Source: a virus
Lineage: Duplodnaviria; Caudoviricetes
Virus record (IMG/VR): IMGVR_UViG_3300028048_000055
Location: 101,062 to 165,061 of that record
DNA: 64,000 nt
Reading direction: 5' to 3' (one strand)
Shown: one piece after another, positions 1 to 64,000 of the stretch
Layout: the number at the start of each line of letters is the position of its first letter
How positions within the stretch are numbered: position 1 is the first letter of the stretch
The notes under the pieces: generated by a model
The model's input: the letters and a program-made list of their open reading frames with translations, nothing else
The model's database searches: none
Told to the model about the DNA's origin: nothing
Position numbers and translations under genes: made by a program

Positions 1-66
1 CAGTAGGAGCTTATACACTTTTGTATATCTCTTGGCATAAGTAAGGATTTATAATAGAGGAATAAA

Positions 67-456
67 ATGAGAAATAAGTTTACACCAGAATTTATTAACG
101 ACCTTGACGATAACGAAGTATTTGTTTTCGGCAGTAACAAGGAAGGTATGCACATTGGCGGTGCTGCACATTTTGCAATGCAGAGATTTGGTGCAGAATG
201 GGGCAAGGGCGAAGGTCTCTATGGTCAGAGCTATGCTTTACCGACTATGGACGATGATGATCCGAATTGTATTAAACCTTATGCTGATAGATTTATTCAG
301 TTTGCTAAGGATCATAAGGAACTTACATTCTATGTCACTCCGGTTGGTTGTGGCATTGCTGGTTTTACACCTGAACAGATTGCACCATTCTTTAAAGATG
401 CCCTTGATATGGATAATGTTATTCTTCCAGAAAGTTTTGTTGAGGTTTTAGGCTAG
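67..456 (+). CDS. Macro-like phage protein (VFVFGSN...GGAA family, often fused to ADP-ribosylglycohydrolases)
   Basis: Motifs EVFVFGSNKEGMHIGGAA, GEGLYGQSYALPT, VTPVGCGIAG; SD GAGG upstream. Confidence 0.7.
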   Translation: MRNKFTPEFINDLDDNEVFVFGSNKEGMHIGGAAHFAMQRFGAEWGKGEGLYGQSYALPTMDDDDPNCIKPYADRFIQFAKDHKELTFYVTPVGCGIAGFTPEQIAPFFKDALDMDNVILPESFVEVLG

Positions 457-743
457 TGGAATTTAAATTAAAACCGATAGCACTTAGATGTAATATGTGC
501 TTCTGTCATTTTGAAAAGAAAAATGACGATTTTGAATATACTCAAGAAATTGTAGACAAGCGTTCAATGGGTAACGAAGTTTTACATTCTTGGGTTATTT
601 CATATCAGGAATGTCCAAAATGTGGGAAGAAGTATTTTGTATCAATCGAACAATATGAATACCCAGAAGGTTGTTTAAATTGGAAAGAAACACAAACAGA
701 TAGAGTTTCTATTACAAATGATGTTGAAGTAGAGGAAAATTAG
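456..743 (+). CDS. hypothetical zinc-ribbon protein
   Basis: Two CxxC pairs (CNMC, CPKC); GTG start overlaps previous stop. Confidence 0.55.
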   Translation: MEFKLKPIALRCNMCFCHFEKKNDDFEYTQEIVDKRSMGNEVLHSWVISYQECPKCGKKYFVSIEQYEYPEGCLNWKETQTDRVSITNDVEVEEN

Positions 744-744
744 T

Positions 745-978
745 ATGGCACAATATCATGTTGGTTGCGGAATGGCTGGAATTTATGCTGGCACTATCTC
801 TAAGCCTGGAATGTGGAAAGTTAAGAATGATGTAACAAATGAAGCACTTTGTGCAGTTGCTGATTATATGAAAGGTAAAATTACAGGCGATAATGATACT
901 TATGAAATTACATGGAAGCTTCCAGATAAGGACATTATATTATCTTTAACAGTCAAAAAGAAGAATGAGGAAAAATGA
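745..978 (+). CDS. hypothetical phage protein
   Basis: Tightly packed ORF; YHVGCG-x-AGIYAGT N-terminus. Confidence 0.6.
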   Translation: MAQYHVGCGMAGIYAGTISKPGMWKVKNDVTNEALCAVADYMKGKITGDNDTYEITWKLPDKDIILSLTVKKKNEEK

Positions 979-1229
979 TAGAACATAATGTTTTTATTGA
1001 ATGTGCATTAAATGCCAAAGCATATTATCAAGCTTATCGTGGTTTGTGCAGGATGCGTATCATTTTCGCAAAAGCCCTAATAGAAAATTGGGAAGAAACA
1101 TATGATCATCGTAGCACAAATTACGAGACCATGCAGCACCAAGTTTTATTCTGGACCAACGTATATCAATATTGGGAAAAGAAACTCGAAGAATCTTATA
1201 CTAGAGAAAAAGAATATCTGGGTGAATAA
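975..1229 (+). CDS. hypothetical protein
   Basis: Overlapping start/stop, SD GAGG. Confidence 0.55.
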   Translation: MIEHNVFIECALNAKAYYQAYRGLCRMRIIFAKALIENWEETYDHRSTNYETMQHQVLFWTNVYQYWEKKLEESYTREKEYLGE

Positions 1230-1471
1230 TGACACAAGAAGAATTCAAAGAGCTTTGTAAAACATATCTTCCAAATTGTCATTTTAAAGATGGCAATACT
1301 TGTGGATTACTCTGCTATGATGGTGGAGACGATATTTTTAACATCATAGTTGCACTTCTACCGAGAGGTGAATTTGCAGTTTATGATAGGTGGCGTGAAA
1401 TTACTGAAACATATGATATCGATTATGTAAAAGACTGGCTTGAACATTGTAGCTATAGGTATAAGAAATGA
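1229..1471 (+). CDS. hypothetical protein
   Basis: TAATG coupling. Confidence 0.55.
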   Translation: MTQEEFKELCKTYLPNCHFKDGNTCGLLCYDGGDDIFNIIVALLPRGEFAVYDRWREITETYDIDYVKDWLEHCSYRYKK

Positions 1472-1646
1472 CAGATAAAGAATTAATAGATGAACTAAAA
1501 ATACTTGAAACATTTTATGTTTTATATAATAGACCGATTTTACCGTTTAACATATTAAAGAGTAATTATGACAGCGAACGGAGCAAAACGTAGTAGAATA
1601 ATAGTAAACGAAATTGAAGAATGGCTTAAGGCTGAAAGGATAATGC

Positions 1647-2081
1647 ATGACTTTAGATGAAGCTATCCAACATTGCGAAGAAAGAGCATCCTGTGGCGAT
1701 AAATGTGGTCTGGAACATAAACAGCTAGCTGAATGGTTAAAAGAGCTCAGAACATATCGTATGAGCGATAAACGATATGTTTTATCTGAAGATGATTATA
1801 AAACGATGTGTAAGTCTCCAAAGTTTGATGACCAGTTATTTAGGTTGATTAATGACCTTGATGAAGAGATATTACCTGAAAATAGTAATAATTGCAGATA
1901 TACTATAGAATATTCTGGAATAAGTAAAAGCGGCAATCGCTTTAATGGACGAAAATTTACAAATGATTTAAATGAAGCCAATAATAAGATGGATTTCTAT
2001 ATGGATAATGAGTATGTCGATATGGTTTCTATCCAAGATGGCAAATATTCAATTAAATCTTTTACGAGGGGTTATGAATAA
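1647..2081 (+). CDS. hypothetical phage protein (MTLDEAIQHCEE...EHKQLAEWLKEL N-terminus)
   Basis: Common phage N-terminal motif; SD AAGGA. Confidence 0.6.
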   Translation: MTLDEAIQHCEERASCGDKCGLEHKQLAEWLKELRTYRMSDKRYVLSEDDYKTMCKSPKFDDQLFRLINDLDEEILPENSNNCRYTIEYSGISKSGNRFNGRKFTNDLNEANNKMDFYMDNEYVDMVSIQDGKYSIKSFTRGYE

Positions 2082-2284
2082 TGGAACATGATTTAAACTT
2101 TTGGAAAAAACTTGTTACTGATATGGTTATTCTTTTAGGAAATGATCCATATATGGTAGCAACTGCCATAGAAGGTTGGGTCAAGAAAATGGCAGATACT
2201 GAAGATGAAAAACGATTACTTGAGCTTAATGATGATGTTATGCATAGATTATTGTCTATTAAGCCGCATGAATGGAATGGATAA
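2081..2284 (+). CDS. hypothetical protein
   Basis: TAATG coupling on both sides. Confidence 0.55.
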   Translation: MEHDLNFWKKLVTDMVILLGNDPYMVATAIEGWVKKMADTEDEKRLLELNDDVMHRLLSIKPHEWNG

Positions 2285-2601
2285 TGAATAAATTATATCT
2301 TGTCAAACATACTGATATTGCATTAAAATCTGTTCAACGTGGTTTTACAGATACTTCCGATGTTTTTGAAAATCACACAAATCTTAGGATATTCAAAAAA
2401 CGAAAGAAAGCAGAAAAATATATTACTGATTGGTATAATAAATGGCCAGAACTTGGAACAGTAGTAAATGGCGGTGCTAGAATTAATGGTAAAAAAGAAT
2501 TTGATGGTAATTCCGCAAAAGTTGAATATTGTTTATTTGGACCAAAACCTACACAAGTAGCAGAATTTTATACATTGGAAGAAATTGATTATGACAAATA
2601 A
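2284..2601 (+). CDS. hypothetical protein
   Basis: TAATG coupling; start revised from 2272. Confidence 0.55.
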   Translation: MNKLYLVKHTDIALKSVQRGFTDTSDVFENHTNLRIFKKRKKAEKYITDWYNKWPELGTVVNGGARINGKKEFDGNSAKVEYCLFGPKPTQVAEFYTLEEIDYDK

Positions 2602-2740
2602 AGAATTACAAGAAAAGCTTGAAAAGTTTCCAGATGACATAGAAGTATGGAATTTTCTCGCAGATGTAGATATTGAAGATGTATATGAAAAAAATCATTA
2701 TAATTGTGGTGAATGGAAAACAGTTTTAATGATAGATTAG
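2591..2740 (+). CDS. small hypothetical protein (MTNKELQEKLEKFPDD)
   Basis: 49-aa ORF not in the track; fills the gap; typical phage N-terminus. Confidence 0.55.
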   Translation: MTNKELQEKLEKFPDDIEVWNFLADVDIEDVYEKNHYNCGEWKTVLMID

Positions 2741-2751
2741 AGGAGTAAAAT

Positions 2752-3060
2752 ATGACACTTGAAGAATTTAAAGCAATAGTAAGAAAACATACACGTTTAC
2801 CTTTGTCAAAGCTAGATGCATATGCAGAGGATGTATATAAGAATCCATGTTTTGAAGAATGGTTATGGGATGGAGAAGTTCCACAGATTGTAGCACTTCA
2901 TGATTTGCATACTATTACTTTTCAGACTGGTAATAGATTGTTGGAAGCTCGAGAAAAAGTTCTTGAAAAAATGCCTATGGATAAGGCAAAGATATTTATC
3001 GAAAATAAACTTAATGATTTCTTAGAAAGAGTCAACCTTCAAAAGAAGAATTTATTATGA
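2752..3060 (+). CDS. hypothetical protein
   Basis: SD GAGGAG. Confidence 0.6.
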   Translation: MTLEEFKAIVRKHTRLPLSKLDAYAEDVYKNPCFEEWLWDGEVPQIVALHDLHTITFQTGNRLLEAREKVLEKMPMDKAKIFIENKLNDFLERVNLQKKNLL

Positions 3061-3434
3061 CAAATGACCTTCAACATTTATTAAATCTTGTTATTGAAAA
3101 TACATTAGAAAAAGATATAGAAAATACAATATATAGACCAGTATGTACTGCATTATTAGCTAGGTTATATAAAGCTAATAAAAATATAAGTTTTTCTAAA
3201 GACATAACTAATGCGATAACTAAAATATTTGATTTAGATTTTACAGAAATCTACGAAAAAGAAGAATCTGATGGTTGTGACCGTATGTCAGATCTTGTTG
3301 CTTTTATGACAGATACTTTGGTTAATTTCTTTAAAGATAAAAAAGCAACTGTTCATTTTTGTAATATCATATCTTGTGATATAGAATCAAAAACAAAAAC
3401 ATGTAAAATTAGAGTCGACTATACAGAGCAGTAA
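3057..3434 (+). CDS. hypothetical protein, paralog of 6493..6852
   Basis: Shared YRPxCxALLAR, KNISFSKDIT, FFKDKKAT, RVDYTE. Confidence 0.7.
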   Translation: MTNDLQHLLNLVIENTLEKDIENTIYRPVCTALLARLYKANKNISFSKDITNAITKIFDLDFTEIYEKEESDGCDRMSDLVAFMTDTLVNFFKDKKATVHFCNIISCDIESKTKTCKIRVDYTEQ

Positions 3435-3439
3435 TATTT

Positions 3440-3841
3440 ATGAATAGTTATTATCGTAGTAAAATAACTGGTTTTATATCAAGAATCTCTGATAAGTTAT
3501 TAGAGAATTATATTGATTATAAAATTTATAGGTCAGTTTTTGGCATTGTTATAGAATATGATAGATATCGTATAATAATTGATCCTGATTGTAAGTATTA
3601 TCGACTTGAAATGCTTGACGAAGGTTTAAAATTACAAAAATGTTATAATTTTACTGATGTGATTGATTTTGTCAATACGGTTGATTATACATTTTATCAA
3701 ATTATTGAACATAGGTTTAAAGGAAGCTATTGGGAAGAATTAATGGGAATGTCAAAAATAATAAATTATAGATTACATAGACCATGGCTTCGTGAATTTA
3801 CGAAAACCAAGAAACTAGTTGAGGGTAAAGATAATGAATAA
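3440..3841 (+). CDS. hypothetical protein
   Basis: Packed ORF. Confidence 0.5.
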   Translation: MNSYYRSKITGFISRISDKLLENYIDYKIYRSVFGIVIEYDRYRIIIDPDCKYYRLEMLDEGLKLQKCYNFTDVIDFVNTVDYTFYQIIEHRFKGSYWEELMGMSKIINYRLHRPWLREFTKTKKLVEGKDNE

Positions 3842-4289
3842 TGATGTAGTATATTTTTCAGTAAATAATTGGTTTTGTGGAAGAGATTATCCACACGATA
3901 AACAATTTATTAAGTGACTTGGAAATGATTTAAAACAGACTTTCAGAGATGAAGAATGGGTTAAAGAAAATAAGCTTTGTGTTAGATATGGCTATATTGA
4001 CATGTCTCAAAATTATTGTGTTACTGCACCTAGAGAATGGGTTGAAAAGAATTGTCCTAAGCTATTAACCGATGATGAATATGAATACGACCTTATATCC
4101 AGTGATAAAGGCCGAGAAACATATAAAAAGAAATATTCAGAATTTGTTTATCAGCCAGATGAAGAAGGTAATCCTCCTGAAGATAAGTTCGGTTGGCCGT
4201 TCTTAGAATATTGTGATGAAAATATCGGTTGTGAGTATTATGAAGAACCTTATGAATCTGATTATGATGATGAGGAAGATGAAGAATGA
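3834..4289 (+). pseudogene. hypothetical protein interrupted by an in-frame TGA (3915-3917)
   Basis: ATG 3834 is in frame with track ORF 4002..4289; reads MNNDVVYFSVNNWFCGRDYPHDKQFIK*LGNDLKQTFRDEEWVKENKLCV. Confidence 0.6.
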
Positions 4290-4501
4290 AAATGAATTAT
4301 GCAGATTGGCTTAAAACCAAAGTAAAATATGACGGTAAGACTAAATGTTTTGTCGACGGTTGCGATAAGCCAGGATTATATGAAATGGGTGATGTCAGAT
4401 ATTGGTGTGGTGGTTGTGAAGAACATGCCAATATGAAAAGAGAATATCAATGGTATCTTAACTCTAATACAAAAGATCCAGAAATTTGTGGAACATGGTA
4501 A
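4286..4501 (+). CDS. hypothetical Cys-containing protein
   Basis: ATGA coupling. Confidence 0.5.
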   Translation: MKMNYADWLKTKVKYDGKTKCFVDGCDKPGLYEMGDVRYWCGGCEEHANMKREYQWYLNSNTKDPEICGTW

Positions 4502-4722
4502 AGGATAAATTAAACATGAATGAAATTCAGTTAGATGAAAATGAAGTTGAATTTTATAAAAGCGTACTAGCAGACATGATTCCATGGGATGATAAGAATT
4601 ATGATAAAAAGCTAGACGAGATGGCAAGAGGCTGTTTAAAAGCTGAAAAAGATCCAGACTTCATAGCAATGTGTGAAGAACACGATAGAATGATGGAAGA
4701 AGAGCTAAGAAAATCTACATAA
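4486..4722 (+). CDS. hypothetical protein
   Basis: Packed ORF; exact start uncertain. Confidence 0.45.
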   Translation: MWNMVKDKLNMNEIQLDENEVEFYKSVLADMIPWDDKNYDKKLDEMARGCLKAEKDPDFIAMCEEHDRMMEEELRKST

Positions 4723-4804
4723 GTTGTGTATATTTTATCAGATATTTTTTATTAGGATTTAATTATTATAGATATTTTCTATATTTAATAATGGGATTGT
4801 TACA

Positions 4805-4948
4805 ATGAAGTTAGTATCTATAAGATTTGAATCAGACATTAGTCTAACTCAATATATTAATACTAATAAGATTGCAAAGCGAAATATACAAAGCATTCTT
4901 TTTAATACAGATTGGAATGGGTATGTCTTATTTTACTGGGAGAAATAA
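4805..4948 (+). CDS. small hypothetical protein ending YVLFYWEK
   Basis: 47-aa ORF not in the track; resembles 40037..40213. Confidence 0.5.
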   Translation: MKLVSIRFESDISLTQYINTNKIAKRNIQSILFNTDWNGYVLFYWEK

Positions 4949-5008
4949 TGATATCTAAAGATGAAGTAGAAGAACTTAAACTTATAGTAATTCATAGAGA
5001 TTTATAAT

Positions 5009-5293
5009 ATGACAGAACCTTTATTATGTAGAACAGCAGACGGTAAAATGCATTGGACTACTCAAGCTGCGGGTAGACGAGATTGCCGTGATTTTAAAAC
5101 CTATTGTGGTCAACAAGTTGTTTCTGTTATCCATGAACCAATTACAGCAATGGGTTTTTATTTTAATCTTAATGACGAAGAAAAGAAACATATGAAGAAT
5201 GTCGAAAAGATTATGGAAGACTGGAACGGTGAATTGTGTCAAAAATGTCAAAATAAAAGATATGAAGAAGAACGTATGGCTTGGGGTTTTTAA
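5009..5293 (+). CDS. hypothetical protein
   Basis: Cys/His-containing ORF. Confidence 0.5.
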   Translation: MTEPLLCRTADGKMHWTTQAAGRRDCRDFKTYCGQQVVSVIHEPITAMGFYFNLNDEEKKHMKNVEKIMEDWNGELCQKCQNKRYEEERMAWGF

Positions 5294-5345
5294 TGAAAAT
5301 AGAAAATAATGAAACTTGTTATAATATAGAACAAAGGAACAAAAA

Positions 5346-5612
5346 ATGAAATTTCGTAATGGTAGTGAATTGTTTCAAATGCATGGTGGGCATTTTACGA
5401 TAATCCAGCTTTGGTTCGGACAACGGGTATTTGATATCAGTTACTACCCGCAACACACATTTCATTTCTGGTGTCATTCAAACGGCGCCATAAAAGGGAA
5501 AGACAATTGCCTTGACTTGAATTTATATATTCTTGGTTTTTTCTTTTCATATACTGATTACGGATATCATCGCTACAAAAAGGAAAATTATGACAGTAAA
5601 AGAATTACATAA
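5346..5612 (+). CDS. hypothetical protein
   Basis: SD AAGGA. Confidence 0.5.
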   Translation: MKFRNGSELFQMHGGHFTIIQLWFGQRVFDISYYPQHTFHFWCHSNGAIKGKDNCLDLNLYILGFFFSYTDYGYHRYKKENYDSKRIT

Positions 5613-5763
5613 AAAATTAGAAAAATATATTGACAAGGGTTTTGGTAATGTTGAATTAAAAACATCTGACCAAGGTGGAAATGATGGTGAAGTCTTAGGC
5701 GTTTATGACTATGATGATCCAAATGAAGATGATGGCAAGGTTGTAGTTATTGAGGTTGCATAA
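5590..5763 (+). CDS. hypothetical protein (MTVKEL)
   Basis: SD AAGGA; start revised. Confidence 0.55.
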   Translation: MTVKELHKKLEKYIDKGFGNVELKTSDQGGNDGEVLGVYDYDDPNEDDGKVVVIEVA

Positions 5764-5764
5764 T

Positions 5765-5950
5765 ATGTTTGCTTATAAAGATATGCCAGAAGATATAAAA
5801 ACGAAGATCAGTGAATTAAAACGAGAAAAACATTGTCTTGAATTTGATTTGACTTGTATGGGTATTATGAATTATGGTCCTATTATGAGACGATTAGACG
5901 AAGTTAATGCTGAACTTAAAAAACTGAAAGAAAAATATGAAAACGATTGA
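5765..5950 (+). CDS. hypothetical protein
   Basis: SD GAGG; start revised. Confidence 0.5.
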   Translation: MFAYKDMPEDIKTKISELKREKHCLEFDLTCMGIMNYGPIMRRLDEVNAELKKLKEKYEND

Positions 5951-6239
5951 TATATATGCTAATGGTCCAGAAATTACTTTTGAAACCATCGATGATTTAA
6001 AAGCAAATGAAAAGGTCAGAAAGACTTTATTTAATGACGATGGTTCTATAAAAGATATCTTTATTTCAGAAAATCCATATACAAAGAAAAATCCGCTTAA
6101 TCATAGATTTAGAAGAAAAAGGTGCCGGTGCAATAGAATTAGACAAAGCAGTAAAAAAGTCTTTCGAAGATCTTTATATACCAATGGCCGAAAAGAAATA
6201 GTATACTATGATATAATGGAGAATAAATATGACAGTTGA
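5937..6239 (+). pseudogene. probably chimeric ORF; 3' half is an out-of-frame copy of the 7343..7534 gene end
   Basis: 6107-6195 matches 7443-7531 with about 8 mismatches. Confidence 0.45.
6107..6195 (+). repeat. 89-nt imperfect direct repeat, copy 1 (copy 2 at 7443-7531)
   Basis: atttagaagaaaaaggYgcYggtgcaatagaattagacaaagcagtaaaaaag... at both positions. Confidence 0.85.
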
Positions 6240-6490
6240 AGAGATTAAAGCGAAAGGCTTAAAAGTATGGTATGTTAAAGATAAAAAATCTGGAAAATAC
6301 GTTTCTGTTAAACGTGACGGTAGTTATGAATTTGTGGACAATCCGTATATATTCTGCATGAGTTTAGAATGTTTACGTAACAGTTTAACAAAACCACATT
6401 TTTTTTTATTATAGCAGAGAAGATGGTAAAATAATTACTAATATAATAGCAACACCGATAATAAATGATATAGAAATTATAGAAGCATAA
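6229..6490 (+). pseudogene. hypothetical protein with an apparent +1 frameshift at T9 (6399-6407)
   Basis: Removing one T extends the ORF to TAA 6488-6490, abutting the next gene. Confidence 0.45.
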
Positions 6491-6492
6491 TT

Positions 6493-6852
6493 ATGAGCGC
6501 AAATACCGAATTGTTAAACCATATTATCGATAATACATTAGTAAAAGACGTAAAATCGCCAGTTTATCGACCGATTTGTATTGCGTTATTAGCCAGAACC
6601 TATCAAGCTTGTAAAAATATAAGCTTTTCTAAGGATATAACCCATGCGACAACAAATACGTTCGAAATCGATTTTTCTGACGCATATAAGTCGTCTGTCG
6701 ATGACACTATGCCTGAAATTGTCGCAATATTGACTAAAACATTGATTGATTTTTTCAAAGATAAGAAAGCGACTATACATTTCTGCAATTTTACGTTTTT
6801 CGATATTAATAAGAAACAATGTACACTCAGGGTGGATTATACAGAAGAATGA
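6493..6852 (+). CDS. hypothetical protein, paralog of 3057..3434
   Basis: Clear sequence similarity to 3057..3434. Confidence 0.7.
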   Translation: MSANTELLNHIIDNTLVKDVKSPVYRPICIALLARTYQACKNISFSKDITHATTNTFEIDFSDAYKSSVDDTMPEIVAILTKTLIDFFKDKKATIHFCNFTFFDINKKQCTLRVDYTEE

Positions 6853-7022
6853 CTCTAAAAGAAGTTGAAGAAAAAGTTCAAGAATATCAATGCATCCACT
6901 GCGGACAGTGCGAAAAAGACCTTCCGTGCCCGCAGGATTTAAAACGTTTCAAAATCTGGCAAGAATATTTCGATTCACTGGAGGAATCAAAATAACAATA
7001 GATTTAAAATAGGAATTGAATA

Positions 7023-7346
7023 ATGACATTAAAAGAACTTAAGAAGTTTATAAAGTCTATACCTAAGGAATATGATAATTGTGATATCAAGATGTTTCTT
7101 GATGAAGAACTAGGCTATGAAATGGACTTGGATAATCTTGTTGTCGTTCATAAGCCTAAGCTTGATCCAGCATATACTTATCCGTGTTGCATGTTTGATA
7201 AAGAAAAGAAAGAATTTGTATTTCTTGACGAAAAGGAACTCCGTTTTATAAGAGATTTCGAAGTCGAAGAATACAAGAGGGCAAAGACTGAAGACTATAA
7301 TCGTTATGGTTATGTAGAATCTTTTAAAGCGGAAGTTAAAGAATGA
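7023..7346 (+). CDS. hypothetical protein (MTLKEL)
   Basis: SD AGGA. Confidence 0.6.
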   Translation: MTLKELKKFIKSIPKEYDNCDIKMFLDEELGYEMDLDNLVVVHKPKLDPAYTYPCCMFDKEKKEFVFLDEKELRFIRDFEVEEYKRAKTEDYNRYGYVESFKAEVKE

Positions 7347-7534
7347 CAGAAAAAGAATTGAAAAAGTATTCGTATGAAGAACTTTTAAAAATGTATTGGC
7401 AGTTAAAAACAGAAATGGAAAGAAGAGGACTGTATGAGAAGTATTTAGAAGAAAAAGGCGCTGGTGCAATAGAATTAGACAAAGCAGTAAAAAAGGCTTT
7501 AGAAGATCTTTGTATACCGATGACCAAAAAGTAA
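7343..7534 (+). CDS. hypothetical protein
   Basis: ATGA coupling; source of the repeat at 6107. Confidence 0.55.
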   Translation: MTEKELKKYSYEELLKMYWQLKTEMERRGLYEKYLEEKGAGAIELDKAVKKALEDLCIPMTKK

Positions 7535-7691
7535 TGATACATTTAGAGGTGAACTATGCCAAAGAAACCTAAAATTAAAGAAGAATACCAATACAAATAT
7601 GAAAGATGCATGAAGATAAGTGAACTTATTAAAGAACTTCAGGCAGTTAAAAAGATATGTTAATAATTGATTATTAAAATAAGGAATTAAT

Positions 7692-8171
7692 ATGGAATGG
7701 ATTAAAATAGAAGACAGATTACCTGAAAAAGGTCAATATGTTCTTGTTACATTTAAAAGCGGTTTCGACAATAGACCAAGTTATGGACTTGAAATTGCCG
7801 AATATTATGGTAATAATTCATGGGCATTAACTGACGGTGAATATGATGTTGCCGGACCTGTTATCGCATGGCAGGAATTGCCAAAACCTTATATTGATCC
7901 CGAATTTAAGGATGCTAAGTTTAATACAATAGATAATCATTATTATCAAATGATAGTAGACGGAGAAGATAATTGGCCAGAAGATTATTATATGGTTCAA
8001 TATACTGGCACAGATGACGATAATAAAACATTTATACATAGAGATTATTATAGGACTGAAAAATTAGCATTGAATAGAGTAAGTGAACTTTATGATAATT
8101 GTAAAATTAAATATATTGCAGCTTATGCCTATGGTGGTAAAGAAATAAAAAGAATATCAAAACCGCAATAA
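7692..8171 (+). CDS. DUF551-like domain protein
   Basis: MEWIKIEDRLPE...VLV...VIAWQELPKP. Confidence 0.75.
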   Translation: MEWIKIEDRLPEKGQYVLVTFKSGFDNRPSYGLEIAEYYGNNSWALTDGEYDVAGPVIAWQELPKPYIDPEFKDAKFNTIDNHYYQMIVDGEDNWPEDYYMVQYTGTDDDNKTFIHRDYYRTEKLALNRVSELYDNCKIKYIAAYAYGGKEIKRISKPQ

Positions 8172-8251
8172 CAAATATTTAGAAAAATTTACAAACTTAA
8201 CCAAATTGGTTAAGTTTTTTCTATATTTAATACATATAAGCGAGAATTAAT

Positions 8252-8626
8252 ATGAGATTTCATGAATTAATCGGTTTAATCGACGATATTTTTACAAAAT
8301 ATAGAAAAGTAGAATGCACTCCGGATTCTGAATGGACTCCATATGTCTTCTATAAGAATCTGGATAATGTAAAAGAAGGTTATTCTGTCTATGTCGGTTC
8401 CAAGGGTTTAAAAGAAGAACTTGAGACTTTATTGCATCGTTGTGAAACAGAACAGAATTTTAAGTTCACAGATAAGCAATGGGAAACAATTTTCGGTTCA
8501 TTAGAAACAGCGAATAACCAAGATAATGACGATGATGCTTGGACAGATATAATGTTCAGAGCTAAATATAATTTTATCGAATGGGTAATACAATATACTG
8601 GTGCTCAACATGCACATATGTATTAG
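8252..8626 (+). CDS. hypothetical protein
   Basis: ORF downstream of a promoter-like TATATT. Confidence 0.55.
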   Translation: MRFHELIGLIDDIFTKYRKVECTPDSEWTPYVFYKNLDNVKEGYSVYVGSKGLKEELETLLHRCETEQNFKFTDKQWETIFGSLETANNQDNDDDAWTDIMFRAKYNFIEWVIQYTGAQHAHMY

Positions 8627-8636
8627 GAAAACCAAA

Positions 8637-8876
8637 ATGAATGATATACATGTCGTAATAACGCAAGATAAAAATGCACCATGTAATAGTTATACTGGTC
8701 TAGATTATTATTTCTTTGACAATGAAATTTTAGCATTAGATTGGTTAAATGAGTATAAGAAAAATAATCCAGTAGGTCATTATTGTGAATATCAAAAGTG
8801 GAGTATAATAAAATTTGCTACTTGGGTTGCAAAAAGTATAAAAGAATTACATTTACATAATAATATGAGGTGGTAA
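8637..8876 (+). CDS. hypothetical protein
   Basis: SD AGGA; start revised. Confidence 0.5.
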   Translation: MNDIHVVITQDKNAPCNSYTGLDYYFFDNEILALDWLNEYKKNNPVGHYCEYQKWSIIKFATWVAKSIKELHLHNNMRW

Positions 8877-8879
8877 TAA

Positions 8880-9224
8880 ATGTGTAAATTTTGTGATTGT
8901 ACAAAAGAAATAAAGCATAAAAGAAAGGATGGAACTGAAATACATTATAGTTCCGAAGTAAAAGTAAATCATGCTGTTTGTATGTATGATTCAGATTCAT
9001 ATATAGAGAAAGAAAAAGAGTTTGAAAAAGATGAATTGGATAACTGGTATGATTATACTAGCAAGAATTCTTCTAATGAAGGATTCTATATAGTAGATGG
9101 CGATATGCTTGGTTGTGCTCTTGAAGGTGGTTGTACTGCTACTGTCATGAAAATAAAGAATTGCCCGATTTGTAATAAAGAGCTTAAACATATTGAACCT
9201 AAATTTGTAAAAAATGAAGCGTAG
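8880..9224 (+). CDS. hypothetical zinc-binding protein (MCKFC...CPIC)
   Basis: Terminal CxxC pairs; SD GAGGTG. Confidence 0.65.
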   Translation: MCKFCDCTKEIKHKRKDGTEIHYSSEVKVNHAVCMYDSDSYIEKEKEFEKDELDNWYDYTSKNSSNEGFYIVDGDMLGCALEGGCTATVMKIKNCPICNKELKHIEPKFVKNEA

Positions 9225-9480
9225 AATAAGTTTTGGAAATGCATGCCATTTTATACATATGATGGCTATGAAAGATTTAGATAAATATGATAAACCAAAT
9301 GCTGTGGCATCTGTATTCTTTATGGATGATTATTATCATTCTTTTAAAAAACTTACAAGTCCAGTAAAACATGTTGTATTATATGGCGAAGATTCTACCG
9401 AAGAAAAAGCACTTGATGCATTAACAAAACAACTTGAAGACTTTCTTAAAGAACCTGTGCTTACAAATAGAAATTATTAA
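9214..9480 (+). CDS. hypothetical protein
   Basis: Packed ORF. Confidence 0.5.
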   Translation: MKRRISFGNACHFIHMMAMKDLDKYDKPNAVASVFFMDDYYHSFKKLTSPVKHVVLYGEDSTEEKALDALTKQLEDFLKEPVLTNRNY

Positions 9481-9489
9481 AGGTTAAAT

Positions 9490-9774
9490 ATGCGACATGT
9501 ATTAAAATCTGTTGATCCATTATGGGAAGCTAGACTTGTAGAAGATATTGTCAGACATGGTAAAGGCGATATTGAAATAAGAGAGGATGAAAATGACCAT
9601 TCTCCTATTGTATATAGTAAAAAAGCACAAAGAGGTATTCATCTGGAATCTATAGTTGAAGTATGGCCAGTTGATAGTATAGCAGAAAATATAATAGACC
9701 TTTTTAATAGTGCTATCGAAGCTGAAAACTATCTAGCAGGTCTTGATCATGTATTAGACGATTTAAAGGAATAA
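9490..9774 (+). CDS. hypothetical protein
   Basis: SD AAGG. Confidence 0.55.
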   Translation: MRHVLKSVDPLWEARLVEDIVRHGKGDIEIREDENDHSPIVYSKKAQRGIHLESIVEVWPVDSIAENIIDLFNSAIEAENYLAGLDHVLDDLKE

Positions 9775-9779
9775 AAATT

Positions 9780-10154
9780 ATGCAAGGATTTGAAGTAAAA
9801 TTACCAGATTCAGCAAAGACTTATCTTTTTGATATCAGTTTCTTCGATAAAGATAAAGGTGAGTGGAATGATGAACTTAAAGTTAGGGCCAAAAGAATTA
9901 CAAATGAAAGGTTTATTCATTTTGACGAATTTACAGATTTCTATGTAAGTAAGTTCTTTGATGAACATCCGGACGGATTTTATTGTGATATAGTAATTAA
10001 ATTCTATGATAATGAACTTAAAGAAGTTTGCTATCAAAAAGAATTTAAAAATCGTTGGCTTTATATTGAAGAAATTAATGATTTAAATCAATATGATGAG
10101 TGTAAGTTATTTCGTGTTGTCGATATAGAATATTCTAAACGTAGACAATTTTAA
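9780..10154 (+). CDS. hypothetical protein
   Basis: SD AAGGA. Confidence 0.55.
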   Translation: MQGFEVKLPDSAKTYLFDISFFDKDKGEWNDELKVRAKRITNERFIHFDEFTDFYVSKFFDEHPDGFYCDIVIKFYDNELKEVCYQKEFKNRWLYIEEINDLNQYDECKLFRVVDIEYSKRRQF

Positions 10155-10170
10155 TTAACCTAAACACTAA

Positions 10171-10178
10171 TATAAATA
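10171..10178 (+). promoter_or_regulatory. T4-type late promoter TATAAATA
   Basis: Exact consensus in the intergenic region before the glycosyltransferase cluster. Confidence 0.7.
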
Positions 10179-10208
10179 GTATAAAAGTATAACAGATTGT
10201 GATTAATT

Positions 10209-10778
10209 ATGAAACGTAAATGTGTATTAGGTGTCTTGAAGACTGAAGCTGGTCTCGAGATTAAAAAAGAAATGTTAGAGTGGTTAGAACCGATTTATGA
10301 TGTAACTTTGGTTGAAGTCGATCCGCCTAACGATAAAGAATTTGAATTACCATTTATTAAAAAAGCTTGTGAAGTCTCTATAGAAAATAACGAACCTGTT
10401 TTATATTTGCATACAAAAGGTGCAGCAATGCCCAATAATGCACAGCCAGTTGTTAGAGATTTCTGGAAGCATGAATTTACTGAAAAAGTTGACCAATATT
10501 TTAATGCAGTTAATGGCGACAAAGCCTTAGCTTCTGCTCCTATTGTAGGAAGTCAGAATCCTATTTGTTGGTTCAATGGTTTTGTCATGAATTCTTCTGC
10601 CGCAAAACAAATTTTAGAAAAACTATCCGTTCATGAAGACAGATATTGGTTCGAACAACAAATGCTAAAAGAATCAAGTGTTTCTACATTTGGACTTTAT
10701 GATTCTAATGCTGAAGATGGAAATCGTGCATGGCGTAGTTTCTGTTACTGGTATCAAACACAATATGGAGTAAAGTAA
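10209..10778 (+). CDS. putative glycosyltransferase-like protein
   Basis: VLYLHTKG motif, W-F-N-G-F-V and R-Y-W-F-E motifs; adjacent to GT-A genes. Confidence 0.55.
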   Translation: MKRKCVLGVLKTEAGLEIKKEMLEWLEPIYDVTLVEVDPPNDKEFELPFIKKACEVSIENNEPVLYLHTKGAAMPNNAQPVVRDFWKHEFTEKVDQYFNAVNGDKALASAPIVGSQNPICWFNGFVMNSSAAKQILEKLSVHEDRYWFEQQMLKESSVSTFGLYDSNAEDGNRAWRSFCYWYQTQYGVK

Positions 10779-11728
10779 TGTATTCTGATTTTATAGTAAC
10801 AATGGCTACAATTCCTGAACGTTTTGAAATGCTTAAAAAGAATATATATAGTATTTTAAAACAAGAAGATGTAATATTTGATAAATTATTAATTGTTGTT
10901 AATAAATATAATTCTGAAGATATTTTAAAAAAATATGATGAAATTAAAGCAATTTCACCAAAATATATTGATGTAGTTCTTGGTGATAATAAATGGAAAA
11001 GTTGCAATAAAGCAATTTATCCAATTTTACATAATCCAGATAAAACATTTATTACAGTTGATGATGACATCAATTATTATCCACATGCATTATATGATTT
11101 ATTAGAAATGCATGAAAAATATCCAAATTATATTATTACACATGAAACTAATCCAGTTCGTATAACAGATTTAGATTTTGTAGAATATTTTAATACATGG
11201 CAAACAAAATTTAAACAATGTTGTTATGATAAATATTTAACTTGTTGTTGTTTATTTCCAGCACATACATTTGATAATACTGATGTTTTAAATTATGATA
11301 AAATGATAGAATTAACAAATGGCATGCATGATGAATTATGGTTATGGGTTAATAGTACTATTAAAGGAATTAAATCTATTTGTTTAAATCATACATTGAC
11401 ATTTGTTTTAGATAATGTTATAACACAAGATAATAATGCATTAGGTTCTATAAATGGTTTACCAGAAAAATTAATTGAATATAATTTAAAAATTAATGCT
11501 TTATATGGTAAGCAGCTTGCTCAAGTATTAAAATCAAATACTATAGATTTTATTGTAACTGAAAATAATTTTTATGGAATATTATGTATGATGAATCAAC
11601 TTATTTCAATTTATAAAAATTATAAAAAAATGATATTTGATGTATCAGCTTTGGCAAAAAGTTATCAAACAATATTTACAAATAATATACAACAATTTTC
11701 ATCAATTTGTGAAGTAAAATATGAATGA
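10778..11728 (+). CDS. GT-A fold glycosyltransferase
   Basis: IVTMATIPER N-terminus, ITVDDDINY (DxD), LFP and HDELW motifs. Confidence 0.75.
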   Translation: MYSDFIVTMATIPERFEMLKKNIYSILKQEDVIFDKLLIVVNKYNSEDILKKYDEIKAISPKYIDVVLGDNKWKSCNKAIYPILHNPDKTFITVDDDINYYPHALYDLLEMHEKYPNYIITHETNPVRITDLDFVEYFNTWQTKFKQCCYDKYLTCCCLFPAHTFDNTDVLNYDKMIELTNGMHDELWLWVNSTIKGIKSICLNHTLTFVLDNVITQDNNALGSINGLPEKLIEYNLKINALYGKQLAQVLKSNTIDFIVTENNFYGILCMMNQLISIYKNYKKMIFDVSALAKSYQTIFTNNIQQFSSICEVKYE

Positions 11729-12401
11729 TTTAGACGTAATTGTTAGTTTAACTACTTGGAAAGGTAGAATAAATGATAAATCTGTTAGACAAGTATTATA
11801 TCGTTTAGTTGCACAACAACAAACTCAATACAAATATAAAGTAGTATTAGTATTATCACGAGAAGAATTTGGCGATGATTTTGTTGTCCCGGAAGATTTA
11901 CAATTATTTGAAACTACTGGCAGATTTGAAATTTTGTGGACTTATGATAACACAAGAGCACTTAAAAAGTTAACTCCTACTATGGAGAAATATCCAGAAT
12001 TACCAATTATTACATTAGATGATGATGAACTTGTTACTGAAGATTGTATTGAAAAAGTAATGCAAGAACATAGACAAAATCCAAATGTTATATTAGGTGG
12101 TTCAGTTCGTGCTGCATTTGGGGTTACTCTTGCATGTATGATTAGATTATTTCCTCCACATAGTTTAAAACAAATTCCTATTGAATACTTTAAAACTTAT
12201 TTTAATTGTATGCAAGATGATGAATGGAATGGTATTTGTGCAAGACTTAATGGAACATCTATGCAACAATTAAAAGCTCAAGTTGTAATAAATTATAATT
12301 TTGGTGATCAAAAAAATGCATTTAACTATATATATCGTAAATTTGATTATCAATCTGCTATAAATAAATTTTTTACAGAACATCCTGAGTATAATAAATA
12401 A
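11721..12401 (+). CDS. GT-A fold glycosyltransferase
   Basis: VIVSLTTWKGR, KKLTPT, IITLDDD, LFPPHSL, QDDEW. Confidence 0.75.
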   Translation: MNDLDVIVSLTTWKGRINDKSVRQVLYRLVAQQQTQYKYKVVLVLSREEFGDDFVVPEDLQLFETTGRFEILWTYDNTRALKKLTPTMEKYPELPIITLDDDELVTEDCIEKVMQEHRQNPNVILGGSVRAAFGVTLACMIRLFPPHSLKQIPIEYFKTYFNCMQDDEWNGICARLNGTSMQQLKAQVVINYNFGDQKNAFNYIYRKFDYQSAINKFFTEHPEYNK

Positions 12402-12407
12402 AATAGT

Positions 12408-12653
12408 ATGAATTATCTAGCATCGCATCCAGCATTTACAAATGGTAGTGCAAATATTGGAAGGTTCGATGGCATTACGGGTAAACTTCATGTTTTTAAA
12501 GCAATCGCGGTTCTTTATGGTGGATTGGCTTATTGGGAATGTGAACAAGAATATGACGTCGAAGCACCTAACGACGATATCGTTCAGCAACTTTATCAAA
12601 TGAAAAGACTCGTAGAGCATATTAAAGAAGAACCTATTGCAAAAGAAACGTAG
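12408..12653 (+). CDS. hypothetical protein
   Basis: Packed ORF. Confidence 0.5.
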   Translation: MNYLASHPAFTNGSANIGRFDGITGKLHVFKAIAVLYGGLAYWECEQEYDVEAPNDDIVQQLYQMKRLVEHIKEEPIAKET

Positions 12654-12656
12654 AAA

Positions 12657-13031
12657 ATGATTATTACTATTGGTGGAATTGCATTTGTAACATTTATTAT
12701 ATCATTTATACTATTTTTTATATTCGCAATTTGTTATGCTGTTACCAAAGATAAAGTAGCAAAATTTTTTGATACACTTTGTAATATTTTTGCAGTTATA
12801 GCTTGTATGGGTATTATTACTGCACCAATTTGTTTTTGTATCGGTTCTGATGAACTCACAAAGCAACATCTTGAAGCTTTGAAAACAGGATGGCGAAGAC
12901 AGGACATTGAAAATAAATGTTTGAATGATACTACTGATACATGCAAATATAAATGGCATCAATATTGGGCAGATAGTATTAAGACTGAACTTGAAGTTAA
13001 GGCAATAGAAGCCAAGGAAGCAATAAAGTAA
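12657..13031 (+). CDS. membrane protein (2 TM)
   Basis: Two hydrophobic segments. Confidence 0.6.
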   Translation: MIITIGGIAFVTFIISFILFFIFAICYAVTKDKVAKFFDTLCNIFAVIACMGIITAPICFCIGSDELTKQHLEALKTGWRRQDIENKCLNDTTDTCKYKWHQYWADSIKTELEVKAIEAKEAIK

Positions 13032-13049
13032 TAAACAAGAGGAAAAACA

Positions 13050-13760
13050 ATGATTAAAGTATGGCAAATGCATAAATTTAATAAGGTGAAAAAAGCAGTC
13101 GTTATGGAACCTATTGGTTCATGGGGCGATGAAGAAATGAAGTTTACCGATTACTTTCGTATTGAAGCTACAGTAGAAGAATACGATAATGATGTAAGTG
13201 TTAATGTCTATTGGCGAGAACCGGAACGTAATCATGATATTGTTCCGTTTAATGTTCTTATTGATTTAGACCAGCATATTACTCATATGTATACGGGTAA
13301 TCATAATGTTAGTGAAATGATAAAACTTGTTCGTACTGATGCTATTGCTGCATATAAGCAATATATAAATGTAAAGGAAATTTTGATGACTTCACCTTAT
13401 CTTGCAAGTTTTAATTGCACATCCTATAGCGGGTCTGGCCTTAACGTTCGTTTAAAGCCATACGATTTAGAACGTTATATTACAGCTGTAGCAGATGAAG
13501 ATTCTTTTGCAAAGCGAGCAGTGAAAGAACATCCTAACGCTATTGCTGAATATAAGAAAAGTATCTTAAAGGAATTTAGTACTTGGACAACAGTAAATGC
13601 TGATGAGCCGAATCTTTTATTTGATACATTTAATACTTGGTATACAAATAAATATTTGCCGGAGCTTGAACTTGAAGCAAGAAATAAGGAATGTAAAGAT
13701 ACACTTGATGCAATCCAAAGACTCAAAGATGAAAGAGAAGCAAAAAAGAAATCTAATTAA
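13050..13760 (+). CDS. hypothetical protein
   Basis: SD GAGG; 236 aa. Confidence 0.65.
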   Translation: MIKVWQMHKFNKVKKAVVMEPIGSWGDEEMKFTDYFRIEATVEEYDNDVSVNVYWREPERNHDIVPFNVLIDLDQHITHMYTGNHNVSEMIKLVRTDAIAAYKQYINVKEILMTSPYLASFNCTSYSGSGLNVRLKPYDLERYITAVADEDSFAKRAVKEHPNAIAEYKKSILKEFSTWTTVNADEPNLLFDTFNTWYTNKYLPELELEARNKECKDTLDAIQRLKDEREAKKKSN

Positions 13761-13761
13761 A

Positions 13762-13790
13762 ATAAAAGAGGTTTTAAAACCTCTTTTTAT
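13762..13790. terminator. bidirectional intrinsic terminator
   Basis: aaaagaggtt-ttaa-aacctctttt between convergent genes. Confidence 0.75.
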
Positions 13791-14350
13791 TTAAATTTTG
13801 CAAATATTGGTCGATTATCTTTTTCGTATCGTAAAATTAATTTCATATTCTTGATACTGACAAGAGTCGGAAACCATGCTTTCATAAAGAAGTCATATTG
13901 CTCATCAGTCATATAATCAATTCCATTATAGATTACTAAATGATATGAAGGGCCATGTATACATGCTTCAAGCATATCATTACATGAAATTTTTGAACCA
14001 TTACTAAGTACTATGCAATAGTCATTTTCATATGTAACAGAAATAAAATTATCTTTCATTGCATTAAGACGATTTATTACATGTTTGACATAAGATTTTA
14101 TTAAACCCATTTTTGACTCTACATGAATCGGTGCGCCGAAACATATATGTTTATTAGGATTTACTATCGCATACCAGATGGCATATAAATCTGTTTCATC
14201 ACCATCGAGATACTTATTTTGAATTTTTACTGCAATGTGTTGCTTAGTCTGATATTCTCTAACCCATTCTTCTTGATATTTTGTTGGAATAATTCCGAAA
14301 AACTCAGTTATAAAATTTATCGGATCTGATAAGACATCGCTTAAATTCAT
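13787..14350 (-). CDS. degenerate terminase large-subunit ATPase-domain paralog (gp17-like)
   Basis: DPINF, YQ motif, LSNGSKI, IHGPSYHLVIY and FPTLVS align by eye with the T4 gp17 N-domain; Walker A/B residues missing; SD GAGGTG. Confidence 0.6.
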   Translation of the reverse strand: MNLSDVLSDPINFITEFFGIIPTKYQEEWVREYQTKQHIAVKIQNKYLDGDETDLYAIWYAIVNPNKHICFGAPIHVESKMGLIKSYVKHVINRLNAMKDNFISVTYENDYCIVLSNGSKISCNDMLEACIHGPSYHLVIYNGIDYMTDEQYDFFMKAWFPTLVSIKNMKLILRYEKDNRPIFAKFK

Positions 14351-14382
14351 ATATTCACCTCAATTTTATAATATATTTATGG

Positions 14383-14411
14383 TTTACGAAACCAGAAATT
14401 TTTACTATATT
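14383..14411 (+). promoter_or_regulatory. sigma70-type early promoter TTTACG-N17-TATATT
   Basis: One of 13 copies of this promoter class with exact 17-nt spacing. Confidence 0.7.
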
Positions 14412-14419
14412 TAAAATTG

Positions 14420-15064
14420 ATGAAAGACCGAAACAAAATAGATTCAATTTTTAAACGATATCGAAATTACATTCCTTCTCTTTTCGGAGAAGTTAATGCT
14501 TATTATTATAATGAATGTGGTGATAGTATTATTAAAGAAGATACCAATACCGATATAACTAATGATATCGGTTTAGCTTATAATAATATCTATAATTTAT
14601 ATCCTTCTAATAAAAGTTATAGTCGTTGCACTTGGATTAAAGATAATTGTTTCGTTTTAAAACGTTTTTTCCAGAAAGATGATAAAGTTAAAAACGGTGA
14701 CTTGTTAGCTATTACTATTACACCATATGATAAGAATATTCAAAGGCAGCTTGAAGCTTATAGACAGATTCTTATTAAAATTGCACAATTAAAAGCACAA
14801 AGAGAAGAAATTGAAAAAGAACCCATATGGTTTGCTCCAAGTTCTAATTTTGAAAAATATTTAAGTTTTGTTAAGCAATTTAGTCCAAATTTGCTTAAGA
14901 GTTTAACTACTCCAGGTGAGCGTGCTAAACTTGAACATGATGCTAAACTTGCTGTATGTTGTCATGAACTTGGTGAAATGCTTCTTAAAAAAGATAGACA
15001 AAGAACACAATTAATTAATATCTGGAAAAAAGAAAAAGCTAATCTGATGAGGTACGTAGCATGA
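14420..15064 (+). CDS. hypothetical protein with lipoyl/biotinyl-like hairpin and coiled coil
   Basis: FFQKDDKVKNGDLL; start may be TTG 14417. Confidence 0.55.
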   Translation: MKDRNKIDSIFKRYRNYIPSLFGEVNAYYYNECGDSIIKEDTNTDITNDIGLAYNNIYNLYPSNKSYSRCTWIKDNCFVLKRFFQKDDKVKNGDLLAITITPYDKNIQRQLEAYRQILIKIAQLKAQREEIEKEPIWFAPSSNFEKYLSFVKQFSPNLLKSLTTPGERAKLEHDAKLAVCCHELGEMLLKKDRQRTQLINIWKKEKANLMRYVA

Positions 15065-15333
15065 CAGTTGACGTTATAGTATGGTTAATTTTATTAATTG
15101 TTATTAGTCTATCAGTTTTAATTGGCTTATGGGTATTATTTGATATTTTTGGAAATGATTGTGATGGCATTAAAGAAATATGGGATGATTTTTCTAGTTT
15201 TCTAGAATTTATTGTTGATTTCATTTTTGATTATTTTTCAGGTAGGAAACAAGCAAAACTAGATGCTGCCCGTAAACATAAACGTAAAGTAAAAGATTTA
15301 TATTATTCATTTTTAGGATATAAGGTAAAATAG
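15061..15333 (+). CDS. single-TM membrane protein (paralog family)
   Basis: N-terminal TM; C-terminal VKDLYYSFLGYK. Confidence 0.6.
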   Translation: MTVDVIVWLILLIVISLSVLIGLWVLFDIFGNDCDGIKEIWDDFSSFLEFIVDFIFDYFSGRKQAKLDAARKHKRKVKDLYYSFLGYKVK

Positions 15334-15335
15334 CT

Positions 15336-15536
15336 ATGGCAGATGATCCTTTAGCAGTATTATTATTGACTTTTATTATTCTAGGTTCTATTTTCGTTTT
15401 ACCTGCGATTGCTGAAACGATTGGTTTAATAATTGCAGATGGCGTAAATGCAACTAATAAGAAAAAGTTTGAATATCATCAGAAAGTTTCAAAACTTACT
15501 AAGGAATTCCTTAACTTTAAACGTGAGGTAAAGTAA
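15336..15536 (+). CDS. single-TM membrane protein (paralog family)
   Basis: N-terminal TM; C-terminal VSKLTKEFLNFK. Confidence 0.6.
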   Translation: MADDPLAVLLLTFIILGSIFVLPAIAETIGLIIADGVNATNKKKFEYHQKVSKLTKEFLNFKREVK

Positions 15537-15796
15537 TGTTAGATTCTATTGAACTAAATGAAACTACAATGGGAATTGCTATTGCTATCTGGATGTTTGT
15601 GGGCGGATTTATTGCAGCCTGTTTTTTCGATATGATGGAAGGCGATTATTGGATGTTTAACTGGCCTATTAGACTCTATAAGTATTTTAGCGATAAACAT
15701 TATAATAAAAAATATCAGAGAGAAAAAGCTAGAATAATAAGGCGAGACCGTCTTAGTCAAGTTTATAGAAATTTTTTAAGTTTTAAAGGAAATTAA
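15536..15796 (+). CDS. single-TM membrane protein (paralog family)
   Basis: N-terminal TM; C-terminal LSQVYRNFLSFK. Confidence 0.6.
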   Translation: MLDSIELNETTMGIAIAIWMFVGGFIAACFFDMMEGDYWMFNWPIRLYKYFSDKHYNKKYQREKARIIRRDRLSQVYRNFLSFKGN

Positions 15797-15798
15797 TT

Positions 15799-16266
15799 AT
15801 GAAAACAATTAGAGAAAATACATTTGAAACTAACTCTTCTTCCTGTCATACTTTAATTATCGTATCAAAGGAAGAATTTGAAGCTGTCAAGAATTGCGAT
15901 TATCTTATTTATTATCGTAAGATTATTCCGGCTGAACAAGCCTATAAGGAAACAATGGAAGAACTCGAACAGCTTGAAGAAAAGATGTCCGCCTCTTATC
16001 GTGCTACTTATAAGAATGAACTTACCTTTGATGTCTTTAAGGAAATTCTTAAAAAGTTCAATGAATGGAGTTTGACTTATAGTAATCGGCATGACGCATA
16101 TGCAGGTCCAATCGAAGATAATGAAACTGCTGTTACCGCAGGATTGCCTGAAGAATATGACACATTCAAAACCTATGGTGGCGAATACTATGAAACCTAT
16201 TCCGAAACTTTCACTACCAAGTCCGGTGATGAAATTGTTGCATTCGGCTATTATGGACATGACTAA
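15799..16266 (+). CDS. FETNSSS-leader protein 1
   Basis: MKTIRENTFETNSSSCH. Confidence 0.75.
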   Translation: MKTIRENTFETNSSSCHTLIIVSKEEFEAVKNCDYLIYYRKIIPAEQAYKETMEELEQLEEKMSASYRATYKNELTFDVFKEILKKFNEWSLTYSNRHDAYAGPIEDNETAVTAGLPEEYDTFKTYGGEYYETYSETFTTKSGDEIVAFGYYGHD

Positions 16267-16770
16267 ATGAAAACTATTAGACAAAATACATTTGAAACAA
16301 ATTCATCTTCTTGTCATGTAATCACGGTTCTAACTGACAGTGAACTTGAAATGCTGCAGAAGGGCGAATTGCTTTTAATGGTTTATAAAAGCCAAGGAGA
16401 TAAAGTTCTTACTAAGCCCCTTACGCAGTGGAGATTTAGATATGAAATTCAAGAATGTCAGTGCTGTTATGACTATGAAACTGGTGAAAGAAAGTGGGTT
16501 GATATAGAACGACCTATTATTGATGCATTGTCAGAAGTACTTTGGACTTTACTTATAGAAAATACAAAGGCGCCAGTTGAAAATTTCGAAAATAAGCTTA
16601 ATGATATTTTTGATAAGTTTAACTTAGATGTAAGTTTTATAACCGCAGTAAAAGATTTTATAAATTATATTGAAGGTAGCTATTTTGTACGCGATGTTAC
16701 TGAAAATATGGTAAAATATGGCTCTGGTTATAATACAATGAATTTTAGTTGTCATGAGGTAGAATGCTAA
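16267..16770 (+). CDS. FETNSSS-leader protein 2
   Basis: MKTIRQNTFETNSSSCH. Confidence 0.75.
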   Translation: MKTIRQNTFETNSSSCHVITVLTDSELEMLQKGELLLMVYKSQGDKVLTKPLTQWRFRYEIQECQCCYDYETGERKWVDIERPIIDALSEVLWTLLIENTKAPVENFENKLNDIFDKFNLDVSFITAVKDFINYIEGSYFVRDVTENMVKYGSGYNTMNFSCHEVEC

Positions 16771-17228
16771 TGAAAACGATTAGACAAAATACATTTGAAA
16801 CTAATTCAAGTTCTTGCCATGTTCTTACTGTTGCGGATCAGGCTGAATATGATTTGGTCAAAAATAATCAGGCAGTAATTTATGTTCCTGTCTATCATTC
16901 TCAATCTGAAGATGTTTATGAGTCTGTAATTCTTACTAAGGAAGGTTTTCTTTCTGTTATAGAAAAACAGGTCGGTGAACAGTATGAAACATATTCTACA
17001 TTCTTTGAAGAATCGTGGAATATTATGTTTATGCCTGGTTGTTATGATGATCAGCTCGAAGAACTTGCAGTAAAATACAAGGTTCCATGCGATATCAAGC
17101 AAAAAGTAGAAGATATCATTTGGCACAGCACTCATGAAGAAGGTCAGATTGAAATTCTTAATGATGCAATTAAGAAGGAAGTCAACGGTTCTACCGTATA
17201 TGTAAGTTGTTGGTCTAAATACTGCTAA
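16770..17228 (+). CDS. FETNSSS-leader protein 3
   Basis: MKTIRQNTFETNSSSCH; start revised to 16770 (TAATG). Confidence 0.75.
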   Translation: MKTIRQNTFETNSSSCHVLTVADQAEYDLVKNNQAVIYVPVYHSQSEDVYESVILTKEGFLSVIEKQVGEQYETYSTFFEESWNIMFMPGCYDDQLEELAVKYKVPCDIKQKVEDIIWHSTHEEGQIEILNDAIKKEVNGSTVYVSCWSKYC

Positions 17229-18055
17229 TGAGATATTTGTATAATATGGAAATTGATAGAGAAATCACAGATCTTGGTCATCGATTAAAAGATATCGAAA
17301 AACAAATCGATTATATCAGGGATTGTACCGAAGCAGAACTTGCTAAGTGTGAGCAAGCTATTGATGACCGTATTGCTTATAATTCATATTATAGCCGTTT
17401 TGATCAACCCGCATTTTTAACGACAGACCGTGGATTTTATTGGAAATGGAAACCTGCTAAAAAAGAGTTTCGTGATTACAAACTTAATAAAATCTACAAT
17501 TTCTTTATCAGCTATGATGCAAATGATGACGGTATACGTATAAAGTGGCTTCCATTAGTTGAACGTATCAGGCATATCTGTGTAGATATTGGTAACGTAT
17601 ATTTTAACCATCATGAATCTATCATCGGTGAACATTGCTGTAGTATCTATATTGATAGGCCAACATTGATTAAGAACATATTTGTAAAACGCGATCAGGT
17701 TGTTAATCAAGGTGACGATGTTTATTCTGTCGAATATATCAATATCGATTCTAAGCTTGAAGAAATCTTGAATGATTCAAAACTAGAATATTTGCCGTAT
17801 GATAAATTTATAAAGCTGAATAAGTTTTATAACTGGTGTAAAGAAACTAATCGTCATGCCATTCTTGCAGCAAAAACAGTATGTGATTATCCGAGAATGT
17901 TAACTTCCACTGTTCAATTTGAAGAATTGTATAAAGATGCAATTGATTGCTATAAGACATATGATCCGCAATGTCTTATTAATGAAAATACAAGGACATA
18001 TAGAAACAGGCATGGACATGGGCATCTAAGACCAGGACCAACTGTAAGAATGTAG
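17228..18055 (+). CDS. hypothetical protein with lipoyl/biotinyl-like hairpin
   Basis: IKNIFVKRDQVVNQGDDV. Confidence 0.55.
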   Translation: MRYLYNMEIDREITDLGHRLKDIEKQIDYIRDCTEAELAKCEQAIDDRIAYNSYYSRFDQPAFLTTDRGFYWKWKPAKKEFRDYKLNKIYNFFISYDANDDGIRIKWLPLVERIRHICVDIGNVYFNHHESIIGEHCCSIYIDRPTLIKNIFVKRDQVVNQGDDVYSVEYINIDSKLEEILNDSKLEYLPYDKFIKLNKFYNWCKETNRHAILAAKTVCDYPRMLTSTVQFEELYKDAIDCYKTYDPQCLINENTRTYRNRHGHGHLRPGPTVRM

Positions 18056-18056
18056 G

Positions 18057-18085
18057 TTTACAAAAACCTGCATTTTTTCTATATT
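18057..18085 (+). promoter_or_regulatory. early promoter TTTACA-N17-TATATT, probably leaderless transcript
   Basis: ATG lies 7 nt after the -10 box, no SD. Confidence 0.7.
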
Positions 18086-18092
18086 ATAAGAT

Positions 18093-19358
18093 ATGGTATT
18101 TGAAACTTTTGATAAAACTGTTGCATCTGGTATGGACCTCTGCCGAGTAATCGTTCAGAAGGGTTATGAAGCCTATCTCGTTGGTGGTTGCGTTCGTGAT
18201 ATGATTATGCAAAGACTTGGTATGAGTGACAAGACTGATATTCATGATGTCGATATTGCTACTAACATGCCTATTGAACAGCTTCGGCATAACTTCAAGA
18301 CTGCAAGTAATAATGGTGAAGCACATGGCACAATTCTTGTAGAACATGACGGTATCTATTTCGAAGTTACACAGTTCAGAACTGATGGCATTTATTCTGA
18401 TGGTCGTCATCCTGATTCTGTAACTTTTACTAAGTCGTTCAAGGAAGATACTGCTCGTCGTGACTTTACTATCAATGCTATGGGTCTTGATTGCAACGGT
18501 GTCGTAATTGACCATCACAACGGTATTAAGTGCCTTCAGGATAAGGTTATCAATACTGTTGGTGATCCAGTTGAACGTTTTAGCGAAGATGCACTCCGTA
18601 TTATCAGAGCATATCGCTTTGCCGCAAGGTATAAGTTCGATATTACTCCTGAGATTCGTGAGGCTATTCGTAAGACTAAGTATAAGCTCGCAGATATCGC
18701 AATGGAACGTGTTTCTGATGAACTTAAGAAGTGCATGTCTTATGGCTATACTGAAATCGCTGCTATGGTCAGAATGATGAATACTGATGGTATTTTCCAG
18801 ATTATCGACCCTAAGGGCTATATTAACCCTGTCGAAGCTGAAAATATGCTCAGTACCCGTGCAGTTCGATTCGTAAATGGTATGGGAGGTGCTTATTCAC
18901 CTCTTGGTTCGCTCATATGCATGCTCTGGGGCTCTGATTTAAAAAATGCATATCAACACTATAAGTTAGAGCACGAGGTCTTCAGATGCGCCCAATGGTG
19001 CTTTAATCACCGTGATACTTATCGTAATCCGGATGCTGATATCGTTGATTCAGTTGAAATGATTGCTAATAAATATTTTAATCAGCTTTATGAGCTCGAA
19101 GATGCAATTAGTGGTTATCGTATACCTAAAAAGGCGATTGATGATTTCACTACAATCGCACCTATTGCATTCAAGAATCAAAACTTCCTTAGCGGTGTTC
19201 TTACTCATGCTGGATATCAGGGTAAAGAATTCGGTATTATGCTTCATAAACTTAAGAAATGGTATTATCATAGCTTAAGTACTGGATATGTTCCTGAAAC
19301 TCCGAAATCATTTATTAAAGACATTGAAGCAGCCCTTGCTGATATAAATAATAAATGA
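18093..19358 (+). CDS. cca: CCA tRNA nucleotidyltransferase (class II)
   Basis: YLVGGCVRD, DVDIAT, EVTQFR, RRDFTINAM, RFSEDALRIIRAYRF, ERVSDEL. Confidence 0.9.
   Translation: MVFETFDKTVASGMDLCRVIVQKGYEAYLVGGCVRDMIMQRLGMSDKTDIHDVDIATNMPIEQLRHNFKTASNNGEAHGTILVEHDGIYFEVTQFRTDGIYSDGRHPDSVTFTKSFKEDTARRDFTINAMGLDCNGVVIDHHNGIKCLQDKVINTVGDPVERFSEDALRIIRAYRFAARYKFDITPEIREAIRKTKYKLADIAMERVSDELKKCMSYGYTEIAAMVRMMNTDGIFQIIDPKGYINPVEAENMLSTRAVRFVNGMGGAYSPLGSLICMLWGSDLKNAYQHYKLEHEVFRCAQWCFNHRDTYRNPDADIVDSVEMIANKYFNQLYELEDAISGYRIPKKAIDDFTTIAPIAFKNQNFLSGVLTHAGYQGKEFGIMLHKLKKWYYHSLSTGYVPETPKSFIKDIEAALADINNK
19343..19350 (+). promoter_or_regulatory. late promoter TATAAATA
   Basis: 4 nt before ATG 19355. Confidence 0.65.
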
Positions 19359-19669
19359 ATCGTATAAGAATATCAGAAGCTAAACAAATTCTCGAAGATA
19401 ATGGCTATATCGTAGAACGCGATACGGCCATTTCTACTTTTAAAGATAAGGTCATGGAACATTTAAGATATCTTTGTGATCCTCTCCTTAGAGCAGACTT
19501 TGACCCAGATGATGTATTTGAAAAGGCATATGATGTCTATAAAGCAAAATACAGTGCTGGATATGATGCTTGGGACACTGCAAAAGACATGATTGCTAGA
19601 TATCGTTTTATGGTAAAATGGCATGAAATCGAAGGAGTAAGACGTGGTAGTTCACAAGAAAGGGCATAA
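19355..19669 (+). CDS. late protein with EAxxILxxxGYxVE motif (putative internal head protein)
   Basis: ISEAKQILEDNGYIVER. Confidence 0.6.
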   Translation: MNRIRISEAKQILEDNGYIVERDTAISTFKDKVMEHLRYLCDPLLRADFDPDDVFEKAYDVYKAKYSAGYDAWDTAKDMIARYRFMVKWHEIEGVRRGSSQERA

Positions 19670-19862
19670 AAATAGTAAAGGCGAAAAAGCTGAATGGTGT
19701 ATTGTTTCACACAAGACACATAAGATTCTAAGTTCTCATAAATCTAAAGCCGCAGCTAAAAAGCATTTACAGCAGATGCATATTTTCAAAGAAAATGAGA
19801 TGTCAGTCGAACAGGCTCTTGATATTCTAAAAGAAAACGGATATATTACGGAGCAAGAATGA
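19644..19862 (+). CDS. small basic protein with C-terminal EAxxILxxxGY motif
   Basis: GTG start with SD GGAG; VEQALDILKENGYITE. Confidence 0.55.
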   Translation: MVVHKKGHKNSKGEKAEWCIVSHKTHKILSSHKSKAAAKKHLQQMHIFKENEMSVEQALDILKENGYITEQE

Positions 19863-20395
19863 CCAACAAAAGTTTAACAAAGAATTTCAAATTATCAGAA
19901 TTCATATCAACAGACCCGACCGAATACCAGTTATGTCTTTTAACTATCCTTGCGGAAAACCTCCAGAAGGTCAGAGATTTATTACAGATATATGCAGTAG
20001 ACGGTAAAACTGTTTCCATAGGTATTTCATCAGGTGTAAGAACTCAAGCCGATTATGATAGATTAAAAGCAAAAGGATATAATCCTAGCAAGACAAGTGA
20101 CCATTTCTGCGGTCTTCAACTCGATTGCAAACCCACATTAGGCGCTGCAGATATCTATATCAAGAACTGTAAACTTCCGTTAAAGGAAATCACATCCTTG
20201 ATTATTACTTGGGATAGAGAAGAAAGAGTTGACTTCGGTCAGGTAATCTATGAATACAATCCAGCTACTAAGTCTGAGTGGATTCACCTTGGAAATGATC
20301 CTGAACAGATATTTTCTGATAAAGTTGTCGTTTCCAGAAAGAAATACTTGATGTCTCTCGATAATGGTAAAACTTATAAGGATTTTAAACTATAA
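19859..20395 (+). CDS. peptidase M15A-family endolysin
   Basis: NFKLSEF, ISSGVRT, SDH, AADI, WIHLG (H/D/H zinc ligands). Confidence 0.8.
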   Translation: MTNKSLTKNFKLSEFISTDPTEYQLCLLTILAENLQKVRDLLQIYAVDGKTVSIGISSGVRTQADYDRLKAKGYNPSKTSDHFCGLQLDCKPTLGAADIYIKNCKLPLKEITSLIITWDREERVDFGQVIYEYNPATKSEWIHLGNDPEQIFSDKVVVSRKKYLMSLDNGKTYKDFKL

Positions 20396-20434
20396 TTGTT
20401 GCTTTCCATTTTTGGGCACGTTTCAAAAGCAACA

Positions 20435-20463
20435 GCACTAGACGAAAGTCTAGTGTTTTTTAT
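20435..20463 (+). terminator. intrinsic terminator
   Basis: gcactagac-GAAA-gtctagtgt followed by T-tract. Confidence 0.8.
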
Positions 20464-20468
20464 TCGGG

Positions 20469-20497
20469 TTTACAAATCAATTTATTTTTACTATCTT
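20469..20497 (+). promoter_or_regulatory. early promoter TTTACA-N17-TATCTT
   Basis: 17-nt spacer; ATG 7 nt downstream. Confidence 0.65.
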
Positions 20498-20504
20498 TGA
20501 TAAT

Positions 20505-21653
20505 ATGTATATACCGAAGTTAGAAGATTATTATCGATTAGTAGATGAAGGTTTATTATCAAAGCATGAAACTGAAGATTTAGTCGGTTTCAAGTATAAT
20601 ATTCATACTACTTTTAATAAGCTATGGAATGACGTTACTCTTAACGCCCGTGGTATTACTTTTGATAAGCATACCGGTAAAATTGTTGCACGTCCTTTCC
20701 GAAAGTTCTTCAATCACTCGGAATTTATTACTATTGACCATGCAACAACGGAGCTTTATGATATTGTTCCACAAGAATATCGTCCGAATATTTCTGGCCC
20801 TTTCAGAGTTATGGATAAGCTTGATGGTTTCCTCGCTATTACGTTCTATAATCCCTACACAGAAAAGTGGCAGGTAAAGACTGGTGGTTCATTTCAGGCA
20901 AAGCAGTCTGATTGGGGTCAACATTGGCTTGATGAACATGTCAATACCGATAAGATGAAACTTGAAAATACCTATCTTTTCGAAGGTATTTGGAGTGGTG
21001 ATAGACATGTAGTCAAGTATGACTATGAAGCTCTTAAATTGCTCGCTGTTATCCCGAATGCAACTGGTAATGAATTACCATTATCTGACATTATCCAAGC
21101 AGCAAATGATTTGGGTGTAGAAATGGCAGAAGTTAAGCAGTATTCTAATTTCAATGATATGCTTAAGGAAGTTGCTGATTATCCGTCTACACTTGAAGGC
21201 GTTGTCGTTACATTCGATAACGGTTATAAGTGCAAGGTTAAGGGTATTCAGTATTGTGAGATGTTCATGGTATTGAACAACTTGACTGAAAGAGAAATTT
21301 ACATGAGATATGATCCGGTTAAGGATATTGTTTATGCTAATGTAAATCCGGCAAATGGCTATAAACCGCTTGATGAAGAAGTTCTTGTGGTTCCTGAAGA
21401 ATTGCCGGAAATTTCAGAATATGTAAAGGTTCTTAAAACCAGACAACACGCATTGTTTGAAACTGTATTAAATATGGCCAAGGAAATCCTTAAGACCGGT
21501 TTTGAAGGTAAGGCTTTATACGATGAAGTATGCAATCGTTGGAAGAATAAACCGGAACTTATCGGTGCAACAATGGGTGCAATAAAGTCTTTACAGAGAG
21601 GCGATACTGTATTCTCTACAGCTAAACTTGCTGTCAAGAAACTTTTACGATAA
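20505..21653 (+). CDS. rnlA: RNA ligase 1 (T4 Rnl1/RnlA family)
   Basis: ARGITF...ARPFRKFFN, motif I KLDG, TYLFE, EGVVV, KxK. Confidence 0.85.
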   Translation: MYIPKLEDYYRLVDEGLLSKHETEDLVGFKYNIHTTFNKLWNDVTLNARGITFDKHTGKIVARPFRKFFNHSEFITIDHATTELYDIVPQEYRPNISGPFRVMDKLDGFLAITFYNPYTEKWQVKTGGSFQAKQSDWGQHWLDEHVNTDKMKLENTYLFEGIWSGDRHVVKYDYEALKLLAVIPNATGNELPLSDIIQAANDLGVEMAEVKQYSNFNDMLKEVADYPSTLEGVVVTFDNGYKCKVKGIQYCEMFMVLNNLTEREIYMRYDPVKDIVYANVNPANGYKPLDEEVLVVPEELPEISEYVKVLKTRQHALFETVLNMAKEILKTGFEGKALYDEVCNRWKNKPELIGATMGAIKSLQRGDTVFSTAKLAVKKLLR

Positions 21654-21663
21654 AGGAGTAATT

Positions 21664-21954
21664 ATGTTAAAGAAACTGATTTTTACAATATCCGTATGTT
21701 TGGGTCTTGTTTTTGCTCAAGATCTTAGCTTACTAAAAATCAATCTTGATATGCCAGTCGATTACAGCGATTCGGTTCAGCCGAACTATGTCCCTGAGTC
21801 GATTACTAAGGCTATTGATAATATGAAGTTTCAACCGAAACAAAAGCATATTATTCTGAGACATAATTACTTTGATATCATTGAACGATATCTTGAAAAT
21901 GATTCACTGGATCATTACTGGTTCTGGAACTATAAGCTTATTATTAATTTTTAA
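21664..21954 (+). CDS. secreted/periplasmic hypothetical protein
   Basis: Signal peptide MLKKLIFTISVCLGLVFA-QD; SD AAGGAG. Confidence 0.55.
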   Translation: MLKKLIFTISVCLGLVFAQDLSLLKINLDMPVDYSDSVQPNYVPESITKAIDNMKFQPKQKHIILRHNYFDIIERYLENDSLDHYWFWNYKLIINF

Positions 21955-21958
21955 GATT

Positions 21959-22174
21959 ATGAAAGATTTAATGCATAACTATTTCGAAGGCACTATTGTC
22001 GGAATTAAAAATAAAAAATATTATAATATTAAATTAAAAGAAAGTAATGTTATAATTAGTGCAATTTTATCGAACCGACTTAAATGGTACAAACTTAAAA
22101 TAATTCCAGGTGATTCAGTTACATTTTATTCAGAAAATGGATATAATGTTATTGGCGATAGGATTTTTAATTAA
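21959..22174 (+). CDS. infA: translation initiation factor IF-1-like (S1/OB fold) protein
   Basis: 71 aa; FEGTIV...ISAILSNRLKWYKLKIIPGDSVT resembles IF-1 (G-x-V...[23 protein letters not shown]). Confidence 0.6.
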   Translation: MKDLMHNYFEGTIVGIKNKKYYNIKLKESNVIISAILSNRLKWYKLKIIPGDSVTFYSENGYNVIGDRIFN

Positions 22175-22189
22175 AAAGGATAAAAATAA

Positions 22190-22498
22190 ATGAACGTAAT
22201 GGTATCTATTTTTGGTACTTCTAAGTCAAAAGTGCCTGATATGAGGGCGAACTTCGTCGTAACTGAATCCATGTCAAATGGACGATGGATAAACGGAGTA
22301 AAGAATTTCGAATATACTCTGGATAATGAATTAATCGATGAAATCGATGAATCCAGACTTGTCGATAGAATTAAGGAAAAGATTTATGCCTTGATTAATT
22401 CTCCGGTTGCTCGGCAGTGGGTCAGTTCACCGACCCTTAGGGTATATTATAACCCTGAAGCTGCTGGTAACGTTATTGTCAAGAGCGTGTTTGGCTAA
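22190..22498 (+). CDS. hypothetical protein
   Basis: SD AAGGA. Confidence 0.55.
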   Translation: MNVMVSIFGTSKSKVPDMRANFVVTESMSNGRWINGVKNFEYTLDNELIDEIDESRLVDRIKEKIYALINSPVARQWVSSPTLRVYYNPEAAGNVIVKSVFG

Positions 22499-22679
22499 GT
22501 AGAACTTCGACCATTCGTTGGGTTATTTCAATCCTGGTCTGTTCATCTGATATAGTTTCTACTGGAATCTTATATTTTAGCATTTCCTTTGCCGCATAGG
22601 TAAGCCTGTCATTATATGACAGGTCTTTTATTTTATTATATTCTTCCATTATACTTTGATAAAAACTATATTCACTCAT
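22479..22679 (-). CDS. small late hypothetical protein
   Basis: Minus-strand TATAAATA 4 nt upstream. Confidence 0.5.
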   Translation of the reverse strand: MSEYSFYQSIMEEYNKIKDLSYNDRLTYAAKEMLKYKIPVETISDEQTRIEITQRMVEVLLSQTRS

Positions 22680-22683
22680 GCCT

Positions 22684-22695
22684 TATTTATAAATA
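22684..22695. promoter_or_regulatory. bidirectional late promoter TATTTATAAATA
   Basis: Palindrome giving TATAAATA on both strands between divergent ATGs. Confidence 0.7.
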
Positions 22696-22699
22696 ATAC

Positions 22700-23644
22700 A
22701 TGAATGAATCCGAACAATTTGAACTATTTAAAATCAAGCAGAAGATAATCACAGAAACAAGAGCATTGCATGTCGATGAGCTTGTTCAGGAATATAAATC
22801 TAAGGTTATGAAGGCTATCAGACAGCACGTAGTCAAGTATCTTGATATGGTCTGGGATGGAAAGCCTGTTCCTAAGCTTATAACAATCTTTATTCCTAAT
22901 ATGATGGCTTCTACTACATACTGTAAAGAACCTGTCAGAATGAAAGGACTTGTAGTCAGAGTCTATTTCGATACCAATAGAGTTAGAGATGACTATACTA
23001 GGGCTAAAGGTCCAGGAAAAGGTTCATTATATGCAAGTGCCGCAGGTGACTTGAACCCTGGGTTGGATGGTAAACTCGATCCTACTCCAATGCTACTGAA
23101 TCTTCCTGTCATATATGGTATTCAGCATTGTAAGAAAGTTAAAGGCGGTTATGCTTTGCCTTTCGAAGATATGGTTGATGATTTCGGTTCAGTATATGAT
23201 ACACCAGAAGAAATAGTCGACGCCATCATGGAAGAATACTTTACAGATTACTTCCAGGAAGCATTAAGTCATGAACTGACTCACTTTGTCCAGTCAAATA
23301 ACCAATATGTTGACGGAACAGAGAATGCCAAGGAATATGATCCACAAGAAGTCTTTAGAACTGGCCAATATTTTGTTGACGAACTCGAAGTCGAAGCAAG
23401 ATTGCATCAAAGAATGCCAGCCTATGTAGATTCGATTCTTAGGGCACGAGATATTACTCCGATTGCCAAACAGATAGTCTACAAGATGTTTGCTAACAGG
23501 TTCAAGGAAGTTCCGAAGGATGTAAAGCATAAATACTTCAATATGGTATTGCGTTTATGTCAAGCAATAAAGACAGTCCCTGGAATAACAAAATATAATT
23601 ATAATACACCAAAAATGCGCCGGGCATTGCATGATGCATTATAA
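22700..23644 (+). CDS. late zincin-like metallopeptidase (HExxH)
   Basis: ALSHELTHFVQ with downstream YFVDELEVEAR. Confidence 0.65.
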   Translation: MNESEQFELFKIKQKIITETRALHVDELVQEYKSKVMKAIRQHVVKYLDMVWDGKPVPKLITIFIPNMMASTTYCKEPVRMKGLVVRVYFDTNRVRDDYTRAKGPGKGSLYASAAGDLNPGLDGKLDPTPMLLNLPVIYGIQHCKKVKGGYALPFEDMVDDFGSVYDTPEEIVDAIMEEYFTDYFQEALSHELTHFVQSNNQYVDGTENAKEYDPQEVFRTGQYFVDELEVEARLHQRMPAYVDSILRARDITPIAKQIVYKMFANRFKEVPKDVKHKYFNMVLRLCQAIKTVPGITKYNYNTPKMRRALHDAL

Positions 23645-23666
23645 ATAGAATAAAGGAGGCTCCAAA

Positions 23667-23726
23667 ATGGCAAAGAAAGAAACAAAACAGAATGTACCAC
23701 CTTGGGCTAAGGGCGGAAAAGTCTAA
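23667..23726 (+). CDS. 19-aa basic peptide MAKKETKQNVPPWAKGGKV
   Basis: Late promoter 23640-23647, SD AAGGAGG, own terminator. Confidence 0.55.
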   Translation: MAKKETKQNVPPWAKGGKV

Positions 23727-23764
23727 TAAGATTTGACGCAAATATCCTGAATGCATTCAAAACT

Positions 23765-23790
23765 GACCGGCGAACAACCGGTCTTTTTTA
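23765..23790 (+). terminator. intrinsic terminator
   Basis: gaccgg-cgaacaa-ccggtc followed by T-tract. Confidence 0.75.
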
Positions 23791-23800
23791 ATAAAAAAGG

Positions 23801-23829
23801 TTTACAAAGTATGTAAATTATATTATATT
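23801..23829 (+). promoter_or_regulatory. early promoter TTTACA-N17-TATATT
   Basis: Consensus match. Confidence 0.7.
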
Positions 23830-23849
23830 TTAACGTGATAGAGGTGTTT

Positions 23850-24086
23850 ATGTATCTTAAAACGATTGGTCGTGTACAAACTCTTTGGAATAAGGCGCAA
23901 GCTGCACATAAGGATAATTTTAATTATACAACTAAGAATGGTAAGAAATTTATAGTTAAGAATATGCCATTGTCTAATAGTTTTACGGTTTTTGATAATA
24001 ATCATCAACTACTTGCTCGTGATGTTTCTAATATTGATGACTTAGCAAATTGTCTTCTAGCAATCAGTAAATCAAAGGAAAACTGA
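23850..24086 (+). CDS. hypothetical protein
   Basis: SD GAGGTG; start revised. Confidence 0.55.
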   Translation: MYLKTIGRVQTLWNKAQAAHKDNFNYTTKNGKKFIVKNMPLSNSFTVFDNNHQLLARDVSNIDDLANCLLAISKSKEN

Positions 24087-24445
24087 TGAAGAAACTGTTA
24101 CTCATTCTGTTTTTAGCAATAAATACCTTTGCGGCAAGCGAGTATTGTCAAAAGCTATATGATAATTTTAAAGCTACGATAGAACCTCAAATGACAGCAC
24201 TCTGTATCACTAAGGAAACAGGAGTTTTCAGTTATAATTTTTACATGCACCAAGATTCAACCTATGCCGATATGAAATTGGTTTTTGGTCTTGGTAAGGA
24301 ATCTCACCTTTACCAAAAAGGTGTAGATGAAATCGATATTGTTGAACTTGAATGCATGGAAGAAACTGATGATGCAGAAGATGTTTTAAAGATTCTGTTT
24401 GCTAATCATTCTTGTGCTAAAGAATTTAAGGAATTGAATAAGTAA
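24086..24445 (+). CDS. secreted hypothetical protein
   Basis: Signal peptide MKKLLLILFLAINTFA. Confidence 0.6.
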   Translation: MKKLLLILFLAINTFAASEYCQKLYDNFKATIEPQMTALCITKETGVFSYNFYMHQDSTYADMKLVFGLGKESHLYQKGVDEIDIVELECMEETDDAEDVLKILFANHSCAKEFKELNK

Positions 24446-24446
24446 T

Positions 24447-25058
24447 ATGCAGTTATATTTTATTAGACATGCAATGACTGATGCTAACCAGTCTGGTTCC
24501 ATGGTTAAGGATTATAGTGAATCCAGTATTTTACCATTTGACGTTGCAGACTGGAATAAAAAAATTGGCAAAAATATTAACTATAATAAAATGACAGACT
24601 TGCTTTTGTCGTCTCCCGCAAAAAGATGCATTCAGACTGCGAATGCAATTTTTGGCAATACCAGTGAAATTTTTAATAACAGTAACTTGGCAGAATTTGA
24701 CTGCTCTGGCCTTGGTGACTTAAAATTCTGGGAAATCGACGAAAAGACTTTTGATGAAAAATCCGGTGTCACAAATGCTGACATGGATTTACAAATTGAT
24801 TTGTTACTTGACAGTTTTAAAGAAATAGAAAAAGTATGTAACTGCAAGAAATTTATCTGCTTTAGCCACGGAATGGTTATCAGATATATCTATCACTATT
24901 TTAATAACAATAAGAAGGTTTCGCCTTATGATGTAATCAATAGCAAGGGTTTCTCTTTTGCTAATCTGGATATGTTGCATGTCGATACCGAAACTGGCAA
25001 AATGGAAGTATATAGATTTAAGGAACCAGTTTGCCATCAAGATACAAAAGAGAAATAA
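24447..25058 (+). CDS. histidine phosphatase superfamily protein
   Basis: FIRHAMT, SSPAKRCIQTA, LAEFDC, FSHG. Confidence 0.85.
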   Translation: MQLYFIRHAMTDANQSGSMVKDYSESSILPFDVADWNKKIGKNINYNKMTDLLLSSPAKRCIQTANAIFGNTSEIFNNSNLAEFDCSGLGDLKFWEIDEKTFDEKSGVTNADMDLQIDLLLDSFKEIEKVCNCKKFICFSHGMVIRYIYHYFNNNKKVSPYDVINSKGFSFANLDMLHVDTETGKMEVYRFKEPVCHQDTKEK

Positions 25059-25059
25059 T

Positions 25060-26184
25060 ATGATTCAAAAGACGGGATATTTTTTCGTAAAAAACATTCA
25101 GAATAAAAAGTTAACTTCTTTAAATATCATTTATCACATAGGTCCAGCATATGAAGCGCGAGGCCGAAGAGGCGTTGCTCATTTAATGGAACACATGATT
25201 ACAAAGTGTATTGATAAATATACATCGCAGTTTACAAGAGATTGTGTTACATTTAATGCTGTTACAACCACTAATTATATTAAAGTTTATTTTGCTGGTT
25301 TGAAAGAAAAACTTCCGGCAAATTTTAAACAGCAACTAGTTAAAGAACTTCTTCGCAGTTTTGATAATTTAACTGAAGAAGAATATAAGGCTGAACAGAA
25401 TGTAGTTCTTCAAGAAATTTCTGATAATTTTAGTTCTCCTGAAGACGGTTTCTTAAGTAATATTCTTTATAATTATTATAATGTCACTTTGCCGCTTGGT
25501 GTTCCGAAAGATGTCGCGAATTTTACCTATGAACAGGCAAAGGAAATGGCAAATAATTTCTTCTCTCGTCCGTCTGCAATTATCGAGCGATGCGATGAAC
25601 CTACAGATTTTAGTTTTGTAGAATATAATGAAAAAGAACCTTTCCCGATTCTTATCTGGTATAAAGAACGTAATAGAAAGGTTATGGAAGAAGTTAAGTC
25701 TAATAAGGGTATTATCTATGTAATGAATAGAAAACCCATTAAGAAGACTGATTATATTTTTATGGCTGTCGGTCTTCATATGTTTGCTAGCGGCGATTTA
25801 GATTCTCCGTTCTGTGATGAGATTAGAACTAAACGTGGTTTAAGCTATTATGCATATAGTGATTTGCTTAAATTTGATAAGCAAGGAATGATGTATCTTA
25901 CTGCATGTACTGATAAAGAACATATGGAAGAACTTAAAACTGTAATAATGGATATGTGTCGTAATGTTAGAAAGTATTTGACTAAAGAACGTTATGACGA
26001 TGTTATCGAAATGATTAATACAAAGAGAAAGTTTGATAGATATAATAATTGGGCAAATGTCGATAAGTATATTCTTCCTATGTTACCTAAGTTAAATCAG
26101 ACTACGCAAAAACGACTTAATTATGAGCAAGTCGTCGGAACAATGGAAAAGTATTTCTACTCACTTGAATTCTTTATTCAATAG
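25060..26184 (+). CDS. M16 (insulinase-like) zinc peptidase
   Basis: GVAHLMEHM (HxxEH), NAVT, EIRTKRGLSY; start revised from 24958. Confidence 0.85.
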   Translation: MIQKTGYFFVKNIQNKKLTSLNIIYHIGPAYEARGRRGVAHLMEHMITKCIDKYTSQFTRDCVTFNAVTTTNYIKVYFAGLKEKLPANFKQQLVKELLRSFDNLTEEEYKAEQNVVLQEISDNFSSPEDGFLSNILYNYYNVTLPLGVPKDVANFTYEQAKEMANNFFSRPSAIIERCDEPTDFSFVEYNEKEPFPILIWYKERNRKVMEEVKSNKGIIYVMNRKPIKKTDYIFMAVGLHMFASGDLDSPFCDEIRTKRGLSYYAYSDLLKFDKQGMMYLTACTDKEHMEELKTVIMDMCRNVRKYLTKERYDDVIEMINTKRKFDRYNNWANVDKYILPMLPKLNQTTQKRLNYEQVVGTMEKYFYSLEFFIQ

Positions 26185-26187
26185 TGG

Positions 26188-26216
26188 TTTACAAAATAAT
26201 AATCTTTTACTATATT
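26188..26216 (+). promoter_or_regulatory. early promoter TTTACA-N17-TATATT
   Basis: Consensus match. Confidence 0.7.
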
Positions 26217-26238
26217 TGTTAAAAACAAAGGAGTTTTA

Positions 26239-27306
26239 ATGAAATACTTTTTTGGCCTTGCTGCTGATCCGTTAACCATTGGTCATATTGCTATTATTAA
26301 GACAATTCATAAGCAACTTAAGAATAATGATGAACTTTATATTGCTATTTCTAATAATGATGAAAAGCAATATCATGCTACACTTGATGAACGTTTTTCT
26401 ATTGTCCATGATGCGATTATGGACAAGTTCAAGAAGAATCCGCCGATTCTCGTGAAGCAAGACAAGCGAACTCTTGCATTCCTCACTGAAAATTTTGCAG
26501 ATCAGGAAAAGGAAATTGTCATTTGTGTTGGTGAAGATGAATGGAAGTCTTTGCTTGAGGGTCGATGGGTAAATTATGACCTCATTCTTAAGCGATATCA
26601 GTTCCTTGTCGTTGGTCGTCAGAATACTGAAATCAAGACTTGTGGCTATCCTGTTACCGTCGTGAACATTCAGGATTGTACTGATGTTTCTTCCTCTGCA
26701 GTAAGAGATATTCTTTACAGAAATCCGAACTGTCATTATTGTGATGTAGAAAAGCATATTACGCATCAAACTTTCCGTTCTATTAAGGAAAATCGTCTTT
26801 ATTTTCAAAATGATGAACAATATGCTGAAGAAGAAGCAGAATTTCTTAGAAGTTATGCGATTGCTAAGAAAAATAATGGATGGGGTGAACCATCTGTAAC
26901 TGCTGATACTATTGCATATAATGGTGATAAAATTCTTCTTATTCGTCGTTTAAAACCGCCATTTAAAAATCATTGGTGTTTATGCGGTGGATTTATGGAT
27001 TTAACGGATGAAGATTTAAGATATACTGCATCTCGAGAATTAGAAGAAGAAACTAATATAAAAATTGATCCACTACGATTTAGGCAAGTAAAGACATATA
27101 GTCATAAATTTGATCCTAGAATGCGTATTGTAGATACTGCTTTCGAAGTTAGAGTTTCTAAAAAAGAAATGAAATCTATGAAAGCAGGTGATGATGCACG
27201 AGATGCTGCATGGTTCGATTTAGATAATTTGCCTTTATTAGGTTTTCATCATAAAATGATTATTGAAGATTGGCAAAAGAAACGTAATAACGAATCTTAT
27301 CTTTAA
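26239..27306 (+). CDS. nadD: bifunctional nicotinate/nicotinamide mononucleotide adenylyltransferase (NadD/NadM-like) - Nudix hydrolase
   Basis: DPLTIGH (HIGH-like), VGED, VSSSAVR; C-terminal Nudix box GGFMD...ASRELEEETNI and AGDDA. Confidence 0.8.
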   Translation: MKYFFGLAADPLTIGHIAIIKTIHKQLKNNDELYIAISNNDEKQYHATLDERFSIVHDAIMDKFKKNPPILVKQDKRTLAFLTENFADQEKEIVICVGEDEWKSLLEGRWVNYDLILKRYQFLVVGRQNTEIKTCGYPVTVVNIQDCTDVSSSAVRDILYRNPNCHYCDVEKHITHQTFRSIKENRLYFQNDEQYAEEEAEFLRSYAIAKKNNGWGEPSVTADTIAYNGDKILLIRRLKPPFKNHWCLCGGFMDLTDEDLRYTASRELEEETNIKIDPLRFRQVKTYSHKFDPRMRIVDTAFEVRVSKKEMKSMKAGDDARDAAWFDLDNLPLLGFHHKMIIEDWQKKRNNESYL

Positions 27307-27310
27307 AATT

Positions 27311-27419
27311 TATGAAGGACAGGTATATATCCCCATTATACTTGTGGATATTCACACTATCCACTAACTTCATATAAATATATTAGAAGGTGTGAACTTC
27401 TTATTTTTATGGGGTATTT
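27311..27419 (+). promoter_or_regulatory. structured leader (three-way junction, complementary loops) with late promoter 27373-27380
   Basis: Stems and loop complementarity read directly from the sequence; see findings. Confidence 0.6.
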
Positions 27420-28388
27420 ATGAAGACTAGGCAATGTCTTAAGTGTAACTGTATAATATCAGTTAGAAGTTTTTTAAAACATATATTAAATAAACATAAT
27501 CTTTCTGAAAAAGAATATTATGATTTATATCTTAAACAGCCTGATGAAGGTTTATGTAAAAACTGCGGTAAACAAACTAGATTTTATTCAATAACTAGAG
27601 GTTATTGTTCAACATGCTCATTAAATTGTGGTGCATCACTAGGGCAAAAGAAAAGATATGAAAAACCAGAAGAACATTTAAAAAGTTCAATTATTACTAA
27701 GAAACAAATGGCAAATTCACAAGCTAGGATAATTCTTAGTAAAAAAGCAAAAGAACGGTTTTCAGACCCAGCAGAACGTGAAAGAATTAGTAATGCAGTA
27801 AAAAATTCAGAAATATTTAAAAATAAAATACATTCTGAAGAATATTCTATAAATATGCATAATTTATTAATTGAGCGTTATTTGCATCCAGAAAATAGAT
27901 TAAAAATGAGTGAATCTTGTAAAAATTCACCAAAATTTAAAAATGGTGCAAGACAAACAAAAGAATTTCGTGAACGTCATAGTGAAATAATGCATGAACG
28001 GTTAAAAAATGGAAAACTTATGGTTAAATATGAGTATAATAATGAAACATTTATGTCATTGCCCGAATTTGCATTTTATATATGGCTTAAACAGCATAAG
28101 GTTGAATTTGAATATCAATGTGAACCATTATTTTATGAAAAGAATGGTGTGATTAAACGATATATACCAGATTTTAAAGTAAAAGGACGATATGTTGAAA
28201 TTAAGAGTCCATTTTTAATTAAAGATAATCATTTGTGGGATCCGTTTGAAAAAAGATTTAATATTGAAAAAGAACAATGCATGATTAAAAATAATGTATA
28301 TGTTATGACAGAAGATAAGTATAATATATTCGTTAATTGGTTTAAAAAACATTATGATAATGAATTTATTTTAAATCACAGAAAATAA
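27420..28388 (+). CDS. free-standing endonuclease: N-terminal zinc fingers, helical repeats, C-terminal PD-(D/E)xK domain
   Basis: CLKC..HILNKH, CKNCG..CSLNC; YIPDFKVKGRYVEIKS. Confidence 0.75.
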   Translation: MKTRQCLKCNCIISVRSFLKHILNKHNLSEKEYYDLYLKQPDEGLCKNCGKQTRFYSITRGYCSTCSLNCGASLGQKKRYEKPEEHLKSSIITKKQMANSQARIILSKKAKERFSDPAERERISNAVKNSEIFKNKIHSEEYSINMHNLLIERYLHPENRLKMSESCKNSPKFKNGARQTKEFRERHSEIMHERLKNGKLMVKYEYNNETFMSLPEFAFYIWLKQHKVEFEYQCEPLFYEKNGVIKRYIPDFKVKGRYVEIKSPFLIKDNHLWDPFEKRFNIEKEQCMIKNNVYVMTEDKYNIFVNWFKKHYDNEFILNHRK

Positions 28389-28409
28389 AATTCTGAATTT
28401 TTCTAACTT

Positions 28410-28435
28410 AGACCGTAGAAAATACGGTCTTTTTT
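28410..28435 (+). terminator. intrinsic terminator
   Basis: agaccgta-gaaaa-tacggtct followed by T-tract. Confidence 0.8.
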
Positions 28436-28471
28436 ATTATAAATATAATAAAACTAACGTTAGAGGAATTT

Positions 28472-29899
28472 ATGAACGAACAAAAACTATTTGAAATGGC
28501 TAAAGCTGCTCAAGAACGTATGCTTGACAGACTTCCGACAAATAAGAAATATGTATTCTTGCTTGGTCGATTCTTTGAACTTAAAGGTGATCATAATACA
28601 AAGAATGCATTGAAAAAGTATCTTGGTGATAGATTAACTGAAGAAGAATTCAACTGGGATAATATTGTATCTGTCGTTGCCGGTGGCGATGAAACTGATA
28701 TTACAGCTATTAATCATGGCGCTCATACAGATAAAATGGCTGAATTGTTCCATGCGAAGTTCGATACACTTTATAATAACATGAAGAATTCCTTGGCTCG
28801 TTCTAAGGATGATATCGATACTAACTATGTCGATAAGGTTCTTGATTTCTATTCTAAGGTCTATAACCACGATGATACTCCTGAAAATCTCTTTAATCAG
28901 CTTAATATGCAGCCTGTCATTGACTGGATTAAGGCTAATGAAGGTGAAGCTGCGGAACGTTTTGGACGTCGTTGGCCTAAGATTCAGAGACTCCTTGCTC
29001 AATGGCTTGATGATAACTATGAAGGTTCTATCAACCAGACTATTGCAGCATTCTGGGATTGGTGGCGCACAGTTCCTCGTGAAGACCGTGAAACTGCTAA
29101 ACCTCCTGTAGAATTAGCTCAGAAGCTTGCTAAGATTTTCTGCCGTGAAGATTCTCGAGAAATCCTTGGTAACTATCATAACTTTGTATTGAAGAAGACT
29201 CTCTTGACCTTGACTTCTGATGGTAATGTAGTTCCTAATGGTCTTAAGGCTGCTCTTGGTAATGCAGTTCGTAACGGTGCTGAATTTGGTCGTATGACTG
29301 ATTTCTGTGAAAACTTGGTTAATACTTGGTTTAATACCTTAAATCCAACTGAAGACCAGATTGAAGAAATGCGTAACCGTCCAGATGACGATAACGGCGA
29401 AATTAATATTAATAACTATGCTGATCGTATTGCAGAAGAAATACCTAATGATGCGGCAGACATGATTCTTGCAGCTGTTAATTATGAAGATAATAATCAT
29501 TTGCAAACTCTTCAAGATGCACTTAAAGAATTTGCTGATAATGATATGGTTGACATTAATATGGTTGGTCATGTCGATAAAAATATTGTAAGAGAAGCTT
29601 TTGCATATTATCGTCAACTTGGTAGAACAAAGAGAGTAGGCCGTACTTCAGTATTTAGTGAAGAAACATTAAACTCTATTCAAACATTCTATAATGAATT
29701 CAAGAACTTATTTAAGATTGGTTTAAAACTTCCTGCTATTAAATCTCTCTTAGCTGGTTATGCCGATGTTAGACTTGATGCAATAAATAGACATGATAAT
29801 GATTACTGGAATAATAGACAATTTGAAGACGTTCCTGAAGAATATGAACTTGAAGAAGCTCTCAGAGTTCTTCACAAGCACGGTTTGATGATTGCTTAA
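28472..29899 (+). CDS. late hypothetical protein (putative internal head protein)
   Basis: TATAAATA 28438-28445; SD GAGG; C-terminal LEEALRVLHKHGL motif. Confidence 0.65.
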   Translation: MNEQKLFEMAKAAQERMLDRLPTNKKYVFLLGRFFELKGDHNTKNALKKYLGDRLTEEEFNWDNIVSVVAGGDETDITAINHGAHTDKMAELFHAKFDTLYNNMKNSLARSKDDIDTNYVDKVLDFYSKVYNHDDTPENLFNQLNMQPVIDWIKANEGEAAERFGRRWPKIQRLLAQWLDDNYEGSINQTIAAFWDWWRTVPREDRETAKPPVELAQKLAKIFCREDSREILGNYHNFVLKKTLLTLTSDGNVVPNGLKAALGNAVRNGAEFGRMTDFCENLVNTWFNTLNPTEDQIEEMRNRPDDDNGEININNYADRIAEEIPNDAADMILAAVNYEDNNHLQTLQDALKEFADNDMVDINMVGHVDKNIVREAFAYYRQLGRTKRVGRTSVFSEETLNSIQTFYNEFKNLFKIGLKLPAIKSLLAGYADVRLDAINRHDNDYWNNRQFEDVPEEYELEEALRVLHKHGLMIA

Positions 29900-29904
29900 T
29901 AAAA

Positions 29905-29975
29905 TAAAAGAGGATTTTTAAAATCCTCTTTTTAATTATATAAAAAATAAAGGCGATTTTGAATCGCCTTATTTT
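29905..29975. terminator. two tandem hairpin terminators between convergent genes
   Basis: aaaagaggattt/aaatcctctttt and aaggcgatt/aatcgcctt. Confidence 0.7.
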
Positions 29976-29977
29976 TA

Positions 29978-31717
29978 TTAGATTTCTTCCCAGATTTCTA
30001 TGAAGCTACCACCTTCATTCGGTCTACGTTCATTGAAATCACCTGGCTTATAGTCATATACTATCGGATTATCCGGATCCTCAGGTTCATTCAACTTCTT
30101 CAAAGCTTCTTCCTGAGTAGGAGCTGTAACAACAACGTTATCAGTTATATTAGCTTGAACGTTACCATCTTCTCCTACTGGGTGATAGTATACTCTCCAT
30201 TGCTTTGCTCTAGGCATACGATGAATAGGTCCGTTAACTCTACGTGGCTCTCTATTTCTTACAGCCGGCTGAGCAGGAGCTTCTTCAGGTTCTTCATCTG
30301 CAGCAGGTTCATTAGCCGGAGCTTCTTCACGAGCTTGTTCTTCACCAGCGGCAGGAACATCAGCAAACAATTCCTGATACTGTGCCGGAAGCGGCCCAGG
30401 TTTTGTATTATCCATTAAACCATGATTTTGTTTAACTGGAACTTCTATTTCTGCTGGTGCTTGTGGATTAACATCAACAAATGTAAAGACATTTTCAAAC
30501 TTAGATTCAATCTGATTTGCTACCCATCTGGAAAGTTCGTCATTTAAATTGTTCGGATCGCAAATAAAAGTAATTTCAATATTGGCATTACCATTATCTT
30601 CAATAAATACTGGTTTAGATAACTTATTACCGGCAGCATCATATTCATCAATTTCATTAACTAATGAATCAAATGCATTTTTGATATCTTCAGTTTCTGC
30701 ACCGCCTTCAGTATCAATAATAACTTGAATTGTTCTTGTATTAATCTGAACATTTACTTCAGCAGGTGCCTGATGTGCAGGAGCTTCTTGTCTAGGAGCC
30801 GGTGCTTCTTCAGCAGGTTCTTCATGTCTTGGTGCGGCAGGAGCTGCATGAGCTGCAGGAGCATTACCAACACGGCCTCCATGTCTATTCGGGTTATCAC
30901 CACCTCTACCAGTTGGCTGCGGAGGAACTGCACCATCAATTTCACCAGTTTCAGGATCGACTTCAACTGCATCCCAACCATTTTCAGTGCGTCTAGCATT
31001 AAGGGTATTAATAATTCCCATAAGTTTTTGCTTACCGCGAGCAGGTGCATCAGGTATAAATGATGCAAAGCCATAAATAAACTTATCAATCTTGTCTTGT
31101 GTACGTAAAGCATTATTTGTTTTTGCGGAAGCATAACAGTTTTGGAATGCTTTAAGTCTTGCTAATGCTGCAGCATCCATTCCACGGAATTCATTTGCTT
31201 CATTAAGCATATAACCATGTCTACCGAGAACTTCTACCGCTTCTCTGATATCTTCATCAGCCGGGAATGAACCATCTTCTATATCATCATATACATCAGT
31301 TTCATCTTCTGCCGGAATACGGTCATATTCATCTGGATCTTCCATTCCATTAAGCTTACCTAGCTCATCATCTTCTGGGAAATCAGAATAATCTTCATTA
31401 TCCTCAGTTTCTTCATCATCACCGATGAAATCATTTTCATTATCGATGGTTTGAGATTCTTCGTAAATATCGTCTATAAGCTGTTCTACGGCTTGAGTCG
31501 GTGTAAAACCATCATTATAATATGAATCGATTATTTGTGCATACCATTCATCTTGTAGCATTTCATCTATAGACTGATAGTTCTCATCATCAGAATACTT
31601 TTCAGCCCACAAATCACTAAGTTTGGCAATAAAGTCATCATAAGAACCTATTGCTTGTTCTCTAAGCGCATACAATCCATGCTGCTTTATTATTGATTTA
31701 GCTTCATTAAGTGTCAT
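29978..31717 (-). CDS. acidic Pro/Ala/Glu-rich late protein (putative internal head protein)
   Basis: TATAAATA at 31741-31748 (-); two EAxxxLxxHG motifs. Confidence 0.7.
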   Translation of the reverse strand: MTLNEAKSIIKQHGLYALREQAIGSYDDFIAKLSDLWAEKYSDDENYQSIDEMLQDEWYAQIIDSYYNDGFTPTQAVEQLIDDIYEESQTIDNENDFIGDDEETEDNEDYSDFPEDDELGKLNGMEDPDEYDRIPAEDETDVYDDIEDGSFPADEDIREAVEVLGRHGYMLNEANEFRGMDAAALARLKAFQNCYASAKTNNALRTQDKIDKFIYGFASFIPDAPARGKQKLMGIINTLNARRTENGWDAVEVDPETGEIDGAVPPQPTGRGGDNPNRHGGRVGNAPAAHAAPAAPRHEEPAEEAPAPRQEAPAHQAPAEVNVQINTRTIQVIIDTEGGAETEDIKNAFDSLVNEIDEYDAAGNKLSKPVFIEDNGNANIEITFICDPNNLNDELSRWVANQIESKFENVFTFVDVNPQAPAEIEVPVKQNHGLMDNTKPGPLPAQYQELFADVPAAGEEQAREEAPANEPAADEEPEEAPAQPAVRNREPRRVNGPIHRMPRAKQWRVYYHPVGEDGNVQANITDNVVVTAPTQEEALKKLNEPEDPDNPIVYDYKPGDFNERRPNEGGSFIEIWEEI

Positions 31718-31760
31718 AAATCCTCGAAATTACTTTATATTATTTATAAGCAAAGATAAG

Positions 31761-31790
31761 AAAAATACCTTGTATTACAAGGTATTTTAT
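31761..31790 (-). terminator. intrinsic terminator
   Basis: aaaataccttgta/tacaaggtatttt. Confidence 0.7.
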
Positions 31791-31807
31791 ATAATTCTGA
31801 ATTTCTT

Positions 31808-32473
31808 TTACTTTAATTTATTAACCAAATCTCTGATATTTCCACCGTTTCTAAGGTAGTCAGCAACATTGGTAATACCAGCACGACGAGCTACATCAGT
31901 TGTGCGTTTTGGCTGGCCTTGACGACGTTTTAAGGGGTCTCTTTCACCAATGGCAGCACGATTTACACCTGCAGACAAATCTCTAGCTCTAGCATTGCTA
32001 ACTTCATACTTATCGTAATTAGCTTTTAACCAAGTAATAAGCTGATCCAGACCACGAGTAAAAGTATCTTTTGTCGTATAGAATGTATCTGCATGAAGAA
32101 TAATAGTCTTCTTTGTTCCATCATCTAATGTCTTAATAAAGACTTTTGCATTACTATTATCACAAACAGACAATGTGCCATCATTATTAATCTTAATTTC
32201 AAACTGATATGCGCCTTTACCACCCTTACGAGTCAAATGAATCTTATTTGCACTTCTAGAACCGGTAGGAGATGCTATATAAATGTCACCCATATCAGTT
32301 CTAATTCTATTACAAATCCAGTTTGTCATTGTCTGGTTATATGCTTCATCAGCCTTTTCATTAATAATAAAATCAATAAGACTATGTTTTTTAATTTTTT
32401 TATATCTTTGGCATTCTTTTTCACCCTGAAGGTCAAAATCTTCATTCATTAAAAATAAATCGTAGTCTGTCAT
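31808..32473 (-). CDS. hypothetical late protein
   Basis: Start revised to MTDYDLF (SD GAGGA); CATAAATA variant upstream. Confidence 0.6.
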   Translation of the reverse strand: MTDYDLFLMNEDFDLQGEKECQRYKKIKKHSLIDFIINEKADEAYNQTMTNWICNRIRTDMGDIYIASPTGSRSANKIHLTRKGGKGAYQFEIKINNDGTLSVCDNSNAKVFIKTLDDGTKKTIILHADTFYTTKDTFTRGLDQLITWLKANYDKYEVSNARARDLSAGVNRAAIGERDPLKRRQGQPKRTTDVARRAGITNVADYLRNGGNIRDLVNKLK

Positions 32474-32537
32474 AAAATCCTCATTTTTATATTTATGAAG
32501 TTTTAGAGTTATAAATAATACAAATATAGGAGTAATT

Positions 32538-34133
32538 ATGAATATTTTTGAACAAGCTGCTGCATTAATCATGGACGATTTTGTCAACGAATCTATGGCG
32601 TCTGACATGTATAAAAACAGCATAAAAAAGAAATTAGAACAGTTAAAAACTGCATGTGGTTATGAACCTAAACTTGATCCAGAAGTTTTGAACTCTGACA
32701 ATGAATTCCAATTAAAATCATATGCTAACTTTTTAACTGATATTCAAAGCCTTTATAAAATATATGTTGAAGGCGGAAATAAGTTTAATGTTGCAAAAGT
32801 AAAGAAATTCTTGCTTGAAATCAATAATAGCAGAACAAAAAATGAACGCCCAGGTGAAGTTGCTTATTTTAATATGGCATTTGATTTATTGTCTACATCA
32901 AGAAAGACAGGTTCTGTAAGTATTATTGAAATCATTAAACCTACTGAAGATTTATTTGCATCTTTCTTTAAGCCAGAAGCTGCTGAAATTTGGGAATCTG
33001 CAGCAGAACAAGCAATAGAAAATCTTATTGCAGTAAAAGCTACTGGAACTAAAACATATAAAGAACGTCAAAGAAGGGATGTTGCACAGGCATTTAAGGA
33101 AAACTGTGAACGCCGTAATGCTGAATTAAAAGAGGCAACAAATGATACTTATCAGATTGTTAAAGGTAATGCTGGTTCTGCAAGACCTATGCTTATTGAT
33201 AAAAAGAAAAAGTTACAGCTTACTATTACTTCGGCAAAGCAACAGGGTGGTGATGAATATGGTAGCTTATATAAATATTCATTAGCTGATGTTTATGGCA
33301 ATGGTTCTATTGAAGAACTTGTCGAAGCAATTAAATATTTCTTTAAAGAAGAATATGGTTATTTCTATGATGATCCTACTGAATTAGATGATTCTGTTAG
33401 ATTTACCCACAAGGGTGATGCTATTGTCGCAGTAGCACCAGAATTATTTAATGAAAACGGTTATGTTGGTGGTCTTTCTGGAACCAAGCAAATTAGCAAT
33501 GATATTATATTACACTTTGTTAATTTAAGCGAAGGTAAGACTGAAAACGGCGGTCGTTATGGTCATTCTAAAGTTGAGAATGATGAAGGTGAAAATCCGT
33601 ATTATAATGAATATAACCCTGCTGATGGCGAATTGCTTATTGTTTCTGAAGATGATAAGATGAATAAATCATATTTGGATGAAAATGCCAAGCATGTCGT
33701 ATTTGAAATCGATGCTGCTGGAACATCTGAAAAAGAAAGTGCTTCTAACTATAATTTCTTGGGTGTATTTAGTAAAGTTACTGAACAAGAAAGAGAAAAT
33801 GGCGGTTATATGGTAAACTATGTTCTCGAATCTGATACTTTAGAAGTTTCTGGTCACTCTGCTGGTGAAGTTACAACCGAATCCAAGAAAGTTCGAAATG
33901 CATTAAAGCTTCTTAAGGAAAATGGTTATCTCGTTGAATTCCGTGACGCAAGTCAGGATTTAAATGACGATCCTTATGATGATTCTGAAGCATGGAATAA
34001 CGGTAATCCGACATACCAAGACTCTGAAGGTGTTGAAGACCGTAATGAGAAGCAAACAGTTTCTAGAAAAATGGACAATCTCATTAAGAAAATCGATGAA
34101 GTATGTAACAGATTTGAAGACTATGACTATTAA
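32538..34133 (+). CDS. late hypothetical protein (putative internal head protein)
   Basis: TATAAATA 32510-32517; SD AGGAG; VRNALKLLKENGYLVE motif. Confidence 0.7.
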   Translation: MNIFEQAAALIMDDFVNESMASDMYKNSIKKKLEQLKTACGYEPKLDPEVLNSDNEFQLKSYANFLTDIQSLYKIYVEGGNKFNVAKVKKFLLEINNSRTKNERPGEVAYFNMAFDLLSTSRKTGSVSIIEIIKPTEDLFASFFKPEAAEIWESAAEQAIENLIAVKATGTKTYKERQRRDVAQAFKENCERRNAELKEATNDTYQIVKGNAGSARPMLIDKKKKLQLTITSAKQQGGDEYGSLYKYSLADVYGNGSIEELVEAIKYFFKEEYGYFYDDPTELDDSVRFTHKGDAIVAVAPELFNENGYVGGLSGTKQISNDIILHFVNLSEGKTENGGRYGHSKVENDEGENPYYNEYNPADGELLIVSEDDKMNKSYLDENAKHVVFEIDAAGTSEKESASNYNFLGVFSKVTEQERENGGYMVNYVLESDTLEVSGHSAGEVTTESKKVRNALKLLKENGYLVEFRDASQDLNDDPYDDSEAWNNGNPTYQDSEGVEDRNEKQTVSRKMDNLIKKIDEVCNRFEDYDY

Positions 34134-34160
34134 TATAAAATTACTCCTATTATTTAAAGG

Positions 34161-34189
34161 TTGACGAAAGTCAACCTTTTTATTATATT
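34161..34189 (+). promoter_or_regulatory. early promoter TTGACG-N17-TATATT embedded in a terminator hairpin
   Basis: aaaggttgac-gaaa-gtcaacctttt. Confidence 0.7.
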
Positions 34190-34196
34190 TGTAATA

Positions 34197-35033
34197 ATGA
34201 TTTACGAAAATATGCAATGTGTTAAACCGCCAAGGTATGTTTTAATTACAGGCTTCATGGGGAGTGGTAAATCTACTGTTTCTGAACTTTTACGTGCAAA
34301 AACTTTTAAAGTTATCGATTCTGACAGTTTTGCAAAGAACCTTTATAAAACTGACGATACTTTAAAGAAGTTAGTTATCTCAAAGTTTGGAATTGAAGCT
34401 TCGTCTAATTATGAAGGTCCGGATAAACCGTTTGACCTTGATTTTGAATTTGCAAAGAAAGAATTTTTTAAAGCAGAAAATGATGAAAAACGTAGAGACC
34501 TAGAATCCTATATTTGTGGTTATCTTTCTGTCAATGTGCAATTTAATAGAGAACTTTGGGGCTATCCAGTCGTATTTATCGAAGCCGCATTAACTGAAGC
34601 GATTCCGACTTTAGTTGAATTACTTAAGATTAAGACTGTCATCGATGTATCTATTGATGACCATTTGAGAGCTAGTCGATTAGCTCAACGAGGAATTGAT
34701 ACAAAAACTCTTAATGAACGTATGCGTCTTCAAAAGTATGTCGATTTCGACGAAACTGTTACTGTATATCCGATTACAAATAATGGAACTATTGTTGATT
34801 TATGGCATCAAGTAGATGATATGCTTAAAAATGGTTTCATGAATTCGCAGGAAAAGTATCAACATTTTAAGACATATCTTGATAATGCACCTGAATATTG
34901 TAGAACTAACACTTGGTGTTATTTGTATTATAATAACAAGGGTTGTTCGAATTGTCCATTCCCTTGTGACAATAGAAATACAGAATTTGATGAAATGAAA
35001 GAAAAATATTTAAATAGGAAATATAATGGCTAG
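34197..35033 (+). CDS. coaE: dephospho-CoA kinase-like P-loop kinase with C-terminal Cys cluster
   Basis: ITGFMGSGKSTVS, VIDSD, RLAQRG, RMRLQ, ITNNG; start revised. Confidence 0.75.
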   Translation: MIYENMQCVKPPRYVLITGFMGSGKSTVSELLRAKTFKVIDSDSFAKNLYKTDDTLKKLVISKFGIEASSNYEGPDKPFDLDFEFAKKEFFKAENDEKRRDLESYICGYLSVNVQFNRELWGYPVVFIEAALTEAIPTLVELLKIKTVIDVSIDDHLRASRLAQRGIDTKTLNERMRLQKYVDFDETVTVYPITNNGTIVDLWHQVDDMLKNGFMNSQEKYQHFKTYLDNAPEYCRTNTWCYLYYNNKGCSNCPFPCDNRNTEFDEMKEKYLNRKYNG

Positions 35034-36375
35034 AAAAGAAACTACAAAAGATGGACTTATTAACGGTTATATGCATGCACTCGATTATGGTAAGACAGAG
35101 CGAAGAATGGTTGAACTTGCTGAAGCACAAGCACTTCAAGCAGGATTTGTAAAATATTCCGCTGATAAGCCGCTTAATCCTGGTGCAAAGTATTATTTTA
35201 TTAACCGTGGTAAAAACTTTGCAGCATTTGTTATCGGTAAAGAAAATCGTTCTGCACAATTACTTGGTGCACATATTGACTCACCGAGAATTGACGTAAA
35301 GCAACAGCCTCTTTATGAAAAGGATAAGGTTGCTTATTTTGATACTCAGTATTATGGCGGAATTAAGAAGTATCAGTGGACGACTATTCCTCTTGCAATG
35401 TATGGCGTAGTTTATCGAGCAGATGGAACTTATTATAATATCGCTATTGGTGATAATCCGAATGATCCAATTTTCTGTATTACTGATTTGCTTCCACATC
35501 TCGGTCGTTCTGATATGTCTAAAAAGACAGCAGAAGAATATATCAAGGGTGAAAATCTTGACATTATTGTCGGAACTACTGCAATCGAATGTTCTGATGA
35601 AGAAAAGGAAAAGATTAAGGAACCTGTAAAGGCGTTTATCCTTGATTATATTAAGGCAAAGTGGGGAATGGAAGAAGAAGATTTCTGTTCTGCCGAAATT
35701 GAAATTGTTCCGGCTGGTCAGGCAAGATATTGTGGTCTTGACCGTTCTTTGATTGCTGGCTATGGTCAGGATGATAGAGTTTGTGCTTATACTTCTCTTC
35801 GTGCGGTTCTTGACCTTCAGGATATTCCTGAACACACTGCGGGTGTAGTTCTCGTTGATAAGGAAGAAATTGGTTCTTGTTGTGCTACCGGTGCAAAGTC
35901 TCGTTGGTTTGAAGATGTTCTTCGTGCTATTCTCAACTTTGATCGTTGTAATGAACTTCAATTTGCAACTTGCCTCTATAATACACGCATGTTGTCTTCT
36001 GATGTAACTGCAGCATTTGATCCGCTTTATGCAGATGCATATGACAAGAAGTCTTCTGCTAAGCTTGGTAAGGGTATTATGTTCTCCAAGTATAATGGTG
36101 GTCGTGGTAAGTCTGGCGGTGCTGATGCAAATCCGGAATTTATCGCATATGTTCGTGGTATCATGAAGGAAAATAACTGTAACTATCAGTTTGACTCTAT
36201 GGGTAAGGTTGATGTCGGCGGTGGCGGAACAATTGCTTCTATGATTTGTAGCTTAAACATTAATGTGCTTGATGCTGGTGTTCCTATCCTTAACATGCAT
36301 TCTCCGATGGAACTTGCTCATGTTGATGATATCTATTCTGCATATAAGGCATATTCTGCATTTATCAGGGCATAA
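35026..36375 (+). CDS. M18 family aminopeptidase
   Basis: AHIDSPR, YYGGIKKYQW, GQDDRVC, DKEEIGS, SSDV, MHSPME. Confidence 0.9.
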   Translation: MARKETTKDGLINGYMHALDYGKTERRMVELAEAQALQAGFVKYSADKPLNPGAKYYFINRGKNFAAFVIGKENRSAQLLGAHIDSPRIDVKQQPLYEKDKVAYFDTQYYGGIKKYQWTTIPLAMYGVVYRADGTYYNIAIGDNPNDPIFCITDLLPHLGRSDMSKKTAEEYIKGENLDIIVGTTAIECSDEEKEKIKEPVKAFILDYIKAKWGMEEEDFCSAEIEIVPAGQARYCGLDRSLIAGYGQDDRVCAYTSLRAVLDLQDIPEHTAGVVLVDKEEIGSCCATGAKSRWFEDVLRAILNFDRCNELQFATCLYNTRMLSSDVTAAFDPLYADAYDKKSSAKLGKGIMFSKYNGGRGKSGGADANPEFIAYVRGIMKENNCNYQFDSMGKVDVGGGGTIASMICSLNINVLDAGVPILNMHSPMELAHVDDIYSAYKAYSAFIRA

Positions 36376-36377
36376 AA

Positions 36378-36737
36378 ATGATTTCAGATTATTTTAATAA
36401 TGCAACAACCAAAGGTGTAAAGCCTAAAGAAGACAAGGCGATTGAAATTATCGCACAAAGAATCAAGGAAGTAAAAGATTATATTAGTAACTACCTTGAT
36501 AACTTTAGAGATGCACCTTGGGTAGTTGAAGGAAATCCGGAATATACGAGATTTTATGTAAACCATAATGTTTTCGAAAGAATGAAATCTGACTGGACGC
36601 AAAAAACTCGTATCAAGATTGAAGACTATGATTGGAAAGCTTTGCTTTATTACATGGCTAAGGAACTTGGTTATACATGTAATTATGCGAACGGAACAAT
36701 GGGAGTCTGTCTTGAACTTCCGCCTTGCATGAAGTAA
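36378..36737 (+). CDS. hypothetical protein
   Basis: Packed ORF. Confidence 0.55.
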   Translation: MISDYFNNATTKGVKPKEDKAIEIIAQRIKEVKDYISNYLDNFRDAPWVVEGNPEYTRFYVNHNVFERMKSDWTQKTRIKIEDYDWKALLYYMAKELGYTCNYANGTMGVCLELPPCMK

Positions 36738-36759
36738 ATTTTAATTTACATTTGATAAA

Positions 36760-36800
36760 GACCGAAACATATTGACAAGTGTTTCGGTTTTTTCTATATT
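36760..36800 (+). promoter_or_regulatory. terminator hairpin fused to promoter TTGACA-N17-TATATT
   Basis: gaccgaaaca/tgtttcggtt stem; -35 (36772-36777) lies in the loop. Confidence 0.7.
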
Positions 36801-36806
36801 ATAAAT

Positions 36807-37799
36807 ATGACTATTGAAGAATTTAAATTAGAACAAGAAAATCTTATTAAGAAACCTTCACTTGCTGTTTATCAAAATGGTAATCACTATGTAGCGATTT
36901 TTGATGACGGTACAAAGATTAAGGAAACTATCGATCCTACTGCTGACCATTTTACTTATGAATTCGCAGAAAATAGCGATATTAAGATTACAGACTATTG
37001 CGATGGTGGTTGTATTTATTGTCATGAAAATTCTACTGTTAAGGGAATTCATGGTGACTTGAAGAAAATTGAACCCATGCTTGATACTCTTCATGCCGGA
37101 ACTGAAATGGCTGTCGGTGGTGGAAATGCTCTTGCTCATCCTGACCTTATCTGGTTCCTCGAGAAGCTGAAGTCTAAAGGAGTTCTTGCTAATATTACTA
37201 TTAACCAACGACACTTGAAGCCATATAAGGATTTGATTTGTAAACTTGTTGCTGAACATCTAGTTTATGGTATCGGTATTTCGCTGACGAATTCAAGTGA
37301 TGAAGATGACTTTAAGTTTATCGATACTTTAGGCGATAATGTTGTTATTCATACTATCGCTGGTATCTTGACTGAAAAGGATATTCAATGTCTGAAGCAC
37401 AGAAAAGTTTTGATTCTCGGTTATAAGGACCTTCGTCGTGGACATGCTCTTCTTGAAAAACAGTCTGATGAAATCAAGAAGAATATCGAATGGCTTAAGG
37501 AATTCCTTCCGATTATGAGACATCTTTGCAAGGTTATTTCTTTTGACTGCCTCGGTATTGAACAGCTTGATCCTAAGACTATTTTCCATATGTCTGATGA
37601 AACGTATAATAGTCTGTTTCAAGGTGCTGATACTGATGTAATGGATGCTGACGGAAATATTACCTGTTCTACATTCTATATCGATGTTCCGACTATGACA
37701 GTTGCTAGAATGAGTACTGCTGCACTTGACCAAAGATTCAAGTTTGAAGGAACTGAAGATGTCAAGGACTTGTTTAAAACTTCAACAAAGGGTTGGTAA
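36807..37799 (+). CDS. radical SAM enzyme
   Basis: DIKITDYCDGGCIYCHENS (CxxxCxxC), AVGGGN, NITIN. Confidence 0.9.
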   Translation: MTIEEFKLEQENLIKKPSLAVYQNGNHYVAIFDDGTKIKETIDPTADHFTYEFAENSDIKITDYCDGGCIYCHENSTVKGIHGDLKKIEPMLDTLHAGTEMAVGGGNALAHPDLIWFLEKLKSKGVLANITINQRHLKPYKDLICKLVAEHLVYGIGISLTNSSDEDDFKFIDTLGDNVVIHTIAGILTEKDIQCLKHRKVLILGYKDLRRGHALLEKQSDEIKKNIEWLKEFLPIMRHLCKVISFDCLGIEQLDPKTIFHMSDETYNSLFQGADTDVMDADGNITCSTFYIDVPTMTVARMSTAALDQRFKFEGTEDVKDLFKTSTKGW

Positions 37800-37801
37800 T
37801 A

Positions 37802-38017
37802 ATGATTACTGCAATTTTTAATATCTTCGCTGGATCTGTTTCCGCTGGTGTTCTTATTATCAGCTTACTGTTTCTTGCATGTACGATTCAGCTTAATGAT
37901 ATGATTTCACTTCCGATGGGTTATATCGTTGCAATCGATGCACCGTTTATTATCTTGAGTGGACTCTGTTTGTTTATCAATATTAAAGAAGCTATCACTG
38001 CAATTAAAAGAGGATAA
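37802..38017 (+). CDS. small membrane protein (2 TM)
   Basis: Two hydrophobic segments. Confidence 0.55.
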   Translation: MITAIFNIFAGSVSAGVLIISLLFLACTIQLNDMISLPMGYIVAIDAPFIILSGLCLFINIKEAITAIKRG

Positions 38018-38018
38018 A

Positions 38019-38795
38019 ATGAAGACTATTCGTCTTGGTACTTTTGAAACAAATTCATCGTCAATGCATGCTTTTGTTATTCCAAGAAATTATTGCATTG
38101 ACCATAAAAAGAATTATAAGATTGATTTCAGATTCGATAAGGATTTTACCGATCGAACGCTGGTTCCTCATACTTCCATCGAAGATAAGGCTTCTTATAT
38201 GTTTCAATTAATTTGTCAGCATTTTAACAATCATTTCGACTCTTTATATTACTATGATGAAAATCGAAATGAGATTGAATATACTGGCGAAGAACGAACA
38301 AAACGAGTAGATCATAATGAAAGAGTTATTGAACTGTTTAAACTGTTCCAAAAGGCTCTTATCGTTTTTGCAAAGCGTAATTACAATATCGATGTGACTT
38401 TCTCTAGCTATGAAATTTCAAGAGAATATGTTAATTATAGAGATGAGGTTCGTCATGTTTATAGTATTAACCAAGGCGATCCAAAAATTTATACTGGCCT
38501 TGGCTGTTATGGTCATGCTGGTGTAAATGGTGTTATTCTTTCCAGTATATTTGAAGCGATTGATAAAGCGCTTGAAACTAATGACTTTAGATACTTTGAA
38601 CTTATTGTAGAAAAGGAACAATGGTTTAGCGGCGCTTGTAATCTCTTTGAATTCATTGTAAATCCTGATGCAATCATTATTCAATGCACTGATGAATGCT
38701 CTAAAACAATGAAAAATAATATGCTTAAACTGGTTAAGGAATACATGAAGAAAAGTAATTATATGTGTAATGTAGTTTGGCCAATTGGCGGGTAA
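38019..38795 (+). CDS. FETNSSS-leader protein 4
   Basis: MKTIRLGTFETNSSSMH; SD GAGGA; start revised. Confidence 0.75.
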   Translation: MKTIRLGTFETNSSSMHAFVIPRNYCIDHKKNYKIDFRFDKDFTDRTLVPHTSIEDKASYMFQLICQHFNNHFDSLYYYDENRNEIEYTGEERTKRVDHNERVIELFKLFQKALIVFAKRNYNIDVTFSSYEISREYVNYRDEVRHVYSINQGDPKIYTGLGCYGHAGVNGVILSSIFEAIDKALETNDFRYFELIVEKEQWFSGACNLFEFIVNPDAIIIQCTDECSKTMKNNMLKLVKEYMKKSNYMCNVVWPIGG

Positions 38796-38796
38796 T

Positions 38797-39516
38797 ATGA
38801 AAATATTTTCAAAATTCCGCGATTATTATGACTGTGCTCTTAGTTCTTTCCTGGAATCGGATGTAGTCATTCATCGTGAAACAAAAGATAATTTCATTCG
38901 AACAGGTGAAGTTGAAGAACTTGGAAACTTCGATGCAAAATGGAATTATATCTTTGATGGCTATTATGGAAAAACATATGGGCATAAAAATCTTTACATG
39001 ATTGGCTTCTGCGGTAAATGGTATTTCTTCACTGGAGACCGTTATCGAGATGTTAATGGCGTTGATCCTAATACAATCGAATATCATACATTTGACGAAA
39101 TTGTAAAAAACAATCGTGAAATGTCTTTATTCAAATCTCTGCCAAGATGGGATAGACCTGATCGTAATATTAATTACAAAAACCCGAATGAAGTAAAATT
39201 CTGGAATTTTGATTTATTTGAAAAGTTCGGTCCGGTTTTATTTTTGGATAATTATTATTGTGTATCTAAATTTCCATACCGCTCACCGCATAAACAAAGT
39301 ACATTTAATTTTGTTTCGTGGCCATGTCTTGGTGAATATAGATTTGAAAAAGTAATGGATCCATATACTGCGATGTGGGAACTTGAACATTGGTTCGATT
39401 TTCATGCGAAACCTGACGACGCTATCGTTCCGGTTGGTGATGATATTACACGCCTTCAAGCATACGGCTTTGACAAAAAGACATCATTTAGAAAAGGAAA
39501 GGAAAAGAAATGTTAG
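38797..39516 (+). CDS. conserved phage hypothetical protein
   Basis: MKIFSKFRDYYD, IGFCGK, GFDKKTSFRK. Confidence 0.7.
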   Translation: MKIFSKFRDYYDCALSSFLESDVVIHRETKDNFIRTGEVEELGNFDAKWNYIFDGYYGKTYGHKNLYMIGFCGKWYFFTGDRYRDVNGVDPNTIEYHTFDEIVKNNREMSLFKSLPRWDRPDRNINYKNPNEVKFWNFDLFEKFGPVLFLDNYYCVSKFPYRSPHKQSTFNFVSWPCLGEYRFEKVMDPYTAMWELEHWFDFHAKPDDAIVPVGDDITRLQAYGFDKKTSFRKGKEKKC

Positions 39517-39610
39517 AACAATTAGGTTATTTTTGTATTGGATATATGCTTACAGCATTAATCTATAAAATTATCGATAAATTTTGTAATAAAGATTAAA
39601 ACGGATATAT

Positions 39611-39814
39611 ATGACTATTAATGATCTTGAAATGGACTATGAAAAGGAATATGCGATTTATCGTTTTCCTGACACAAAGGTAGAAGTCTTTAGATATCAT
39701 GTGCCTACACTTGACGGTTTTAAAATTACTGAAGAGGAAAAGGCTCTTGGTTTAAAATTATGTCTTGAAGCTCGACTCAATGGCGGTTGGACAGGAGATA
39801 TTCTTAATAGATAA
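39611..39814 (+). CDS. hypothetical protein
   Basis: Small ORF. Confidence 0.5.
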   Translation: MTINDLEMDYEKEYAIYRFPDTKVEVFRYHVPTLDGFKITEEEKALGLKLCLEARLNGGWTGDILNR

Positions 39815-39871
39815 TAATTTTACGACTTTCAAAAAATTATTTTCATATATAGAATAGAAAGGTTAAGAACA

Positions 39872-39946
39872 ATGATTAATTTAAACTATAACAGAACTTC
39901 ATCATCAAATAAATCGCATCAGCGGTTTATGTTTGTTATAGTGTAA
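39872..39946 (+). CDS. putative leader peptide MINLNYNRTSSSNKSHQRFMFVIV
   Basis: SD GAAAGG; precedes a terminator; contains an anti-terminator complement. Confidence 0.35.
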   Translation: MINLNYNRTSSSNKSHQRFMFVIV

Positions 39947-39975
39947 ACTAAGTTTTACAAATTTTAACGATTTAG

Positions 39976-40009
39976 GACCGCTTACAAAAGCGGTCTTTTT
40001 TTCTATATT
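39976..40009 (+). terminator. intrinsic terminator overlapping promoter CTTACA-N17-TATATT
   Basis: gaccgctt-acaa-aagcggtc-T7. Confidence 0.75.
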
Positions 40010-40036
40010 TAACAGTGAAAATTAAATGGTTCAGTA

Positions 40037-40213
40037 ATGAGAAAAAAGAAAACATTAAAAATTCAAACCTTTAGTAATCCTGAAAATATAGGATTGTATC
40101 TGGAATCAAATCAGATTAATCGTGACGACGTTTTGACTGTGACTGAAAGTGTAAAAGAAATAGAATCAACGCACGCAAAAATTCAATAATTTACTTTATT
40201 CTACTGGGCTTAA
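40037..40213 (+). pseudogene. small LFYW-type protein with in-frame TAA at 40187-40189
   Basis: ...HAKIQ*FTLFYWA*; similar ORF 4805..4948 ends YVLFYWEK. Confidence 0.45.
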
Positions 40214-40237
40214 AAAATTTAAAAAGGAAAAATAAAA

Positions 40238-40828
40238 ATGAACAAGAAACTCTTAATCCTCATCGACTGTCAGAATGACTTTATTACTGGCACCCTTGCA
40301 AATCCTCGCGCTGAAGCAAAGATTGCAAACATTGTAAAGAAAGTAAAGGAACACGACGGTATCATTATTGCAACCCATGATACTCACTTTACCAAGCTTC
40401 AGGTTGAATCGGCTTGGCCTCCTGCTGAAGGAAAGGCATATGAAGATACTTTGGAAGGTCAGATTCTTAAGACTGTCCACTGTATCAAGCTTACTGAAGG
40501 TTGGGAAATTCAAAAGGATATTCTCGCAGCTTGTCATGAAAAGAATGGCCCCAATGGTCCGACTAAGTTCCACTGTATTGACAAGTATACGTTCGGCTGG
40601 GATGGCTGGAAGGAATACCTCAAGGCCTTCGATTTTGACGAAGTTGAACTTTGTGGTTTTGTCGCTGGTATTTGCGTAGATTCCAACGCAACCATTCTTC
40701 GTGCACTTTTCCCGAATATGAAGATTACTGTTGATGCTGCTTGCACTGCTGGTTTCGGACCTGACGATGAAAAGGCTGCTTATACCTGCATGAAGATGAA
40801 AGAAATTGATGTTATTAACGAGGACTAA
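40238..40828 (+). CDS. pncA: nicotinamidase (isochorismatase/cysteine hydrolase family)
   Basis: LIDCQNDF, THDTH, HC..W, DK, GICV (D-K-C triad). Confidence 0.85.
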   Translation: MNKKLLILIDCQNDFITGTLANPRAEAKIANIVKKVKEHDGIIIATHDTHFTKLQVESAWPPAEGKAYEDTLEGQILKTVHCIKLTEGWEIQKDILAACHEKNGPNGPTKFHCIDKYTFGWDGWKEYLKAFDFDEVELCGFVAGICVDSNATILRALFPNMKITVDAACTAGFGPDDEKAAYTCMKMKEIDVINED

Positions 40829-40829
40829 T

Positions 40830-41153
40830 ATGACCGTTGAAATTAAGAAATATAAAAAGAAACCAGTTCAGGTCGAAGCAATTCAGATTCCAAACATCGA
40901 TGATGAAGAAGATGCAGCTGAAATCATCGAATGGGGTCAGGGAAAACTCAGATATGATGATGAAACATATCCACGTAGCGGACCGGTGATTGGGCTTGAA
41001 ACTTCAACTGGTCATCATTATGCCTGCCCTGGAGACTGGATTATTAAAGGTATTGATGGAACATTCTATGCAACTACCGATGATACTTTCCAGAAACTCT
41101 ATGAAGAAGCAGATACTGATGTAACGACCAATAATGGTGTAATTACATGGTAA
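40830..41153 (+). CDS. phage protein (KKPVxVEA...PGDWIIKG family)
   Basis: KYKKKPVQVEAIQ, PGDWIIKG, FQKLYE; start revised. Confidence 0.7.
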   Translation: MTVEIKKYKKKPVQVEAIQIPNIDDEEDAAEIIEWGQGKLRYDDETYPRSGPVIGLETSTGHHYACPGDWIIKGIDGTFYATTDDTFQKLYEEADTDVTTNNGVITW

Positions 41154-41365
41154 ATAAAGACACAGATTATTTTAACCATATAATTAATTACTGGGCAGAT
41201 AAAGAAGCAACCAGAAAATTATATGGTGAAGATTGTGACCGTTGGGAAGATTACCGTCCATGGAAACACAATGATTACAAATCTGAAATAACCAACAAGA
41301 TAGCAAAAAGCTATTATAAAAACAAAAATTTAACAAAAACAAAACAAACAAACGAGGATAAAAAT

Positions 41366-42007
41366 ATGTTTGACTTCAATATGGGTAATATGTTTAACGG
41401 TATGTTCGGCAAGGTTGAGAAGGGTAAGTGTGCCTTCGCAATGGGTGGCGGCATCGCAGTCAAGACCAGCAATGGTTATAAGACTTATAACGTCAAGAAG
41501 CAGCGTTTGACCAACGTTACTAACTTCTGTTTCGACGCGTCTGATTTCTTCTTCGTTCTCCCGACCGCAAAGGTTGCAGTTGGTGACGTCATTCTTGTCG
41601 GTGGTAAGCCGAAGTGCGTTATTGAAGTTCTGAAGAAGTCCATCAAGGTTATCGACTATGAAAATAGCGAAATCCGTGAAATTGTTCCGGAACGCCATGT
41701 CTTCATGGGTGCGACAGTCTTCTATGGTAAGATTACTAGCATGTTCGGTGCTGGCATCGGTAAGGGCAAGGGCATTATGTCCAAGATTATGCAGCTCATG
41801 ATGATGAAGAGCTTGATGGGCGGTAATGGCAATAATGACGGTGGTAACTTGATGCAGATGATGATGATGCAGCAGTTCCTCGGCGGTGGCGCAGCTAATA
41901 CCGAAGATATGTTTGAAAATATGTTTGACATTCAGATCGATGAGGATGAAGACGCCGCAAAGACTGATGCAGACGATAATGATGACGAAGACACGGAAGA
42001 AAACTAA
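41366..42007 (+). CDS. conserved phage protein with Met/Gly-rich C-terminus, upstream of vWA gene
   Basis: SD GAGGA before MFDFNMGNMF; the track ORF extends in frame to 41147. Confidence 0.65.
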   Translation: MFDFNMGNMFNGMFGKVEKGKCAFAMGGGIAVKTSNGYKTYNVKKQRLTNVTNFCFDASDFFFVLPTAKVAVGDVILVGGKPKCVIEVLKKSIKVIDYENSEIREIVPERHVFMGATVFYGKITSMFGAGIGKGKGIMSKIMQLMMMKSLMGGNGNNDGGNLMQMMMMQQFLGGGAANTEDMFENMFDIQIDEDEDAAKTDADDNDDEDTEEN

Positions 42008-42019
42008 GGAGGTTAACCA

Positions 42020-42901
42020 ATGGGTGGCGGAAGCTTTGATTATTCCAGCTATAAAACTTATTCCACTAGTGTAGGTAAGTGTGTTGACACTCGTGGCTAT
42101 GTAACTAAGGGTCAGACTTTTACTGCACGTTCTCTTGACAAGGAACTTGATCCAAGAAATGTAATTCGTGAATGTTGTAATTCTAAGGAACATCCGAATA
42201 CTCTCCCTGTTATTCTTGCACTTGACGTAACTGGTTCTATGGGCTCTGCATGTATGCGTACTGCTGAAGCTCTTGGCCCGATTGTTATGAACTTGCTCGA
42301 AAAGTATAAGGATCGTGATATCGAATTCCTTATCATGGGTATCGGTGATGTCGAATGCGATAATTATCCTATTCAGGCATCTCAGTTCGAATCTGACGTT
42401 CGTATTTCCAAGGCAATCGACAAGATTTACATGGAACATGGCGGTGGCGGTAATATGTATGAATCTTACTCTGCTGCATGGTATTTCGGACTTAACCAGA
42501 CTAAGCTCGACTGTTATGACAAGCAAGGTCGTAAGGGTGTTATCATTACCATGGGTGATGAACCGCTCAATCCATATCTTGAACGTAATGGTTTGAATGA
42601 AGCTACTGGTAGATCTGCTCAGGGTAATGTTGAAACTAAGGCACTTTATGAACAAGCAAAGGATAAGTTCGATATTTATCATATTGCAGTTGATGATGAT
42701 GCTACAGCCTATAGAAGCTATGAATCGCTGATTAAGAAGACTTTTGGTGAGCTTCTCGGTGATAACCTTAAGGTTGCAACAATTAACTCCCTCCCTGTTA
42801 TGATTGAGAATTGTATTAAGCAAACTCTTGAACATAACGGTGGCGGTAATGACAAGCCGAATACGCAAGTCATTAATGAAGCAGGTGAAATTACTTGGTA
42901 A
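42020..42901 (+). CDS. von Willebrand factor A (vWA) domain protein
   Basis: MGGGSF start; LALDVTGSM MIDAS; GGGGN..ESY; ITMGDE. Confidence 0.85.
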   Translation: MGGGSFDYSSYKTYSTSVGKCVDTRGYVTKGQTFTARSLDKELDPRNVIRECCNSKEHPNTLPVILALDVTGSMGSACMRTAEALGPIVMNLLEKYKDRDIEFLIMGIGDVECDNYPIQASQFESDVRISKAIDKIYMEHGGGGNMYESYSAAWYFGLNQTKLDCYDKQGRKGVIITMGDEPLNPYLERNGLNEATGRSAQGNVETKALYEQAKDKFDIYHIAVDDDATAYRSYESLIKKTFGELLGDNLKVATINSLPVMIENCIKQTLEHNGGGNDKPNTQVINEAGEITW

Positions 42902-42912
42902 TTCAAAAGGGG

Positions 42913-42941
42913 TTGAAAAACCCCTTATTTTTTTCTATATT
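42913..42941 (+). promoter_or_regulatory. promoter TTGAAA-N17-TATATT embedded in a terminator hairpin
   Basis: aaggggtt-gaaa-aacccctt. Confidence 0.65.
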
Positions 42942-42983
42942 TGTTTGGAATGATAACGATAACCGATAAGAAAAGGAGGATTT

Positions 42984-44142
42984 ATGAGCATAGTTAACGC
43001 ACGAATTATCGTTGGCGCTAACTATGGTTGAATAAACCATAGGTGATGAAGGTAAAGGCACAGCGGTAGCTTTTTATACAAAAAATTCTATCGGTAAAGT
43101 TTTAAATGTATTGACAAATGGTGGTGCACAGAGAGGTCATTCTGTTATCTCTGATGTAGGTGATTTTACATTCAAGCATTTTGGATCTGGAACTTGTTAT
43201 AATGCAGACAGTTATTATTGTCAGTATTTTATTCTTAATCCGATGCAGTTTGTTAAAGAATATAGACAGTTAAGAGATAAGATTCCACTCTTTAACAATA
43301 TCAAGTTTTATAGACATGTAAACTGTAAATGGTCTACTCCCTTTGATCAAATGTTTAATCTTGCAATCGAAGCTAGTAGAGGTGCAGAAAGACATGGTTC
43401 TTGTGGAATGGGTATTTGGGAAACTGTATTAAGATATAATAAAACTATTACTTATACTTTAAGCGATTTCATGAATCTTATAAGAGAAGATAAAGTAAAG
43501 TATCTTCAAAATGTGAAGAATTATTTTAATATCCGTATGAAAGAACTTAATGTAAAACTTCCTAAGGAACTTATTGAACCTTGGAATAGTGATTTTCTTA
43601 TTGAACATTTTATTCAAGACTGTAAGTTCATTGCTTCTACTGTAATACCTGTTTCTAATATTACTGATATCAGTAATAACTATCAGGAAATTATTTTCGA
43701 AAATGGTCAGGGATTACTTTTAACATCCAGTATATTTGATGACCATACGACACCGAGTAATACTGGTTGTCATGATGCAATGGATATTATTATAAATGAA
43801 CTTCATATTCCTTGTGAAAATGTTACAGTTCATTATATTACGAGACCGTATCTTACTAGACATGGTAATGGTTCTCTTATTGGTGAAACTGATAAGAATC
43901 ATATTGCTGGTTCCGTTCCTGAAGACAGGACAAATCATTACAATGAAACTCAAGGTCGATTTAGATATGCTGGATTAGATATTCATGATTTACTTAATAG
44001 GGTTAAGAATGATTATCAAGCTATGCATGCTAGTGGATTAAAAATTGAAGTTACACATTGTGATGAAATGGATAGAGTAAATGAATTCGAAAAAGTGTTT
44101 GGCCAATCTGTCATCCATACATTCGAATCTCCTAAAATTTAA
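42984..44142 (+). CDS. purA: adenylosuccinate synthetase-like protein with a 16-nt coding gap (43029-43044)
   Basis: SD AAGGAGG; IIVGANYG|DEGKG, NGGAQRGH, HGSCGMG, FENGQG, YLTRHGNG; gap splits the P-loop. Confidence 0.75.
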
Positions 44143-44172
44143 AAAGGATTGGTTTTATCCAATCCTTTTTTA
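44142..44172. terminator. bidirectional terminator
   Basis: aaaaaggattgg/ccaatccttttt. Confidence 0.75.
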
Positions 44173-44188
44173 TTTTCATATTAATAAA

Positions 44189-45040
44189 TTACCAATCATA
44201 TTCACGAGTATCTTCTGGTTCAGGAATTCGTTTCTGACCATAAGACATTTCAACAACTTCAAAATATTCAGCGTTTTCTATACCTTCTGGATTTTTATTA
44301 TAAGTATCAGATATATCTTTTTTCTTTCCATTAACAACGGCAAATATTAAAGTTTCGCCATCATCCCATGGACATCCACAGTCATCTATATCAGTTGCAA
44401 TGTCAGAAGAAATATTTTCGCAGTCATATACTTCGTCATCTGTTGGAAGATGATCAAATATAAAAGCAATAGAGCATTCATATTTAATATATTCTCCATC
44501 GTCAGTAATATCATAAGTAACTTCGACCTTTTTATCGGGATAATTTGTTTTTAAATATTTTTCAACCTCGGCAACATAATCTGCACAATCGCTTTCTTCA
44601 CTACTAGTATCATAGCCATCTTCTGCATAGTAATCCGGGTCATAGAATTCTGGACGTGTTGACGGGTCATAGAAATCACCCTTTCTTTCTACGATATAGC
44701 CTTGTTTTTTAAGGTATTGTTTTGCTTCATTAAGATTCATACCTACTCCTCTATTAAATTCTGTATTTTCGTTGATTTCTCGGAAGAACTTTTCGATATC
44801 TTGCTTAGTATAAAGTTTCTTGTATTTTCTTGTTGATAACATTGTTACCATCAACATATCAAAATAATTCTGAACTTTTGCAATACGAACCTTTTCTGGT
44901 GAATACAAGATCATATCTGTTTTAAGGACATATTTTTTTCGTAATGCAGTCTGTCTGAATATATGAAGCAAATCTGGTTTTCTTTCACCAAATGTAACTA
45001 CTCCATTTTTAAACTGTGGGTTTGAGAAATCGTAAGTCAT
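44189..45040 (-). CDS. late acidic protein; internal start at 44740 (MNLNEAKQYLKKQGYIVE)
   Basis: TATAAATA 45045-45052 (-); internal SD GAGGAG before ATG 44740. Confidence 0.6.
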   Translation of the reverse strand: MTYDFSNPQFKNGVVTFGERKPDLLHIFRQTALRKKYVLKTDMILYSPEKVRIAKVQNYFDMLMVTMLSTRKYKKLYTKQDIEKFFREINENTEFNRGVGMNLNEAKQYLKKQGYIVERKGDFYDPSTRPEFYDPDYYAEDGYDTSSEESDCADYVAEVEKYLKTNYPDKKVEVTYDITDDGEYIKYECSIAFIFDHLPTDDEVYDCENISSDIATDIDDCGCPWDDGETLIFAVVNGKKKDISDTYNKNPEGIENAEYFEVVEMSYGQKRIPEPEDTREYDW

Positions 45041-45061
45041 ATATTATTTATATTAAAACCA

Positions 45062-45090
45062 TTTACAAATACATTTCATTTTACTATATT
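45062..45090 (+). promoter_or_regulatory. early promoter TTTACA-N17-TATATT
   Basis: Consensus match. Confidence 0.7.
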
Positions 45091-45119
45091 ATAATCAAAT
45101 TTAAAAAGGATTATAAATT

Positions 45120-45521
45120 ATGATTTCTAAAGAAGATCTTGAAAAATTCTGTGATATTTCTGAAAAAATCGAACAAGAATTGAGACGTATTGTCCCTATC
45201 CTTGAAGATGTTTACGGCAAAAACGCTCTTAAGCTTTCAGAAAAGAAAGAAGTTCGTTTTGTCGATATTTCTATAAATTTAAAAGGCTATATTGATTGCA
45301 GGATATATAGTAATTATATATCAGATAATCTTAATATCCCTTATCGAATTGAACTTAAGTATTTAACTATGCCAGATGATAAATTTGCTGCATACATGAA
45401 AAAAGAAAAGGAATCACTTGATAAGGAACGTGCTGAAACAGCAAAAAAAGAAGCTGAAGAACGTGCATTGTATGTAAAACTTCGTGAAAAGTATGGTGAT
45501 TTGGAAAATTTTCAATTTTAA
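45120..45521 (+). CDS. hypothetical protein
   Basis: SD AAGGA. Confidence 0.6.
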   Translation: MISKEDLEKFCDISEKIEQELRRIVPILEDVYGKNALKLSEKKEVRFVDISINLKGYIDCRIYSNYISDNLNIPYRIELKYLTMPDDKFAAYMKKEKESLDKERAETAKKEAEERALYVKLREKYGDLENFQF

Positions 45522-45554
45522 AATTTAAAAGGATATAAAATACAATTTTCATTC

Positions 45555-45675
45555 TATAAATAAAATATATAGAGTGAAGACTATATAAAGACATATAAGA
45601 GTTTTTATAAAACCCGTATGGTTTCGTTCTTCACATTAGATTCCATATGGGTTTTTCTTTTTGGAGTGAAGACCA
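45555..45675 (+). promoter_or_regulatory. late promoter plus paired-hairpin leader RNA with complementary loops
   Basis: See findings. Confidence 0.65.
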
Positions 45676-46464
45676 ATGCAATATTACATTTACAAAATTA
45701 CAAATAAGCTTAATGGTAAAATTTATATAGGTCAACATAAAGTTCCTTTAATTAAAGAAAACTTTAGAAGATATATGGGTAAAGGTATTGCTATTCAAGA
45801 AGCAATTAAAAAATATGGAAAAGAAAATTTTGATAAAGAAATTATAGAATATATTGACGATGATGAAAAACATGAATATGTTTCTGAACGTGAAAAATAT
45901 TGGATAGCATATTATAACTGTATGACACCAAATGGTTATAATATTAGTCCAGGCGGCGAGGGCGGATGCACAAGCGAAAGTGGTAAAAAAGGAGCAGAAA
46001 CAAGAAAACGTAATGGAACAAATAAACGAACACCAGAACAGTGCATAAAAATATCTAATGCAGTAAAAGGTAAACCAAAATCAGAATTACATAAACAACA
46101 TTTATCTGAACATCATAGATTAAGAACATTACATAAAGTTCAATTCAAATCTGACGGTCATATCGAGGAAACATTCGATTCTGTCAAAACATTGGCAATT
46201 AAATATAATATAAGAACTGAAATGATATTACGTAGAGCATCAGAAGCTGATAAATTTTGTAATGGTATAAAAATAATAGATATAATATTACCAGAAGTAG
46301 TTAAACGCCATAAGATGGTTAAACAAGGTTTATTTTTAGATCCAGTAAAGCAAGATATTGTTCCATATTATGTTTTAAGAAATAGAAAATGTGGTAATGC
46401 TAAAAATAATGAAATATATAGAAATTTAGATTTATTTAAATGTTTTATTAAGTATAATGATTAA
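45676..46464 (+). CDS. GIY-YIG (Seg-like) homing endonuclease with NUMOD3-like repeats
   Basis: YIYKITNKLNGKIYIGQ, REKYWI, GYNISPGG, KSELHKQHLSE. Confidence 0.85.
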   Translation: MQYYIYKITNKLNGKIYIGQHKVPLIKENFRRYMGKGIAIQEAIKKYGKENFDKEIIEYIDDDEKHEYVSEREKYWIAYYNCMTPNGYNISPGGEGGCTSESGKKGAETRKRNGTNKRTPEQCIKISNAVKGKPKSELHKQHLSEHHRLRTLHKVQFKSDGHIEETFDSVKTLAIKYNIRTEMILRRASEADKFCNGIKIIDIILPEVVKRHKMVKQGLFLDPVKQDIVPYYVLRNRKCGNAKNNEIYRNLDLFKCFIKYND

Positions 46465-46474
46465 TATAAAGGGG

Positions 46475-46503
46475 TTTACAAAACTCCTTTTATTTTTTAT
46501 ATT
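46475..46503 (+). promoter_or_regulatory. promoter TTTACA-N17-TATATT within a hairpin
   Basis: aaaggggttt/aaactccttt. Confidence 0.65.
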
Positions 46504-46530
46504 TAATATAGTTTTTAAAAGGATATTAAA

Positions 46531-47805
46531 ATGGAACTTTCTCAAAAAGAAATTAATGAAATTAAAAATTATAAACCGCTTGATGAAGATAAGTATATTA
46601 TCAATTATCTCTCAGATCTGGACATTTATAAAATTTCAATGACTCAGTGCTTGCTTCATAAGCGACCGAATGAATGGGCTAAGTGGAAGTGGAAGCTTCG
46701 CTCTAAAGATATTCATCTTGGATATCTTGTTGATGCGGTAAATCGTGAAGTTGATCATCTTTGTACGCTTCGTTGGCAACCTTTTGAACTTGATGCTCTT
46801 TCCAAGATTTATTATATTAAGCCTGATTATGTCGATTGGCTTGAAGATTTCCGTCTTAAGAGAAAGTATATCAAGATTACTCGCCGTGGTGACGATCTTG
46901 AAATTGAAGCAGAAGGTCCGCAGCTCAAGGTCACATGGTTTGAAATTTATGTGATGGAAATTATTCAGGAACTTTATCTTCGTCAGTTTGAATTTGATTT
47001 TGAAAAGGCAAAGGCAAATCTTGCAGAAGCAGTTGATAAGTTTAATGCTGCAATTGATTCTGGCTTGAAGTTCGGTTTTGCTGATTTTGGTGCTCGCCGT
47101 AGACATTCTTTTGCATGGCAGGATTATGCAGTTGGTTACATGGCTAAGAACTGTAAGTGCTTTGTTGGTACCTCTAACCTTTATTTCGCCATTAAATACG
47201 GTATAAAGGCAATTGGAACGTTTGCACATGAAATGTATGCTTTGTTCCAGGGACTTGATGATGTACCTATTCGTCAGTCTCAGAAGGCAGTATTCGACGC
47301 ATGGACGCAGGAATATCGAGGCGATCTTGGTATTGCATTGTCTGATAACTTTGGATTTATTCCGTTCCTTCGCGACTTTGATAAGTTCTATGCAAAGCTG
47401 TTCGATGGTTGTAGACACGATTCCGGTGATCCGATTGTTTGGGGTGAAATGTTAATTGCACATTATAAGGCACTTGGCATCGACCCGACTACTAAGACTG
47501 GTTGTTGGTCTGATTCTCTCGATGTTGATAAGGCAATTAAGATTGCACAGCATTTCAATGGTCGTATTAAGGTCAGCTTCGGTATCGGTACTTATTTCAT
47601 GGCAAATCTTGTAACTCAGACTGCTGGTATTAAGCCGCTTTCCATGGTTATGAAAGTTGTCAAGGTTAATGGCAAGGACACGGTGAAACTCAGTGATTGT
47701 CCTGAGAAAAACATGTGCGAATCTCCTACTTATATAGACTATGTTAAGCAGGTATTCGATTATATTCCATTGGATGAATGGAAGGGCGGTCTTACCGTAA
47801 TTTAA
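46531..47805 (+). CDS. pncB: nicotinate phosphoribosyltransferase
   Basis: DLDIYK, DFGARRRHS, GTSN, GTFAHE, RHDSGDP, SDSL, FGIGT, KLSD. Confidence 0.92.
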   Translation: MELSQKEINEIKNYKPLDEDKYIINYLSDLDIYKISMTQCLLHKRPNEWAKWKWKLRSKDIHLGYLVDAVNREVDHLCTLRWQPFELDALSKIYYIKPDYVDWLEDFRLKRKYIKITRRGDDLEIEAEGPQLKVTWFEIYVMEIIQELYLRQFEFDFEKAKANLAEAVDKFNAAIDSGLKFGFADFGARRRHSFAWQDYAVGYMAKNCKCFVGTSNLYFAIKYGIKAIGTFAHEMYALFQGLDDVPIRQSQKAVFDAWTQEYRGDLGIALSDNFGFIPFLRDFDKFYAKLFDGCRHDSGDPIVWGEMLIAHYKALGIDPTTKTGCWSDSLDVDKAIKIAQHFNGRIKVSFGIGTYFMANLVTQTAGIKPLSMVMKVVKVNGKDTVKLSDCPEKNMCESPTYIDYVKQVFDYIPLDEWKGGLTVI

Positions 47806-47830
47806 ATAAATTAATATTTACAGAATTAAT

Positions 47831-47971
47831 ATGAAAAAGTTGATTAAAATTATTTGCGCAGTTCTCGGTATTTCTCTTGCGAGTGGGTTAGTCTATAGAG
47901 AACGAGAAACAATTATGGATCTACGAAAGAGACTCGTAGAGATGAGGCATTTCACAGTTAATAAGAAGTAA
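47831..47971 (+). CDS. small single-TM protein
   Basis: 46-aa ORF MKKLIKIICAVLGISLASGLVY... Confidence 0.4.
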   Translation: MKKLIKIICAVLGISLASGLVYRERETIMDLRKRLVEMRHFTVNKK

Positions 47972-48044
47972 ATATCATTTTACATTTCTACTGTGAAATG
48001 TTTTCTATATTTGTACTATAAAGTTTAAAATAAAAGGAAAATCT

Positions 48045-48791
48045 ATGAAAGACTTAACTCAAAATGTGATTAATTGGACCAAGGACTTTTTTAAGGCAGT
48101 AGGCAAGACTGATGCAGTTCTTGGTATTTCTGGCGGTAAAGATAGTTCAGTAGTGGCTGCAATTTGTGTTGCTGCTCTTGGTAAGGAACATGTCCATGGA
48201 ATTTTGCTTCCGTGCGGAATTCAGAAGGATATTTCTGATTCCTATAAACTTGTAGATCATCTTGGTATCGATTATGATGTTCAAGATATTGAAACTCTTG
48301 TAAAGGAATCTCTGGCTCTGGTTCCTGGTGCAGATAAATCTTATGATGCAAAGACCAATGTTCCAGCTCGTATTCGAATGAATCAAATTATGGTAGCAGC
48401 ACAAACAAATAACTGGTTAATGGCTAATACCGGAAATCGCAGCGAAAATATAATTTCATGGATGACGCTATTTGGTGACCATGCGGGTAGTTTCGCGCCG
48501 CTTGATATGTTGACTACCGAAGAAGTTATTGAAATCGGCGATGACCTTGGATTACCTTATGAACTTACGCATAAAGTTCCTATTGATGGGCTTCAACCTC
48601 TTTCTGATGAAGAAAAATTTGGTTTTAGCTATCATGAAATTAATGAACTTATTAGAAAAGGAATTCGCGGCGAACATTATGATAAAATTATGAAAATGTT
48701 TAACGCTGGTAAGTTTAAACTTGAAATGTTAAAATTTGCACATTTTGATCCGAAGCTTCCGGATTATTTCAGAGATAATTTTAATATTTAA
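48045..48791 (+). CDS. nadE: NH3-dependent NAD+ synthetase
   Basis: LGISGGKDS, NVPARIRM, TGNRSE, TLFGD, DEEKFGFSY. Confidence 0.92.
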   Translation: MKDLTQNVINWTKDFFKAVGKTDAVLGISGGKDSSVVAAICVAALGKEHVHGILLPCGIQKDISDSYKLVDHLGIDYDVQDIETLVKESLALVPGADKSYDAKTNVPARIRMNQIMVAAQTNNWLMANTGNRSENIISWMTLFGDHAGSFAPLDMLTTEEVIEIGDDLGLPYELTHKVPIDGLQPLSDEEKFGFSYHEINELIRKGIRGEHYDKIMKMFNAGKFKLEMLKFAHFDPKLPDYFRDNFNI

Positions 48792-48813
48792 ACAAAATTT
48801 AAAAGAATAAAAA

Positions 48814-48936
48814 TATAAATATATTATAAAAGAATAATATGTGGAAGTTTTATTCTTGTTTAAATAAATTTTTGGAACGGTTAAAATACGAAACTTCCAC
48901 AATAGCGTGTTTTAATCGTTCTTTTTTATTAATATT
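48814..48936 (+). promoter_or_regulatory. late promoter plus paired-hairpin leader RNA with complementary loops
   Basis: See findings. Confidence 0.65.
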
Positions 48937-50400
48937 ATGACAAAAATTTGTGGAATTTATAAAATAACAAATAAAATTAATGGTAAATGCTATATTGGTC
49001 AGTCTAAAGATATAATTAAACGTTGGAAAACTGAATATAAATGGCGTAAATTAAATAACCATTTATTAGCTGCGTTTAATAAATATGGTCTTGAAAATTT
49101 TAATTTTGAAATTATTGAAGAATGTGAACCAAGTTTATTAAATGAACGTGAAAAATTTTGGATTAGTATTTATAATTCATTTGATAGAAATTTTGGTTAT
49201 AATAAAACATTAGGCGGTGCTGGTACACCTGGTCGTACTTTTGTAATGACTGAAGAAATAAAAAATAAAATTAGATTAGCTAATACCGGTCGTAAATTTA
49301 CTGCTGAACAGCTTGATGAATTTAGAAATATAATTAGAGATAATCAAATCGTTATATATTGCTATGAAACAAATAAGTATTATACTTCTATTGCCAATGC
49401 CGCCAGAGAATTAAATATTTGTAAAGATGCAATTAGACATGTTATAACAAATAAAAATAATCAGGCATCAAATTATAGATTTTGTAAAATAACAGACAAC
49501 ATAAATGATTTTGTTACCAACTGCCAACAAATAGATATTTATATAAAAGAAAATAATTTATCATTAAAACAATATTATAGCAAAATAAATCGTACCGATA
49601 AAAAGAAAGTTAAATGTATAGAAACAGATATTATATATGAATCTATCATGGATGCATCTATTAAAACAGGTATAAATGATAATAGTATAAGTAAATGTTG
49701 TAATAATAAGCAATATACTGCATTTAATTTACATTTTAAATTTGTAGATTTAAATGATATTAATAAAACTAATATAGATTCAAATAAGAAAAAAATAATT
49801 TCTGAAAAAATATCTAAAATTCAAAAAGGTAGGATTAAATCTCCAAAAGAACGGGAAAAATTAAGTCAAGCGCATTCTGGCAGAAAATTGACAGATGAGC
49901 ATAAACGGAAAATTGGATTGGCGGGTAAAGGTAGAAAACTTTCAGAAGAAACAAAACAAAAAATGAGTATATCTAAAAAGAATGCAGAATATATTATAAA
50001 AAGTCGAAAACCTGTAAAATGTATTGAAACTGGCCAAATTTGGGAAAGTATAGAAGATGCAGAAAAAGAAACGGGTTTACAGGTATCGAGATGCTGTAGA
50101 GGTTTGTATTTAAATACAGGTAATTTACATTTTGAATTTATAAATGCTATAGATAATGAAGAATTTTTAGATGCAAAAATGAAATTAAAACAAAATTGGT
50201 TAAAAACGCATAAACCAGTATATTGTATTAATAATAAAACAATATATAAAACTAATGTCGCTGCTGAAAAAGAATTAGGTACTGAACATCATAAAATAAC
50301 TAATTCTTGTAATAAAAATAAACCGTGTAAAGATGGTTATCAGTATAGATGGTTAACATCAGAAGAAATTAATAAATGGATAAAAAATTGTTTAATATAA
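48937..50400 (+). CDS. GIY-YIG homing endonuclease with NUMOD3/NUMOD1-like repeats
   Basis: GIYKITNKINGKCYIGQS, GYNKTLGG, repeated VKCIET..YESI and KLSEETKQKMS. Confidence 0.88.
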   Translation: MTKICGIYKITNKINGKCYIGQSKDIIKRWKTEYKWRKLNNHLLAAFNKYGLENFNFEIIEECEPSLLNEREKFWISIYNSFDRNFGYNKTLGGAGTPGRTFVMTEEIKNKIRLANTGRKFTAEQLDEFRNIIRDNQIVIYCYETNKYYTSIANAARELNICKDAIRHVITNKNNQASNYRFCKITDNINDFVTNCQQIDIYIKENNLSLKQYYSKINRTDKKKVKCIETDIIYESIMDASIKTGINDNSISKCCNNKQYTAFNLHFKFVDLNDINKTNIDSNKKKIISEKISKIQKGRIKSPKEREKLSQAHSGRKLTDEHKRKIGLAGKGRKLSEETKQKMSISKKNAEYIIKSRKPVKCIETGQIWESIEDAEKETGLQVSRCCRGLYLNTGNLHFEFINAIDNEEFLDAKMKLKQNWLKTHKPVYCINNKTIYKTNVAAEKELGTEHHKITNSCNKNKPCKDGYQYRWLTSEEINKWIKNCLI

Positions 50401-50409
50401 ATTATAGGG

Positions 50410-50438
50410 TTGACAATAATATTTTTCTTTACTATATT
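50410..50438 (+). promoter_or_regulatory. early promoter TTGACA-N17-TATATT
   Basis: Consensus match. Confidence 0.75.
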
Positions 50439-50474
50439 TTATTAAAACAAATAAAAATATAAGGAAAAATAGAA

Positions 50475-50843
50475 ATGACAAGTTCTTTAATTTATGCATT
50501 CAGTGTTTTTACTGGCTTATATAATATGATTACATTTGTTGGCATTCTTACTATTGTTGCATGTCTTGCTATTAGCATATTTGCATTTATTGAAAATAGT
50601 GAACATGTTTTTAAGGATGAAGTTCTTATTACGTTAAAAAAGTGGGCAAAGCGAACTGGCATTATTTCAGTAATTTTCATTATCCTTGCAATTTTTGTTC
50701 CGTCTCCTAAGACTGTAGCAATGATGTATGGTGTTGATTATCTTCACCAGTTGAATACCAATGCAGAAGTTACTACAACACAGCTTTACAAAGATATTAC
50801 TACTATTATCCATAACTATGCTGTAGATAATAAAGAAAAGTAA
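50475..50843 (+). CDS. membrane protein (2 TM)
   Basis: Hydrophobic segments; IFVPSPKT motif. Confidence 0.65.
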   Translation: MTSSLIYAFSVFTGLYNMITFVGILTIVACLAISIFAFIENSEHVFKDEVLITLKKWAKRTGIISVIFIILAIFVPSPKTVAMMYGVDYLHQLNTNAEVTTTQLYKDITTIIHNYAVDNKEK

Positions 50844-50877
50844 AGATACCTGAATAAAAATATCATTATAAAAACTA

Positions 50878-50906
50878 TTGACAAAAGTCAGTAGTTTTAC
50901 TATATT
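50878..50906 (+). promoter_or_regulatory. early promoter TTGACA-N17-TATATT within a hairpin
   Basis: aaaactattgac/gtcagtagtttt. Confidence 0.7.
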
Positions 50907-50930
50907 ATAATATAACAAAAAGGATAATAT

Positions 50931-51434
50931 ATGTTTAAGAATATTATTGAAGTCCATAAAAAATTAAATGATGATGCAGGATTTTATTATAATCATACCA
51001 GTGATGGAGATCCTACTTATTTTGGATTCATTACTGTTATGTCTGTAATATGTGGAGTTATTTTATTTGTTAGTGGCTTAGTTAATATTCTATCTCCTGA
51101 AGGTATGACCAATCCAATTAAATATGTTATGTTGGGTACTGGTATTTTGACGATTGTTTTTGGTATCGGTTATATGGCTGTAGCAGATAAAATTATCAAT
51201 TATAATTATAAACAGAATGATGTTATTTTATTGCAGATTTTTGTTTATATGGCATCAATTTTTTCTGGTTTTATTAGTATCGTTCTTGCATTCTGTATTG
51301 TCTTTGATGTTTTTAAATTATTAATTTATGATATTCCGTTAAAGATTTTAAATTATATTACAAATACTGAAAAGAAAGATAATGTTGAGACTTTAACAAA
51401 TAAGTTTATAAATTATCAAGCACGAAATTATTAA
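50931..51434 (+). CDS. membrane protein (3 TM)
   Basis: Hydrophobic segments; C-terminal VETLTNKFINY. Confidence 0.65.
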   Translation: MFKNIIEVHKKLNDDAGFYYNHTSDGDPTYFGFITVMSVICGVILFVSGLVNILSPEGMTNPIKYVMLGTGILTIVFGIGYMAVADKIINYNYKQNDVILLQIFVYMASIFSGFISIVLAFCIVFDVFKLLIYDIPLKILNYITNTEKKDNVETLTNKFINYQARNY

Positions 51435-51452
51435 TTAAAAGGAAAATAAAAA

Positions 51453-51656
51453 ATGGAAGAAAAGAAACTTCAATCCCTTATTACCACTCTGCTTAAGATG
51501 GCAATCGAACAGGAAAAGCCTGGAAAGTATAATACTGTCATTGCTGATCTTCTTGCAGCTGAAGGTGTTATCAATGTTGTTATTATGGACCATCGTGGTG
51601 GTACTGTAGTAAGTTACCAGAATGCACAGGGTGTCATTACTCTCTTAGGTGAATAA
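51453..51656 (+). CDS. hypothetical protein
   Basis: SD AAGGA. Confidence 0.55.
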   Translation: MEEKKLQSLITTLLKMAIEQEKPGKYNTVIADLLAAEGVINVVIMDHRGGTVVSYQNAQGVITLLGE

Positions 51657-51658
51657 TA

Positions 51659-51967
51659 ATGCAAGGTTCTATTGAAAAAATACAAGAGCCATTAAAGACA
51701 CAATTACGAGAACTACTTGATTGGCTCTTTGATAATGGCGTATGGTTTTCTTCAAGACATACATATGGATATAATATGTATGAACATGAGAATGAAGATG
51801 ACTTTATTGAAATGAATATGTATAAGAGATTTTTTTACATAGGAATTTCTAAACCAAAATTCTATATGATTCATGACCATCTAGGTCAACATTGTGAAAG
51901 ATGCATCGATAGAACTGACTATAATTCTTTTCAAGAAATATTTGACGCCATTAAAGAAGGATTTTAA
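51659..51967 (+). CDS. hypothetical protein
   Basis: Packed ORF. Confidence 0.55.
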   Translation: MQGSIEKIQEPLKTQLRELLDWLFDNGVWFSSRHTYGYNMYEHENEDDFIEMNMYKRFFYIGISKPKFYMIHDHLGQHCERCIDRTDYNSFQEIFDAIKEGF

Positions 51968-52169
51968 TAAAGCCAGGAAATACTTCCTGGTTTTCCTTCT
52001 TATTTAACAAAATTTGAAATTCAATTAATATAAATAAAACGAAAAAAGAGAATTTCTATGAGTTTGGTCGGTATATCTCGACGACCAAAACCTAAATTAC
52101 AAAACTTGGATTTAGGTTTAACAACGAGGTAATATTAAGGAACACGTAAGGTTCCTAAAGGATAAAACA

Positions 52170-52613
52170 ATGAATGATCTCTTTAACGTAATCGACTCTC
52201 TTATTAACCCGTTCTGGTTCCAGCAAGGGTTTGTACCGGTAGAAAAGGCAACAGTATCTGTGCCTGCGAATATCTACCAAGAAGCTGACGGATCCGGAAC
52301 AGTCGAAATCGCTATTCCTGGTAAAACCAAGGATGATATATCTCTTGAAAAAAAGACCATCGATGGCGTAAATTACTTGGTATTCGATCTTGTCGAAAAG
52401 AACGAAGAAACTAAGGAAGAAGAGAAAACTGAAGGCGATGAACCTAAACGTACTGAACTCTTGAAGAAAATCAAGGTAACAAAGCATTGCGAAATTAGAA
52501 TTCCGCCGACTCAGGATATCGATAATTTGAAGGCTAAGGTTGAAAATGGTCTCTTGACCATTACAGTTCCGGCTGTAGAAAAGGCAAAGCCTATCAAGTT
52601 CGAAATCGAATAA
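52170..52613 (+). CDS. small heat-shock protein (Hsp20/alpha-crystallin)
   Basis: PANIYQ..IAIPGKTKDDI..AKVENGLLTITVP; late promoter 52029-52036. Confidence 0.85.
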   Translation: MNDLFNVIDSLINPFWFQQGFVPVEKATVSVPANIYQEADGSGTVEIAIPGKTKDDISLEKKTIDGVNYLVFDLVEKNEETKEEEKTEGDEPKRTELLKKIKVTKHCEIRIPPTQDIDNLKAKVENGLLTITVPAVEKAKPIKFEIE

Positions 52614-52676
52614 TAAGTTAAAGTAGTATAAAATAAGAGCGGGCCACAAAAAGCCCGCCTTATTCATCAAAAGATT

Positions 52677-52964
52677 ATGAAAATTACAGAAGTAACATTA
52701 ACACATACAGAAGACTCTAAACCTACCAAACAATCTGTTCAGAACAGTCATTCTGACTCCATAAACACGTTCTGGAGGACTTTTCCTCGTTGGGATATGA
52801 AAACGGATATCCTCGATGAAAAAGTCGATAAAACACGTATTATTGCAAAATTAGGAGAGAATCTTATCTGTCAATCTACATTCTCTGGTAAGCACCATAT
52901 TACATATTGGAAATATTATAAGACTAGAGAAGAATACGAAGAAGATAATATTCAAAATAATTAA
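52677..52964 (+). CDS. hypothetical protein
   Basis: ORF. Confidence 0.5.
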   Translation: MKITEVTLTHTEDSKPTKQSVQNSHSDSINTFWRTFPRWDMKTDILDEKVDKTRIIAKLGENLICQSTFSGKHHITYWKYYKTREEYEEDNIQNN

Positions 52965-53006
52965 CAGGTATTTACTTTCTACAAAAATTTACTATATTTA
53001 ATTATT

Positions 53007-53450
53007 ATGAAAGCAATAAGCTGTGGCGTTATTATAATTGATAAAGAGACACGTAAGATTCTTGCATGTCATCCGTCTTGTCATTCCTATAAGCCTGGTA
53101 ACTGGGATATTCCTAAAGGCCACGTAGAAAAAGGTGAGACTCATATTCAGACTGCTTTGCGAGAACTTAAAGAAGAATCTAATATTACTTTACAGCCAGA
53201 GGATCTCTATGACTGTGGTTTATTCTTATATACCAAATATAAGGATTTACATCTTTATGTAGCAGAAACAGAAGTTTTTATGCCTATGCTTAGTTGTTCT
53301 ACCTATTTTAATTTTGAAGGTAGAAGGCCTCTCGAAGTTGATGACTATCGATTAATTAATGATACTGAAACTGATATGTATTATAAAAGTTTAAGACCTC
53401 TCGTTAATGATTGTCTTAAACGCTATAAAGAAGATAAAGGATTAACATGA
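53007..53450 (+). CDS. Nudix hydrolase (T4 NudE-like)
   Basis: SCGVII, WDIPKGHVEKGETHIQTALRELKEES. Confidence 0.85.
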   Translation: MKAISCGVIIIDKETRKILACHPSCHSYKPGNWDIPKGHVEKGETHIQTALRELKEESNITLQPEDLYDCGLFLYTKYKDLHLYVAETEVFMPMLSCSTYFNFEGRRPLEVDDYRLINDTETDMYYKSLRPLVNDCLKRYKEDKGLT

Positions 53451-53899
53451 AACTAGCTGATTATGAAAGTTTAAAAGTAAGGGCAGAAAATGAATTAAAA
53501 ATGCCTGATACTATTGAAGAGATTATTAAGAAAAGAAACTTACTTCCTGGACTTGAACAGAATTATACAAAGCTCCTCGCAGTTCAGACTCAGCTATGTG
53601 CTGACCTAGAAGTTGACCTTGCTGAACTTTATGGTAAGCTATACAAGTGTTTTAAGTTTCCTAGGATGAATAAAGAACTTATATCTGAATATGGTCTTTC
53701 GATTAATGAAATTTGGGACACTTCTAAAGGTATTGAAAGCCAGATTGATTGCGTTCCTGCTTATATCAAAATGAAAAAAGAATTGAATATTCAAAAAGCG
53801 ATTAAAGAATTTGTCCAAGATACTAGAAAAAATATTATAGATTTAGGATTCGCAATTAAAGATTACCTAGACTATAAACGTGGATTAATGTCGACTTAA
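53447..53899 (+). CDS. uvsY: UvsY-like recombination mediator
   Basis: Helical 150 aa; C-terminal GFAIKDYLDYKR resembles T4 UvsY RGFAIKHIQDMR. Confidence 0.65.
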   Translation: MKLADYESLKVRAENELKMPDTIEEIIKKRNLLPGLEQNYTKLLAVQTQLCADLEVDLAELYGKLYKCFKFPRMNKELISEYGLSINEIWDTSKGIESQIDCVPAYIKMKKELNIQKAIKEFVQDTRKNIIDLGFAIKDYLDYKRGLMST

Positions 53900-53901
53900 A
53901 A

Positions 53902-53932
53902 AGAAAACCGGTTATTAAAACCGGTTTTTATT
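53902..53932. terminator. bidirectional terminator
   Basis: aaaaccggtt/aaccggtttt. Confidence 0.75.
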
Positions 53933-53933
53933 T

Positions 53934-55358
53934 TTACAATGGTTTAATATAATAATTTAATGATGTAAACAAAGTATTACTTGGAAATGGCATCATATCA
54001 CTAATACTGGCACGTTGTTGAATCTTATATGTATTCGCATTAGTTATAGAACCTGCAATTTGATTAACTATATTACTTGCATCATCTATTAATTTAAAAT
54101 AGGTTCCATCTAATTCATTATTAGAATATACCCATTTATCAGATTCATATGTTGCTGTATTGCCAGCATATACAATATTATTGGTACCGCTTTTTCCAGT
54201 TACTAAAAATCCATAATTCACAGATGGGAGAAATACCATTTTACCAGTAGATTCAAATATTACTGGTTGTGATATATTAACTGCAGTATATACATCACTG
54301 TTATCAATAACAGTTACTGTCCCTGCAGAGTCACTGATTTTTGATTTATCTGCTTCTGCTTCTGTCAAAGATCTATAGAATTTAACTTCACTTTTAACAC
54401 TTGTCCAGGTTTCTACACCTGCTTCAACAAAACCTTTAAAATAAGTTATTGTAGAACCGTTTGTTCTTTTAATAAAATAATTTGTTTCAAAACTATCAAG
54501 TGAATCATAAGTTCTAAAATTTTTATCTTCTATATACCAAACATCTGTTTTTAATTCTCGTTTTGTTAATTGATTATTTAATGCTACACTATTCGTTGTT
54601 TGTTCATTTATTGAATACATTTTTATAGACGCTGCATTTTTAAAACTATATGAATCATGAAATCCATTACCACCTTTAATACCTATACCCATCCATTGTG
54701 CCGCGAATTGTTTTGTTCCAATTGTATTAAAATAATTACTTAATCCTTCTGCTGAAATTATACCGTTAAATCCAAGAGTAAAACCATTTTGAATAGTAGC
54801 AAGATCAACATCGATAGTTGAACCATTTGCATTAGGTCTTGCATAAATGTTAATATTAGTTTTTAAATTATGTGCAGCAGATGTAAAATTGACATCACTA
54901 TATGTATAATCTAAAAAATGTATATGTCCTCGTCGATAACTAAAATCGCCTCCACCTTCATCACCGAATTGATTTGTTGTATCATTACACGACCATTCAC
55001 CCCAATTACGATCTCTTTGTGCTTGTGTAAAGTTAAAGTCAGATGAAAATGCATGTGCTTCATTTAATGCTTGTTTATAGTCCTGCAAATTTAAAACTAA
55101 ATTATTATTACCCCAGTAAAATAATGATTCAATACCTGGAGCTGTATCATAAATAAGATCATATGGCTTATTTGAATATTCCATATGAAATGGCACAATA
55201 CATTGTGGTTCATCATTATTAGAAACCATTTGATGCATTATATAATTTGGTCTTTTATAAATACTCCAATCTACAGCTGGAGGTACAGCCGTTTCCGCCC
55301 ATGATAATATCACCGCAGGTTTTGCTTTATTATTTTTATTCACATAAATATCTGACAT
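53934..55358 (-). CDS. putative tail/virion structural protein
   Basis: Beta-rich N/S/T composition; within the tail module. Confidence 0.55.
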   Translation of the reverse strand: MSDIYVNKNNKAKPAVILSWAETAVPPAVDWSIYKRPNYIMHQMVSNNDEPQCIVPFHMEYSNKPYDLIYDTAPGIESLFYWGNNNLVLNLQDYKQALNEAHAFSSDFNFTQAQRDRNWGEWSCNDTTNQFGDEGGGDFSYRRGHIHFLDYTYSDVNFTSAAHNLKTNINIYARPNANGSTIDVDLATIQNGFTLGFNGIISAEGLSNYFNTIGTKQFAAQWMGIGIKGGNGFHDSYSFKNAASIKMYSINEQTTNSVALNNQLTKRELKTDVWYIEDKNFRTYDSLDSFETNYFIKRTNGSTITYFKGFVEAGVETWTSVKSEVKFYRSLTEAEADKSKISDSAGTVTVIDNSDVYTAVNISQPVIFESTGKMVFLPSVNYGFLVTGKSGTNNIVYAGNTATYESDKWVYSNNELDGTYFKLIDDASNIVNQIAGSITNANTYKIQQRASISDMMPFPSNTLFTSLNYYIKPL

Positions 55359-55365
55359 AAAAACC

Positions 55366-58293
55366 TTATATTATATAATATACACCATTTGTTAATGTTG
55401 AAGGTATAGTCGCAGCAGACTGGAATGTTATTGACTGGTTGGCTGCAGCACTTACATAATTACCTGTTTTTAAATTATTAAGTTTGAAATAATATTGTCT
55501 AAGGCCTGCAAATGTACCTCCACCATAACCAAAGCTTAATGTAGGAACATATATATCAGCTTCAGTAATATCAGCAGTAGCTATCGCCGCTGAATTTTCA
55601 TAAAATTCCCACATACTATACTTTGCAGTTACAGGTGTTCCATTATCAACACCAGATACATATAAATTACAATTATCTGCAGTAACACTACCAAATGCTC
55701 TTATTCTATTAATTTCCATATTGTCTATATCTGATGTAGCTATATGACCCTGTCTATCAATTACGCCATTAATTCTAAATGCGCCTTCAGGAATGCCTGC
55801 CTGTGCTGAAATGGCTAATGTATTACCATTCTTAACAAAACCAACACCGTCACCAGCAGATAATTTAAATCCCGTATAATTAAATGTCTGATTAAAATTA
55901 CTACCAGTTGCGGTAAATACTTGATTTAATGGAATAAAATTATTAGATAATGGTGTTCCATTAATATAAAAATTGGTTGCACTTATATTTCCTTTAGCAC
56001 TTACATTTCCGTCATGATCAATCCAATATAAATCACTTCTACTAGTATTGTCATGGCCATTACCAATAACAAATGCAACACCAGCTGATGTTTTATTAAA
56101 ATTTCCAATAGCCATGCCAGTATTAGTAATTACTGACCCTGCGCCAAATGCTTGTGAATAATTTAATGCAGTACTACTTACACCTTGAGCAATACTATAA
56201 TCATTTGCTATGTTAGATATTCCTTGTGTAAAACTACACTCGGTACTACTATTTGTTAAACCTTGTGCAAAAGAATATCGTTGTGCAACGGAACCAAGTC
56301 CTTGTGCAAATGATATTGTTTTGGCACTTGCACCTTGACCTTGTGCAAATGCAATATCACCTACATTATTATCTGAGCCAATTTTACATTCGATTGCACT
56401 TAATGGCACATAAGCTGTTTCTCCCCAAGCGGCAGAATTATTATATACTGTAGAACTAACCCCAATTATCCCATCACCATTGGTATTAATCCATTGTTTT
56501 GCTTGATAGCCAGAAGATGCAGAATTAATCAATGCATCAGATACATTAAATATCATTGTATTTGCTGCAGAAGTAGCAGAAATATATTTTGCTGTATTTG
56601 CTTGTAACTTAAATGCAGAAATTGGAAGTTCAGCAATTTTTGTATCACCATTATAAGCACTGAACCTAGCAGAGACAATAGAATCAATTGGATTTCCATT
56701 TATATAAAAATTCTTTGCACTTACATTTCCATTGGTATATACATCACCAGCATTATTTATCCAATACAAATCACTTCTATTATCATCATCTATACCATTA
56801 CCAATAACAAATCGAGCATCAGTAGTTTTATTATATTTACCGATTGCCATACCATTGCTTGCTCTAAGACCTTCACCTAATGTCTGCGATGGACCTATTG
56901 CACTATTATTAACACCCTGTGCAAATGCGCCATCATTCGCTGAACAATGAACACCTTGTGCAAATGAATTTACTGTAGAATTAATATATGAACCTTGACC
57001 AAAAGAATTCTGTTCTACATAAACATCATCACCTTGCGCTAATGCACATCCCATAGTTTTACCAGCAGTTACACTATTGCCTTGAGCAAAAGAATAATAA
57101 TTTGCACTAGTTTTATAACCTTGTGCGATAGAATAGTTTTTTGCTATAACACTATTACCTTGTGCTAAAGATATACTATAGGCTGAAACGTCACTACCTT
57201 GAGCAAAAGCATTATAATATGCTGAAGTATTCTTACCTTGGGCAAACGAAGTACTTGTAGCACTAGTGCTTGCACCTTGTGCCATACTAATATAATCTGC
57301 TAAAACAGCTTGTCCTTGTGCAAAGGCATCTGTTGTTGCAACAGCACTTGTACCAGCAGCAAAGCCATCACTTGTTGCACTATTTGTAGAACCTAATGCT
57401 TGGCTTTGATTTTTTGCATAGTTGTTTACACCTGCTGCTATTGATTGACCATTAGCATAATTTTTTCTACCCTGTGCAAATGAATCATAACTTGCGCTAC
57501 ATGCAGAACCTTGTGCTAAACTATAATTAGAAACTGTATGGTTAACCCTTGCGCCTTCAATTGTTCCTTCATTGATACCAGAAATACTACTTAATGCATT
57601 ATAGACCTGAGAAGCAGAATTAATAAAATCATCAGTTATACCAATAGTGCCAGTATTACCATCTGCAGACATCTGAATAAATCTATTAAGGTCTGTCTTA
57701 ATAGTATAATCTCTTTCAGGTGCTGTATTTTCAAATGTTATAGAATTTTCTATTAATTCTACATCTTTGTAATATGGTTCCAAATCACCGACATATTCCC
57801 AGCCAGATGGACCATTATTGACAGCAGATAACCATCTATAATAAGTTTGCTGATTAGATGGGCTAACCCCTGATTCTACATATACATTATTTTCTATATC
57901 ATATATCCAAACTGGTATATCAGTTCCAACGTCATTCAAAATCTTAATGACATCTCTATCCGAAATGTCTACACCCGAAACAAGCTCTGCAGAACGTGCT
58001 ATAAATGCATCATGACTGCCAACTACGTCAATAACATCTGCACGGGCATTAATTATTCTAATTTCTTCATTAAGATAGCCAGAAAATGCAGAACACTCAT
58101 CATATGTCTGGTTAAGAGAATCAAGTAAATACTGGTCTCTTCCAGAAAACGGTTCAATTGTTTCCCTATTAAGCCAGTTACCATCAGCAACGGTATTTCT
58201 GGACCATTTCATCAACTTACCAGCTTTACCACCATATTGTCCAGCTGAATAACCTTTACCAGATGCATCTAACCATGAATATTGTTCTGCCAT
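55366..58293 (-). CDS. tail fibre/adhesin with YadA-head-like SFAQG beta-roll repeats
   Basis: Many 14-residue xSFAQGxxxxAx repeats; two AIGxxN..FVIGNG..RSDLYWI necks; start revised (late promoter 58311-58318, SD GAGG). Confidence 0.75.
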   Translation of the reverse strand: MAEQYSWLDASGKGYSAGQYGGKAGKLMKWSRNTVADGNWLNRETIEPFSGRDQYLLDSLNQTYDECSAFSGYLNEEIRIINARADVIDVVGSHDAFIARSAELVSGVDISDRDVIKILNDVGTDIPVWIYDIENNVYVESGVSPSNQQTYYRWLSAVNNGPSGWEYVGDLEPYYKDVELIENSITFENTAPERDYTIKTDLNRFIQMSADGNTGTIGITDDFINSASQVYNALSSISGINEGTIEGARVNHTVSNYSLAQGSACSASYDSFAQGRKNYANGQSIAAGVNNYAKNQSQALGSTNSATSDGFAAGTSAVATTDAFAQGQAVLADYISMAQGASTSATSTSFAQGKNTSAYYNAFAQGSDVSAYSISLAQGNSVIAKNYSIAQGYKTSANYYSFAQGNSVTAGKTMGCALAQGDDVYVEQNSFGQGSYINSTVNSFAQGVHCSANDGAFAQGVNNSAIGPSQTLGEGLRASNGMAIGKYNKTTDARFVIGNGIDDDNRSDLYWINNAGDVYTNGNVSAKNFYINGNPIDSIVSARFSAYNGDTKIAELPISAFKLQANTAKYISATSAANTMIFNVSDALINSASSGYQAKQWINTNGDGIIGVSSTVYNNSAAWGETAYVPLSAIECKIGSDNNVGDIAFAQGQGASAKTISFAQGLGSVAQRYSFAQGLTNSSTECSFTQGISNIANDYSIAQGVSSTALNYSQAFGAGSVITNTGMAIGNFNKTSAGVAFVIGNGHDNTSRSDLYWIDHDGNVSAKGNISATNFYINGTPLSNNFIPLNQVFTATGSNFNQTFNYTGFKLSAGDGVGFVKNGNTLAISAQAGIPEGAFRINGVIDRQGHIATSDIDNMEINRIRAFGSVTADNCNLYVSGVDNGTPVTAKYSMWEFYENSAAIATADITEADIYVPTLSFGYGGGTFAGLRQYYFKLNNLKTGNYVSAAANQSITFQSAATIPSTLTNGVYYII

Positions 58294-58365
58294 ATTATAA
58301 AACCTCTTATTATTTATAACAAGAGGCACTAATAAAAAATACCAGATTTACTGGTATTTTATGCA

Positions 58366-59958
58366 TTAATTGTAATATCCACTATCTAATCCTTTGAATG
58401 GAACAATCTCATATGTTCCATTTGTATGGATAATAATAGCTACACCTGCTAGGTAATTAACCCAATGATTGCTTGACATATTATATGGTGTTAAACTTGG
58501 AGCCGTATCTATCATAGAAGCATAAGTAATCATAGGGCCTAAATAATGGTCATGTGATACAAATACATTTAATCTTGTATTTGCACAAGCATTAATTATT
58601 GTTTTTATAAAATTCCTTGATTTTGATATAATTTGAGCTCTAACTTTAGTAGTCTTTTCATTAGTTTCCCAATCTGCACCATCAGGAGTTATACCAAAAT
58701 AATTTTCCAATTCTGCAGTAGTTAATGCTTCAGGGTTAGAACAATATTTACCCATTAATTCCCAAGTTCCGCTAGATGGCAAATCTATTGTATAAGCGTC
58801 TCCATTTATAGTAGTATCAGAATATGTAGTATCAATCTGTGAATATGGCTGGGTTTCGCCTGCATAATTAGTATCACCACGATAACCAGCAATTAATGCA
58901 GCAGTATGCTTAGTTCTATAGTAATCAGTAGATGAATAGAATGCATCATTTGTAGCAATGTTCGATTGCTGCATCTGCGTGCCTAAATTAATTGCCTGTG
59001 TTCTACCATTTTCAGATAATTCACCAGTCTGACTTGTATCAGAACCTCTTTCTGCATGACGAATTATTAAAGCAATCTTATCATCTATTGCAATATTCTT
59101 AACATCTGACCAAGAATTAAATATTGTATGATTTTCATTTGTAACTTCTGTATATGTTCCATCATCGGAATAAGAAGTTCCAATCGGATAAAGTTCTGCC
59201 GTTCCATCCTCATGCTTAATTATAGCGACGCCAGATAGATAACAAATTTGCTGTGTATCTCCAAGATACCATTTTAATGATATCTGTTGACCACAAATTG
59301 TAACTACATAAGGCCATAACATATTATCATGTGTTACAAATATATTCAAGTCATTTGTTATCGCTTGAATTAATCTAGTTGTAATTGTAGAAGCTTTATA
59401 GTTAATATCTTCTATAAGTGCTTCATCAGTATCTCCACAACCAAATACATCTTGAATTGTGTAGGTTACAATAGCACCTTCAGGTGCTAGAATATCTTTT
59501 AATGCAGCTGAATCACAATAACTATATGATGACAAAATATTGAAATCAATACTTGGTTTTTGACCTGGACCTGTTACAAAATAATAACTGGTTAATATAC
59601 TGTCCAAAGAAATATCAACATTGTTTATACCCACATTGTCGCCAATTCGTTTAGATATTTCATCTGCTGTCTGTTTAGTACGATAAACGTCGGTAGAATA
59701 ATATGAAGTTTCACCGGTAGAATACTTATCAGCAATTATATCGCCAATTTCTTGGCACCATTCGATACCATTCTGTGATAATGTTCCATCACTTTGTTTT
59801 TGTGAATGTCTAATAACAAGGCCTAACTTATCAGTTGGTCCTACCATATCTAATATTTCAGCATAAGTATAGAATTCAGAACAATCTGGAAATTCTTTTA
59901 CAAGAATTGGTCCTAAACCTGCAGCAACTATGTTATTACCTTGTTTTATAAAATTCAT
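58366..59958 (-). CDS. tandem (double) histidine phosphatase-domain protein
   Basis: VIRHSQK...YRTKQTA...FVTHD and IIRHAER...YRTKHTA...FVSHD. Confidence 0.75.
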   Translation of the reverse strand: MNFIKQGNNIVAAGLGPILVKEFPDCSEFYTYAEILDMVGPTDKLGLVIRHSQKQSDGTLSQNGIEWCQEIGDIIADKYSTGETSYYSTDVYRTKQTADEISKRIGDNVGINNVDISLDSILTSYYFVTGPGQKPSIDFNILSSYSYCDSAALKDILAPEGAIVTYTIQDVFGCGDTDEALIEDINYKASTITTRLIQAITNDLNIFVTHDNMLWPYVVTICGQQISLKWYLGDTQQICYLSGVAIIKHEDGTAELYPIGTSYSDDGTYTEVTNENHTIFNSWSDVKNIAIDDKIALIIRHAERGSDTSQTGELSENGRTQAINLGTQMQQSNIATNDAFYSSTDYYRTKHTAALIAGYRGDTNYAGETQPYSQIDTTYSDTTINGDAYTIDLPSSGTWELMGKYCSNPEALTTAELENYFGITPDGADWETNEKTTKVRAQIISKSRNFIKTIINACANTRLNVFVSHDHYLGPMITYASMIDTAPSLTPYNMSSNHWVNYLAGVAIIIHTNGTYEIVPFKGLDSGYYN

Positions 59959-60603
59959 TTATTCCTCATTACTTGCTGTATAAAAGAAATCTTCATCTGT
60001 AGCATATGTTATTGCATCAGCTGCAACTAACATATCTTCATATTTCTTAAGCCTTTCTTCTGTCAAGAATGCATCTGGTTCAATTTGTTTAAGAACTAAT
60101 TTTGCTTCTCTAAATGAACCCGTTTCAACTAATGAAATCACAGACATTAATTTCTGTGCGATTTCAAGCGGAGTAACAGTCTGGAAATCTGTAAAAATAC
60201 ATTCTTCGCGGAATAAAGAAATAAATTCCTTGCCGATTGCAATATTGTAAGCTACTTCTCCTGCAACACCATCAATTAAAACCAATCTAGAAATATTGTT
60301 ATTCATTTCTTGTTCATAACGAAGTTTGTCAACTGGTTTACCCATAAAATCTAATACTTCATGTTCTTCATAAGCTTCAAGTATTTCTTTAGAATGTTTA
60401 TACCAATAATCTTTATTGTTATAAATGCAGTTACCATCTACATAAACAATTCTAGAAATGTATTTCATATCAATATCCTTCAAAATGAAAAAATCATTTT
60501 CATTAGCACCATCTTGTTTGATGATGAATTTTATATCGTTTAAATTTTCAGCAATATATTTCAAAATATTTGTTTCTTTATTTACTGCATAATATCTTTG
60601 CAT
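59959..60603 (-). CDS. hypothetical protein in tail module (possible fibre assembly factor)
   Basis: Position downstream of fibre genes; SD GAGG. Confidence 0.5.
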   Translation of the reverse strand: MQRYYAVNKETNILKYIAENLNDIKFIIKQDGANENDFFILKDIDMKYISRIVYVDGNCIYNNKDYWYKHSKEILEAYEEHEVLDFMGKPVDKLRYEQEMNNNISRLVLIDGVAGEVAYNIAIGKEFISLFREECIFTDFQTVTPLEIAQKLMSVISLVETGSFREAKLVLKQIEPDAFLTEERLKKYEDMLVAADAITYATDEDFFYTASNEE

Positions 60604-60612
60604 TTGTTACCT

Positions 60613-62226
60613 CTACGAAGGTGTATTAACTTCTTGACCATTAATTTCAAGATAATATCTAGCATTACCAAATGTAGTTTCTATAAATTCTGGTTGAACA
60701 TAAGCTGTTGCAGCAGACATAAGATTTGGATTTAATTCATTAACAACTGCAGTCACATCATATTCTGTACATTTATTTTTAACCGTATCTGACGTTACAA
60801 ATCGTGCTATATTTGTATCATCTTTACCATAATTCGCATTAAATAATAATTTAAATGAATCAGAACTTTGCTCATAATAATAAACGCCTCTAACAGTTAT
60901 AGGACCATTATAACTACCTGTTAAATAATATAAACCATCATCAACTTTATTAGTAACTGCAGTAACATTTATTGGAGTTAAATCAGTAAATTGTGTACTG
61001 CCTCGGCCTGTTCGTGTTAATATTGTATTATAACCCCATCCACAGAATCCAACAGTTGAAAATATTTCATCTGTATTACCACTAAAATTACTATTTAATA
61101 ATAATTCTGCAAATGCCTCATCATTACTTCTACTTGTGCTAAATACTGCTACTGAACCAAAATTCTTTTTATATATACTACCTATATCTAAAACTCCATC
61201 CCAAGTAGTAGGTCTATATACAAAATTAGAATTTTCTGCCGCAGTTAAAACTTTAGTTGCATTATCTACATTTGGAATATATTTTGTTGAATCTAATATA
61301 TTATTTTTTTGATATAGCATTGTGGTTGATAATTTATTATTATCTCCTTGCCAAGCAAACATATCATTATTATCAACAGCTAAAACATATTCATACATTT
61401 GACCTGTACCAATTTTACCAATATAATCACCAGTAAGACCTGTTAAACTATTACTTCTAACATATACAACATTTGCTATAAATTGATTATATGCAGTAGC
61501 ATCACTAGCTGCAGTATTCCATGTCATATAATCACCTTGGCTAGCAGTTATGAAATTACTAATAGCTGTAGTACCACCAATGAAACCCAAATTTGTATTC
61601 AATCCGGTCAAATTATATGTATCAGTTTGCGTGTCTGATGCGGCAGTATAAGTCTGTCTAATCACACCAGTTTCATTATAAAACATTGCGGGTGTAGCAT
61701 TACTACTATTCCATTGGTCTGTTTGGAACAAGAAATAATATTTATTGCCAGCTTGTAATGAAACAGAACCCATATTTCCTGTTCTAATGTGACCTGTCAA
61801 ACCATATTTTACAACTTCATTTGATATAATTGTACCTGTATCAAGGAAAGCAAGTTGAATACCAGCTTCATTAAATATTCTAAAATTGTCATTTGTATAT
61901 GAAGTATTTCCATTATCTTCAAATATACCAAATGAATTTAAAGTAATATCTCTATCAGGAATATACTCAATTAATACACCATCAGAACCTCGGACAAGCT
62001 GTAATTCTGCCGGTGGCTCTTCCCAATATCTTCTCCAAATACCATATTGAGGTAAATCATTAACAGTAATATTTGTCACACCCACCGGTATATAATAGAC
62101 TTTTTCAATCTGTGCACTATTAGCTGTACTACCATTTGGACAGAAAATAATATTATCTGTATCTAAATTTGGCTGACCTCTATCTGGAAAATGACAACCT
62201 ATTTTTCCTTCAATTCTCCAAGGCAT
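60613..62226 (-). CDS. putative tail fibre/receptor-binding protein
   Basis: Beta-rich composition; in tail module. Confidence 0.55.
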   Translation of the reverse strand: MPWRIEGKIGCHFPDRGQPNLDTDNIIFCPNGSTANSAQIEKVYYIPVGVTNITVNDLPQYGIWRRYWEEPPAELQLVRGSDGVLIEYIPDRDITLNSFGIFEDNGNTSYTNDNFRIFNEAGIQLAFLDTGTIISNEVVKYGLTGHIRTGNMGSVSLQAGNKYYFLFQTDQWNSSNATPAMFYNETGVIRQTYTAASDTQTDTYNLTGLNTNLGFIGGTTAISNFITASQGDYMTWNTAASDATAYNQFIANVVYVRSNSLTGLTGDYIGKIGTGQMYEYVLAVDNNDMFAWQGDNNKLSTTMLYQKNNILDSTKYIPNVDNATKVLTAAENSNFVYRPTTWDGVLDIGSIYKKNFGSVAVFSTSRSNDEAFAELLLNSNFSGNTDEIFSTVGFCGWGYNTILTRTGRGSTQFTDLTPINVTAVTNKVDDGLYYLTGSYNGPITVRGVYYYEQSSDSFKLLFNANYGKDDTNIARFVTSDTVKNKCTEYDVTAVVNELNPNLMSAATAYVQPEFIETTFGNARYYLEINGQEVNTPS

Positions 62227-62236
62227 ATAATCTCAC

Positions 62237-64000
62237 TTAGTTTTGAAATCCACTCATTACAAAGAACAATGAACCTTGACCTTGGCATAAACCACCTGTT
62301 ACATGTCTAATCAAGTCTTCATCATTGTGAACAACAAATAATCTTTGTGCTGCAAAGTTAGCATCGCCTGTATTTGTATAATATGTTGTTGCTGAAATAT
62401 TTACAGGAGTTGCTGTATTATTTGCAGAAATAGCAATTACATTATTTGTAGTATTTGCAGATACTGTCGATTTAGCACTTAATCCACTGACTTCATTCCA
62501 TTTACTAATAGAAGAATGTAATATCTGAACATCCTGGTAAACATCGTCAGTCATTTGAACAACAATTTTATTTGTTGCGGTATTAGGAACAGCTGTAATA
62601 CCATTAGTTCCATCAATGGTATATGCAGATGTCATGTCAAATCCAAGAGGATTAGTAGATGTTCCATCACCACTCAATGGCGCATTAGCAGATACTCCGC
62701 TTAAACCACCGCCTTGAACTTCTGCCCAACCAGCGGTAGTCAAAGCATATTGTTTTGTTCCACTAATTGTATTAGATGAACTTGTTACAAATGTTGCAGA
62801 GTCAGTTTGGTATTGAGCAGTAGTTAAATAACTACTCATATCTGCTTTCTTTTGGTATCTTCCATCTGATTCTGATTTAGAATATACATTCGCGTTAACA
62901 TCAGTCCAACCACTTACATTACCTTCACTATCAGTTCGTAATACTAAGTATTGGTTTACCAATTCAGTTGGTTTATCTACTTTATCATTCCATCCAGCAC
63001 TAGCTGCCGTTAATGTATTAACAGTGGCTGTAATACTTATTGGAGCATAATCATTATCACCACTTGCTTTTGTATAAAAACCTTGTTGTCCTACCCAAGT
63101 TTCTGCTTCACTCAAAGCATTCGCGCTAGCATTATTAGCATATTCTTTTGTAGCATATTCATCTAATTGTGTTTTTAATGCGAATGTAGCACTATCGGTT
63201 TGATATTGCGCTGTAGTTAGATAACTATTTAACTGCGAAGCAGAAGCAAATGTAGAATCTACTTGCGTTTTTGTATAATAGTTACTTAAATCAGTTGTAG
63301 GAATCGTATAATCAGTACTACCTATTTTAATACCTGTTAATGTATTGCTAGTACCAGTTAACACATCAGCAGTCGTTACATAATCACCTGTTGGTTGATA
63401 TAAAGTATCTGCACTTGTTTTTGTAAGATATGTATTTGGTGCAGTTGTTCCAGTATATATAGTAAAATCAGAACTATCAAGTTTTCCATTGATAGTATTT
63501 AACTGGTCTTGCGTTAAACCAATATTCCATTGATTATTAACCTCACCATCACGTGTTGCTGCAATACCATTATAGCCACTTAATGTAGTATCTGTTACAA
63601 CAGGTTCAGCAGTCATAGAAATACCAAATGTCTTAACACCTGCGTCTGTAGCAGTTGTAATTTCTATACCAGCAGCACCAGTTACATTATATTTCAAAAT
63701 ATCATTAAATGCTGCAGAAAGTTCAGAAGCACCACTAGTTTCTGTCTTTTGATAGTAATTAGCTAATGACTGGTGAGTAGTCAAAAAATCGCCACTAACA
63801 GTACTAAATGCTGTAGTATCTAACTTAGCAGTAACATTTTCCCATGTTCCACTTATATTATCGAGAGCATTAGCAGAAAGATAATCGCCTTTAGATTGAT
63901 ATGTACTTGCCGCATCACCGGTTGTCAAATAACTTGACATTTCAGCAGTTGTCTGATAATCTTCATAGTCTGTCAAATCTGAAACTTTTGTTGGAATAGG
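62237..64000 (-). CDS. tail fibre protein, 5'-truncated by window edge
   Basis: Frame open to the window end (IPTKVSDLT); repeats SYLTTAQYQTDSATF x2, LSNYYTK, PLSGDGT. Confidence 0.7.
   Translation of the reverse strand, partial: PIPTKVSDLTDYEDYQTTAEMSSYLTTGDAASTYQSKGDYLSANALDNISGTWENVTAKLDTTAFSTVSGDFLTTHQSLANYYQKTETSGASELSAAFNDILKYNVTGAAGIEITTATDAGVKTFGISMTAEPVVTDTTLSGYNGIAATRDGEVNNQWNIGLTQDQLNTINGKLDSSDFTIYTGTTAPNTYLTKTSADTLYQPTGDYVTTADVLTGTSNTLTGIKIGSTDYTIPTTDLSNYYTKTQVDSTFASASQLNSYLTTAQYQTDSATFALKTQLDEYATKEYANNASANALSEAETWVGQQGFYTKASGDNDYAPISITATVNTLTAASAGWNDKVDKPTELVNQYLVLRTDSEGNVSGWTDVNANVYSKSESDGRYQKKADMSSYLTTAQYQTDSATFVTSSSNTISGTKQYALTTAGWAEVQGGGLSGVSANAPLSGDGTSTNPLGFDMTSAYTIDGTNGITAVPNTATNKIVVQMTDDVYQDVQILHSSISKWNEVSGLSAKSTVSANTTNNVIAISANNTATPVNISATTYYTNTGDANFAAQRLFVVHNDEDLIRHVTGGLCQGQGSLFFVMSGFQN

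Follow-up and report, generated by a model that had tools for sequence, protein, structure and literature searches.

Why would a large phage keep an intact gene that resembles the ATPase domain of the large terminase (TerL) and from which the catalytic motifs are gone? The gene in question lies in the final 64 kb of a 165-kb virus record with a G+C content of 32%; the whole stretch of 64,000 nt is referred to below as the window. CheckV gives the completeness of the record as 40%. Relatives having the same gene occupy contigs of 367-679 kb, and the source is therefore a mega-sized, T4-related phage. An earlier description made from the letters alone (here, the sequence-only reading) had presented the gene as an intact and lone ORF of 187 aa on the opposite strand. 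This was borne out, as the ORF starts with ATG, contains zero internal stops, and keeps its orientation in the first two of the three clades of its family.

13787..14350, minus strand: coding sequence, stop codon included, of the dead TerL-ATPase-core paralog (here, the dead copy), as identified from ORF, homology, fold, motif loss, and dN/dS

The family consists of 55 intact copies falling into three clusters at 90% identity with 23, 21, and 11 members, denoted as clades 1, 2, and 3. The copies are 184-195 aa long (most of them 187-189). Identity to the protein of the window is 47-50%, while clades 2 and 3 are 63% identical to each other.

Homology, fold, and loss of catalytic motifs

The relationship of the dead copy to terminases was assessed by several sequence searches. 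Using tblastn on 50,697 phage records, we obtained 117 matches, almost all of which are annotated as TerL and belong to T4-like cyanophages and Rak2-like jumbo phages (query coverage of about 88%, identity of 22-24%, best E-value of 3e-5). Besides orthologs, phmmer returned solely TerL-like proteins from 1.84 billion representatives, with E-values ranging from 8e-6 to 9e-4. Comparison to the TerL ATPase of the phage itself, described further below, resulted in an E-value of 3e-9 in blastp and, when the profile of the dead-copy family was aligned to that of the TerL ATPase by hhalign, in a probability of 97.6% (E 4.7e-12, 160 columns). Direct blastp comparison to T4 gp17 was not significant (E 0.55), yet the alignment is colinear with gp17 residues 178-284.

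General-purpose profiles were less informative. The dead copy reaches no Pfam threshold and is not matched by PF03237 even at an E-value of 10; the sole match of this profile in the genome is the other TerL-like gene. Neither the comparison of the ORF to PDB sequences nor megablast of the region against phages gave a match. The sole PHROG match is phrog_5989 (18.7 bits, E 1.5e-3, 119 of 347 positions), to which the clade-2 member P0003 has no match. Scanning the viral and metagenome contig sets with the family alignment resulted in no further orthologs and only in one ordinary TerL of 539 aa.

The structure of the dead copy was then modelled by AF2 with a multiple sequence alignment (MSA) of 56 sequences, TerLs among them. 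The model (pLDDT 90.4, pTM 0.88) supersedes a poor single-sequence AF2 model with a pLDDT of 49. Its best PDB match in Foldseek is the T4 gp17 ATPase domain 2o0h (E 2.7e-8, TM 0.70-0.76), below which rank P74-26, HK97, D6E, Sf6, and the PhiV-1 terminase bound to Avs3. In BFVD every top match is a terminase; short TerL-like proteins are also seen there in Atu_ph07 and fHe-Yen9-04. Since the AF2 alignment contained TerLs, a model independent of the MSA is of particular value here. The ESM Atlas single-sequence model of the exact protein has a pTM of 0.82, and the structures nearest to it are Terminase_6N clusters with a TM of 0.84. Foldseek, ESM Atlas, and hhalign therefore all place the dead copy in an ATPase fold homologous to gp17 subdomain I. 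The likeness to the gp17 N-domain, originally claimed by eye, was recovered by tblastn, phmmer, hhalign, and Foldseek as well as in the colinear blastp alignment, and the structural similarity to TerL that the sequence-only reading had proposed to look for was found in the match to 2o0h.

Aligned with TerLs, the dead copy is colinear between the adenine-binding YQ and the position directly after motif III, where it ends ahead of the lid subdomain. It has no counterpart to roughly the first 100 residues of the real enzyme, nor to the lid subdomain or a nuclease domain. The functional motifs within the aligned part are as follows.

Walker A: RQSGK[ST] in TerLs; NKYLDG in clade 1; DNYMDY in clades 2 and 3
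RG pair before Walker B: Arg in TerLs; His (HG) in clade 1; Cys (CG) in clades 2 and 3
Walker B: DE in TerLs; NG in clade 1; IG in clades 2 and 3
Motif III: STP in TerLs; RYE in clade 1; MYE in clades 2 and 3
Adenine-binding motif: YQ in TerLs; kept as KYQ in clade 1; lost in clades 2 and 3 (KE, IH)

Loss of the catalytic motifs is common to all three clades. The position of G-K-[ST] in Walker A is taken by L-D-G in clade 1 and by M-D-Y in clades 2 and 3, with Asp in place of Lys, and the P-loop has given way to an acidic, conserved YxDxD stretch. Resemblance to TerL is now confined to two elements, the core sheet and the helix following the P-loop (LYAIWYAI, VLSNGSKI). The family also has invariant motifs of its own, namely DVLxxPxNxIxEFFG, MKDNFIS, G[IL]DxMTDxQY, and YEKxNRxIF. 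All motifs that had been named earlier as present (DPINF, KYQ, NGSKI, GPSYHLVIY, and FPTLVS) were located, and the claimed replacement of Walker A and Walker B agrees with the alignment (NKYLDG for RQSGK[ST] and NG for DE). Having no P-loop, catalytic carboxylate, or lid, the dead copy, as judged from its sequence, cannot be an ATPase and must act by binding only.

Selection on the gene and its expression signals

Within clade 1 the Nei-Gojobori dN/dS was 0.16-0.24, and within clade 2 it was 0.12. This check had been named beforehand, and the values correspond to purifying selection; neutral decay of the dead copy is excluded. Between clades, identity is 47% for the dead copy, compared to 27% for one flanking gene and 24% for the other. 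Orthologs of the TerL ATPase show a similar divergence, with identities of 43-47%. In both clades 1 and 2, the dead copy stands by itself on the opposite strand, flanked by the same neighbours, with both position and inverted orientation conserved. Sequence, fold, and selection together support the view that the gene encodes a stand-alone, catalytically dead, intact, and selected paralog of the TerL ATPase domain.

A CCA-adding enzyme and an RNA ligase of the T4 type are also encoded at the locus, to which clade 2 adds an NMNAT/Nudix protein. In the window, the CCA-adding/poly(A)-polymerase-family enzyme (18093-19358) and the T4 Rnl1-type RNA ligase (20505-21653) are located 4-7 kb from the dead copy, their Pfam labels having been taken from the near-identical locus L009. 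The two enzymes are likely a tRNA-repair set. Positions 15799-17228 hold three tandem paralogs of 155, 167, and 154 aa with the common N-terminus MKTIRxNTFETNSSSCH, whose clade-2 counterparts are 55-60% identical.

Signals for the expression of the dead copy and of its divergent neighbour are listed below.

13764..13787, bidirectional: intrinsic terminator hairpin, common to the convergent plus-strand gene 13050-13760
14356..14361, minus strand: Shine-Dalgarno sequence GAGGTG, 5 nt before the ATG; the clade-2 equivalent is AGGAGTG
14374..14381, minus strand: CATAAATA box, candidate promoter, 23 nt upstream of the ATG and one mismatch from TATAAATA
14383..14411, plus strand: sigma-70-like promoter TTTACG-N17-TACTATAT of the divergent neighbour gene 14417/14420-15064

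The hairpin has a perfect stem of 10 pairs with T-runs on both strands (2 such hairpins found versus 0.2 expected), and clade 2 has a different hairpin in the same place. Both the ribosome-binding site at 14356-14361 and the terminator at 13764-13787 had been noted in the sequence-only reading, correctly in each case.

Three clade-1 loci have kept the CATAAATA box; in clade 2, the exact TATAAATA is found 43 nt upstream. In order to have a baseline, the letters of TATAAATA were permuted; of the copies of the 55 alternative 8-mers, 9.6% are start-linked. Genome-wide, 27 of the 53 copies of TATAAATA are at most 45 nt upstream of a start on the same strand (p 2e-14). The number of copies in the window (21 versus 16.5 expected) is not above chance, and it is the placement alone that is non-random; examples are at 19343, 22688, 32510, 36800, 45052 (minus strand), and 58318 (minus strand). 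The earlier suggestion of a late-promoter variant therefore stands as far as the start linkage of TATAAATA is concerned, but CATAAATA taken alone is not significantly linked to starts (4 of 20, p 0.12) and T4 gp55 has no match in the 165-kb record. As to a late identity of the genes having TATAAATA, ten large ORFs gave no informative PHROG or Pfam match. A frequent arrangement is TATAAATA-N4-ATG. Transcription from T4 late promoters starts just downstream of the box; if transcription here likewise starts just past it, this arrangement would lead to leaderless or nearly leaderless mRNAs. By the same analogy with the T4 late promoter, genes having a TATAAATA-type box may be expressed late.

The sigma-70-like promoter belongs to a different set. 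Fourteen near-identical sites, all on the plus strand, are present genome-wide, each with a -35 box of the TTGACA/TTTACA type followed by TACTATAT and each before a plus-strand operon; those in the window include 14383-14411, 26208, 45082, 50430, 50898, and 52990. This shows that the plus-strand genes flanking the dead copy have another class of promoter. The dead copy is thus its own transcription unit, of a class unlike that of its neighbours.

The terminase of the phage and comparison to known systems

Outside the window, the record contains one further TerL-like gene, the only other one in the genome.

Record positions 38140-39156 (G000:C1; L002:1186-2202, likely start L002:1222), outside the window: genuine TerL ATPase, stand-alone, 326-338 aa

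It matches Terminase_6N (2e-13) and T4 gp17 structures (9e-15), and the motifs YQ, RQSGKS, and ISTP are present. Its Walker B reads FDD in clade 1 compared to DE in more distant orthologs. The protein ends about 20 residues past the motif EYYCEFIG. In the alignment, this motif falls on (F/E)C(E/Q)F(L/I)G, which in full-length TerLs is located just ahead of the nuclease half. Four orthologs of 326-335 aa, with identities down to 43%, end at the same point. Since the next genes downstream of one of these orthologs are on the other strand, there is no intron or frameshift leading to a nuclease exon. A search for the Terminase_6C nuclease (PF17289) gave nothing above 9.8 bits anywhere in the 165 kb, and no nuclease part was detected in the record when two full TerLs were used as tblastn queries. 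The 9.8-bit match itself, inside a 531-aa ORF at 32538-34133, was rejected by hhalign (probability of 0.1%) and by Pfam and PHROGs. The nuclease half must be encoded in the unseen 60% of the genome or have been replaced. The real terminase of this lineage is therefore split, and having no nuclease is a property of the lineage and not only of the dead copy. Although the nuclease domain is absent from the dead copy, as the sequence-only reading had pointed out, this is not special to it, the TerL ATPase being likewise nuclease-less in all four orthologs found.

Some 76 kb separate the dead copy, itself on the opposite strand, from the TerL ATPase gene. Contig scans with the TerL ATPase gene resulted in distant TerLs only. 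In one relative (L012, a 103-kb contig), a radical-SAM-like gene containing an intein/LAGLIDADG (13423-15516) and an IS605-type TnpB/TnpA pair (16801-18514) are found within a few kb of the TerL ATPase gene; another relative (L011) contains an IS1595-type transposase.

Comparing the dead copy to the T4 gp17-type ATPase domain (Terminase_6N; 2o0h, 3cpe) and to the phage's own TerL ATPase, the shared features are the fold, the colinearity from YQ to beyond motif III, the helix LYAIWYAI following the P-loop, and the xLxNGSxI strand. Unlike a T4-type TerL, it has no PF03237 match or other Pfam assignment at threshold, no Walker A, Walker B, or motif III, no N-terminal extension, and neither lid nor nuclease. 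TerL motors have been described as homopentamers. Among ring ATPases of the ASCE/RecA-type fold, dead paralogs such as clamp-loader delta and delta-prime and the Rad51 paralogs act as partners of active paralogs; as in the dead copy, the fold is retained without nucleotide hydrolysis, a likeness that we use as an analogy.

Stand-alone or truncated copies of TerL are not unprecedented, being present in Rak2-like phages, in phiM12/phiN3, and as T4 vs.8; our literature search on dead or truncated terminase paralogs found only two reports (PMC5259590 and PMC13601566). Buttimer et al. (2017) described CBB_274 with its Rak2-like homologues, that of GAP32 among them, and genes of the Sinorhizobium phages phiM12 and phiN3 as truncated large terminases and called them unusual (PMC5259590). 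CBB_274 is 235 aa long, has degenerate Walker A (GAGLST) and Walker B (YDS) motifs, still has the lid region, and shares 14 nt with the start of the true terL. The dead copy is similar in being a short, extra, degenerate TerL-ATPase copy in a jumbo phage that also holds a real TerL ATPase. Unlike CBB_274, however, it consists of the core only, is 76 kb away from the TerL ATPase gene on the opposite strand, and has no overlap with terL. The family phrog_5989 is defined by CBB_274, which scores 275 bits, compared to 72 bits for the phage's own TerL ATPase and 18.7 bits for the dead copy. The hhalign probability for the dead-copy family is 31% with CBB_274 but reaches 92.9% with CBB_275, the true TerL, and 97.6% with the TerL ATPase of the phage itself. 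Because the family is nearer to true TerLs and is outscored on phrog_5989 by the phage's own TerL ATPase, we do not consider it a member of phrog_5989; profile match, nearest kin, and the absent terL overlap all speak against membership. As far as these alignments go, the dead copy probably arose independently of the Rak2-type truncated terminase, by a separate duplication.

The second report concerns T4 vs.8, a TerL-like ATPase that stands alone and is toxic together with EcAvs2 (Evans et al. 2026, PMC13601566). Like vs.8, the dead copy is a small stand-alone protein of the terminase-ATPase fold in a T4-type phage and is encoded outside the packaging module. Kinship between the two was rejected, as the blastp E-value is 46 and the Walker motifs are intact in vs.8 alone (phrog_1488; Walker A GRQSGKS, Walker B IIDEP). 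Among the sparsely documented dead or truncated TerL paralogs, the dead copy is a new and probably independently evolved variant.

Possible roles of the dead copy

Both roles put forward in the sequence-only reading, a decoy for terminase-sensing immunity and a dominant-negative regulator of packaging, are candidates here. The reading that we prefer, tentatively and at less than even confidence, is that the dead copy is a non-catalytic partner of the split packaging motor. The gene would most likely have originated by duplication of the stand-alone TerL ATPase gene of the lineage. The duplicate would then have lost nucleotide binding and hydrolysis, with the RecA-like core (subdomain I) staying as a pseudo-ATPase. 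Expressed from its own (T/C)ATAAATA-type transcription unit, the protein might dock onto the catalytic TerL ATPase or another part of the packaging vertex through the ring-interface surfaces that the core fold has kept. In doing so it could tune assembly or initiation, or keep the motor inactive until a prohead is available. Binding partner, timing, and effect on packaging are what we infer here. We favour this role because the nearest relative of the dead copy is the lineage's own motor (hhalign probability of 97.6%), because purifying selection is steady and at the motor's own rate (47% versus 43-47%), because the locus is fixed in position and inverted orientation in clades 1 and 2, because the motor is already modular with a separate TerL ATPase of 326-338 aa, and because the analogous Rak2 gene is coupled to terL. 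In that Rak2-like precedent, the degenerate truncated TerL sits where T4 has its small terminase gene (PMC5259590). A partnership with the motor is weakened, on the other hand, by the distance of about 76 kb from the TerL ATPase gene in a neighbourhood of tRNA-repair and nucleotide-metabolism rather than morphogenesis genes, by the absence of lid and nuclease domains, by a late timing that is analogy only (CATAAATA not significant, no gp55), and by a Rak2-type precedent that is not specifically related. Lid and nuclease domains make subunit-to-subunit and portal contacts in other TerLs.

The new invariant motifs, the acidic YxDxD stretch in place of the P-loop, and a genomic site away from packaging genes, in a protein from which all TerL-specific functional motifs are gone, would also fit a binder that has acquired a function outside both packaging and terminase sensing. 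For such a protein the TerL core would be a mere scaffold; it could bind DNA or RNA, bind a host protein, or serve as a poison subunit that targets the terminase of another phage or of a satellite infecting the same cell. We regard this as possible, though somewhat on the unlikely side, since nothing positive indicates any particular alternative partner and the elements retained, a core sheet and the helix that follows the P-loop, are those of TerL.

A third explanation involves a further small gene, located upstream of the window.

Record positions 99435-99665 (G000:C1; L030:2936-3166), 1.4 kb before the window start: 76-aa portal-segment look-alike (Portal_T4, phrog_213)

This ORF is above threshold for Pfam Portal_T4 (34.8 bits, E 1.1e-8), also matches phrog_213, and is the sole portal-like sequence in the 165-kb record. 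It aligns to residues 279-321 of T4 gp20, which we take to be the stem/clip part of the portal, the docking site of terminase. The cluster of the ORF counts 32 members, some of them on contigs of 411 and 421 kb. By its alignment, the ORF appears as a free-standing copy of a portal segment. A NADAR-domain protein (G000:C1:97026-97559, L030:527-1060; PF08719, E 1.9e-35) is encoded 1.9 kb upstream; it is possibly a reverser of ADP-ribosylation that shares an operon region with the portal mimic. The ORF at G000:C1:97562-98032, considered as a prohead protease without the catalytic His, was unsupported (phrog_207 E 0.12, no Pfam match).

STAND sensors recognise signatures of conserved phage proteins, TerL in the case of Avs1-3 and Upx and portal in the case of Avs4, and the dead copy could thus be an immune decoy or anti-sensor: a dead core mimicking TerL that occupies Avs1-3, Upx, or a similar sensor without triggering it, and that may act jointly with the 76-aa portal-segment mimic against portal sensors. 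The same phage keeps that conserved portal-segment copy, likely counter-defence genes are neighbours (RNA ligase, CCA-adding enzyme, and NMNAT/Nudix protein; NADAR near the portal mimic), and the TATAAATA-type box, if late, would give co-expression with TerL. Anti-defence genes, however, are usually patchy and turn over fast; the steady purifying selection on the dead copy and a locus fixed over deep divergence are not the pattern of an arms race, and the invariant motifs of the family are not TerL-like. Terminase ATPase domains directly trigger Avs2, Avs3, and Upx, the ATPase domain alone being sufficient for Upx, and the recognition of T4 vs.8 by EcAvs2 indicates that small TerL-like proteins can enter the sensor pocket; but Avs2 and Avs3 contact terminase-bound ATP/Mg and active-site features, all of which are gone in the dead copy (PMC13601566). 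No terminase decoy was found in the published literature. On balance we consider a decoy unlikely, and it is more doubtful still that the dead TerL core and the 76-aa portal mini-protein form one mimicry strategy to occupy or mislead STAND sensors.

Finally, despite the loss of all catalytic motifs and two domains, a functionless remnant of a duplicated terminase gene in decay is highly improbable given dN/dS values of 0.12-0.24, 55 intact copies of near-constant length in three clades, better conservation than that of the flanking genes, and a conserved ribosome-binding site, terminator, and orientation.

Extra dead copies of the TerL motor domain recur in large phages, that is, in Rak2-like phages, in phiM12/phiN3, and now in a lineage with contigs of 367-679 kb. 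The present one makes a clean case for study, as it is a minimal core of probably independent origin that is constrained like the real enzyme, in a phage with a split terminase and a portal-segment copy. If the dead copy is a decoy, it would represent a new class of counter-defence, directed at Avs-type sensors that detect conserved phage proteins, and the two-part mimicry, if true, would provide the first phage decoys against protein pattern-recognition immunity. If, as we tentatively prefer, it is a subunit of the motor, viral packaging motors can be hetero-oligomeric.

Follow-up and report, generated by a model that had tools for sequence, protein, structure and literature searches.

We describe a large phage that probably carries its own deamidating NAD+ salvage pathway, namely a nicotinamidase (PncA) followed by the Preiss-Handler enzymes, with a fused Nudix domain that would recycle ADP-ribose, so that NAD+ could be kept up during infection. 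The genes lie in a window of 64,000 nucleotides, i.e. the whole stretch of DNA analysed, on a 165-kb contig which represents about 40% of the genome of a roughly 400-kb gut-type phage. All four open reading frames are intact and match the preliminary description exactly in their coordinates. What the analysis shows is which enzyme each gene encodes, that the residues needed for catalysis are intact and that the linkage of the four is conserved. The genes are:

26239-27306, + strand: predicted NadD-type adenylyltransferase-Nudix fusion, 355 aa (residues ~1-190 adenylyltransferase, ~195-350 Nudix)
40238-40828, + strand: PncA (nicotinamidase) candidate, 196 aa (Pfam Isochorismatase)
46531-47805, + strand: PncB (nicotinate phosphoribosyltransferase), 424 aa (NAPRTase_N and NAPRTase)
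48045-48791, + strand: NadE (NH3-dependent NAD+ synthetase) with a single synthetase domain, 248 aa (NAD_synthase)

Taken together, the four enzyme identities bear out the proposal of a complete route from nicotinamide via nicotinate (NA), NaMN and NaAD to NAD+. In this route PncA would hydrolyse nicotinamide to nicotinate, which PncB would combine with host-made PRPP to yield NaMN. The NadD-type domain of the fusion would adenylylate NaMN to NaAD, and NH3-dependent NadE would amidate NaAD to NAD+. The fused Nudix domain most likely converts ADP-ribose to AMP and ribose-5-phosphate, like the NadM-Nudix enzymes and the Nmnat of KVP40 NARP2. For the NadD-type and Nudix domains these are the substrates that we infer. 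The set would thus maintain NAD+ in infection, especially once NAD+ has been cleaved to nicotinamide and ADP-ribose, and would in effect be the deamidated counterpart of NARP2. Among the points counted against this reading are that PncA and the NadD domain fall short of their NCBIfam equivalog cut-offs and that in the window the four genes are scattered across 22.5 kb, with unrelated genes between them and separate promoter-like sites.

Identification of the enzymes

The PncA candidate matches Pfam Isochorismatase with 52 bits; among PDB sequences, P. horikoshii PncA (1ILW) comes closest. Of its catalytic triad, D10 and K116 are invariant among 22 relatives and C146 is found in 21 of them; the triad aligns with D10 and C133 of the P. 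horikoshii enzyme. The metal site D48, H50 and H81 is likewise invariant and, in the alignment with 1ILW, falls on its D-x-H and H-C motifs. These roles of the residues we take from known PncA structures. An Asp-His-His metal site is the nicotinamidase hallmark within the isochorismatase superfamily. In the AF2 model (pLDDT 94.4) the top Foldseek matches are mostly nicotinamidases (1ILW, 5ZN8, 2WTA, 3S2S, 3O93, 3V8E and 3PL1; TMt up to 0.81). The score for the NCBIfam PncA equivalog NF008623 is 33 bits and does not reach the cut-off of 174, which marks the protein as a divergent member. From sequence and model it is a candidate, predicted nicotinamidase.

In the fusion protein, Pfam recognises CTP_transf_like at residues 10-157 and NUDIX at residues 220-333. 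Over residues 5-188, TIGR00482 (NadD) gives 55 bits, short of its cut-off of 112.45. With family profiles, NadD/NaMNAT structures are matched across residues 4-189, PPAT structures match only up to about residue 65-85, and the NadM-Nudix structures 2QJO and 2QJT match only at residues 191-335, i.e. in the Nudix part. The top match of the adenylyltransferase-domain profile is the P. falciparum NaMNAT 5LLT, which shares the T-x-A-H motif variant. In line with the profiles, Foldseek with the adenylyltransferase domain of the AF2 model (pLDDT 90.7) matches bacterial NadD (TMt 0.65-0.75), while the whole fusion matches the NadM-Nudix bifunctionals of Synechocystis and Francisella. Invariant in 20 relatives are T13 and H16 of the T-x-(A/G)-H motif, W110, S151 and R156; the (H/T)xGH motif is thus found as T13-x-x-H16 and the SxxxxR motif as S151-x-x-x-x-R156, and at least 90% of the relatives share S153. 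A NadM-type adenylyltransferase was rejected, as NF003785-NF003791 reach 37-66 bits where their cut-offs lie at 347-449, with the alignment starting at about residue 141. By profile and model, the domain is assigned as NadD-type, neither NadM-type nor CoaD-type. Because NadD reportedly senses the carboxylate via backbone amides, a preference for NaMN or NMN is not readable in the sequence; the operon context with PncB and NadE (see below) argues for the use of NaMN.

The Nudix box RE-x2-EE is intact, R266, E267, E270 and E271 being invariant in the 20 relatives, and the domain is thereby predicted to be catalytically intact. Its best sequence and fold matches, proteins that bind or cleave ADP-ribose, are 2FML, 2QJO (ADPRP bound), 2QJT and 3GZ8 (NrtR Nudix, ADP-ribose), by which it is predicted to be of the ADP-ribose-binding kind.

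PncB exceeds the cut-offs of both NF003704 (446 bits, cut-off 379) and TIGR01514 (377 bits, cut-off 269.55) and matches P. aeruginosa PncB2 (1YIR) with 292 bits. The histidine motif GT-x-AHE is kept, IGTFAHE aligning with LGTMAHE of 1YIR, and its histidine is presumably the site of ATP-driven phosphorylation. PncB is the sole NAPRTase-family gene on the contig. NadE reaches 147 bits with TIGR00552 (cut-off 63.65); it contains the PP-loop SGGKDS and is without a glutaminase domain. Its PDB matches are, best first, 2E18 (archaeal-type, 101 bits), 3P52 and 3FIU (Francisella, 75 bits).

The preliminary description had itself pointed to a CoaD-type phosphopantetheine adenylyltransferase, partnered by a CoaE-like kinase, which would leave the NAD route incomplete. 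This reading was considered because the N-terminal 60-70 residues of the fusion are PPAT-like (FDPIT-x-GH, NN-x-x-K...ER; the matches of PPAT structures to this part reach 45.6 bits) and a CoaE-like kinase gene lies at 34161-35033, 7 kb downstream of the fusion gene. Nevertheless, profiles and Foldseek turned out to favour NadD. Apart from the short reach of the PPAT matches, the G-x-D...W segment and the domain length resemble NadD/NMNAT, the adenylyltransferase-only chains among the Foldseek matches listed are all NadD, with no PPAT, and the compact operon of two relatives joins the fusion with PncB, PncA and NadE, without CoaE. The extent to which the domain is covered, its fold and the operon context thus led to the rejection of a CoaD/PPAT identity, which we regard as extremely improbable. 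Very unlikely, too, is that the isochorismatase-family protein is another amidase or hydrolase, in which case the phage route would start at nicotinate only, as a plain Preiss-Handler pathway. The low equivalog score and the presence of the N-carbamoylsarcosine amidase 3EEF and other isochorismatase-like hydrolases among the fold matches would fit this reading; against it stand the conservation of metal site and Asp-Lys-Cys triad over the 22 relatives, the origin of most top fold matches (nicotinamidases of archaea, bacteria, yeast, insect and Leishmania) and the continued linkage of the gene to those of PncB, NadE and the NadD-Nudix fusion.

A Francisella-type order of reactions, in which NadE acts as NMN synthetase (NaMN to NMN) and the adenylyltransferase-Nudix protein then converts NMN to NAD+, appears unlikely but deserves more weight; the net conversion would still be nicotinamide to NAD+. 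The Francisella NadE homologue is described as an NMN synthetase alongside an adenylyltransferase-Nudix fusion (PMC3376133, citing Sorci 2009). The phage enzyme belongs to the short NadE group with 3FIU as third-best PDB match, and the fold matches of the whole fusion include the Francisella bifunctional. However, the adenylyltransferase domain is NadD-type rather than NadM-type, the NadM-Nudix structures match the Nudix part only, and among PDB structures the archaeal-type 2E18 comes closest to the phage NadE. The archaeal enzyme assayed, M. jannaschii NadE, is reported to have NAD synthetase activity without NMN synthetase activity (PMC3376133). The order via NaAD remains the preferred one.

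Conservation of the gene set

Co-occurrence in related phages, which the preliminary description had suggested surveying, was found throughout: all four genes are present in all four near-complete relatives (216-424 kb; G001 416 kb, G002 216 kb, G006 424 kb, G007 411 kb). In G002 and in a further relative, G003, the genes are contiguous with gaps of at most 50 nt, in the order adenylyltransferase-Nudix, PncB, PncA, NadE; in G002 they form a tight 3.7-kb operon (L008:8820-12578). Among 21 viral contigs with the fusion, nine hold all four genes within ±10 kb, the remainder being mostly short fragments or showing wider spacing, and a MAG-binned contig of 266 kb likewise holds all four within ±10 kb. 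Among 185,579 species genomes the NadD-Nudix family is found on only 7 contigs, all of them MAG contigs of scattered taxonomy, which are most likely misbinned phage DNA. In a phage collection, neither megablast with the PncB-NadE DNA nor tblastn with a structural protein of 987 aa gave a match, and the adenylyltransferase-Nudix protein is not covered to 80% or more by any record.

Compared to the genes of the contig, those of G006 show identities of 98% (PncA), 79% (NadE), 36% (PncB) and 41% (adenylyltransferase-Nudix), and those of G001 95% (PncB), 83% (NadE), 58% (PncA) and 41% (adenylyltransferase-Nudix). Judged by these identities, the alleles are mosaic between relatives: each gene has been exchanged for diverged versions, without the set losing a member.

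The statement that the window encodes no PRPP synthetase could be extended to the whole 165-kb contig: no Pribosyltran_N match was found there or in the four near-complete relatives. The route would therefore depend on PRPP made by the host.

Gene neighbourhood

Three of the four genes had been described as adjoining endonuclease genes. Endonucleases, both GIY-YIG, were recognised next to two of them, PncB and NadE; none was recognised adjoining the adenylyltransferase-Nudix gene or PncA:

45676-46464, + strand: GIY-YIG homing endonuclease directly upstream of PncB (Pfam GIY-YIG/SegE; phrog_314, 5e-44)
48937-50400, + strand: GIY-YIG/NUMOD homing endonuclease directly downstream of NadE (Pfam GIY-YIG, NUMOD1, NUMOD3; phrog_314)

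The former is missing at the corresponding site in G006, whose PncB is a different allele (36% identity, as above). A counterpart of the latter, 61% identical, follows NadE in G001; G006 has none there. ARAGORN found no tRNA genes in the window.

Promoter-like sites and motifs precede all four genes:

26188-26218, + strand: promoter-like site upstream of the adenylyltransferase-Nudix gene, TTTACA-17-TATATT, ending in TATATTTG (consensus match only)
40003-40189, + strand: CTATATTTA motif (40003-40011) preceding a 50-codon ORF on the PncA side (read from the sequence)
46475-46505, + strand: promoter-like site upstream of PncB, TTTACA-17-TATATTTA (read from the sequence)
48005-48013, + strand: CTATATTTG motif upstream of NadE

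The site at 26188-26218 resembles what we take to be the Bacteroidota -7 element, TAnnTTTG. On the PncA side, a terminator-like hairpin (39974-39997) is followed by the CTATATTTA motif, the 50-codon ORF (40037-40189) and PncA. The CTATATTTR motif occurs 11 times versus 3.9 expected. Of the early-type promoters proposed for the first three genes, the promoter-like sites stood, with NadE now added, but a generic sigma-70 scan gave 98 sites versus 87 expected, which is not above chance. For the proposed early timing of the NAD genes, these sites give no support.

Role of the pathway

Depleting NAD+ is one of the major ways in which bacteria defend themselves against phages, and to our knowledge the three phage counter-pathways proven so far all use amidated intermediates. 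Tentatively, and with some doubt, we suggest that the cassette could be a fourth kind of NAD+ reconstitution counter-defence, a deamidating NARP, in which PncA and Nudix would absorb both NADase products while PncB, NadD and NadE rebuild NAD+. Strong selection would then keep the set complete, while homing endonucleases would shuffle its alleles among huge gut phages. No paper on counter-defence tests of the four-gene set was found in the literature. If this suggestion were true, the Phass-1 cluster (PncA, Prs-like, NAPRTase-like, NadE) would represent a second, NARP1-like deamidating version, and the NadD-Nudix fusion would be a marker for finding such phages. If the deamidated route rescued phages, huge gut phages would turn classical bacterial salvage chemistry to the same end.

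Quite possibly, the pathway is instead a general metabolic booster made up of auxiliary metabolic genes, supplying NAD+ for replication, e.g. for a phage ligase, or complementing a salvage-deficient host. The adenylation domain of an NAD-dependent DNA ligase is present in three of the four near-complete relatives (G001, G006 and G007), and supplying the NAD+ that the phage itself needs would therefore explain the set just as simply. The same reading is proposed in PMC11662467, where phage Preiss-Handler sets are described as complementing hosts with de novo synthesis only, and KVP40 NARP2 raises NAD+ also without a defence system (bioRxiv 10.1101/2024.02.11.579819). On the other hand, LigA was not found on the contig or in G002, though G002 keeps the tight operon. 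Moreover, LigA releases NMN and AMP, not nicotinamide, and PncA together with an ADP-ribose-type Nudix would therefore better suit the recycling of NADase products. The booster and counter-defence roles are compatible with each other.

Comparison with known systems

The set had been introduced as a third phage pathway for NAD+ reconstitution; this claim is outdated, since NARP3 (PnuC and NadR) was published in 2026 (PMC13464706). From its sequence, the four-gene set is best regarded as a well-supported annotation, similar phage gene sets having been reported from sequence in 2024 (PMC11662467). That study in Microbiome describes pncB-nadD-nadE clusters in Bacteroidota-infecting gut jumbo phages. 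Its "NAD-jumbo phages" (Kuafu clade, e.g. Kuafu_71) are alike in their clustered pncB, nadD and nadE, which the study takes for a complete NAD+ synthesis route, and in being large and gut-associated, with predicted Bacteroidota hosts stated for the Kuafu phages. Like the present analysis, the study is sequence-based only; phage pncA is mentioned in its discussion, and its main text is without a NadD-Nudix fusion, a pncA-containing four-gene operon, allele mosaicism or homing endonucleases. What is added here is the type of the fusion, the conserved linkage, the exchange of alleles and the finding of no phage Prs in the genomes searched.

The Nmnat of KVP40 (NatV) also bears a Nudix domain, so that NARP2 and the present set share their general logic. 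NARP2 of this phage (Nampt and Nmnat) defeats Thoeris and DSR2 (bioRxiv 10.1101/2024.02.11.579819) and is alike in rebuilding NAD+ out of nicotinamide, PRPP and ATP. It differs in consisting of two genes and using amidated intermediates (Nam to NMN to NAD+), whereas the present set has PncA and PncB in place of Nampt, an adenylyltransferase of the NadD type, and a need for NadE. Counter-defence by NARP2 was demonstrated experimentally, whereas the present set is known from its genes. NARP1 (Adps and Namat) and NARP3 are likewise phage routes that restore NAD+ after depletion by defence systems, with different chemistry. Compared to NARP1, the contig is without a Prs/Adps-like gene (none in the four near-complete relatives either) and without a second NAPRTase-family gene. 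Compared to NARP3, PnuC was not found on the contig or in G002, G006 and G007, while G001 has one copy.

The NadM-Nudix bifunctionals share the two-domain architecture; their Nudix domain and the linker preceding it are homologous to those of the phage fusion, in which the Nudix box is intact, but the N-terminal domain of the phage protein is NadD-type. Finally, the PncA-PncB-NadD-NadE salvage of bacteria such as E. coli and B. subtilis runs through these four reactions too, with enzymes of the same families. The present set stands apart by its location on phage DNA, by the Nudix domain fused to NadD and by a NadE of the short NH3-dependent form.

Source DNA and gene set

The source contig is a linear viral sequence of 165,061 bp from IMG/VR, of which the window covers bases 101062-165061 (GC content about 32%). 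CheckV assigns it a completeness of 40%, so that it is a piece of a larger phage genome of roughly 400 kb. Across the region, gene order is collinear gene by gene with the complete related phage genome G006 (424 kb) and partly with a second complete relative, G001 (416 kb). All four open reading frames from which a deamidating route from nicotinamide to NAD+ had been proposed in the preliminary description were found:

26239-27306, (+), adenylyltransferase-Nudix (AT-Nudix) fusion, 355 aa
40238-40828, (+), PncA candidate
46531-47805, (+), PncB
48045-48791, (+), NadE, 248 aa

Assignment of the four genes

The identities of PncB and NadE are secure. PncB passes two curated NCBIfam models (446 against a cut-off of 379 and 377 against 269.55), matches P. 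aeruginosa PncB2 with 292 bits, retains the GT-x-AHE histidine motif and is the sole NAPRTase-family gene on the contig. NadE passes TIGR00552 (147 against a cut-off of 63.65) and contains the SGGKDS PP-loop; since a glutaminase domain is absent, it corresponds to the NH3-dependent form. Between both genes lies a short ORF (47832-47972, ~46 codons) whose N-terminal stretch is hydrophobic.

Judged by score alone, PncA is a generic isochorismatase-family protein (Pfam, 52 bits) that misses the PncA equivalog cut-off (33 bits against 174). When 22 relatives are aligned, full or almost full conservation is seen at the positions that correspond to the nicotinamidase catalytic triad (D10, K116, C146) and to the Asp-His-His metal site (D48, H50, H81). 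The best structure matches of its AlphaFold model (pLDDT 94.4) are the nicotinamidases of P. horikoshii, B. subtilis, A. baumannii, streptococci, yeast, Leishmania, Drosophila and M. tuberculosis. The predicted product is very probably a divergent nicotinamidase.

For the fusion protein, family profiles were used in two versions, covering the whole protein or the AT domain alone. Hereby, NadD/NaMNAT structures are matched over the whole AT domain (5LLT over residues 4-189, 2H29 over residues 4-184), and NadM-Nudix enzymes only via the Nudix half. The top profile match, P. falciparum NaMNAT, shares with the AT domain the T-x-A-H variant of the HxGH motif. In the structural model of the fusion (pLDDT 90.7), Foldseek relates the AT domain to bacterial NadD structures (TMt 0.65-0.75) and the two-domain whole to NadM-Nudix bifunctionals. 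The Nudix box RE-x2-EE is invariant in the AT-Nudix alignment, and the closest relatives of this Nudix domain bind or hydrolyse ADP-ribose (2QJO, 2QJT, NrtR 3GZ8, 2FML). The protein misses both equivalog cut-offs, NadD and NadM-Nudix. Based on the whole-domain NadD/NaMNAT match, the confinement of the NadM match to the Nudix half and the fold, we thus predict a NadD-Nudix fusion, which is analogous to the known NadM-Nudix enzymes but does not belong to their family.

A CoaD-type AT domain, named in the preliminary description as speaking against its pathway, was rejected. The likeness to PPAT is partial, with FDPIT-x-GH and NN-x-x-K...ER in the first 60-70 residues and a profile match ending at about residue 65-85, whereas NadD/NaMNAT match throughout; moreover, no PPAT is among the Foldseek matches listed for the model. 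The window also holds a CoaE-like gene:

34161-35033, CoaE-like P-loop kinase, 290 aa (CoaE match 41 bits; 36% identity to its G006 counterpart)

For the fusion family, 726 homologues were detected, and many of them lie on contigs of 200-386 kb. In a set of 185,579 species genomes, the family is limited to 7 MAG contigs, whose scattered taxonomy points to phage DNA.

Co-occurrence and allele mosaicism

Co-occurrence in related phages, proposed earlier as a check, was observed in all four near-complete fusion-carrying genomes (G001, G002, G006 and G007; the last 411 kb), each of which carries the full set. In G002 (216 kb, 99% complete) and in G003, a fragment of a relative, the genes follow one another directly on the same strand, at most 50 nt apart, in the order AT-Nudix, PncB, PncA, NadE, the PncA stop overlapping the NadE start. 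The four-gene operon of the 216-kb relative spans L008:8820-12578. The four genes lie within ±10 kb in 9 of 21 fusion-carrying viral contigs, where several gene orders occur; the remaining contigs are mostly short fragments or carry the genes at larger distances. The linkage is repeated on MAG-binned contigs.

Identity between window and G006 is 98% for PncA, 79% for NadE, 41% for AT-Nudix and 36% for PncB, while the corresponding values for G001 are 58%, 83%, 41% and 95%. These mosaic identities indicate that the set remains complete while single genes get replaced, which provides good evidence that the four products work together.

The PncB-NadE pair is flanked by two GIY-YIG homing endonuclease genes. 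The otherwise collinear G006 lacks the upstream endonuclease, the G001-type PncB allele and that allele's upstream neighbour, which would fit endonuclease-assisted allele exchange. Endonuclease neighbours had been claimed for three of the four genes; this holds for PncB and NadE, but none was recognised adjoining the fusion gene or PncA. Early-type promoters had been placed before the fusion, PncA and PncB genes; promoter-like sites (TTTACA-17-TATATT(T) or CTATATTTR) are present 5' of all four transcription units, including that of NadE, but a generic promoter scan gave no excess over chance. CTATATTTR is enriched (11 found against 3.9 expected) and presumably resembles the Bacteroidota -7 element TAnnTTTG.

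Further genes of the window are as follows:

24958-26184, M16 (insulinase-like) peptidase
35026-36375, M18 aminopeptidase
36807-37799, radical SAM protein
40806-41153, MazG-like pyrophosphohydrolase (phrog_419/4159)
43111-44142, adenylosuccinate-synthetase-like gene (phrog_1211, '2-aminooxy adenylosuccinate synthetase')

The first three are unusual phage cargo; all are kept in G006 and show 40-67% identity in G001. The last two lie between PncA and PncB and together may point to a DNA pathway for 2-aminoadenine (Z base), phrog_1211 being PurZ-like.

Pathway and possible role

The assignment of the set to a deamidated route from nicotinamide to NAD+ is well supported. Hereby, PncA would convert nicotinamide to nicotinate, PncB would use host PRPP to yield NaMN, the NadD domain would form NaAD, and NadE would convert NaAD with NH3 to NAD+. 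The Nudix domain would probably cleave ADP-ribose to AMP and ribose-5-phosphate. The lack of a PRPP synthetase, noted before for the window, extends to the whole contig and the four near-complete relatives, in which no Prs-like gene was found; PRPP must thus be host-supplied. Another order of steps is possible, in which NadE would convert NaMN to NMN, followed by NMN to NAD+. According to PMC3376133, such a Francisella route pairs a NadE homologue with an adenylyltransferase-Nudix fusion. However, the phage AT domain is NadD-type and the phage NadE is closer to the archaeal type, so that the canonical order appears likelier; the net chemistry is the same for both.

As to purpose, a counter-defence role is plausible, the other reading being simple NAD+ supply. 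The latter would agree with the complementation argument of a 2024 paper (PMC11662467) and with the phage NAD-dependent DNA ligase, whose adenylation domain is present in G001, G006 and G007 but was detected neither in G002 nor on the contig. Among the contig and the four near-complete relatives, a PnuC-like nicotinamide riboside transporter occurs in G001 only:

G001:C1:405146-405673 and 410676-411329, ligase domain and PnuC-like gene
G006:C1:291835-292515, ligase domain
G007:C1:63746-64432, ligase domain

These genes suggest that the phage group consumes NAD+ and that one member, G001, may import a precursor. PncA and the Nudix domain, in turn, would act on the two NADase products, which favours recycling.

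Comparison with known systems

The earlier account of the NAD+-restoring phage pathways NARP1 (Adps/Namat) and NARP2 (Nampt/Nmnat) agrees with the literature. The set can no longer be counted as the third pathway, as a publication of August 2026 (PMC13464706) has described NARP3 (PnuC and NadR). Li et al. (Microbiome 2024, PMC11662467) described complete salvage or Preiss-Handler routes in 174 gut jumbo phages, among them pncB-nadD-nadE clusters of a clade that infects Bacteroidota; phage pncA is mentioned as well. Gene sets of this kind had been reported from sequence before, so that novelty is limited; the details added here are that the fusion is of NadD type and not of NadM type, that a relative has the genes in a tight operon, that no phage Prs was found and that the alleles are mosaic, with homing endonucleases. 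No published test of a phage nicotinamidase route against defences was found in the literature.

PncB and NadE are also carried by the cultured jumbo phages Atu_ph07 (MF403008.1) and Phosso (PV764938.1), which are possible systems for tests, and by a 735-kb metagenomic phage (LR756501.1). Both genes adjoin in Phosso and LR756501, and Atu_ph07 encodes a separate ADP-ribose pyrophosphatase 3 kb from PncB. Phage Phass-1 (L055, OQ749652.1; human gut, code-15 clade) contains a five-gene operon (7998-12436) of a PncA-like isochorismatase, a Prs-like phosphoribosyltransferase (321 aa), a NAPRTase-family protein (532 aa), a 139-aa protein of unknown function and an NAD synthase annotated as hypothetical. 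In this arrangement, nicotinamidase and NadE seem to enclose a NARP1-type pair, and the Phass-1 operon may thus represent a deamidated NARP1.

Follow-up and report, generated by a model that had tools for sequence, protein, structure and literature searches.

Leader RNAs with long-range loop contacts upstream of phage nuclease-like genes: two designs with a probable role in translation

Background

Homing endonucleases need to be expressed sparingly and at the proper time, as they otherwise harm the phage that carries them. Pairing between RNA loops and alternation between RNA helices are both established means of control. In ColE1 (RNA I/RNA II) and R1 (CopA/CopT), kissing loops act in trans between transcripts and control replication, and the trp leader (1:2/2:3/3:4) and hok (fbi/tac/ucb) are relays of mutually exclusive pairings. 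The closest described systems are those of I-TevI, I-TevII, I-TevIII, segB and Aeh1 mobE, in which a structure that masks the ribosome-binding site is bypassed by an internal late or middle promoter (PMC2988022). The T4 answer is a simple hairpin over the ribosome-binding site; the leaders described here represent a portable and more elaborate RNA module.

Three such leaders, referred to as elements A, B and C, were analysed in the window, which is the whole 64,000-nucleotide stretch of DNA, from a large uncultured phage, considered in the present study. The structures exist, their pairings covary and the RNA concerned is that of the sense strand. The three leaders are of two designs, of which that of A is widespread and that of B and C is rarer.

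Results and discussion

Nuclease-like genes and their leaders

The genes that follow the three leaders are:

27420..28388, + strand: gene A, a nuclease-like protein with a Zn-ribbon, NUMOD3-like repeats and a candidate PD-(D/E)xK domain (DUF7487-related)
45676..46464, + strand: gene B, a GIY-YIG (SegE-like) homing endonuclease
48937..50400, + strand: gene C, a GIY-YIG homing endonuclease with NUMOD1/NUMOD3

In the gene A product, the motif E...PD...EIK (E216, P250-D251, E260-I261-K262) is invariant among 11 homologs, the family profile matches T7 endonuclease I weakly (E 0.019) and the homologs match Phage_endo_I, TnsA-N (weakly) and DUF7487; the motif and the weak profile matches tentatively suggest a candidate PD-(D/E)xK nuclease. 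The gene upstream of element A is an NMNAT-Nudix gene and, in the window, the element lies inside an NAD-salvage gene cluster.

The hairpins, loops and coordinates given for A, B and C by a sequence-only reading were all confirmed in the sequence. Its statement that all three endonuclease genes carry a leader holds within the window but not for the record as a whole, since no leader of these kinds was found at four nuclease-like genes elsewhere in the same 165-kb record (G000:43522, 45404, 46223 and 52567). Gene A lineages L099 and L104 and gene B lineage L311 are also without any leader. The proposed link to unrelated nuclease families stands, as leaders precede GIY-YIG and PD-(D/E)xK-like genes and those of the A type also HNH genes, and so does the view that the motif is not a described one: Rfam 15 gave 0 gathering matches in the window and none overlapping a leader at E up to 5, and no account of leaders such as these was found in the literature searched.

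The A-type leader family

Element A comprises the following features:

27311..27374, + strand: three-way junction seen in the sequence, with P1 formed by 27311-17 paired with 27368-74
27315-22 and 27364-70, + strand: junction strands AAGGACAG and CTAACTT, kept in the relatives found by protein homology
27323..27341, + strand: HP0, stem GTATA/TATAC, loop with the anti-SD CCCCAT (27331-36); the stem and the loop:SD pairing covary
27344..27364, + strand: HP1, stem GTGGATA/TATCCAC, loop TTCACAC (27351-57)
27373..27380, + strand: TATAAATA box, between the junction and HP2, a putative internal promoter
27385..27401, + strand: HP2, stem AGAAG/CTTCT, loop GTGTGAA (27390-96)
27409..27414, + strand: SD region of gene A, ATGGGG, complementary to the HP0 loop

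The HP2 loop is the exact complement of the HP1 loop. The SD is contacted not by a local hairpin stem but by a distant loop about 75 nt away, in a duplex with a computed energy of -9.4 kcal/mol. The A-type family was defined (model R1) by the order AAGGACAG - HP0 - UUG - HP1 - CUAACUU - UAUAAAUA - HP2 - SD, membership also requiring loop1:loop2 and loop0:SD complementarity. The covariance model R1 scored element A at 80.7 bits (E 1e-11) and retrieved 46 further copies. It matched neither B nor C at E up to 0.001, and these two therefore lie outside the A-type family. The three leaders had been taken for one conserved element, a view that has to be given up, the more so as the box lies between the paired hairpins in A and upstream of both hairpins in B and C. 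A pattern search with the junction strands found 28 IMG/VR loci and 11 true MAG-contig loci. Leaders of the A type are widespread upstream of PD-(D/E)xK/DUF7487, HNH and GIY-YIG nuclease genes, with which they co-occur across many differing genomic contexts.

Among five lineages collected via protein homology, all the stems have changed and the pairings are retained: loop1/loop2 reads UUCACAC/GUGUGAA, UUUGCAC/GUGCAAA, CUGCAC/GUGCAG or UUGCAG/CUGCAA and loop0/SD reads CCCCAU/AUGGGG, CCCCUAU/AUAGGGG, ACCCCU/AGGGGU or CCUCGUA/UACGAGG. In the RNAalifold consensus of HP0 and HP1, compensatory change is seen in 12 of the 16 pairs. Over the distinct A-type lineages, a match of at least 6 nt is found between loop1 and the HP2 loop in 22/23 (mean of 2.2 with permuted partners) and, likewise, between loop0 and the SD in 22/23 (permuted mean 3.3); 22 lineages were reached in 0/20000 permutations of the pairing partners. 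In the model-fitted A-type alignment, the HP1 helix is 98% paired and the kissing columns 78%, with double changes in 4/5 pairs; paired cells amount to 92.3% against 60.0% in shuffled and 32-47% in slid alignments, and the covariation score is 0.769 against 0.191. The A-type stems include G-U pairs, and it is the sense strand that gives the longer stems in 18 cases versus 1. The kissing loops take at least 19 different sequences, and the motif TTC(C)ACAnTA is thus not the family feature it had been thought to be; its sharing may go back merely to a common origin of B and C.

The rarer design of elements B and C

The features of element B are:

45546..45558, + strand: alpha, an upstream strand that overlaps the box and pairs with the decoy (beta) in the RNAfold minimum free energy structure
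45555..45562, + strand: TATAAATA box
45566..45587, + strand: HP1 (decoy, beta), TATATAG-AGTGAAGA-CTATATA, whose loop copies the SD-region loop
45609..45662, + strand: HP2 (gamma), 13-bp stem (45609-55), 21-nt loop with the anti-SD TCTTCAC (45628-34), then a U-run
45661..45676, + strand: translation start hairpin TTGG-AGTGAAGA-CCAA with the SD GGAG (45663-66)

The leader of gene B is conserved together with the homing endonuclease gene (77% amino acid identity), the flanking genes being 36-57% identical. The box is kept in L187, L089, L090, L188 and L192 and reads TATAAACT in L190. In relatives, the HP1 stem is fully replaced by TTTGG/CCAAA with the loop kept and covarying, and the HP2 loop variants (TCTTCAC, CCTTCACT, GACCGTCAC and GCCTTCCAAA) each pair with their own decoy. 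The triplets of three of the four lineages are AGUGAAGA/UCUUCAC/GGAGUGAAGAC, AGUGAAGG/CCUUCACU/GGAGUGAAGGC and UUUGGAAGGC/GCCUUCCAAA/AUGGAAGGC, and in the fourth, GUGACGGUC/GACCGUCAC goes together with an SD copy that is imperfect; in 3/4 lineages, 7-8 nt of the SD region pair with the HP2 loop. In the start hairpin of L089, GGCC has become GGTC, with the pair retained as G-U.

Computed duplex energies in element B are -12.4 kcal/mol for alpha:beta and -9.7 kcal/mol for both beta:gamma and gamma:SD. Strands equivalent to alpha are present in L089 and L190; alpha is clear in three B lineages and weak in L192. Beta is predicted to be unpaired at 1-19% in the long RNA and at 24-92% in the short one, and in 8/9 leaders it is predicted to be paired in the long RNA and free in the box-started RNA.

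Element C comprises:

48814..48821, + strand: TATAAATA box
48830..48858, + strand: HP1, stem AAGAATAA/TTATTCTT, loop with TGTGGAAGTTT (48840-50)
48875..48927, + strand: HP2, 16-bp stem (48875-921, two G-U pairs), 15-nt loop with AAACTTCCACA (48891-901), then T6
48944..48958, + strand: third copy TGTGGAATTT (48949-58) in codons 5-8 of the gene, able to form AAATT-TGTGG-AATTT

The HP2 loop of element C is complementary to 7-8 nt at +13 to +22, a match that is partly conserved in relatives, and the computed energies are -14.8 kcal/mol for beta:gamma and -10.4 kcal/mol for gamma:TIR, the latter being the duplex of the HP2 loop with the third copy. In L009-L011, a change of the HP1 loop from GGAAG to GGTAG (A to U) is compensated by that of the HP2 loop from CTTCC to CTACC (U to A), and compensatory changes also occur in the HP2 stem of these relatives. 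In element C, alpha is replaced by a different alternative pairing, without sequence variation. An 11-bp helix joining two closed loops, as in element C, is topologically strained.

The start-region copy is mismatched in L010/L011, and it has drifted in L190, in which loop1 and loop2 match perfectly over 9 nt; in these leaders the loop-loop contact is more strictly conserved than the masking contact.

Proposed mechanism

The sequence-only reading was correct with regard to the two paired loops, but its statement of the finding omitted their third partner, the ribosome-binding region, which figured in separate notes on A and B; it is this partner that gives the structures a function. The three regions are structured 5' leader RNAs of the + strand and probably make translation of the selfish nuclease genes dependent on the start site of the transcript.

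RNA read through from the NMNAT-Nudix gene would contain the three-way junction of element A; in it, the HP0 loop would pair with the SD and the HP1 loop would form a kissing complex of 6-7 bp with HP2 just upstream of the SD, the two contacts clamping the junction onto the start region. RNA begun at the TATAAATA box would lack the clamp and be translatable. In B and C, gamma, the loop of the long terminator-like hairpin, has two complements, the start region (delta) and the decoy loop (beta), the second of which copies the first. The box lies upstream of both hairpins and, consequently, a bypass logic needs the alpha strand: in read-through RNA, the sequence that precedes the box, alpha in the case of B, would occupy beta and leave gamma to mask delta, while in box-started RNA, lacking alpha, beta would capture gamma and leave delta open.

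The box is present in all the A-type relatives, including those found by protein homology or with the covariance model, and every copy has it placed after the junction and before HP2/SD; 33/53 of the genomic copies of TATAAATA are intergenic, compared with 25% for AT-only 8-mers. It had been called a late promoter. No homolog was retrieved with T4 gp55 from the 165-kb record, which is 40% complete, nor from four related fragments, and a gp23 (PF07068) search stayed below its cut-off. With no late sigma factor of the gp55 type found, the designation rests on motif identity, intergenic enrichment and conservation. From the sequence, we infer that the box is a promoter at which a transcript starts, and we assign the ON and OFF states and the role of the U-run on the same footing.

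Some extensions of this model have a low probability. The B/C leaders may be a three-hairpin relay in which the decoy and the ribosome-binding hairpin compete for gamma, coupling promoter choice, termination and translation; a discrete RNA of about 100 nt might be set free and repress the nuclease mRNA in trans; and the invariant A junction could be recognised by a dedicated factor of the phage, one that sets the time of nuclease expression across a large group of phages from gut and rumen.

Alternative explanations

HP2 of B and C with its U-run may instead be a terminator, at which most of the box-started RNA would end as an HP1+HP2 RNA of about 100 nt and the nuclease would be made from read-through only; the loop-loop contact would then tune termination or RNA stability, and the short RNA could act in trans on the start region. 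This is in keeping with the long, G+C-containing HP2 stem and the U5-6 that comes after it in B, C, L089, L009 and L192, with the near constant spacing (box to beta 11-19 nt, beta to gamma 51-58 nt) and with the complementarity of the HP2 loop to the start region. However, loops of 15-21 nt are atypical for terminators, and HP2 was called in neither B nor C by a consensus intrinsic-terminator scan (loops 3-8 nt); a genuine U-run is missing from L190, and both the decoy copy of the SD region and the alpha:beta pairing are left unexplained. On balance, this explanation is unlikely.

The A-type junction could also be a sensor, in which AAGGAC, UUG and CUAACUU bind a protein of phage or host, or a small molecule, that sets the clamp, the box being incidental. 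These nucleotides are invariant over 39 distinct A-type copies in which the helices and loops all vary, and the NAD-salvage neighbourhood of element A would suit such a role. Yet there is no Rfam riboswitch match, NAD+ classes included, at E up to 5, the leader accompanies nuclease genes rather than one context, and the invariant strands may only fix helix geometry or overlap promoter upstream elements; a sensor is improbable.

A reading of B and C at the level of DNA, in which the three copies of an 8-10 bp word (two direct and one inverted) are operators, perhaps for an endonuclease autorepressor, draws on the precedent of I-TevI, whose operator overlaps with the late promoter of the I-TevI gene itself and is bound by the enzyme (PMC2988022), and on the co-change of the copies, as expected of sites co-evolving with a protein. 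It is nevertheless very improbable. Each word sits exactly within a hairpin loop, and the stems of these hairpins undergo compensatory change; loop1 and loop2 of L190 stay perfect with the third copy drifted; the loops of element A are complementary without any repeated word; and the loops differ in every lineage despite related nuclease DNA-binding domains. The compensatory changes, along with G-U pairs on the sense strand only, bear out the earlier view of the loop-loop pairings as RNA-level contacts on the + strand.

In a scan of neighbouring hairpins over the whole genome, 53 loop pairs had a complementarity of 7 nt or more, compared with 43 +/- 7 once the loops had been shuffled, and the 7-nt matches of A and B are therefore not significant, only that of C (10-11 nt) being rare; significance comes from the covariation of the relatives and not from the loop match itself. 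Chance, namely terminators and promoter-proximal hairpins with accidentally complementary loops, fits this number of 7-nt matches in an AT-rich genome but can practically be dismissed, as covariation is present in every family examined.

Comparison with known systems

Control by transcript start site, the preferred explanation, is best modelled as the logic of T4 I-TevI carried out through long-range loop contacts, with the box as a putative promoter. As in the T-even homing endonuclease genes, the genes are selfish nuclease genes whose SD would be paired in read-through RNA, and a TATAAATA-type box is, by its position in A and only by way of the alpha strand in B, so placed that the gene's own transcript would lose the 5' half of the inhibitory structure. 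In the T-even genes the SD is part of the stem of one local hairpin, whereas here it is contacted by a loop, which lies at a distance in A and belongs to a separate long hairpin in B and C. In A, a loop-loop complex of 6-7 bp backs the loop:SD contact, and the whole is built on a three-way junction that is conserved; B and C have in addition a decoy hairpin and a relay between alternative pairings.

The loops resemble those of the ColE1 and R1 antisense systems in being 6-7 nt long, fully complementary and free to vary with their partner, but the two hairpins here belong to a single leader, in cis, and what they control is probably translation. Element B resembles the trp and hok relays in that it has four segments, whose pairing energies rank alpha:beta > beta:gamma = gamma:delta, by which the state of the first pair would decide whether the start region is masked. 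It differs from them in that the choice would be made by the transcription start site and not by a translating ribosome or 3' processing, and in that two of the pairings are loop contacts and not nested helices. HP2 of B and C is like an intrinsic (rho-independent) terminator in its 13-16 bp stem directly followed by a U-run, and unlike one in its 15-21 nt loop with a conserved, covarying pairing word.

The module owes its specificity to loop-loop and loop-SD contacts that evolve freely, and it is joined to nuclease families of at least three unrelated kinds. With its 19 or more loop sequences, the A-type leader supplies a clean set of kissing complexes that act in cis in nature, is a candidate for a new Rfam family and can serve as a practical marker for the mobile nuclease cassettes of uncultured large phages, while the B/C design includes a naturally occurring decoy of a ribosome-binding site, a device seldom met with in the control of bacterial genes.

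Nuclease genes and their genomic setting

The window occupies positions 101062-165061 of a 165-kb IMG/VR virus record (G000), which has 32% G+C and a CheckV completeness of 40%; contigs with relatives reach about 420 kb. Genes B and C encode GIY-YIG enzymes. Gene A has no Pfam match of its own; its family is marked by CxxC zinc ribbons at the N terminus, by NUMOD3-like repeats and by an invariant E...PD...EIK motif, and it matches T7 endonuclease I, TnsA-N and DUF7487 weakly. The three genes adjoin conserved genes of NAD salvage, namely those for NMNAT-Nudix, NAPRTase and NAD synthase, which are the probable homing targets of the nuclease genes. The NMNAT-Nudix gene always precedes homologs of protein A (91-52% identity). 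B-like nucleases were also seen on either side of the NAPRTase gene in relatives.

Nuclease genes, boxes and neighbours in the window
27373-80: TATAAATA box before gene A
27420-28388: gene A
45555-62: TATAAATA box before gene B
45676-46464: gene B, GIY-YIG
48814-21: TATAAATA box before gene C
48937-50400: gene C, GIY-YIG
26239-27306, 46531-47805, 48045-48791: NAD-salvage neighbours of the nuclease insertions

Conservation and covariation of the leader of gene A

The sequence-only reading described hairpins with complementary loops before each gene, and on re-inspection every hairpin, loop and coordinate of the leaders (elements A, B and C) was correct, as was the box before all three genes. 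Raw complementarity is weak evidence, since a genome-wide scan of neighbouring hairpins gave 53 of 10288 pairs with at least 7 complementary loop bases, which is no excess over the 43 +/- 7 obtained with shuffled loops; it was dropped as evidence and relatives were therefore sought, in which the pairing is kept by covariation. An 11-nt loop match at G000:48153-48240 was a mere inverted repeat within a coding region.

Element A consists of a three-way junction with hairpins HP0 and HP1 (loops 0 and 1), the TATAAATA box, a further hairpin HP2 (loop 2) and the Shine-Dalgarno sequence (SD). The whole leader is kept in four diverged lineages with nearly every paired base changed: loops 1 and 2 read UUCACAC/GUGUGAA, UUUGCAC/GUGCAAA, CUGCAC/GUGCAG and UUGCAG/CUGCAA, and the HP0 loop co-varies with the SD as CCCCAU/AUGGGG, CCCCUAU/AUAGGGG, ACCCCU/AGGGGU and CCUCGUA/UACGAGG. 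No sequence is fixed apart from the box and the junction strands AAGGACAG, UUG and CUAACUU; as a DNA pattern, these strands matched 28 loci in IMG/VR and 11 genuine copies on contigs from MAGs. In 22 of 23 distinct lineages, loop 1 and the loop of the post-box hairpin have an exact complementarity of at least 6 bases, as do loop 0 and the SD, likewise in 22 of 23; permuted partners gave means of 2.2 and 3.3, respectively, and none of 20000 permutations reached 22.

RNAalifold found compensatory change in 12 of the 16 stem pairs. MAFFT by itself misaligned the variable hairpins, and pairs were counted on the alignment of a covariance model of the A-type leader (R1). The kissing helix has five alignable columns, with double changes in four, and is 78% paired, a value that is lowered because HP1 of the window's lineage, a shorter one, is misplaced in this alignment.

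Pairing in the R1 alignment (39 distinct copies)
Cells forming a standard pair: observed 92.3%; shuffled 60.0%; slid 32-47%
Covariation score: observed 0.769; shuffled 0.191; slid 0.099-0.129

Through its G-U pairs, the sense strand gives the longer A-type stems in 18 lineages as against 1, and the structure is thus that of an RNA of the + strand, as had been proposed. HP2 starts 0-7 nt past the box, which in T4 geometry is presumably where a late transcript would begin. The structures of element A are very likely to be real.

Gene partners and distribution of the A-type leader

The genes that follow A-type leaders encode mostly DUF7487/PD-(D/E)xK proteins, together with two HNH+NUMOD3 proteins (loci L284 and L291) and one LEM-3-like GIY-YIG protein (L322). 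The link of the leader to nuclease genes of unrelated families, noted earlier, is real. In three loci (L274:8372-10156, L293:665-2434 and L319:6094-7836), a DUF7487 nuclease-like domain downstream of the leader is fused to an N6/N4 DNA methyltransferase domain.

MAG-binned contigs, at least two of which come from goat gut, carry copies of the A-type leader. Some contigs with this phage leader, up to 266 kb long, were assigned to MAGs of unrelated archaea and bacteria, namely Methanobrevibacter (L318, L324), Bacilli (L314, L319) and Succinivibrionaceae (L322, L327); such contigs are probably mis-binned large-phage contigs.

The statement that all three endonuclease genes carry a leader is true for the window only. 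Elsewhere in the record, four nuclease-like genes have their ATG 4 nt past a TATAAATA-like box, without a leader, and the leader is lost, with coupling to the upstream gene instead, in some lineages of gene A and of gene B. Three further loci show incomplete leaders or genes, the first being a decayed A-type cassette and the last a leader remaining after its gene was lost.

Incomplete nuclease cassettes
G000:~85860-85931, minus strand, ~15 kb before the window start: second A-type three-way junction and TATAAATA box, with degraded HP2 and SD, adjoining what remains (58 aa) of an A-family nuclease
G000:8558-9606: DUF7487 nuclease gene split by a frameshift after ~35 codons, preceded by two TATAAATA boxes and a single hairpin without kissing partner
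L296:893-1013: orphan A-type junction and box, without HP2, SD or downstream ORF

Leaders of genes B and C

One element common to all three genes had been proposed, and this did not hold: R1 matches element A and neither B nor C, and the latter two are therefore built differently. Their box precedes the two hairpins, their HP2 has a 13-16 bp stem, a large loop and a U-run, and the word of the decoy loop of HP1 (beta), complementary to the HP2 loop (gamma), has a third copy in the translation start region (delta). This third copy is GGAGTGAAGAC in B, over the SD and within a small hairpin of its own, and TGTGGAATTT in C, at codons 5-8. Relatives of B (84-55% protein identity) retain the layout with four different words, and the HP1 stem is wholly swapped, from TATATAG/CTATATA to TTTGG/CCAAA.

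Loop and start-region words of B-type leaders
Window (element B): beta AGUGAAGA; gamma UCUUCAC; delta GGAGUGAAGAC
L187/L089 group: beta AGUGAAGG; gamma CCUUCACU; delta GGAGUGAAGGC (GGU in L089)
L190: beta GUGACGGUC; gamma GACCGUCAC; delta an imperfect SD copy
L192: beta UUUGGAAGGC; gamma GCCUUCCAAA; delta AUGGAAGGC (start codon set 30 nt downstream of the called start)

Identity among B relatives is 77% for the homing endonuclease gene as against 36-57% for the flanking genes, and the leader moves together with its gene. Relatives of C are L009-L011 only, in which an A-to-U change in loop 1 is matched by U-to-A in loop 2 and the HP2 stem has compensatory changes; the start-region copy tracks the loop change in L009 only. 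The structures of element B are likely to be real, and for those of element C the balance leans modestly the same way.

A hairpin of 11 bp (CATTTCACAGT / ACTGTGAAATG), which has a loop of 36 nt and a U-run, lies at 47945-48002, between the genes for NAPRTase and NAD synthase and after a small ORF (47831-47968); its stem has the TTCACA word of loop 1 of element A.

A survey of 189 unique leaders of GIY-YIG genes in IMG/VR and JGI found the decoy/anti/start-region layout in the B and C families only, three further matches being at chance level, and a structural scan of all retrieved loci gave no others. Within the window, specificity was seen for the pattern TATAAATA N{55,85} CTTC N{0,1} ACWWWAR; in IMG/VR it had at least 119 matches, and every match listed failed the hairpin-plus-complement filter. 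A metagenome scan gave no relative of gene C above 44% identity, and a profile of the C-terminal domain of gene B recovered just the two known IMG/VR relatives and distant leaderless ones.

The TATAAATA box

The box appears promoter-like because its copies are enriched between genes (33 of 53 intergenic, against 25% for AT-only 8-mers) and it is conserved in all leaders. The late promoter of the sequence-only reading is putative, however, and no homolog of T4 gp55 was found in the record (40% complete) or in four related fragments; a Gp23 search stayed below the cut-off. In at least 11 genes the box lies exactly 4 nt before the ATG, without an SD, and two divergent genes share one palindromic box. 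Should the box be a T4-type promoter, the mRNAs of these genes would be leaderless or nearly so.

Boxes 4 nt before an ATG
Window: 22684-22702, 19343, 45045 (minus strand)
G000: 43510, 45392, 46211, 72126, 74166, 78576, 80467

Proposed mechanism and comparison with known systems

The RNAfold structure of B has the decoy paired to alpha (45546-58), a strand upstream of the box and overlapping it; equivalent strands are present in L089 and L190. Duplex energies (kcal/mol) in B are -12.4 for alpha:beta and -9.7 for both beta:gamma and gamma:SD; in C, the HP2 loop is bound more tightly by the decoy (-14.8) than by the start region (-10.4). The decoy is predicted to be 1-19% unpaired in RNA extending upstream of the box versus 24-92% in RNA starting 5 nt after it, and to be freer in box-started RNA in 8 of the 9 B and C leaders. 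This order of energies and predicted pairing suggests a relay, in which alpha would occupy the decoy of read-through RNA and the HP2 loop would mask the start region, and in box-started RNA the released decoy would capture the HP2 loop. Confidence in the switch logic proposed for the leaders is moderate.

The chief alternative for B and C has HP2 with its U-run terminating transcription, which would make a short leader RNA the main product. A role of the words as DNA operator sites would account for their recurrence but is less likely, since they lie in loops of covarying hairpins and the loop-loop pair of L190 is perfect although its third copy has drifted. A ribozyme or riboswitch identity is unsupported by any Rfam match: in keeping with the earlier reading, which recognised no described motif, a search of Rfam 15 left the leaders of A, B and C unmatched.

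A full-text literature search found nothing beyond the T4 hairpin paradigm. In I-TevI, segB and mobE, the SD is masked by a structure exclusive to read-through RNA, with a late promoter inside (PMC2988022). Element A resembles these in anatomy, having an SD-masking structure with the box, a putative promoter, inside; unlike in them, a distant loop serves as the mask, and a separate kissing complex, seated on the conserved three-way junction, fixes it.

Follow-up and report, generated by a model that had tools for sequence, protein, structure and literature searches.

The window is a stretch of 64,000 nucleotides within a 165-kb IMG/VR metagenome contig (G000). The contig covers ~40% of a jumbo phage, the whole genome of which is roughly 420 kb. 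Within window positions 41147-50400, the gene for a PurA-like ligase follows genes for a protein rich in Met and Gly and for a 293-aa protein that bears a DVTGSM motif; genes for NAPRTase (46531-47805) and NAD synthase (48045-48791) lie downstream of it. GIY-YIG endonuclease genes of the free-standing kind occur at 45676-46464 and 48937-50400; they are the endonuclease genes nearest to the ligase gene, 2.6 and 5.9 kb downstream of it. The neighbouring 293-aa and 283-aa proteins have no Pfam match. DNA 3' of the ligase gene (44189-46500) is strain-variable in comparison with contigs L027-L050 and L073-L077. The minus-strand gene there encodes 282, 283, 284 or 300 aa, depending on the strain, and only some of the contigs contain a 133-aa gene and a SegE-like GIY-YIG gene.

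The ligase gene is 1159 nt long and consists of two reading frames, ORF1 and ORF2, separated by 16 nt (Table 1). The terminator-like hairpin of the upstream gene appears to set it apart as a unit of its own. The promoter of its own that a sequence-only reading of this DNA had assigned to the gene stands as a site upstream, at the level of a partial consensus match. The Shine-Dalgarno sequence AAGGAGG (42971-77) lies 6 nt ahead of ATG 42984.

Ahead of its final GGT the gap has the sequence UGAAUAAACCAUA. It contains stops in all three frames: TGA 43029-31 directly after the last ORF1 codon, TAA 43033-35 in the +1 frame and TAG 43040-42 in the third. The only triplet within it that is cognate to the last codon of ORF1 is the GGT at its end. 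After this GGT the +1 frame reads GAT GAA GGT AAA GGC and stays open for 366 codons, TAA included. The start codon, Shine-Dalgarno sequence, ORF1, TGA, both GGT codons, 8-bp stem and +1-frame DEGKG of the earlier description were all recovered at the same positions, base for base. A simple +1 shift is blocked by TAA 43033-35, as had been proposed, and TAG 43040-42 additionally closes the third frame. Single and double frameshifts are excluded, because all three frames stop inside the gap.

Table 1. Features of the PurA-like gene and its flanks (window positions)
Feature	Position	Strand	Basis
Terminator-like hairpin and T-run, end of upstream 293-aa gene	42907-42935 (hairpin 42907-26)	+	sequence
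Sigma-70-like promoter match TTGAAA-17-TATATT, 10/12, consensus match only	42913-42941	+	
5' leader particular to the gap-bearing lineage	42945-42983	+	pairwise alignment with L022
ORF1, 15 codons, MSIVNARIIVGANYG, beta-strand preceding the P-loop	42984-43028	+	sequence, N-termini of relatives
5' stem-loop, outer stem CAUAGUUA/UAACUAUG, inner stem of 7 pairs	42989-43026	+	folding
Take-off hairpin, 8 perfect pairs, loop GAAUA	43022-43042	+	folding
Proposed take-off codon GGT, last of ORF1	43026-28	+	
Stop TGA immediately 3' of take-off codon (TAA in contig L033)	43029-43031	+	
16-nt coding gap, stops in all three frames	43029-43044	+	
Proposed landing codon GGT, last three bases of the gap	43042-44	+	
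ORF2 from GAT (DEGKG...), 365 sense codons and TAA (44140-42)	43045-44142	+	
TTG taken as start by gene callers (343-aa product)	43111-43113	+	
Terminator-like hairpin, 12 pairs, 3' of gene	44141-44170	+	

ORF2 matches the adenylosuccinate synthetase profile PF00709 (E 1.4e-21, 77.2 bits against a gathering cut-off of 27) and PHROG 1211 (E 2e-39). Its match to solved PurA 3hid is weak (E 1e-7). The protein is ~65 residues shorter than 3hid (432 aa), with GDEGKG kept. On these matches the product is probably a short ligase of the PurA family and is called PurA-like; it is named neither PurA nor PurZ. The PF00709 match begins at profile position 8. The strand preceding the P-loop is absent from it and is therefore supplied by the 15-codon ORF1.

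In this phage lineage the gap is genuine, fixed and of long standing. It occurs in 31 of 31 contigs, namely the window and 30 independently assembled contigs (some >400 kb) from ~30 ENA/Logan samples, gathered by protein search through a 90% cluster of 22 sequences; the members listed, 15 of the 22, are all truncated gene-caller products of 343 or 299 aa. The contigs comprise 16 haplotypes of the gene, with synonymous divergence up to 0.18 and no indel anywhere in the 1159 nt. Absence of the insert from reads, or its restriction to one genome with relaxed selection downstream, had been named in advance as evidence against a functional element; across assemblies the insert is neither absent nor unique. 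An assembly artefact is thereby ruled out. Since the insert is common to every haplotype, it is older than the common ancestor of all sampled strains. No uninterrupted allele of the lineage occurs among the 31 assemblies or in protein clusters. The sole change inside the gap, a G-to-A substitution at 43030 in contig L033, makes the TGA a TAA and falls within the loop of the hairpin. One of the 16 gap sites is thus variable, against 0.29 of synonymous sites. Megablast of the locus against GenBank phages gave no match, and pattern scans of viral and metagenome contig sets, which may not include near-identical records, gave no gapped or ungapped allele of the species.

In more distant relatives the gap is absent (22 and 69 related loci). 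The strand is fused directly to GDEGKG in 90 of 91 of them (e.g. ARIIVGANYG). The ORF1 peptide likewise reads ARIIVGANYG, identical to intact relatives, and the joined product would read GANYG-DEGKG, as they do. The closest gap-free relative, L022, has 71% amino acid identity, and no relative at that identity or below has the insert. DNA of L022 and of the window is near-identical through the upstream terminator, up to CTATATTT. From there on, the window differs in ~35 additional nt with a perfect Shine-Dalgarno sequence, in an N-terminus that is longer and dissimilar, and in the gap; similarity returns to an ordinary ~80% at GGTGATGAAGG. This alignment pattern suggests that ~100 nt of the 5' end were replaced as a unit. 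The added leader of ~35 nt may offset a poor yield of the hop, or it may have come in with the gap. As side observations among the relatives, L001 (69% identity, 33.6-kb contig) has the P-loop GDCGKG at 3001-3018, whereas its near-twin L022 has GDEGKG, and in a 1478-nt ENA contig (L039:160-1203) the C-terminal two thirds of the present PurA-like gene follow a glycosyltransferase-like N-terminus (P0136, 347 aa), probably by chimeric assembly or recombination.

One relative has an interruption of another kind near the same motif. In L107 (358-420; IMG/VR contig G003, 138.7 kb) an in-frame TAG stands two codons ahead of GDEGKG, so that the frame reads IGA*VGFGDEGKG where relatives have IGANFGDEGKG. 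A hairpin (z -3.1) holds the stop in its loop. The gene is situated directly 3' of an HNH_3/AP2 endonuclease-like gene. The standard code applies in the G003 genome, which encodes no suppressor tRNA. L107 hints that homing endonucleases visit the P-loop-coding DNA of this PurA-like family. At the window locus, with its nearest GIY-YIG genes 2.6 and 5.9 kb off, a homing-endonuclease link is conjecture.

Purifying selection is strong on both sides of the gap. The 16 haplotypes differ at 117 sites of the gene, almost all of them synonymous third positions of the GDEGKG frame. Fractions of variable sites at codon positions 1, 2 and 3 are 0.012, 0.023 and 0.294, compared with 0.034, 0.027 and 0.232 in the intact upstream gene; intergenic DNA is variable at about 0.10-0.12 of sites. 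dN/dS is ~0.024 (0.023-0.024; Nei-Gojobori NG86; mean pS 0.138, maximum 0.18), and the value for the intact upstream neighbour is higher, 0.063 (Nei-Gojobori). Selection 3' of the gap, which the sequence-only reading had singled out for measurement, is not relaxed. No internal stop is found in ORF2 in any haplotype; together with the lack of indels this bears out the earlier observation that the gene has no other lesion.

These values leave hardly any room for an inactivating insertion, i.e. a pseudogene or an assembly artefact, for which one could cite the metagenomic origin of the record and the lack of the insert in relatives at 71% identity or below. The insert is found in 31 independent assemblies. 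The gene evolves under tighter constraint than its intact neighbour and has accumulated neither stops nor indels over 16 haplotypes with pS up to 0.18. The template-switch form of this idea, previously offered as an alternative, falls to the same dN/dS and the same contig count. A pseudogene is refuted as far as sequence data can do so.

DNA heterogeneity would evade the selection data in another way: slippage between the GGT repeats, across the hairpin, would yield a minority of genomes free of the 16 nt as the source of the enzyme, with the gapped form retained for some other reason, e.g. immunity to a homing endonuclease. Precise deletion classically acts on a perfect palindrome set between direct repeats, the gap has such a layout (3-bp repeat), and free-standing GIY-YIG genes lie downstream at the distances given above. 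This is nevertheless very improbable. All 31 consensus assemblies have the gap and protein clusters hold no uninterrupted allele; moreover, a beneficial revertant should spread and its deletion would be irreversible, so that the gapped form would vanish.

Gene callers start the protein at TTG 43111. This codon is TTA in contig L047, a synonymous Leu codon that cannot serve as a start; the L047 product is for this reason called from a later ATG (299 aa), and TTG 43111 is accordingly an internal codon. No ATG, GTG or TTG occurs in the P-loop frame between TAA 43033 and 43111. The proposal that a restart at 43111 would lack the P-loop thus holds, and is extended by the absence of any earlier start in that frame and by the TTG not being conserved. 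The 37 codons before TTG 43111 have a dN/dS of 0.046 (4 synonymous polymorphisms and 1 non-synonymous). Both polymorphisms in the 22 codons between the gap and 43111 are synonymous; those of ORF1 are 2 synonymous changes and S2N. Constraint 5' of any usable start is suggested by these 5 polymorphisms. A protein containing the P-loop, apparently the product that selection maintains, therefore requires skipping of the 16 nt, there being no frameshift route to it and no conventional start.

Termination-reinitiation would dispense with the joined product. Ribosomes would finish ORF1 and restart on a non-canonical codon (e.g. AUA 43039-41), to give a protein that begins at the P-loop and lacks the strand; ORF1 would only load ribosomes. 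The strong Shine-Dalgarno sequence of ORF1, the lack of one ahead of ORF2 and the position of the gap near the 5' end suit this scheme, and the three ORF1 polymorphisms are too few to prove selection on the peptide. It is unlikely all the same. No in-frame ATG, GTG or TTG precedes 43111, where the TTG is not conserved. In P-loop folds the preceding strand anchors the loop, as in the PurA structure, and the strand is fused to GDEGKG in nearly all relatives; ORF1 still encodes the peptide of the intact relatives. The matched GGU codons are left unexplained.

The genetic code is standard. Stop usage of the genome is TAA 70, TAG 13 and TGA 11, and its 38 tRNAs include no suppressor. Reassignment of TGA or TAG is ruled out by ORF statistics, stop usage and the tRNA set. 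A tRNA-Gly(GCC), reader of GGU, is encoded. The 38-tRNA block, outside the window, also contains a tRNA-like gene (G000:C1:44567-44641, ARAGORN) with a two-base 'anticodon' (aa), implying a six-membered anticodon loop.

Two stable RNA structures are predicted around the proposed take-off codon. The take-off hairpin pairs CTATGGTT (43022-29) with AACCATAG (43035-42) and has a free energy of -10.4 kcal/mol (z -4.8; none of 200 shuffles being as stable). Its 5' arm contains the take-off codon, and its closing pair includes the first base of the landing codon. The 5' stem-loop (-15.4 kcal/mol, z -3.85, 0 of 200 shuffles as stable) has no counterpart in gap-free relatives, the equivalent region of which has a z of about 0. 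CUAUG is common to the two structures. They are mutually exclusive, because the 3' arm of the 5' stem-loop (UAACUAUG) overlaps the 5' arm of the hairpin (CUAUGGUU). In free RNA the 5' stem-loop outcompetes the take-off hairpin, according to folding. Pairs of the take-off hairpin are invariant in all haplotypes; the 5' stem-loop is 100% paired in all of them, with one change of G-C to G-U. Since neither hairpin has covariation across haplotypes, the structural support is purely thermodynamic. The Rfam search gave nothing but a chance-level match to RT-4 (E 0.5; 19.5 bits, cut-off 73.5), which lies upstream of the gene.

The stable hairpin could also serve as a nuclease substrate, and the 16 nt might be removed at the RNA level as a micro-intron, with the ends rejoined by a phage or host ligase and ordinary translation thereafter. 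An Rnl1-type RNA ligase, attributed to this phage in the sequence-only reading, is indeed encoded (G000 121704-122306, window 20643-21245), and an RtcB ligase was found in addition; the selection data fit RNA removal as well as they fit hopping. It is nevertheless improbable. No known endonuclease fits, there is no bulge-helix-bulge shape and no Rfam match, and an 8-bp stem is too short for RNase III. All boundary pairs that restore the frame lie within the stem or 2 nt beyond it, with a stagger of at least 3 nt. Stem length and the stagger of possible cut sites rule out RNase III-type excision. A stop right after a codon that is repeated 3' serves no role in splicing, yet it is kept, as UGA or UAA. 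T4 likewise encodes Rnl1 and still uses bypassing at gene 60.

Programmed translational bypassing of the 16 nt is the best explanation, with a probability of about 0.6. Its signature, as first described, consists of the matched GGU codons, the stop and the hairpin, all of which hold, and a 5' stem-loop like that of T4 has been found in addition. Ribosomes would start at ATG 42984, aided by the strong Shine-Dalgarno sequence, and make the 15-residue strand. They would pause with peptidyl-tRNA-Gly on GGU 43026-28 and the UGA stop in the A site. The tRNA would release its codon, and the mRNA would slide by 16 nt while the take-off hairpin (43022-42) forms. Behind the ribosome the 5' stem-loop (42989-43026) would re-form and take the shared CUAUG strand from the hairpin, a takeover that would expose the landing GGU. 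Decoding would restart at GAU to give ...GANYG-DEGKG..., the intact P-loop of the PurA-like ligase. The predicted tryptic junction peptide is IIVGANYGDEGK and the predicted N-terminus MSIVNAR.

That ribosomes hop, how efficiently and to what end are inferred from these features. The gap may serve dosage control or may be a leftover of a homing-endonuclease event. Drop-off of peptidyl-tRNA could be high, the nascent chain having 15 residues, unlike the gene 60 signal. The matched GGT codons and the inverted repeat could stem from the mode of origin of the insert. It is slightly better than an even bet that the element is a minimal, self-contained cassette of ~100 nt, composed of a Shine-Dalgarno sequence, a 15-codon ORF within a 5' stem-loop, a stop and a 16-nt hairpin gap that shares a strand with that stem-loop, which directs a GGU-to-GGU hop with a 15-residue chain, has an origin separate from that of the T4 MobA cassette, took the place of the 5' end in a PurA-like gene and is preserved by selection. 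A wider class of short stop-in-hairpin gaps may exist, left behind in conserved phage motifs as homing endonucleases come and go, with this element as one example.

Further elements were sought in three ways. A split-HSP screen of the 165-kb record against its 424-kb relative G001 gave only a spurious match over tRNA genes. Scanning of G000 and G001 for the signature (codon, stop, hairpin, same codon) gave ~10 chance matches in each; the only other junction-aligned match, at G000 86950 (minus strand), is an out-of-frame coincidence inside an intact gene and was rejected. No second genuine element was found in either sequence. The scan for gapped canonical purA P-loops (TGGGG, 4-34 nt, GAYGARGGNAARGGNAAR) returned 37 loci, none with a P-loop gap; long ORFs among them are mostly uninterrupted purA-like genes, and the remainder are unrelated matches. 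Genes of this kind are routinely recorded as N-terminally short or broken; here gene callers cut the product to 343 or 299 residues, with loss of the P-loop.

Efficient natural bypassing has been shown in very few systems: T4 gene 60 and its homologues, the mitochondria of one yeast and, in part, Streptomyces phage Hau3. The literature search found no paper on bypassing in a gene of the PurA family. Shorter counterparts have long been anticipated in reviews (PMC5009743). If bypassing is confirmed, the 16-nt gap, set in a simple two-hairpin switch and present in 16 natural haplotypes, would be a compact test case for the minimum required for take-off, retention of peptidyl-tRNA and landing, for the need for a long nascent peptide, and for strand exchange between the 5' stem-loop and the one at take-off as the driver of forward sliding.

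Stop-hops and short hops are known from E. coli (Weiss et al. 1987), and a 29-nt hop reported in plaA of Prevotella loescheii was never followed up (PMC5009743). As in these, peptidyl-tRNA would re-pair here with a matched, non-overlapping codon across a stop; these hops are mostly synthetic or low-level, and none is known to be a conserved element under population-level selection. Mitochondria of Magnusiomyces capitatus contain 81 inserts (byps) of 27-55 nt that are bypassed precisely (bioRxiv 10.1101/2022.08.31.505936). The present gap resembles the byps in being a short, hairpin-forming insert in a conserved gene, with matched flanking codons and a poorly decodable codon after take-off. It differs in being a single AT-rich element in 165 kb, whereas byps are many, mobile, GC-rich and dependent on that mitochondrial translation system.

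The terminase gene of Hau3 has 10-nt inserts after UUA for which bypassing is proposed, and the junction peptide has been seen by mass spectrometry in E. coli (PMC10732093). The sequence-only reading had called the present gap a new short hop element; its signature is borne out, whereas short natural bypasses had already been proposed with the Hau3 inserts (PMC10732093). Both cases have a short gap in an essential-looking phage gene, protein alignments that exclude simple frameshifting, and local RNA structure that draws the landing codon near the take-off site. The slow A-site codon of Hau3 is the rare sense codon UUA, a proposed sensor of the host tRNA state; here it would be a stop.

Bypassing in T4 gene 60 was reportedly described by Huang in 1988; homologues of its cassette occur in myovirus topoisomerase genes (Manning & Atkins, bioRxiv 10.1101/2022.08.31.505936). 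The gene 60 signals are matched codons, a stop, a take-off codon in the 5' arm of a stem-loop, a 5' stem-loop, a nascent peptide and a Shine-Dalgarno-like element (bioRxiv 10.1101/2022.08.31.505936). The PurA-like gene differs from gene 60 in gap length (16 nt against 50), codon (GGU against GGA), residues before take-off (15 against 46, with no visible likeness to the nascent-peptide signal) and enzyme encoded (PurA-like ligase against topoisomerase). It has no Shine-Dalgarno-like element ~6 nt 5' of the landing codon, the gap being without GAG or GGAG there, no identified barrier to forward slippage and no adjacent MobA-type endonuclease. Nearly all of the gap lies within its hairpin, one strand of which is also used by the 5' stem-loop. 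Like gene 60, it has take-off and landing codons for Gly that are identical to each other, and joining at them gives the exact ancestral protein. The take-off codon is followed at once by a stop (TGA in 30 contigs, TAA in L033) and lies in the 5' arm of a stem-loop, with a separate 5' stem-loop upstream. In both genes two out-of-frame ORFs jointly specify a single conserved enzyme, and the phage is large and has many homing endonucleases.
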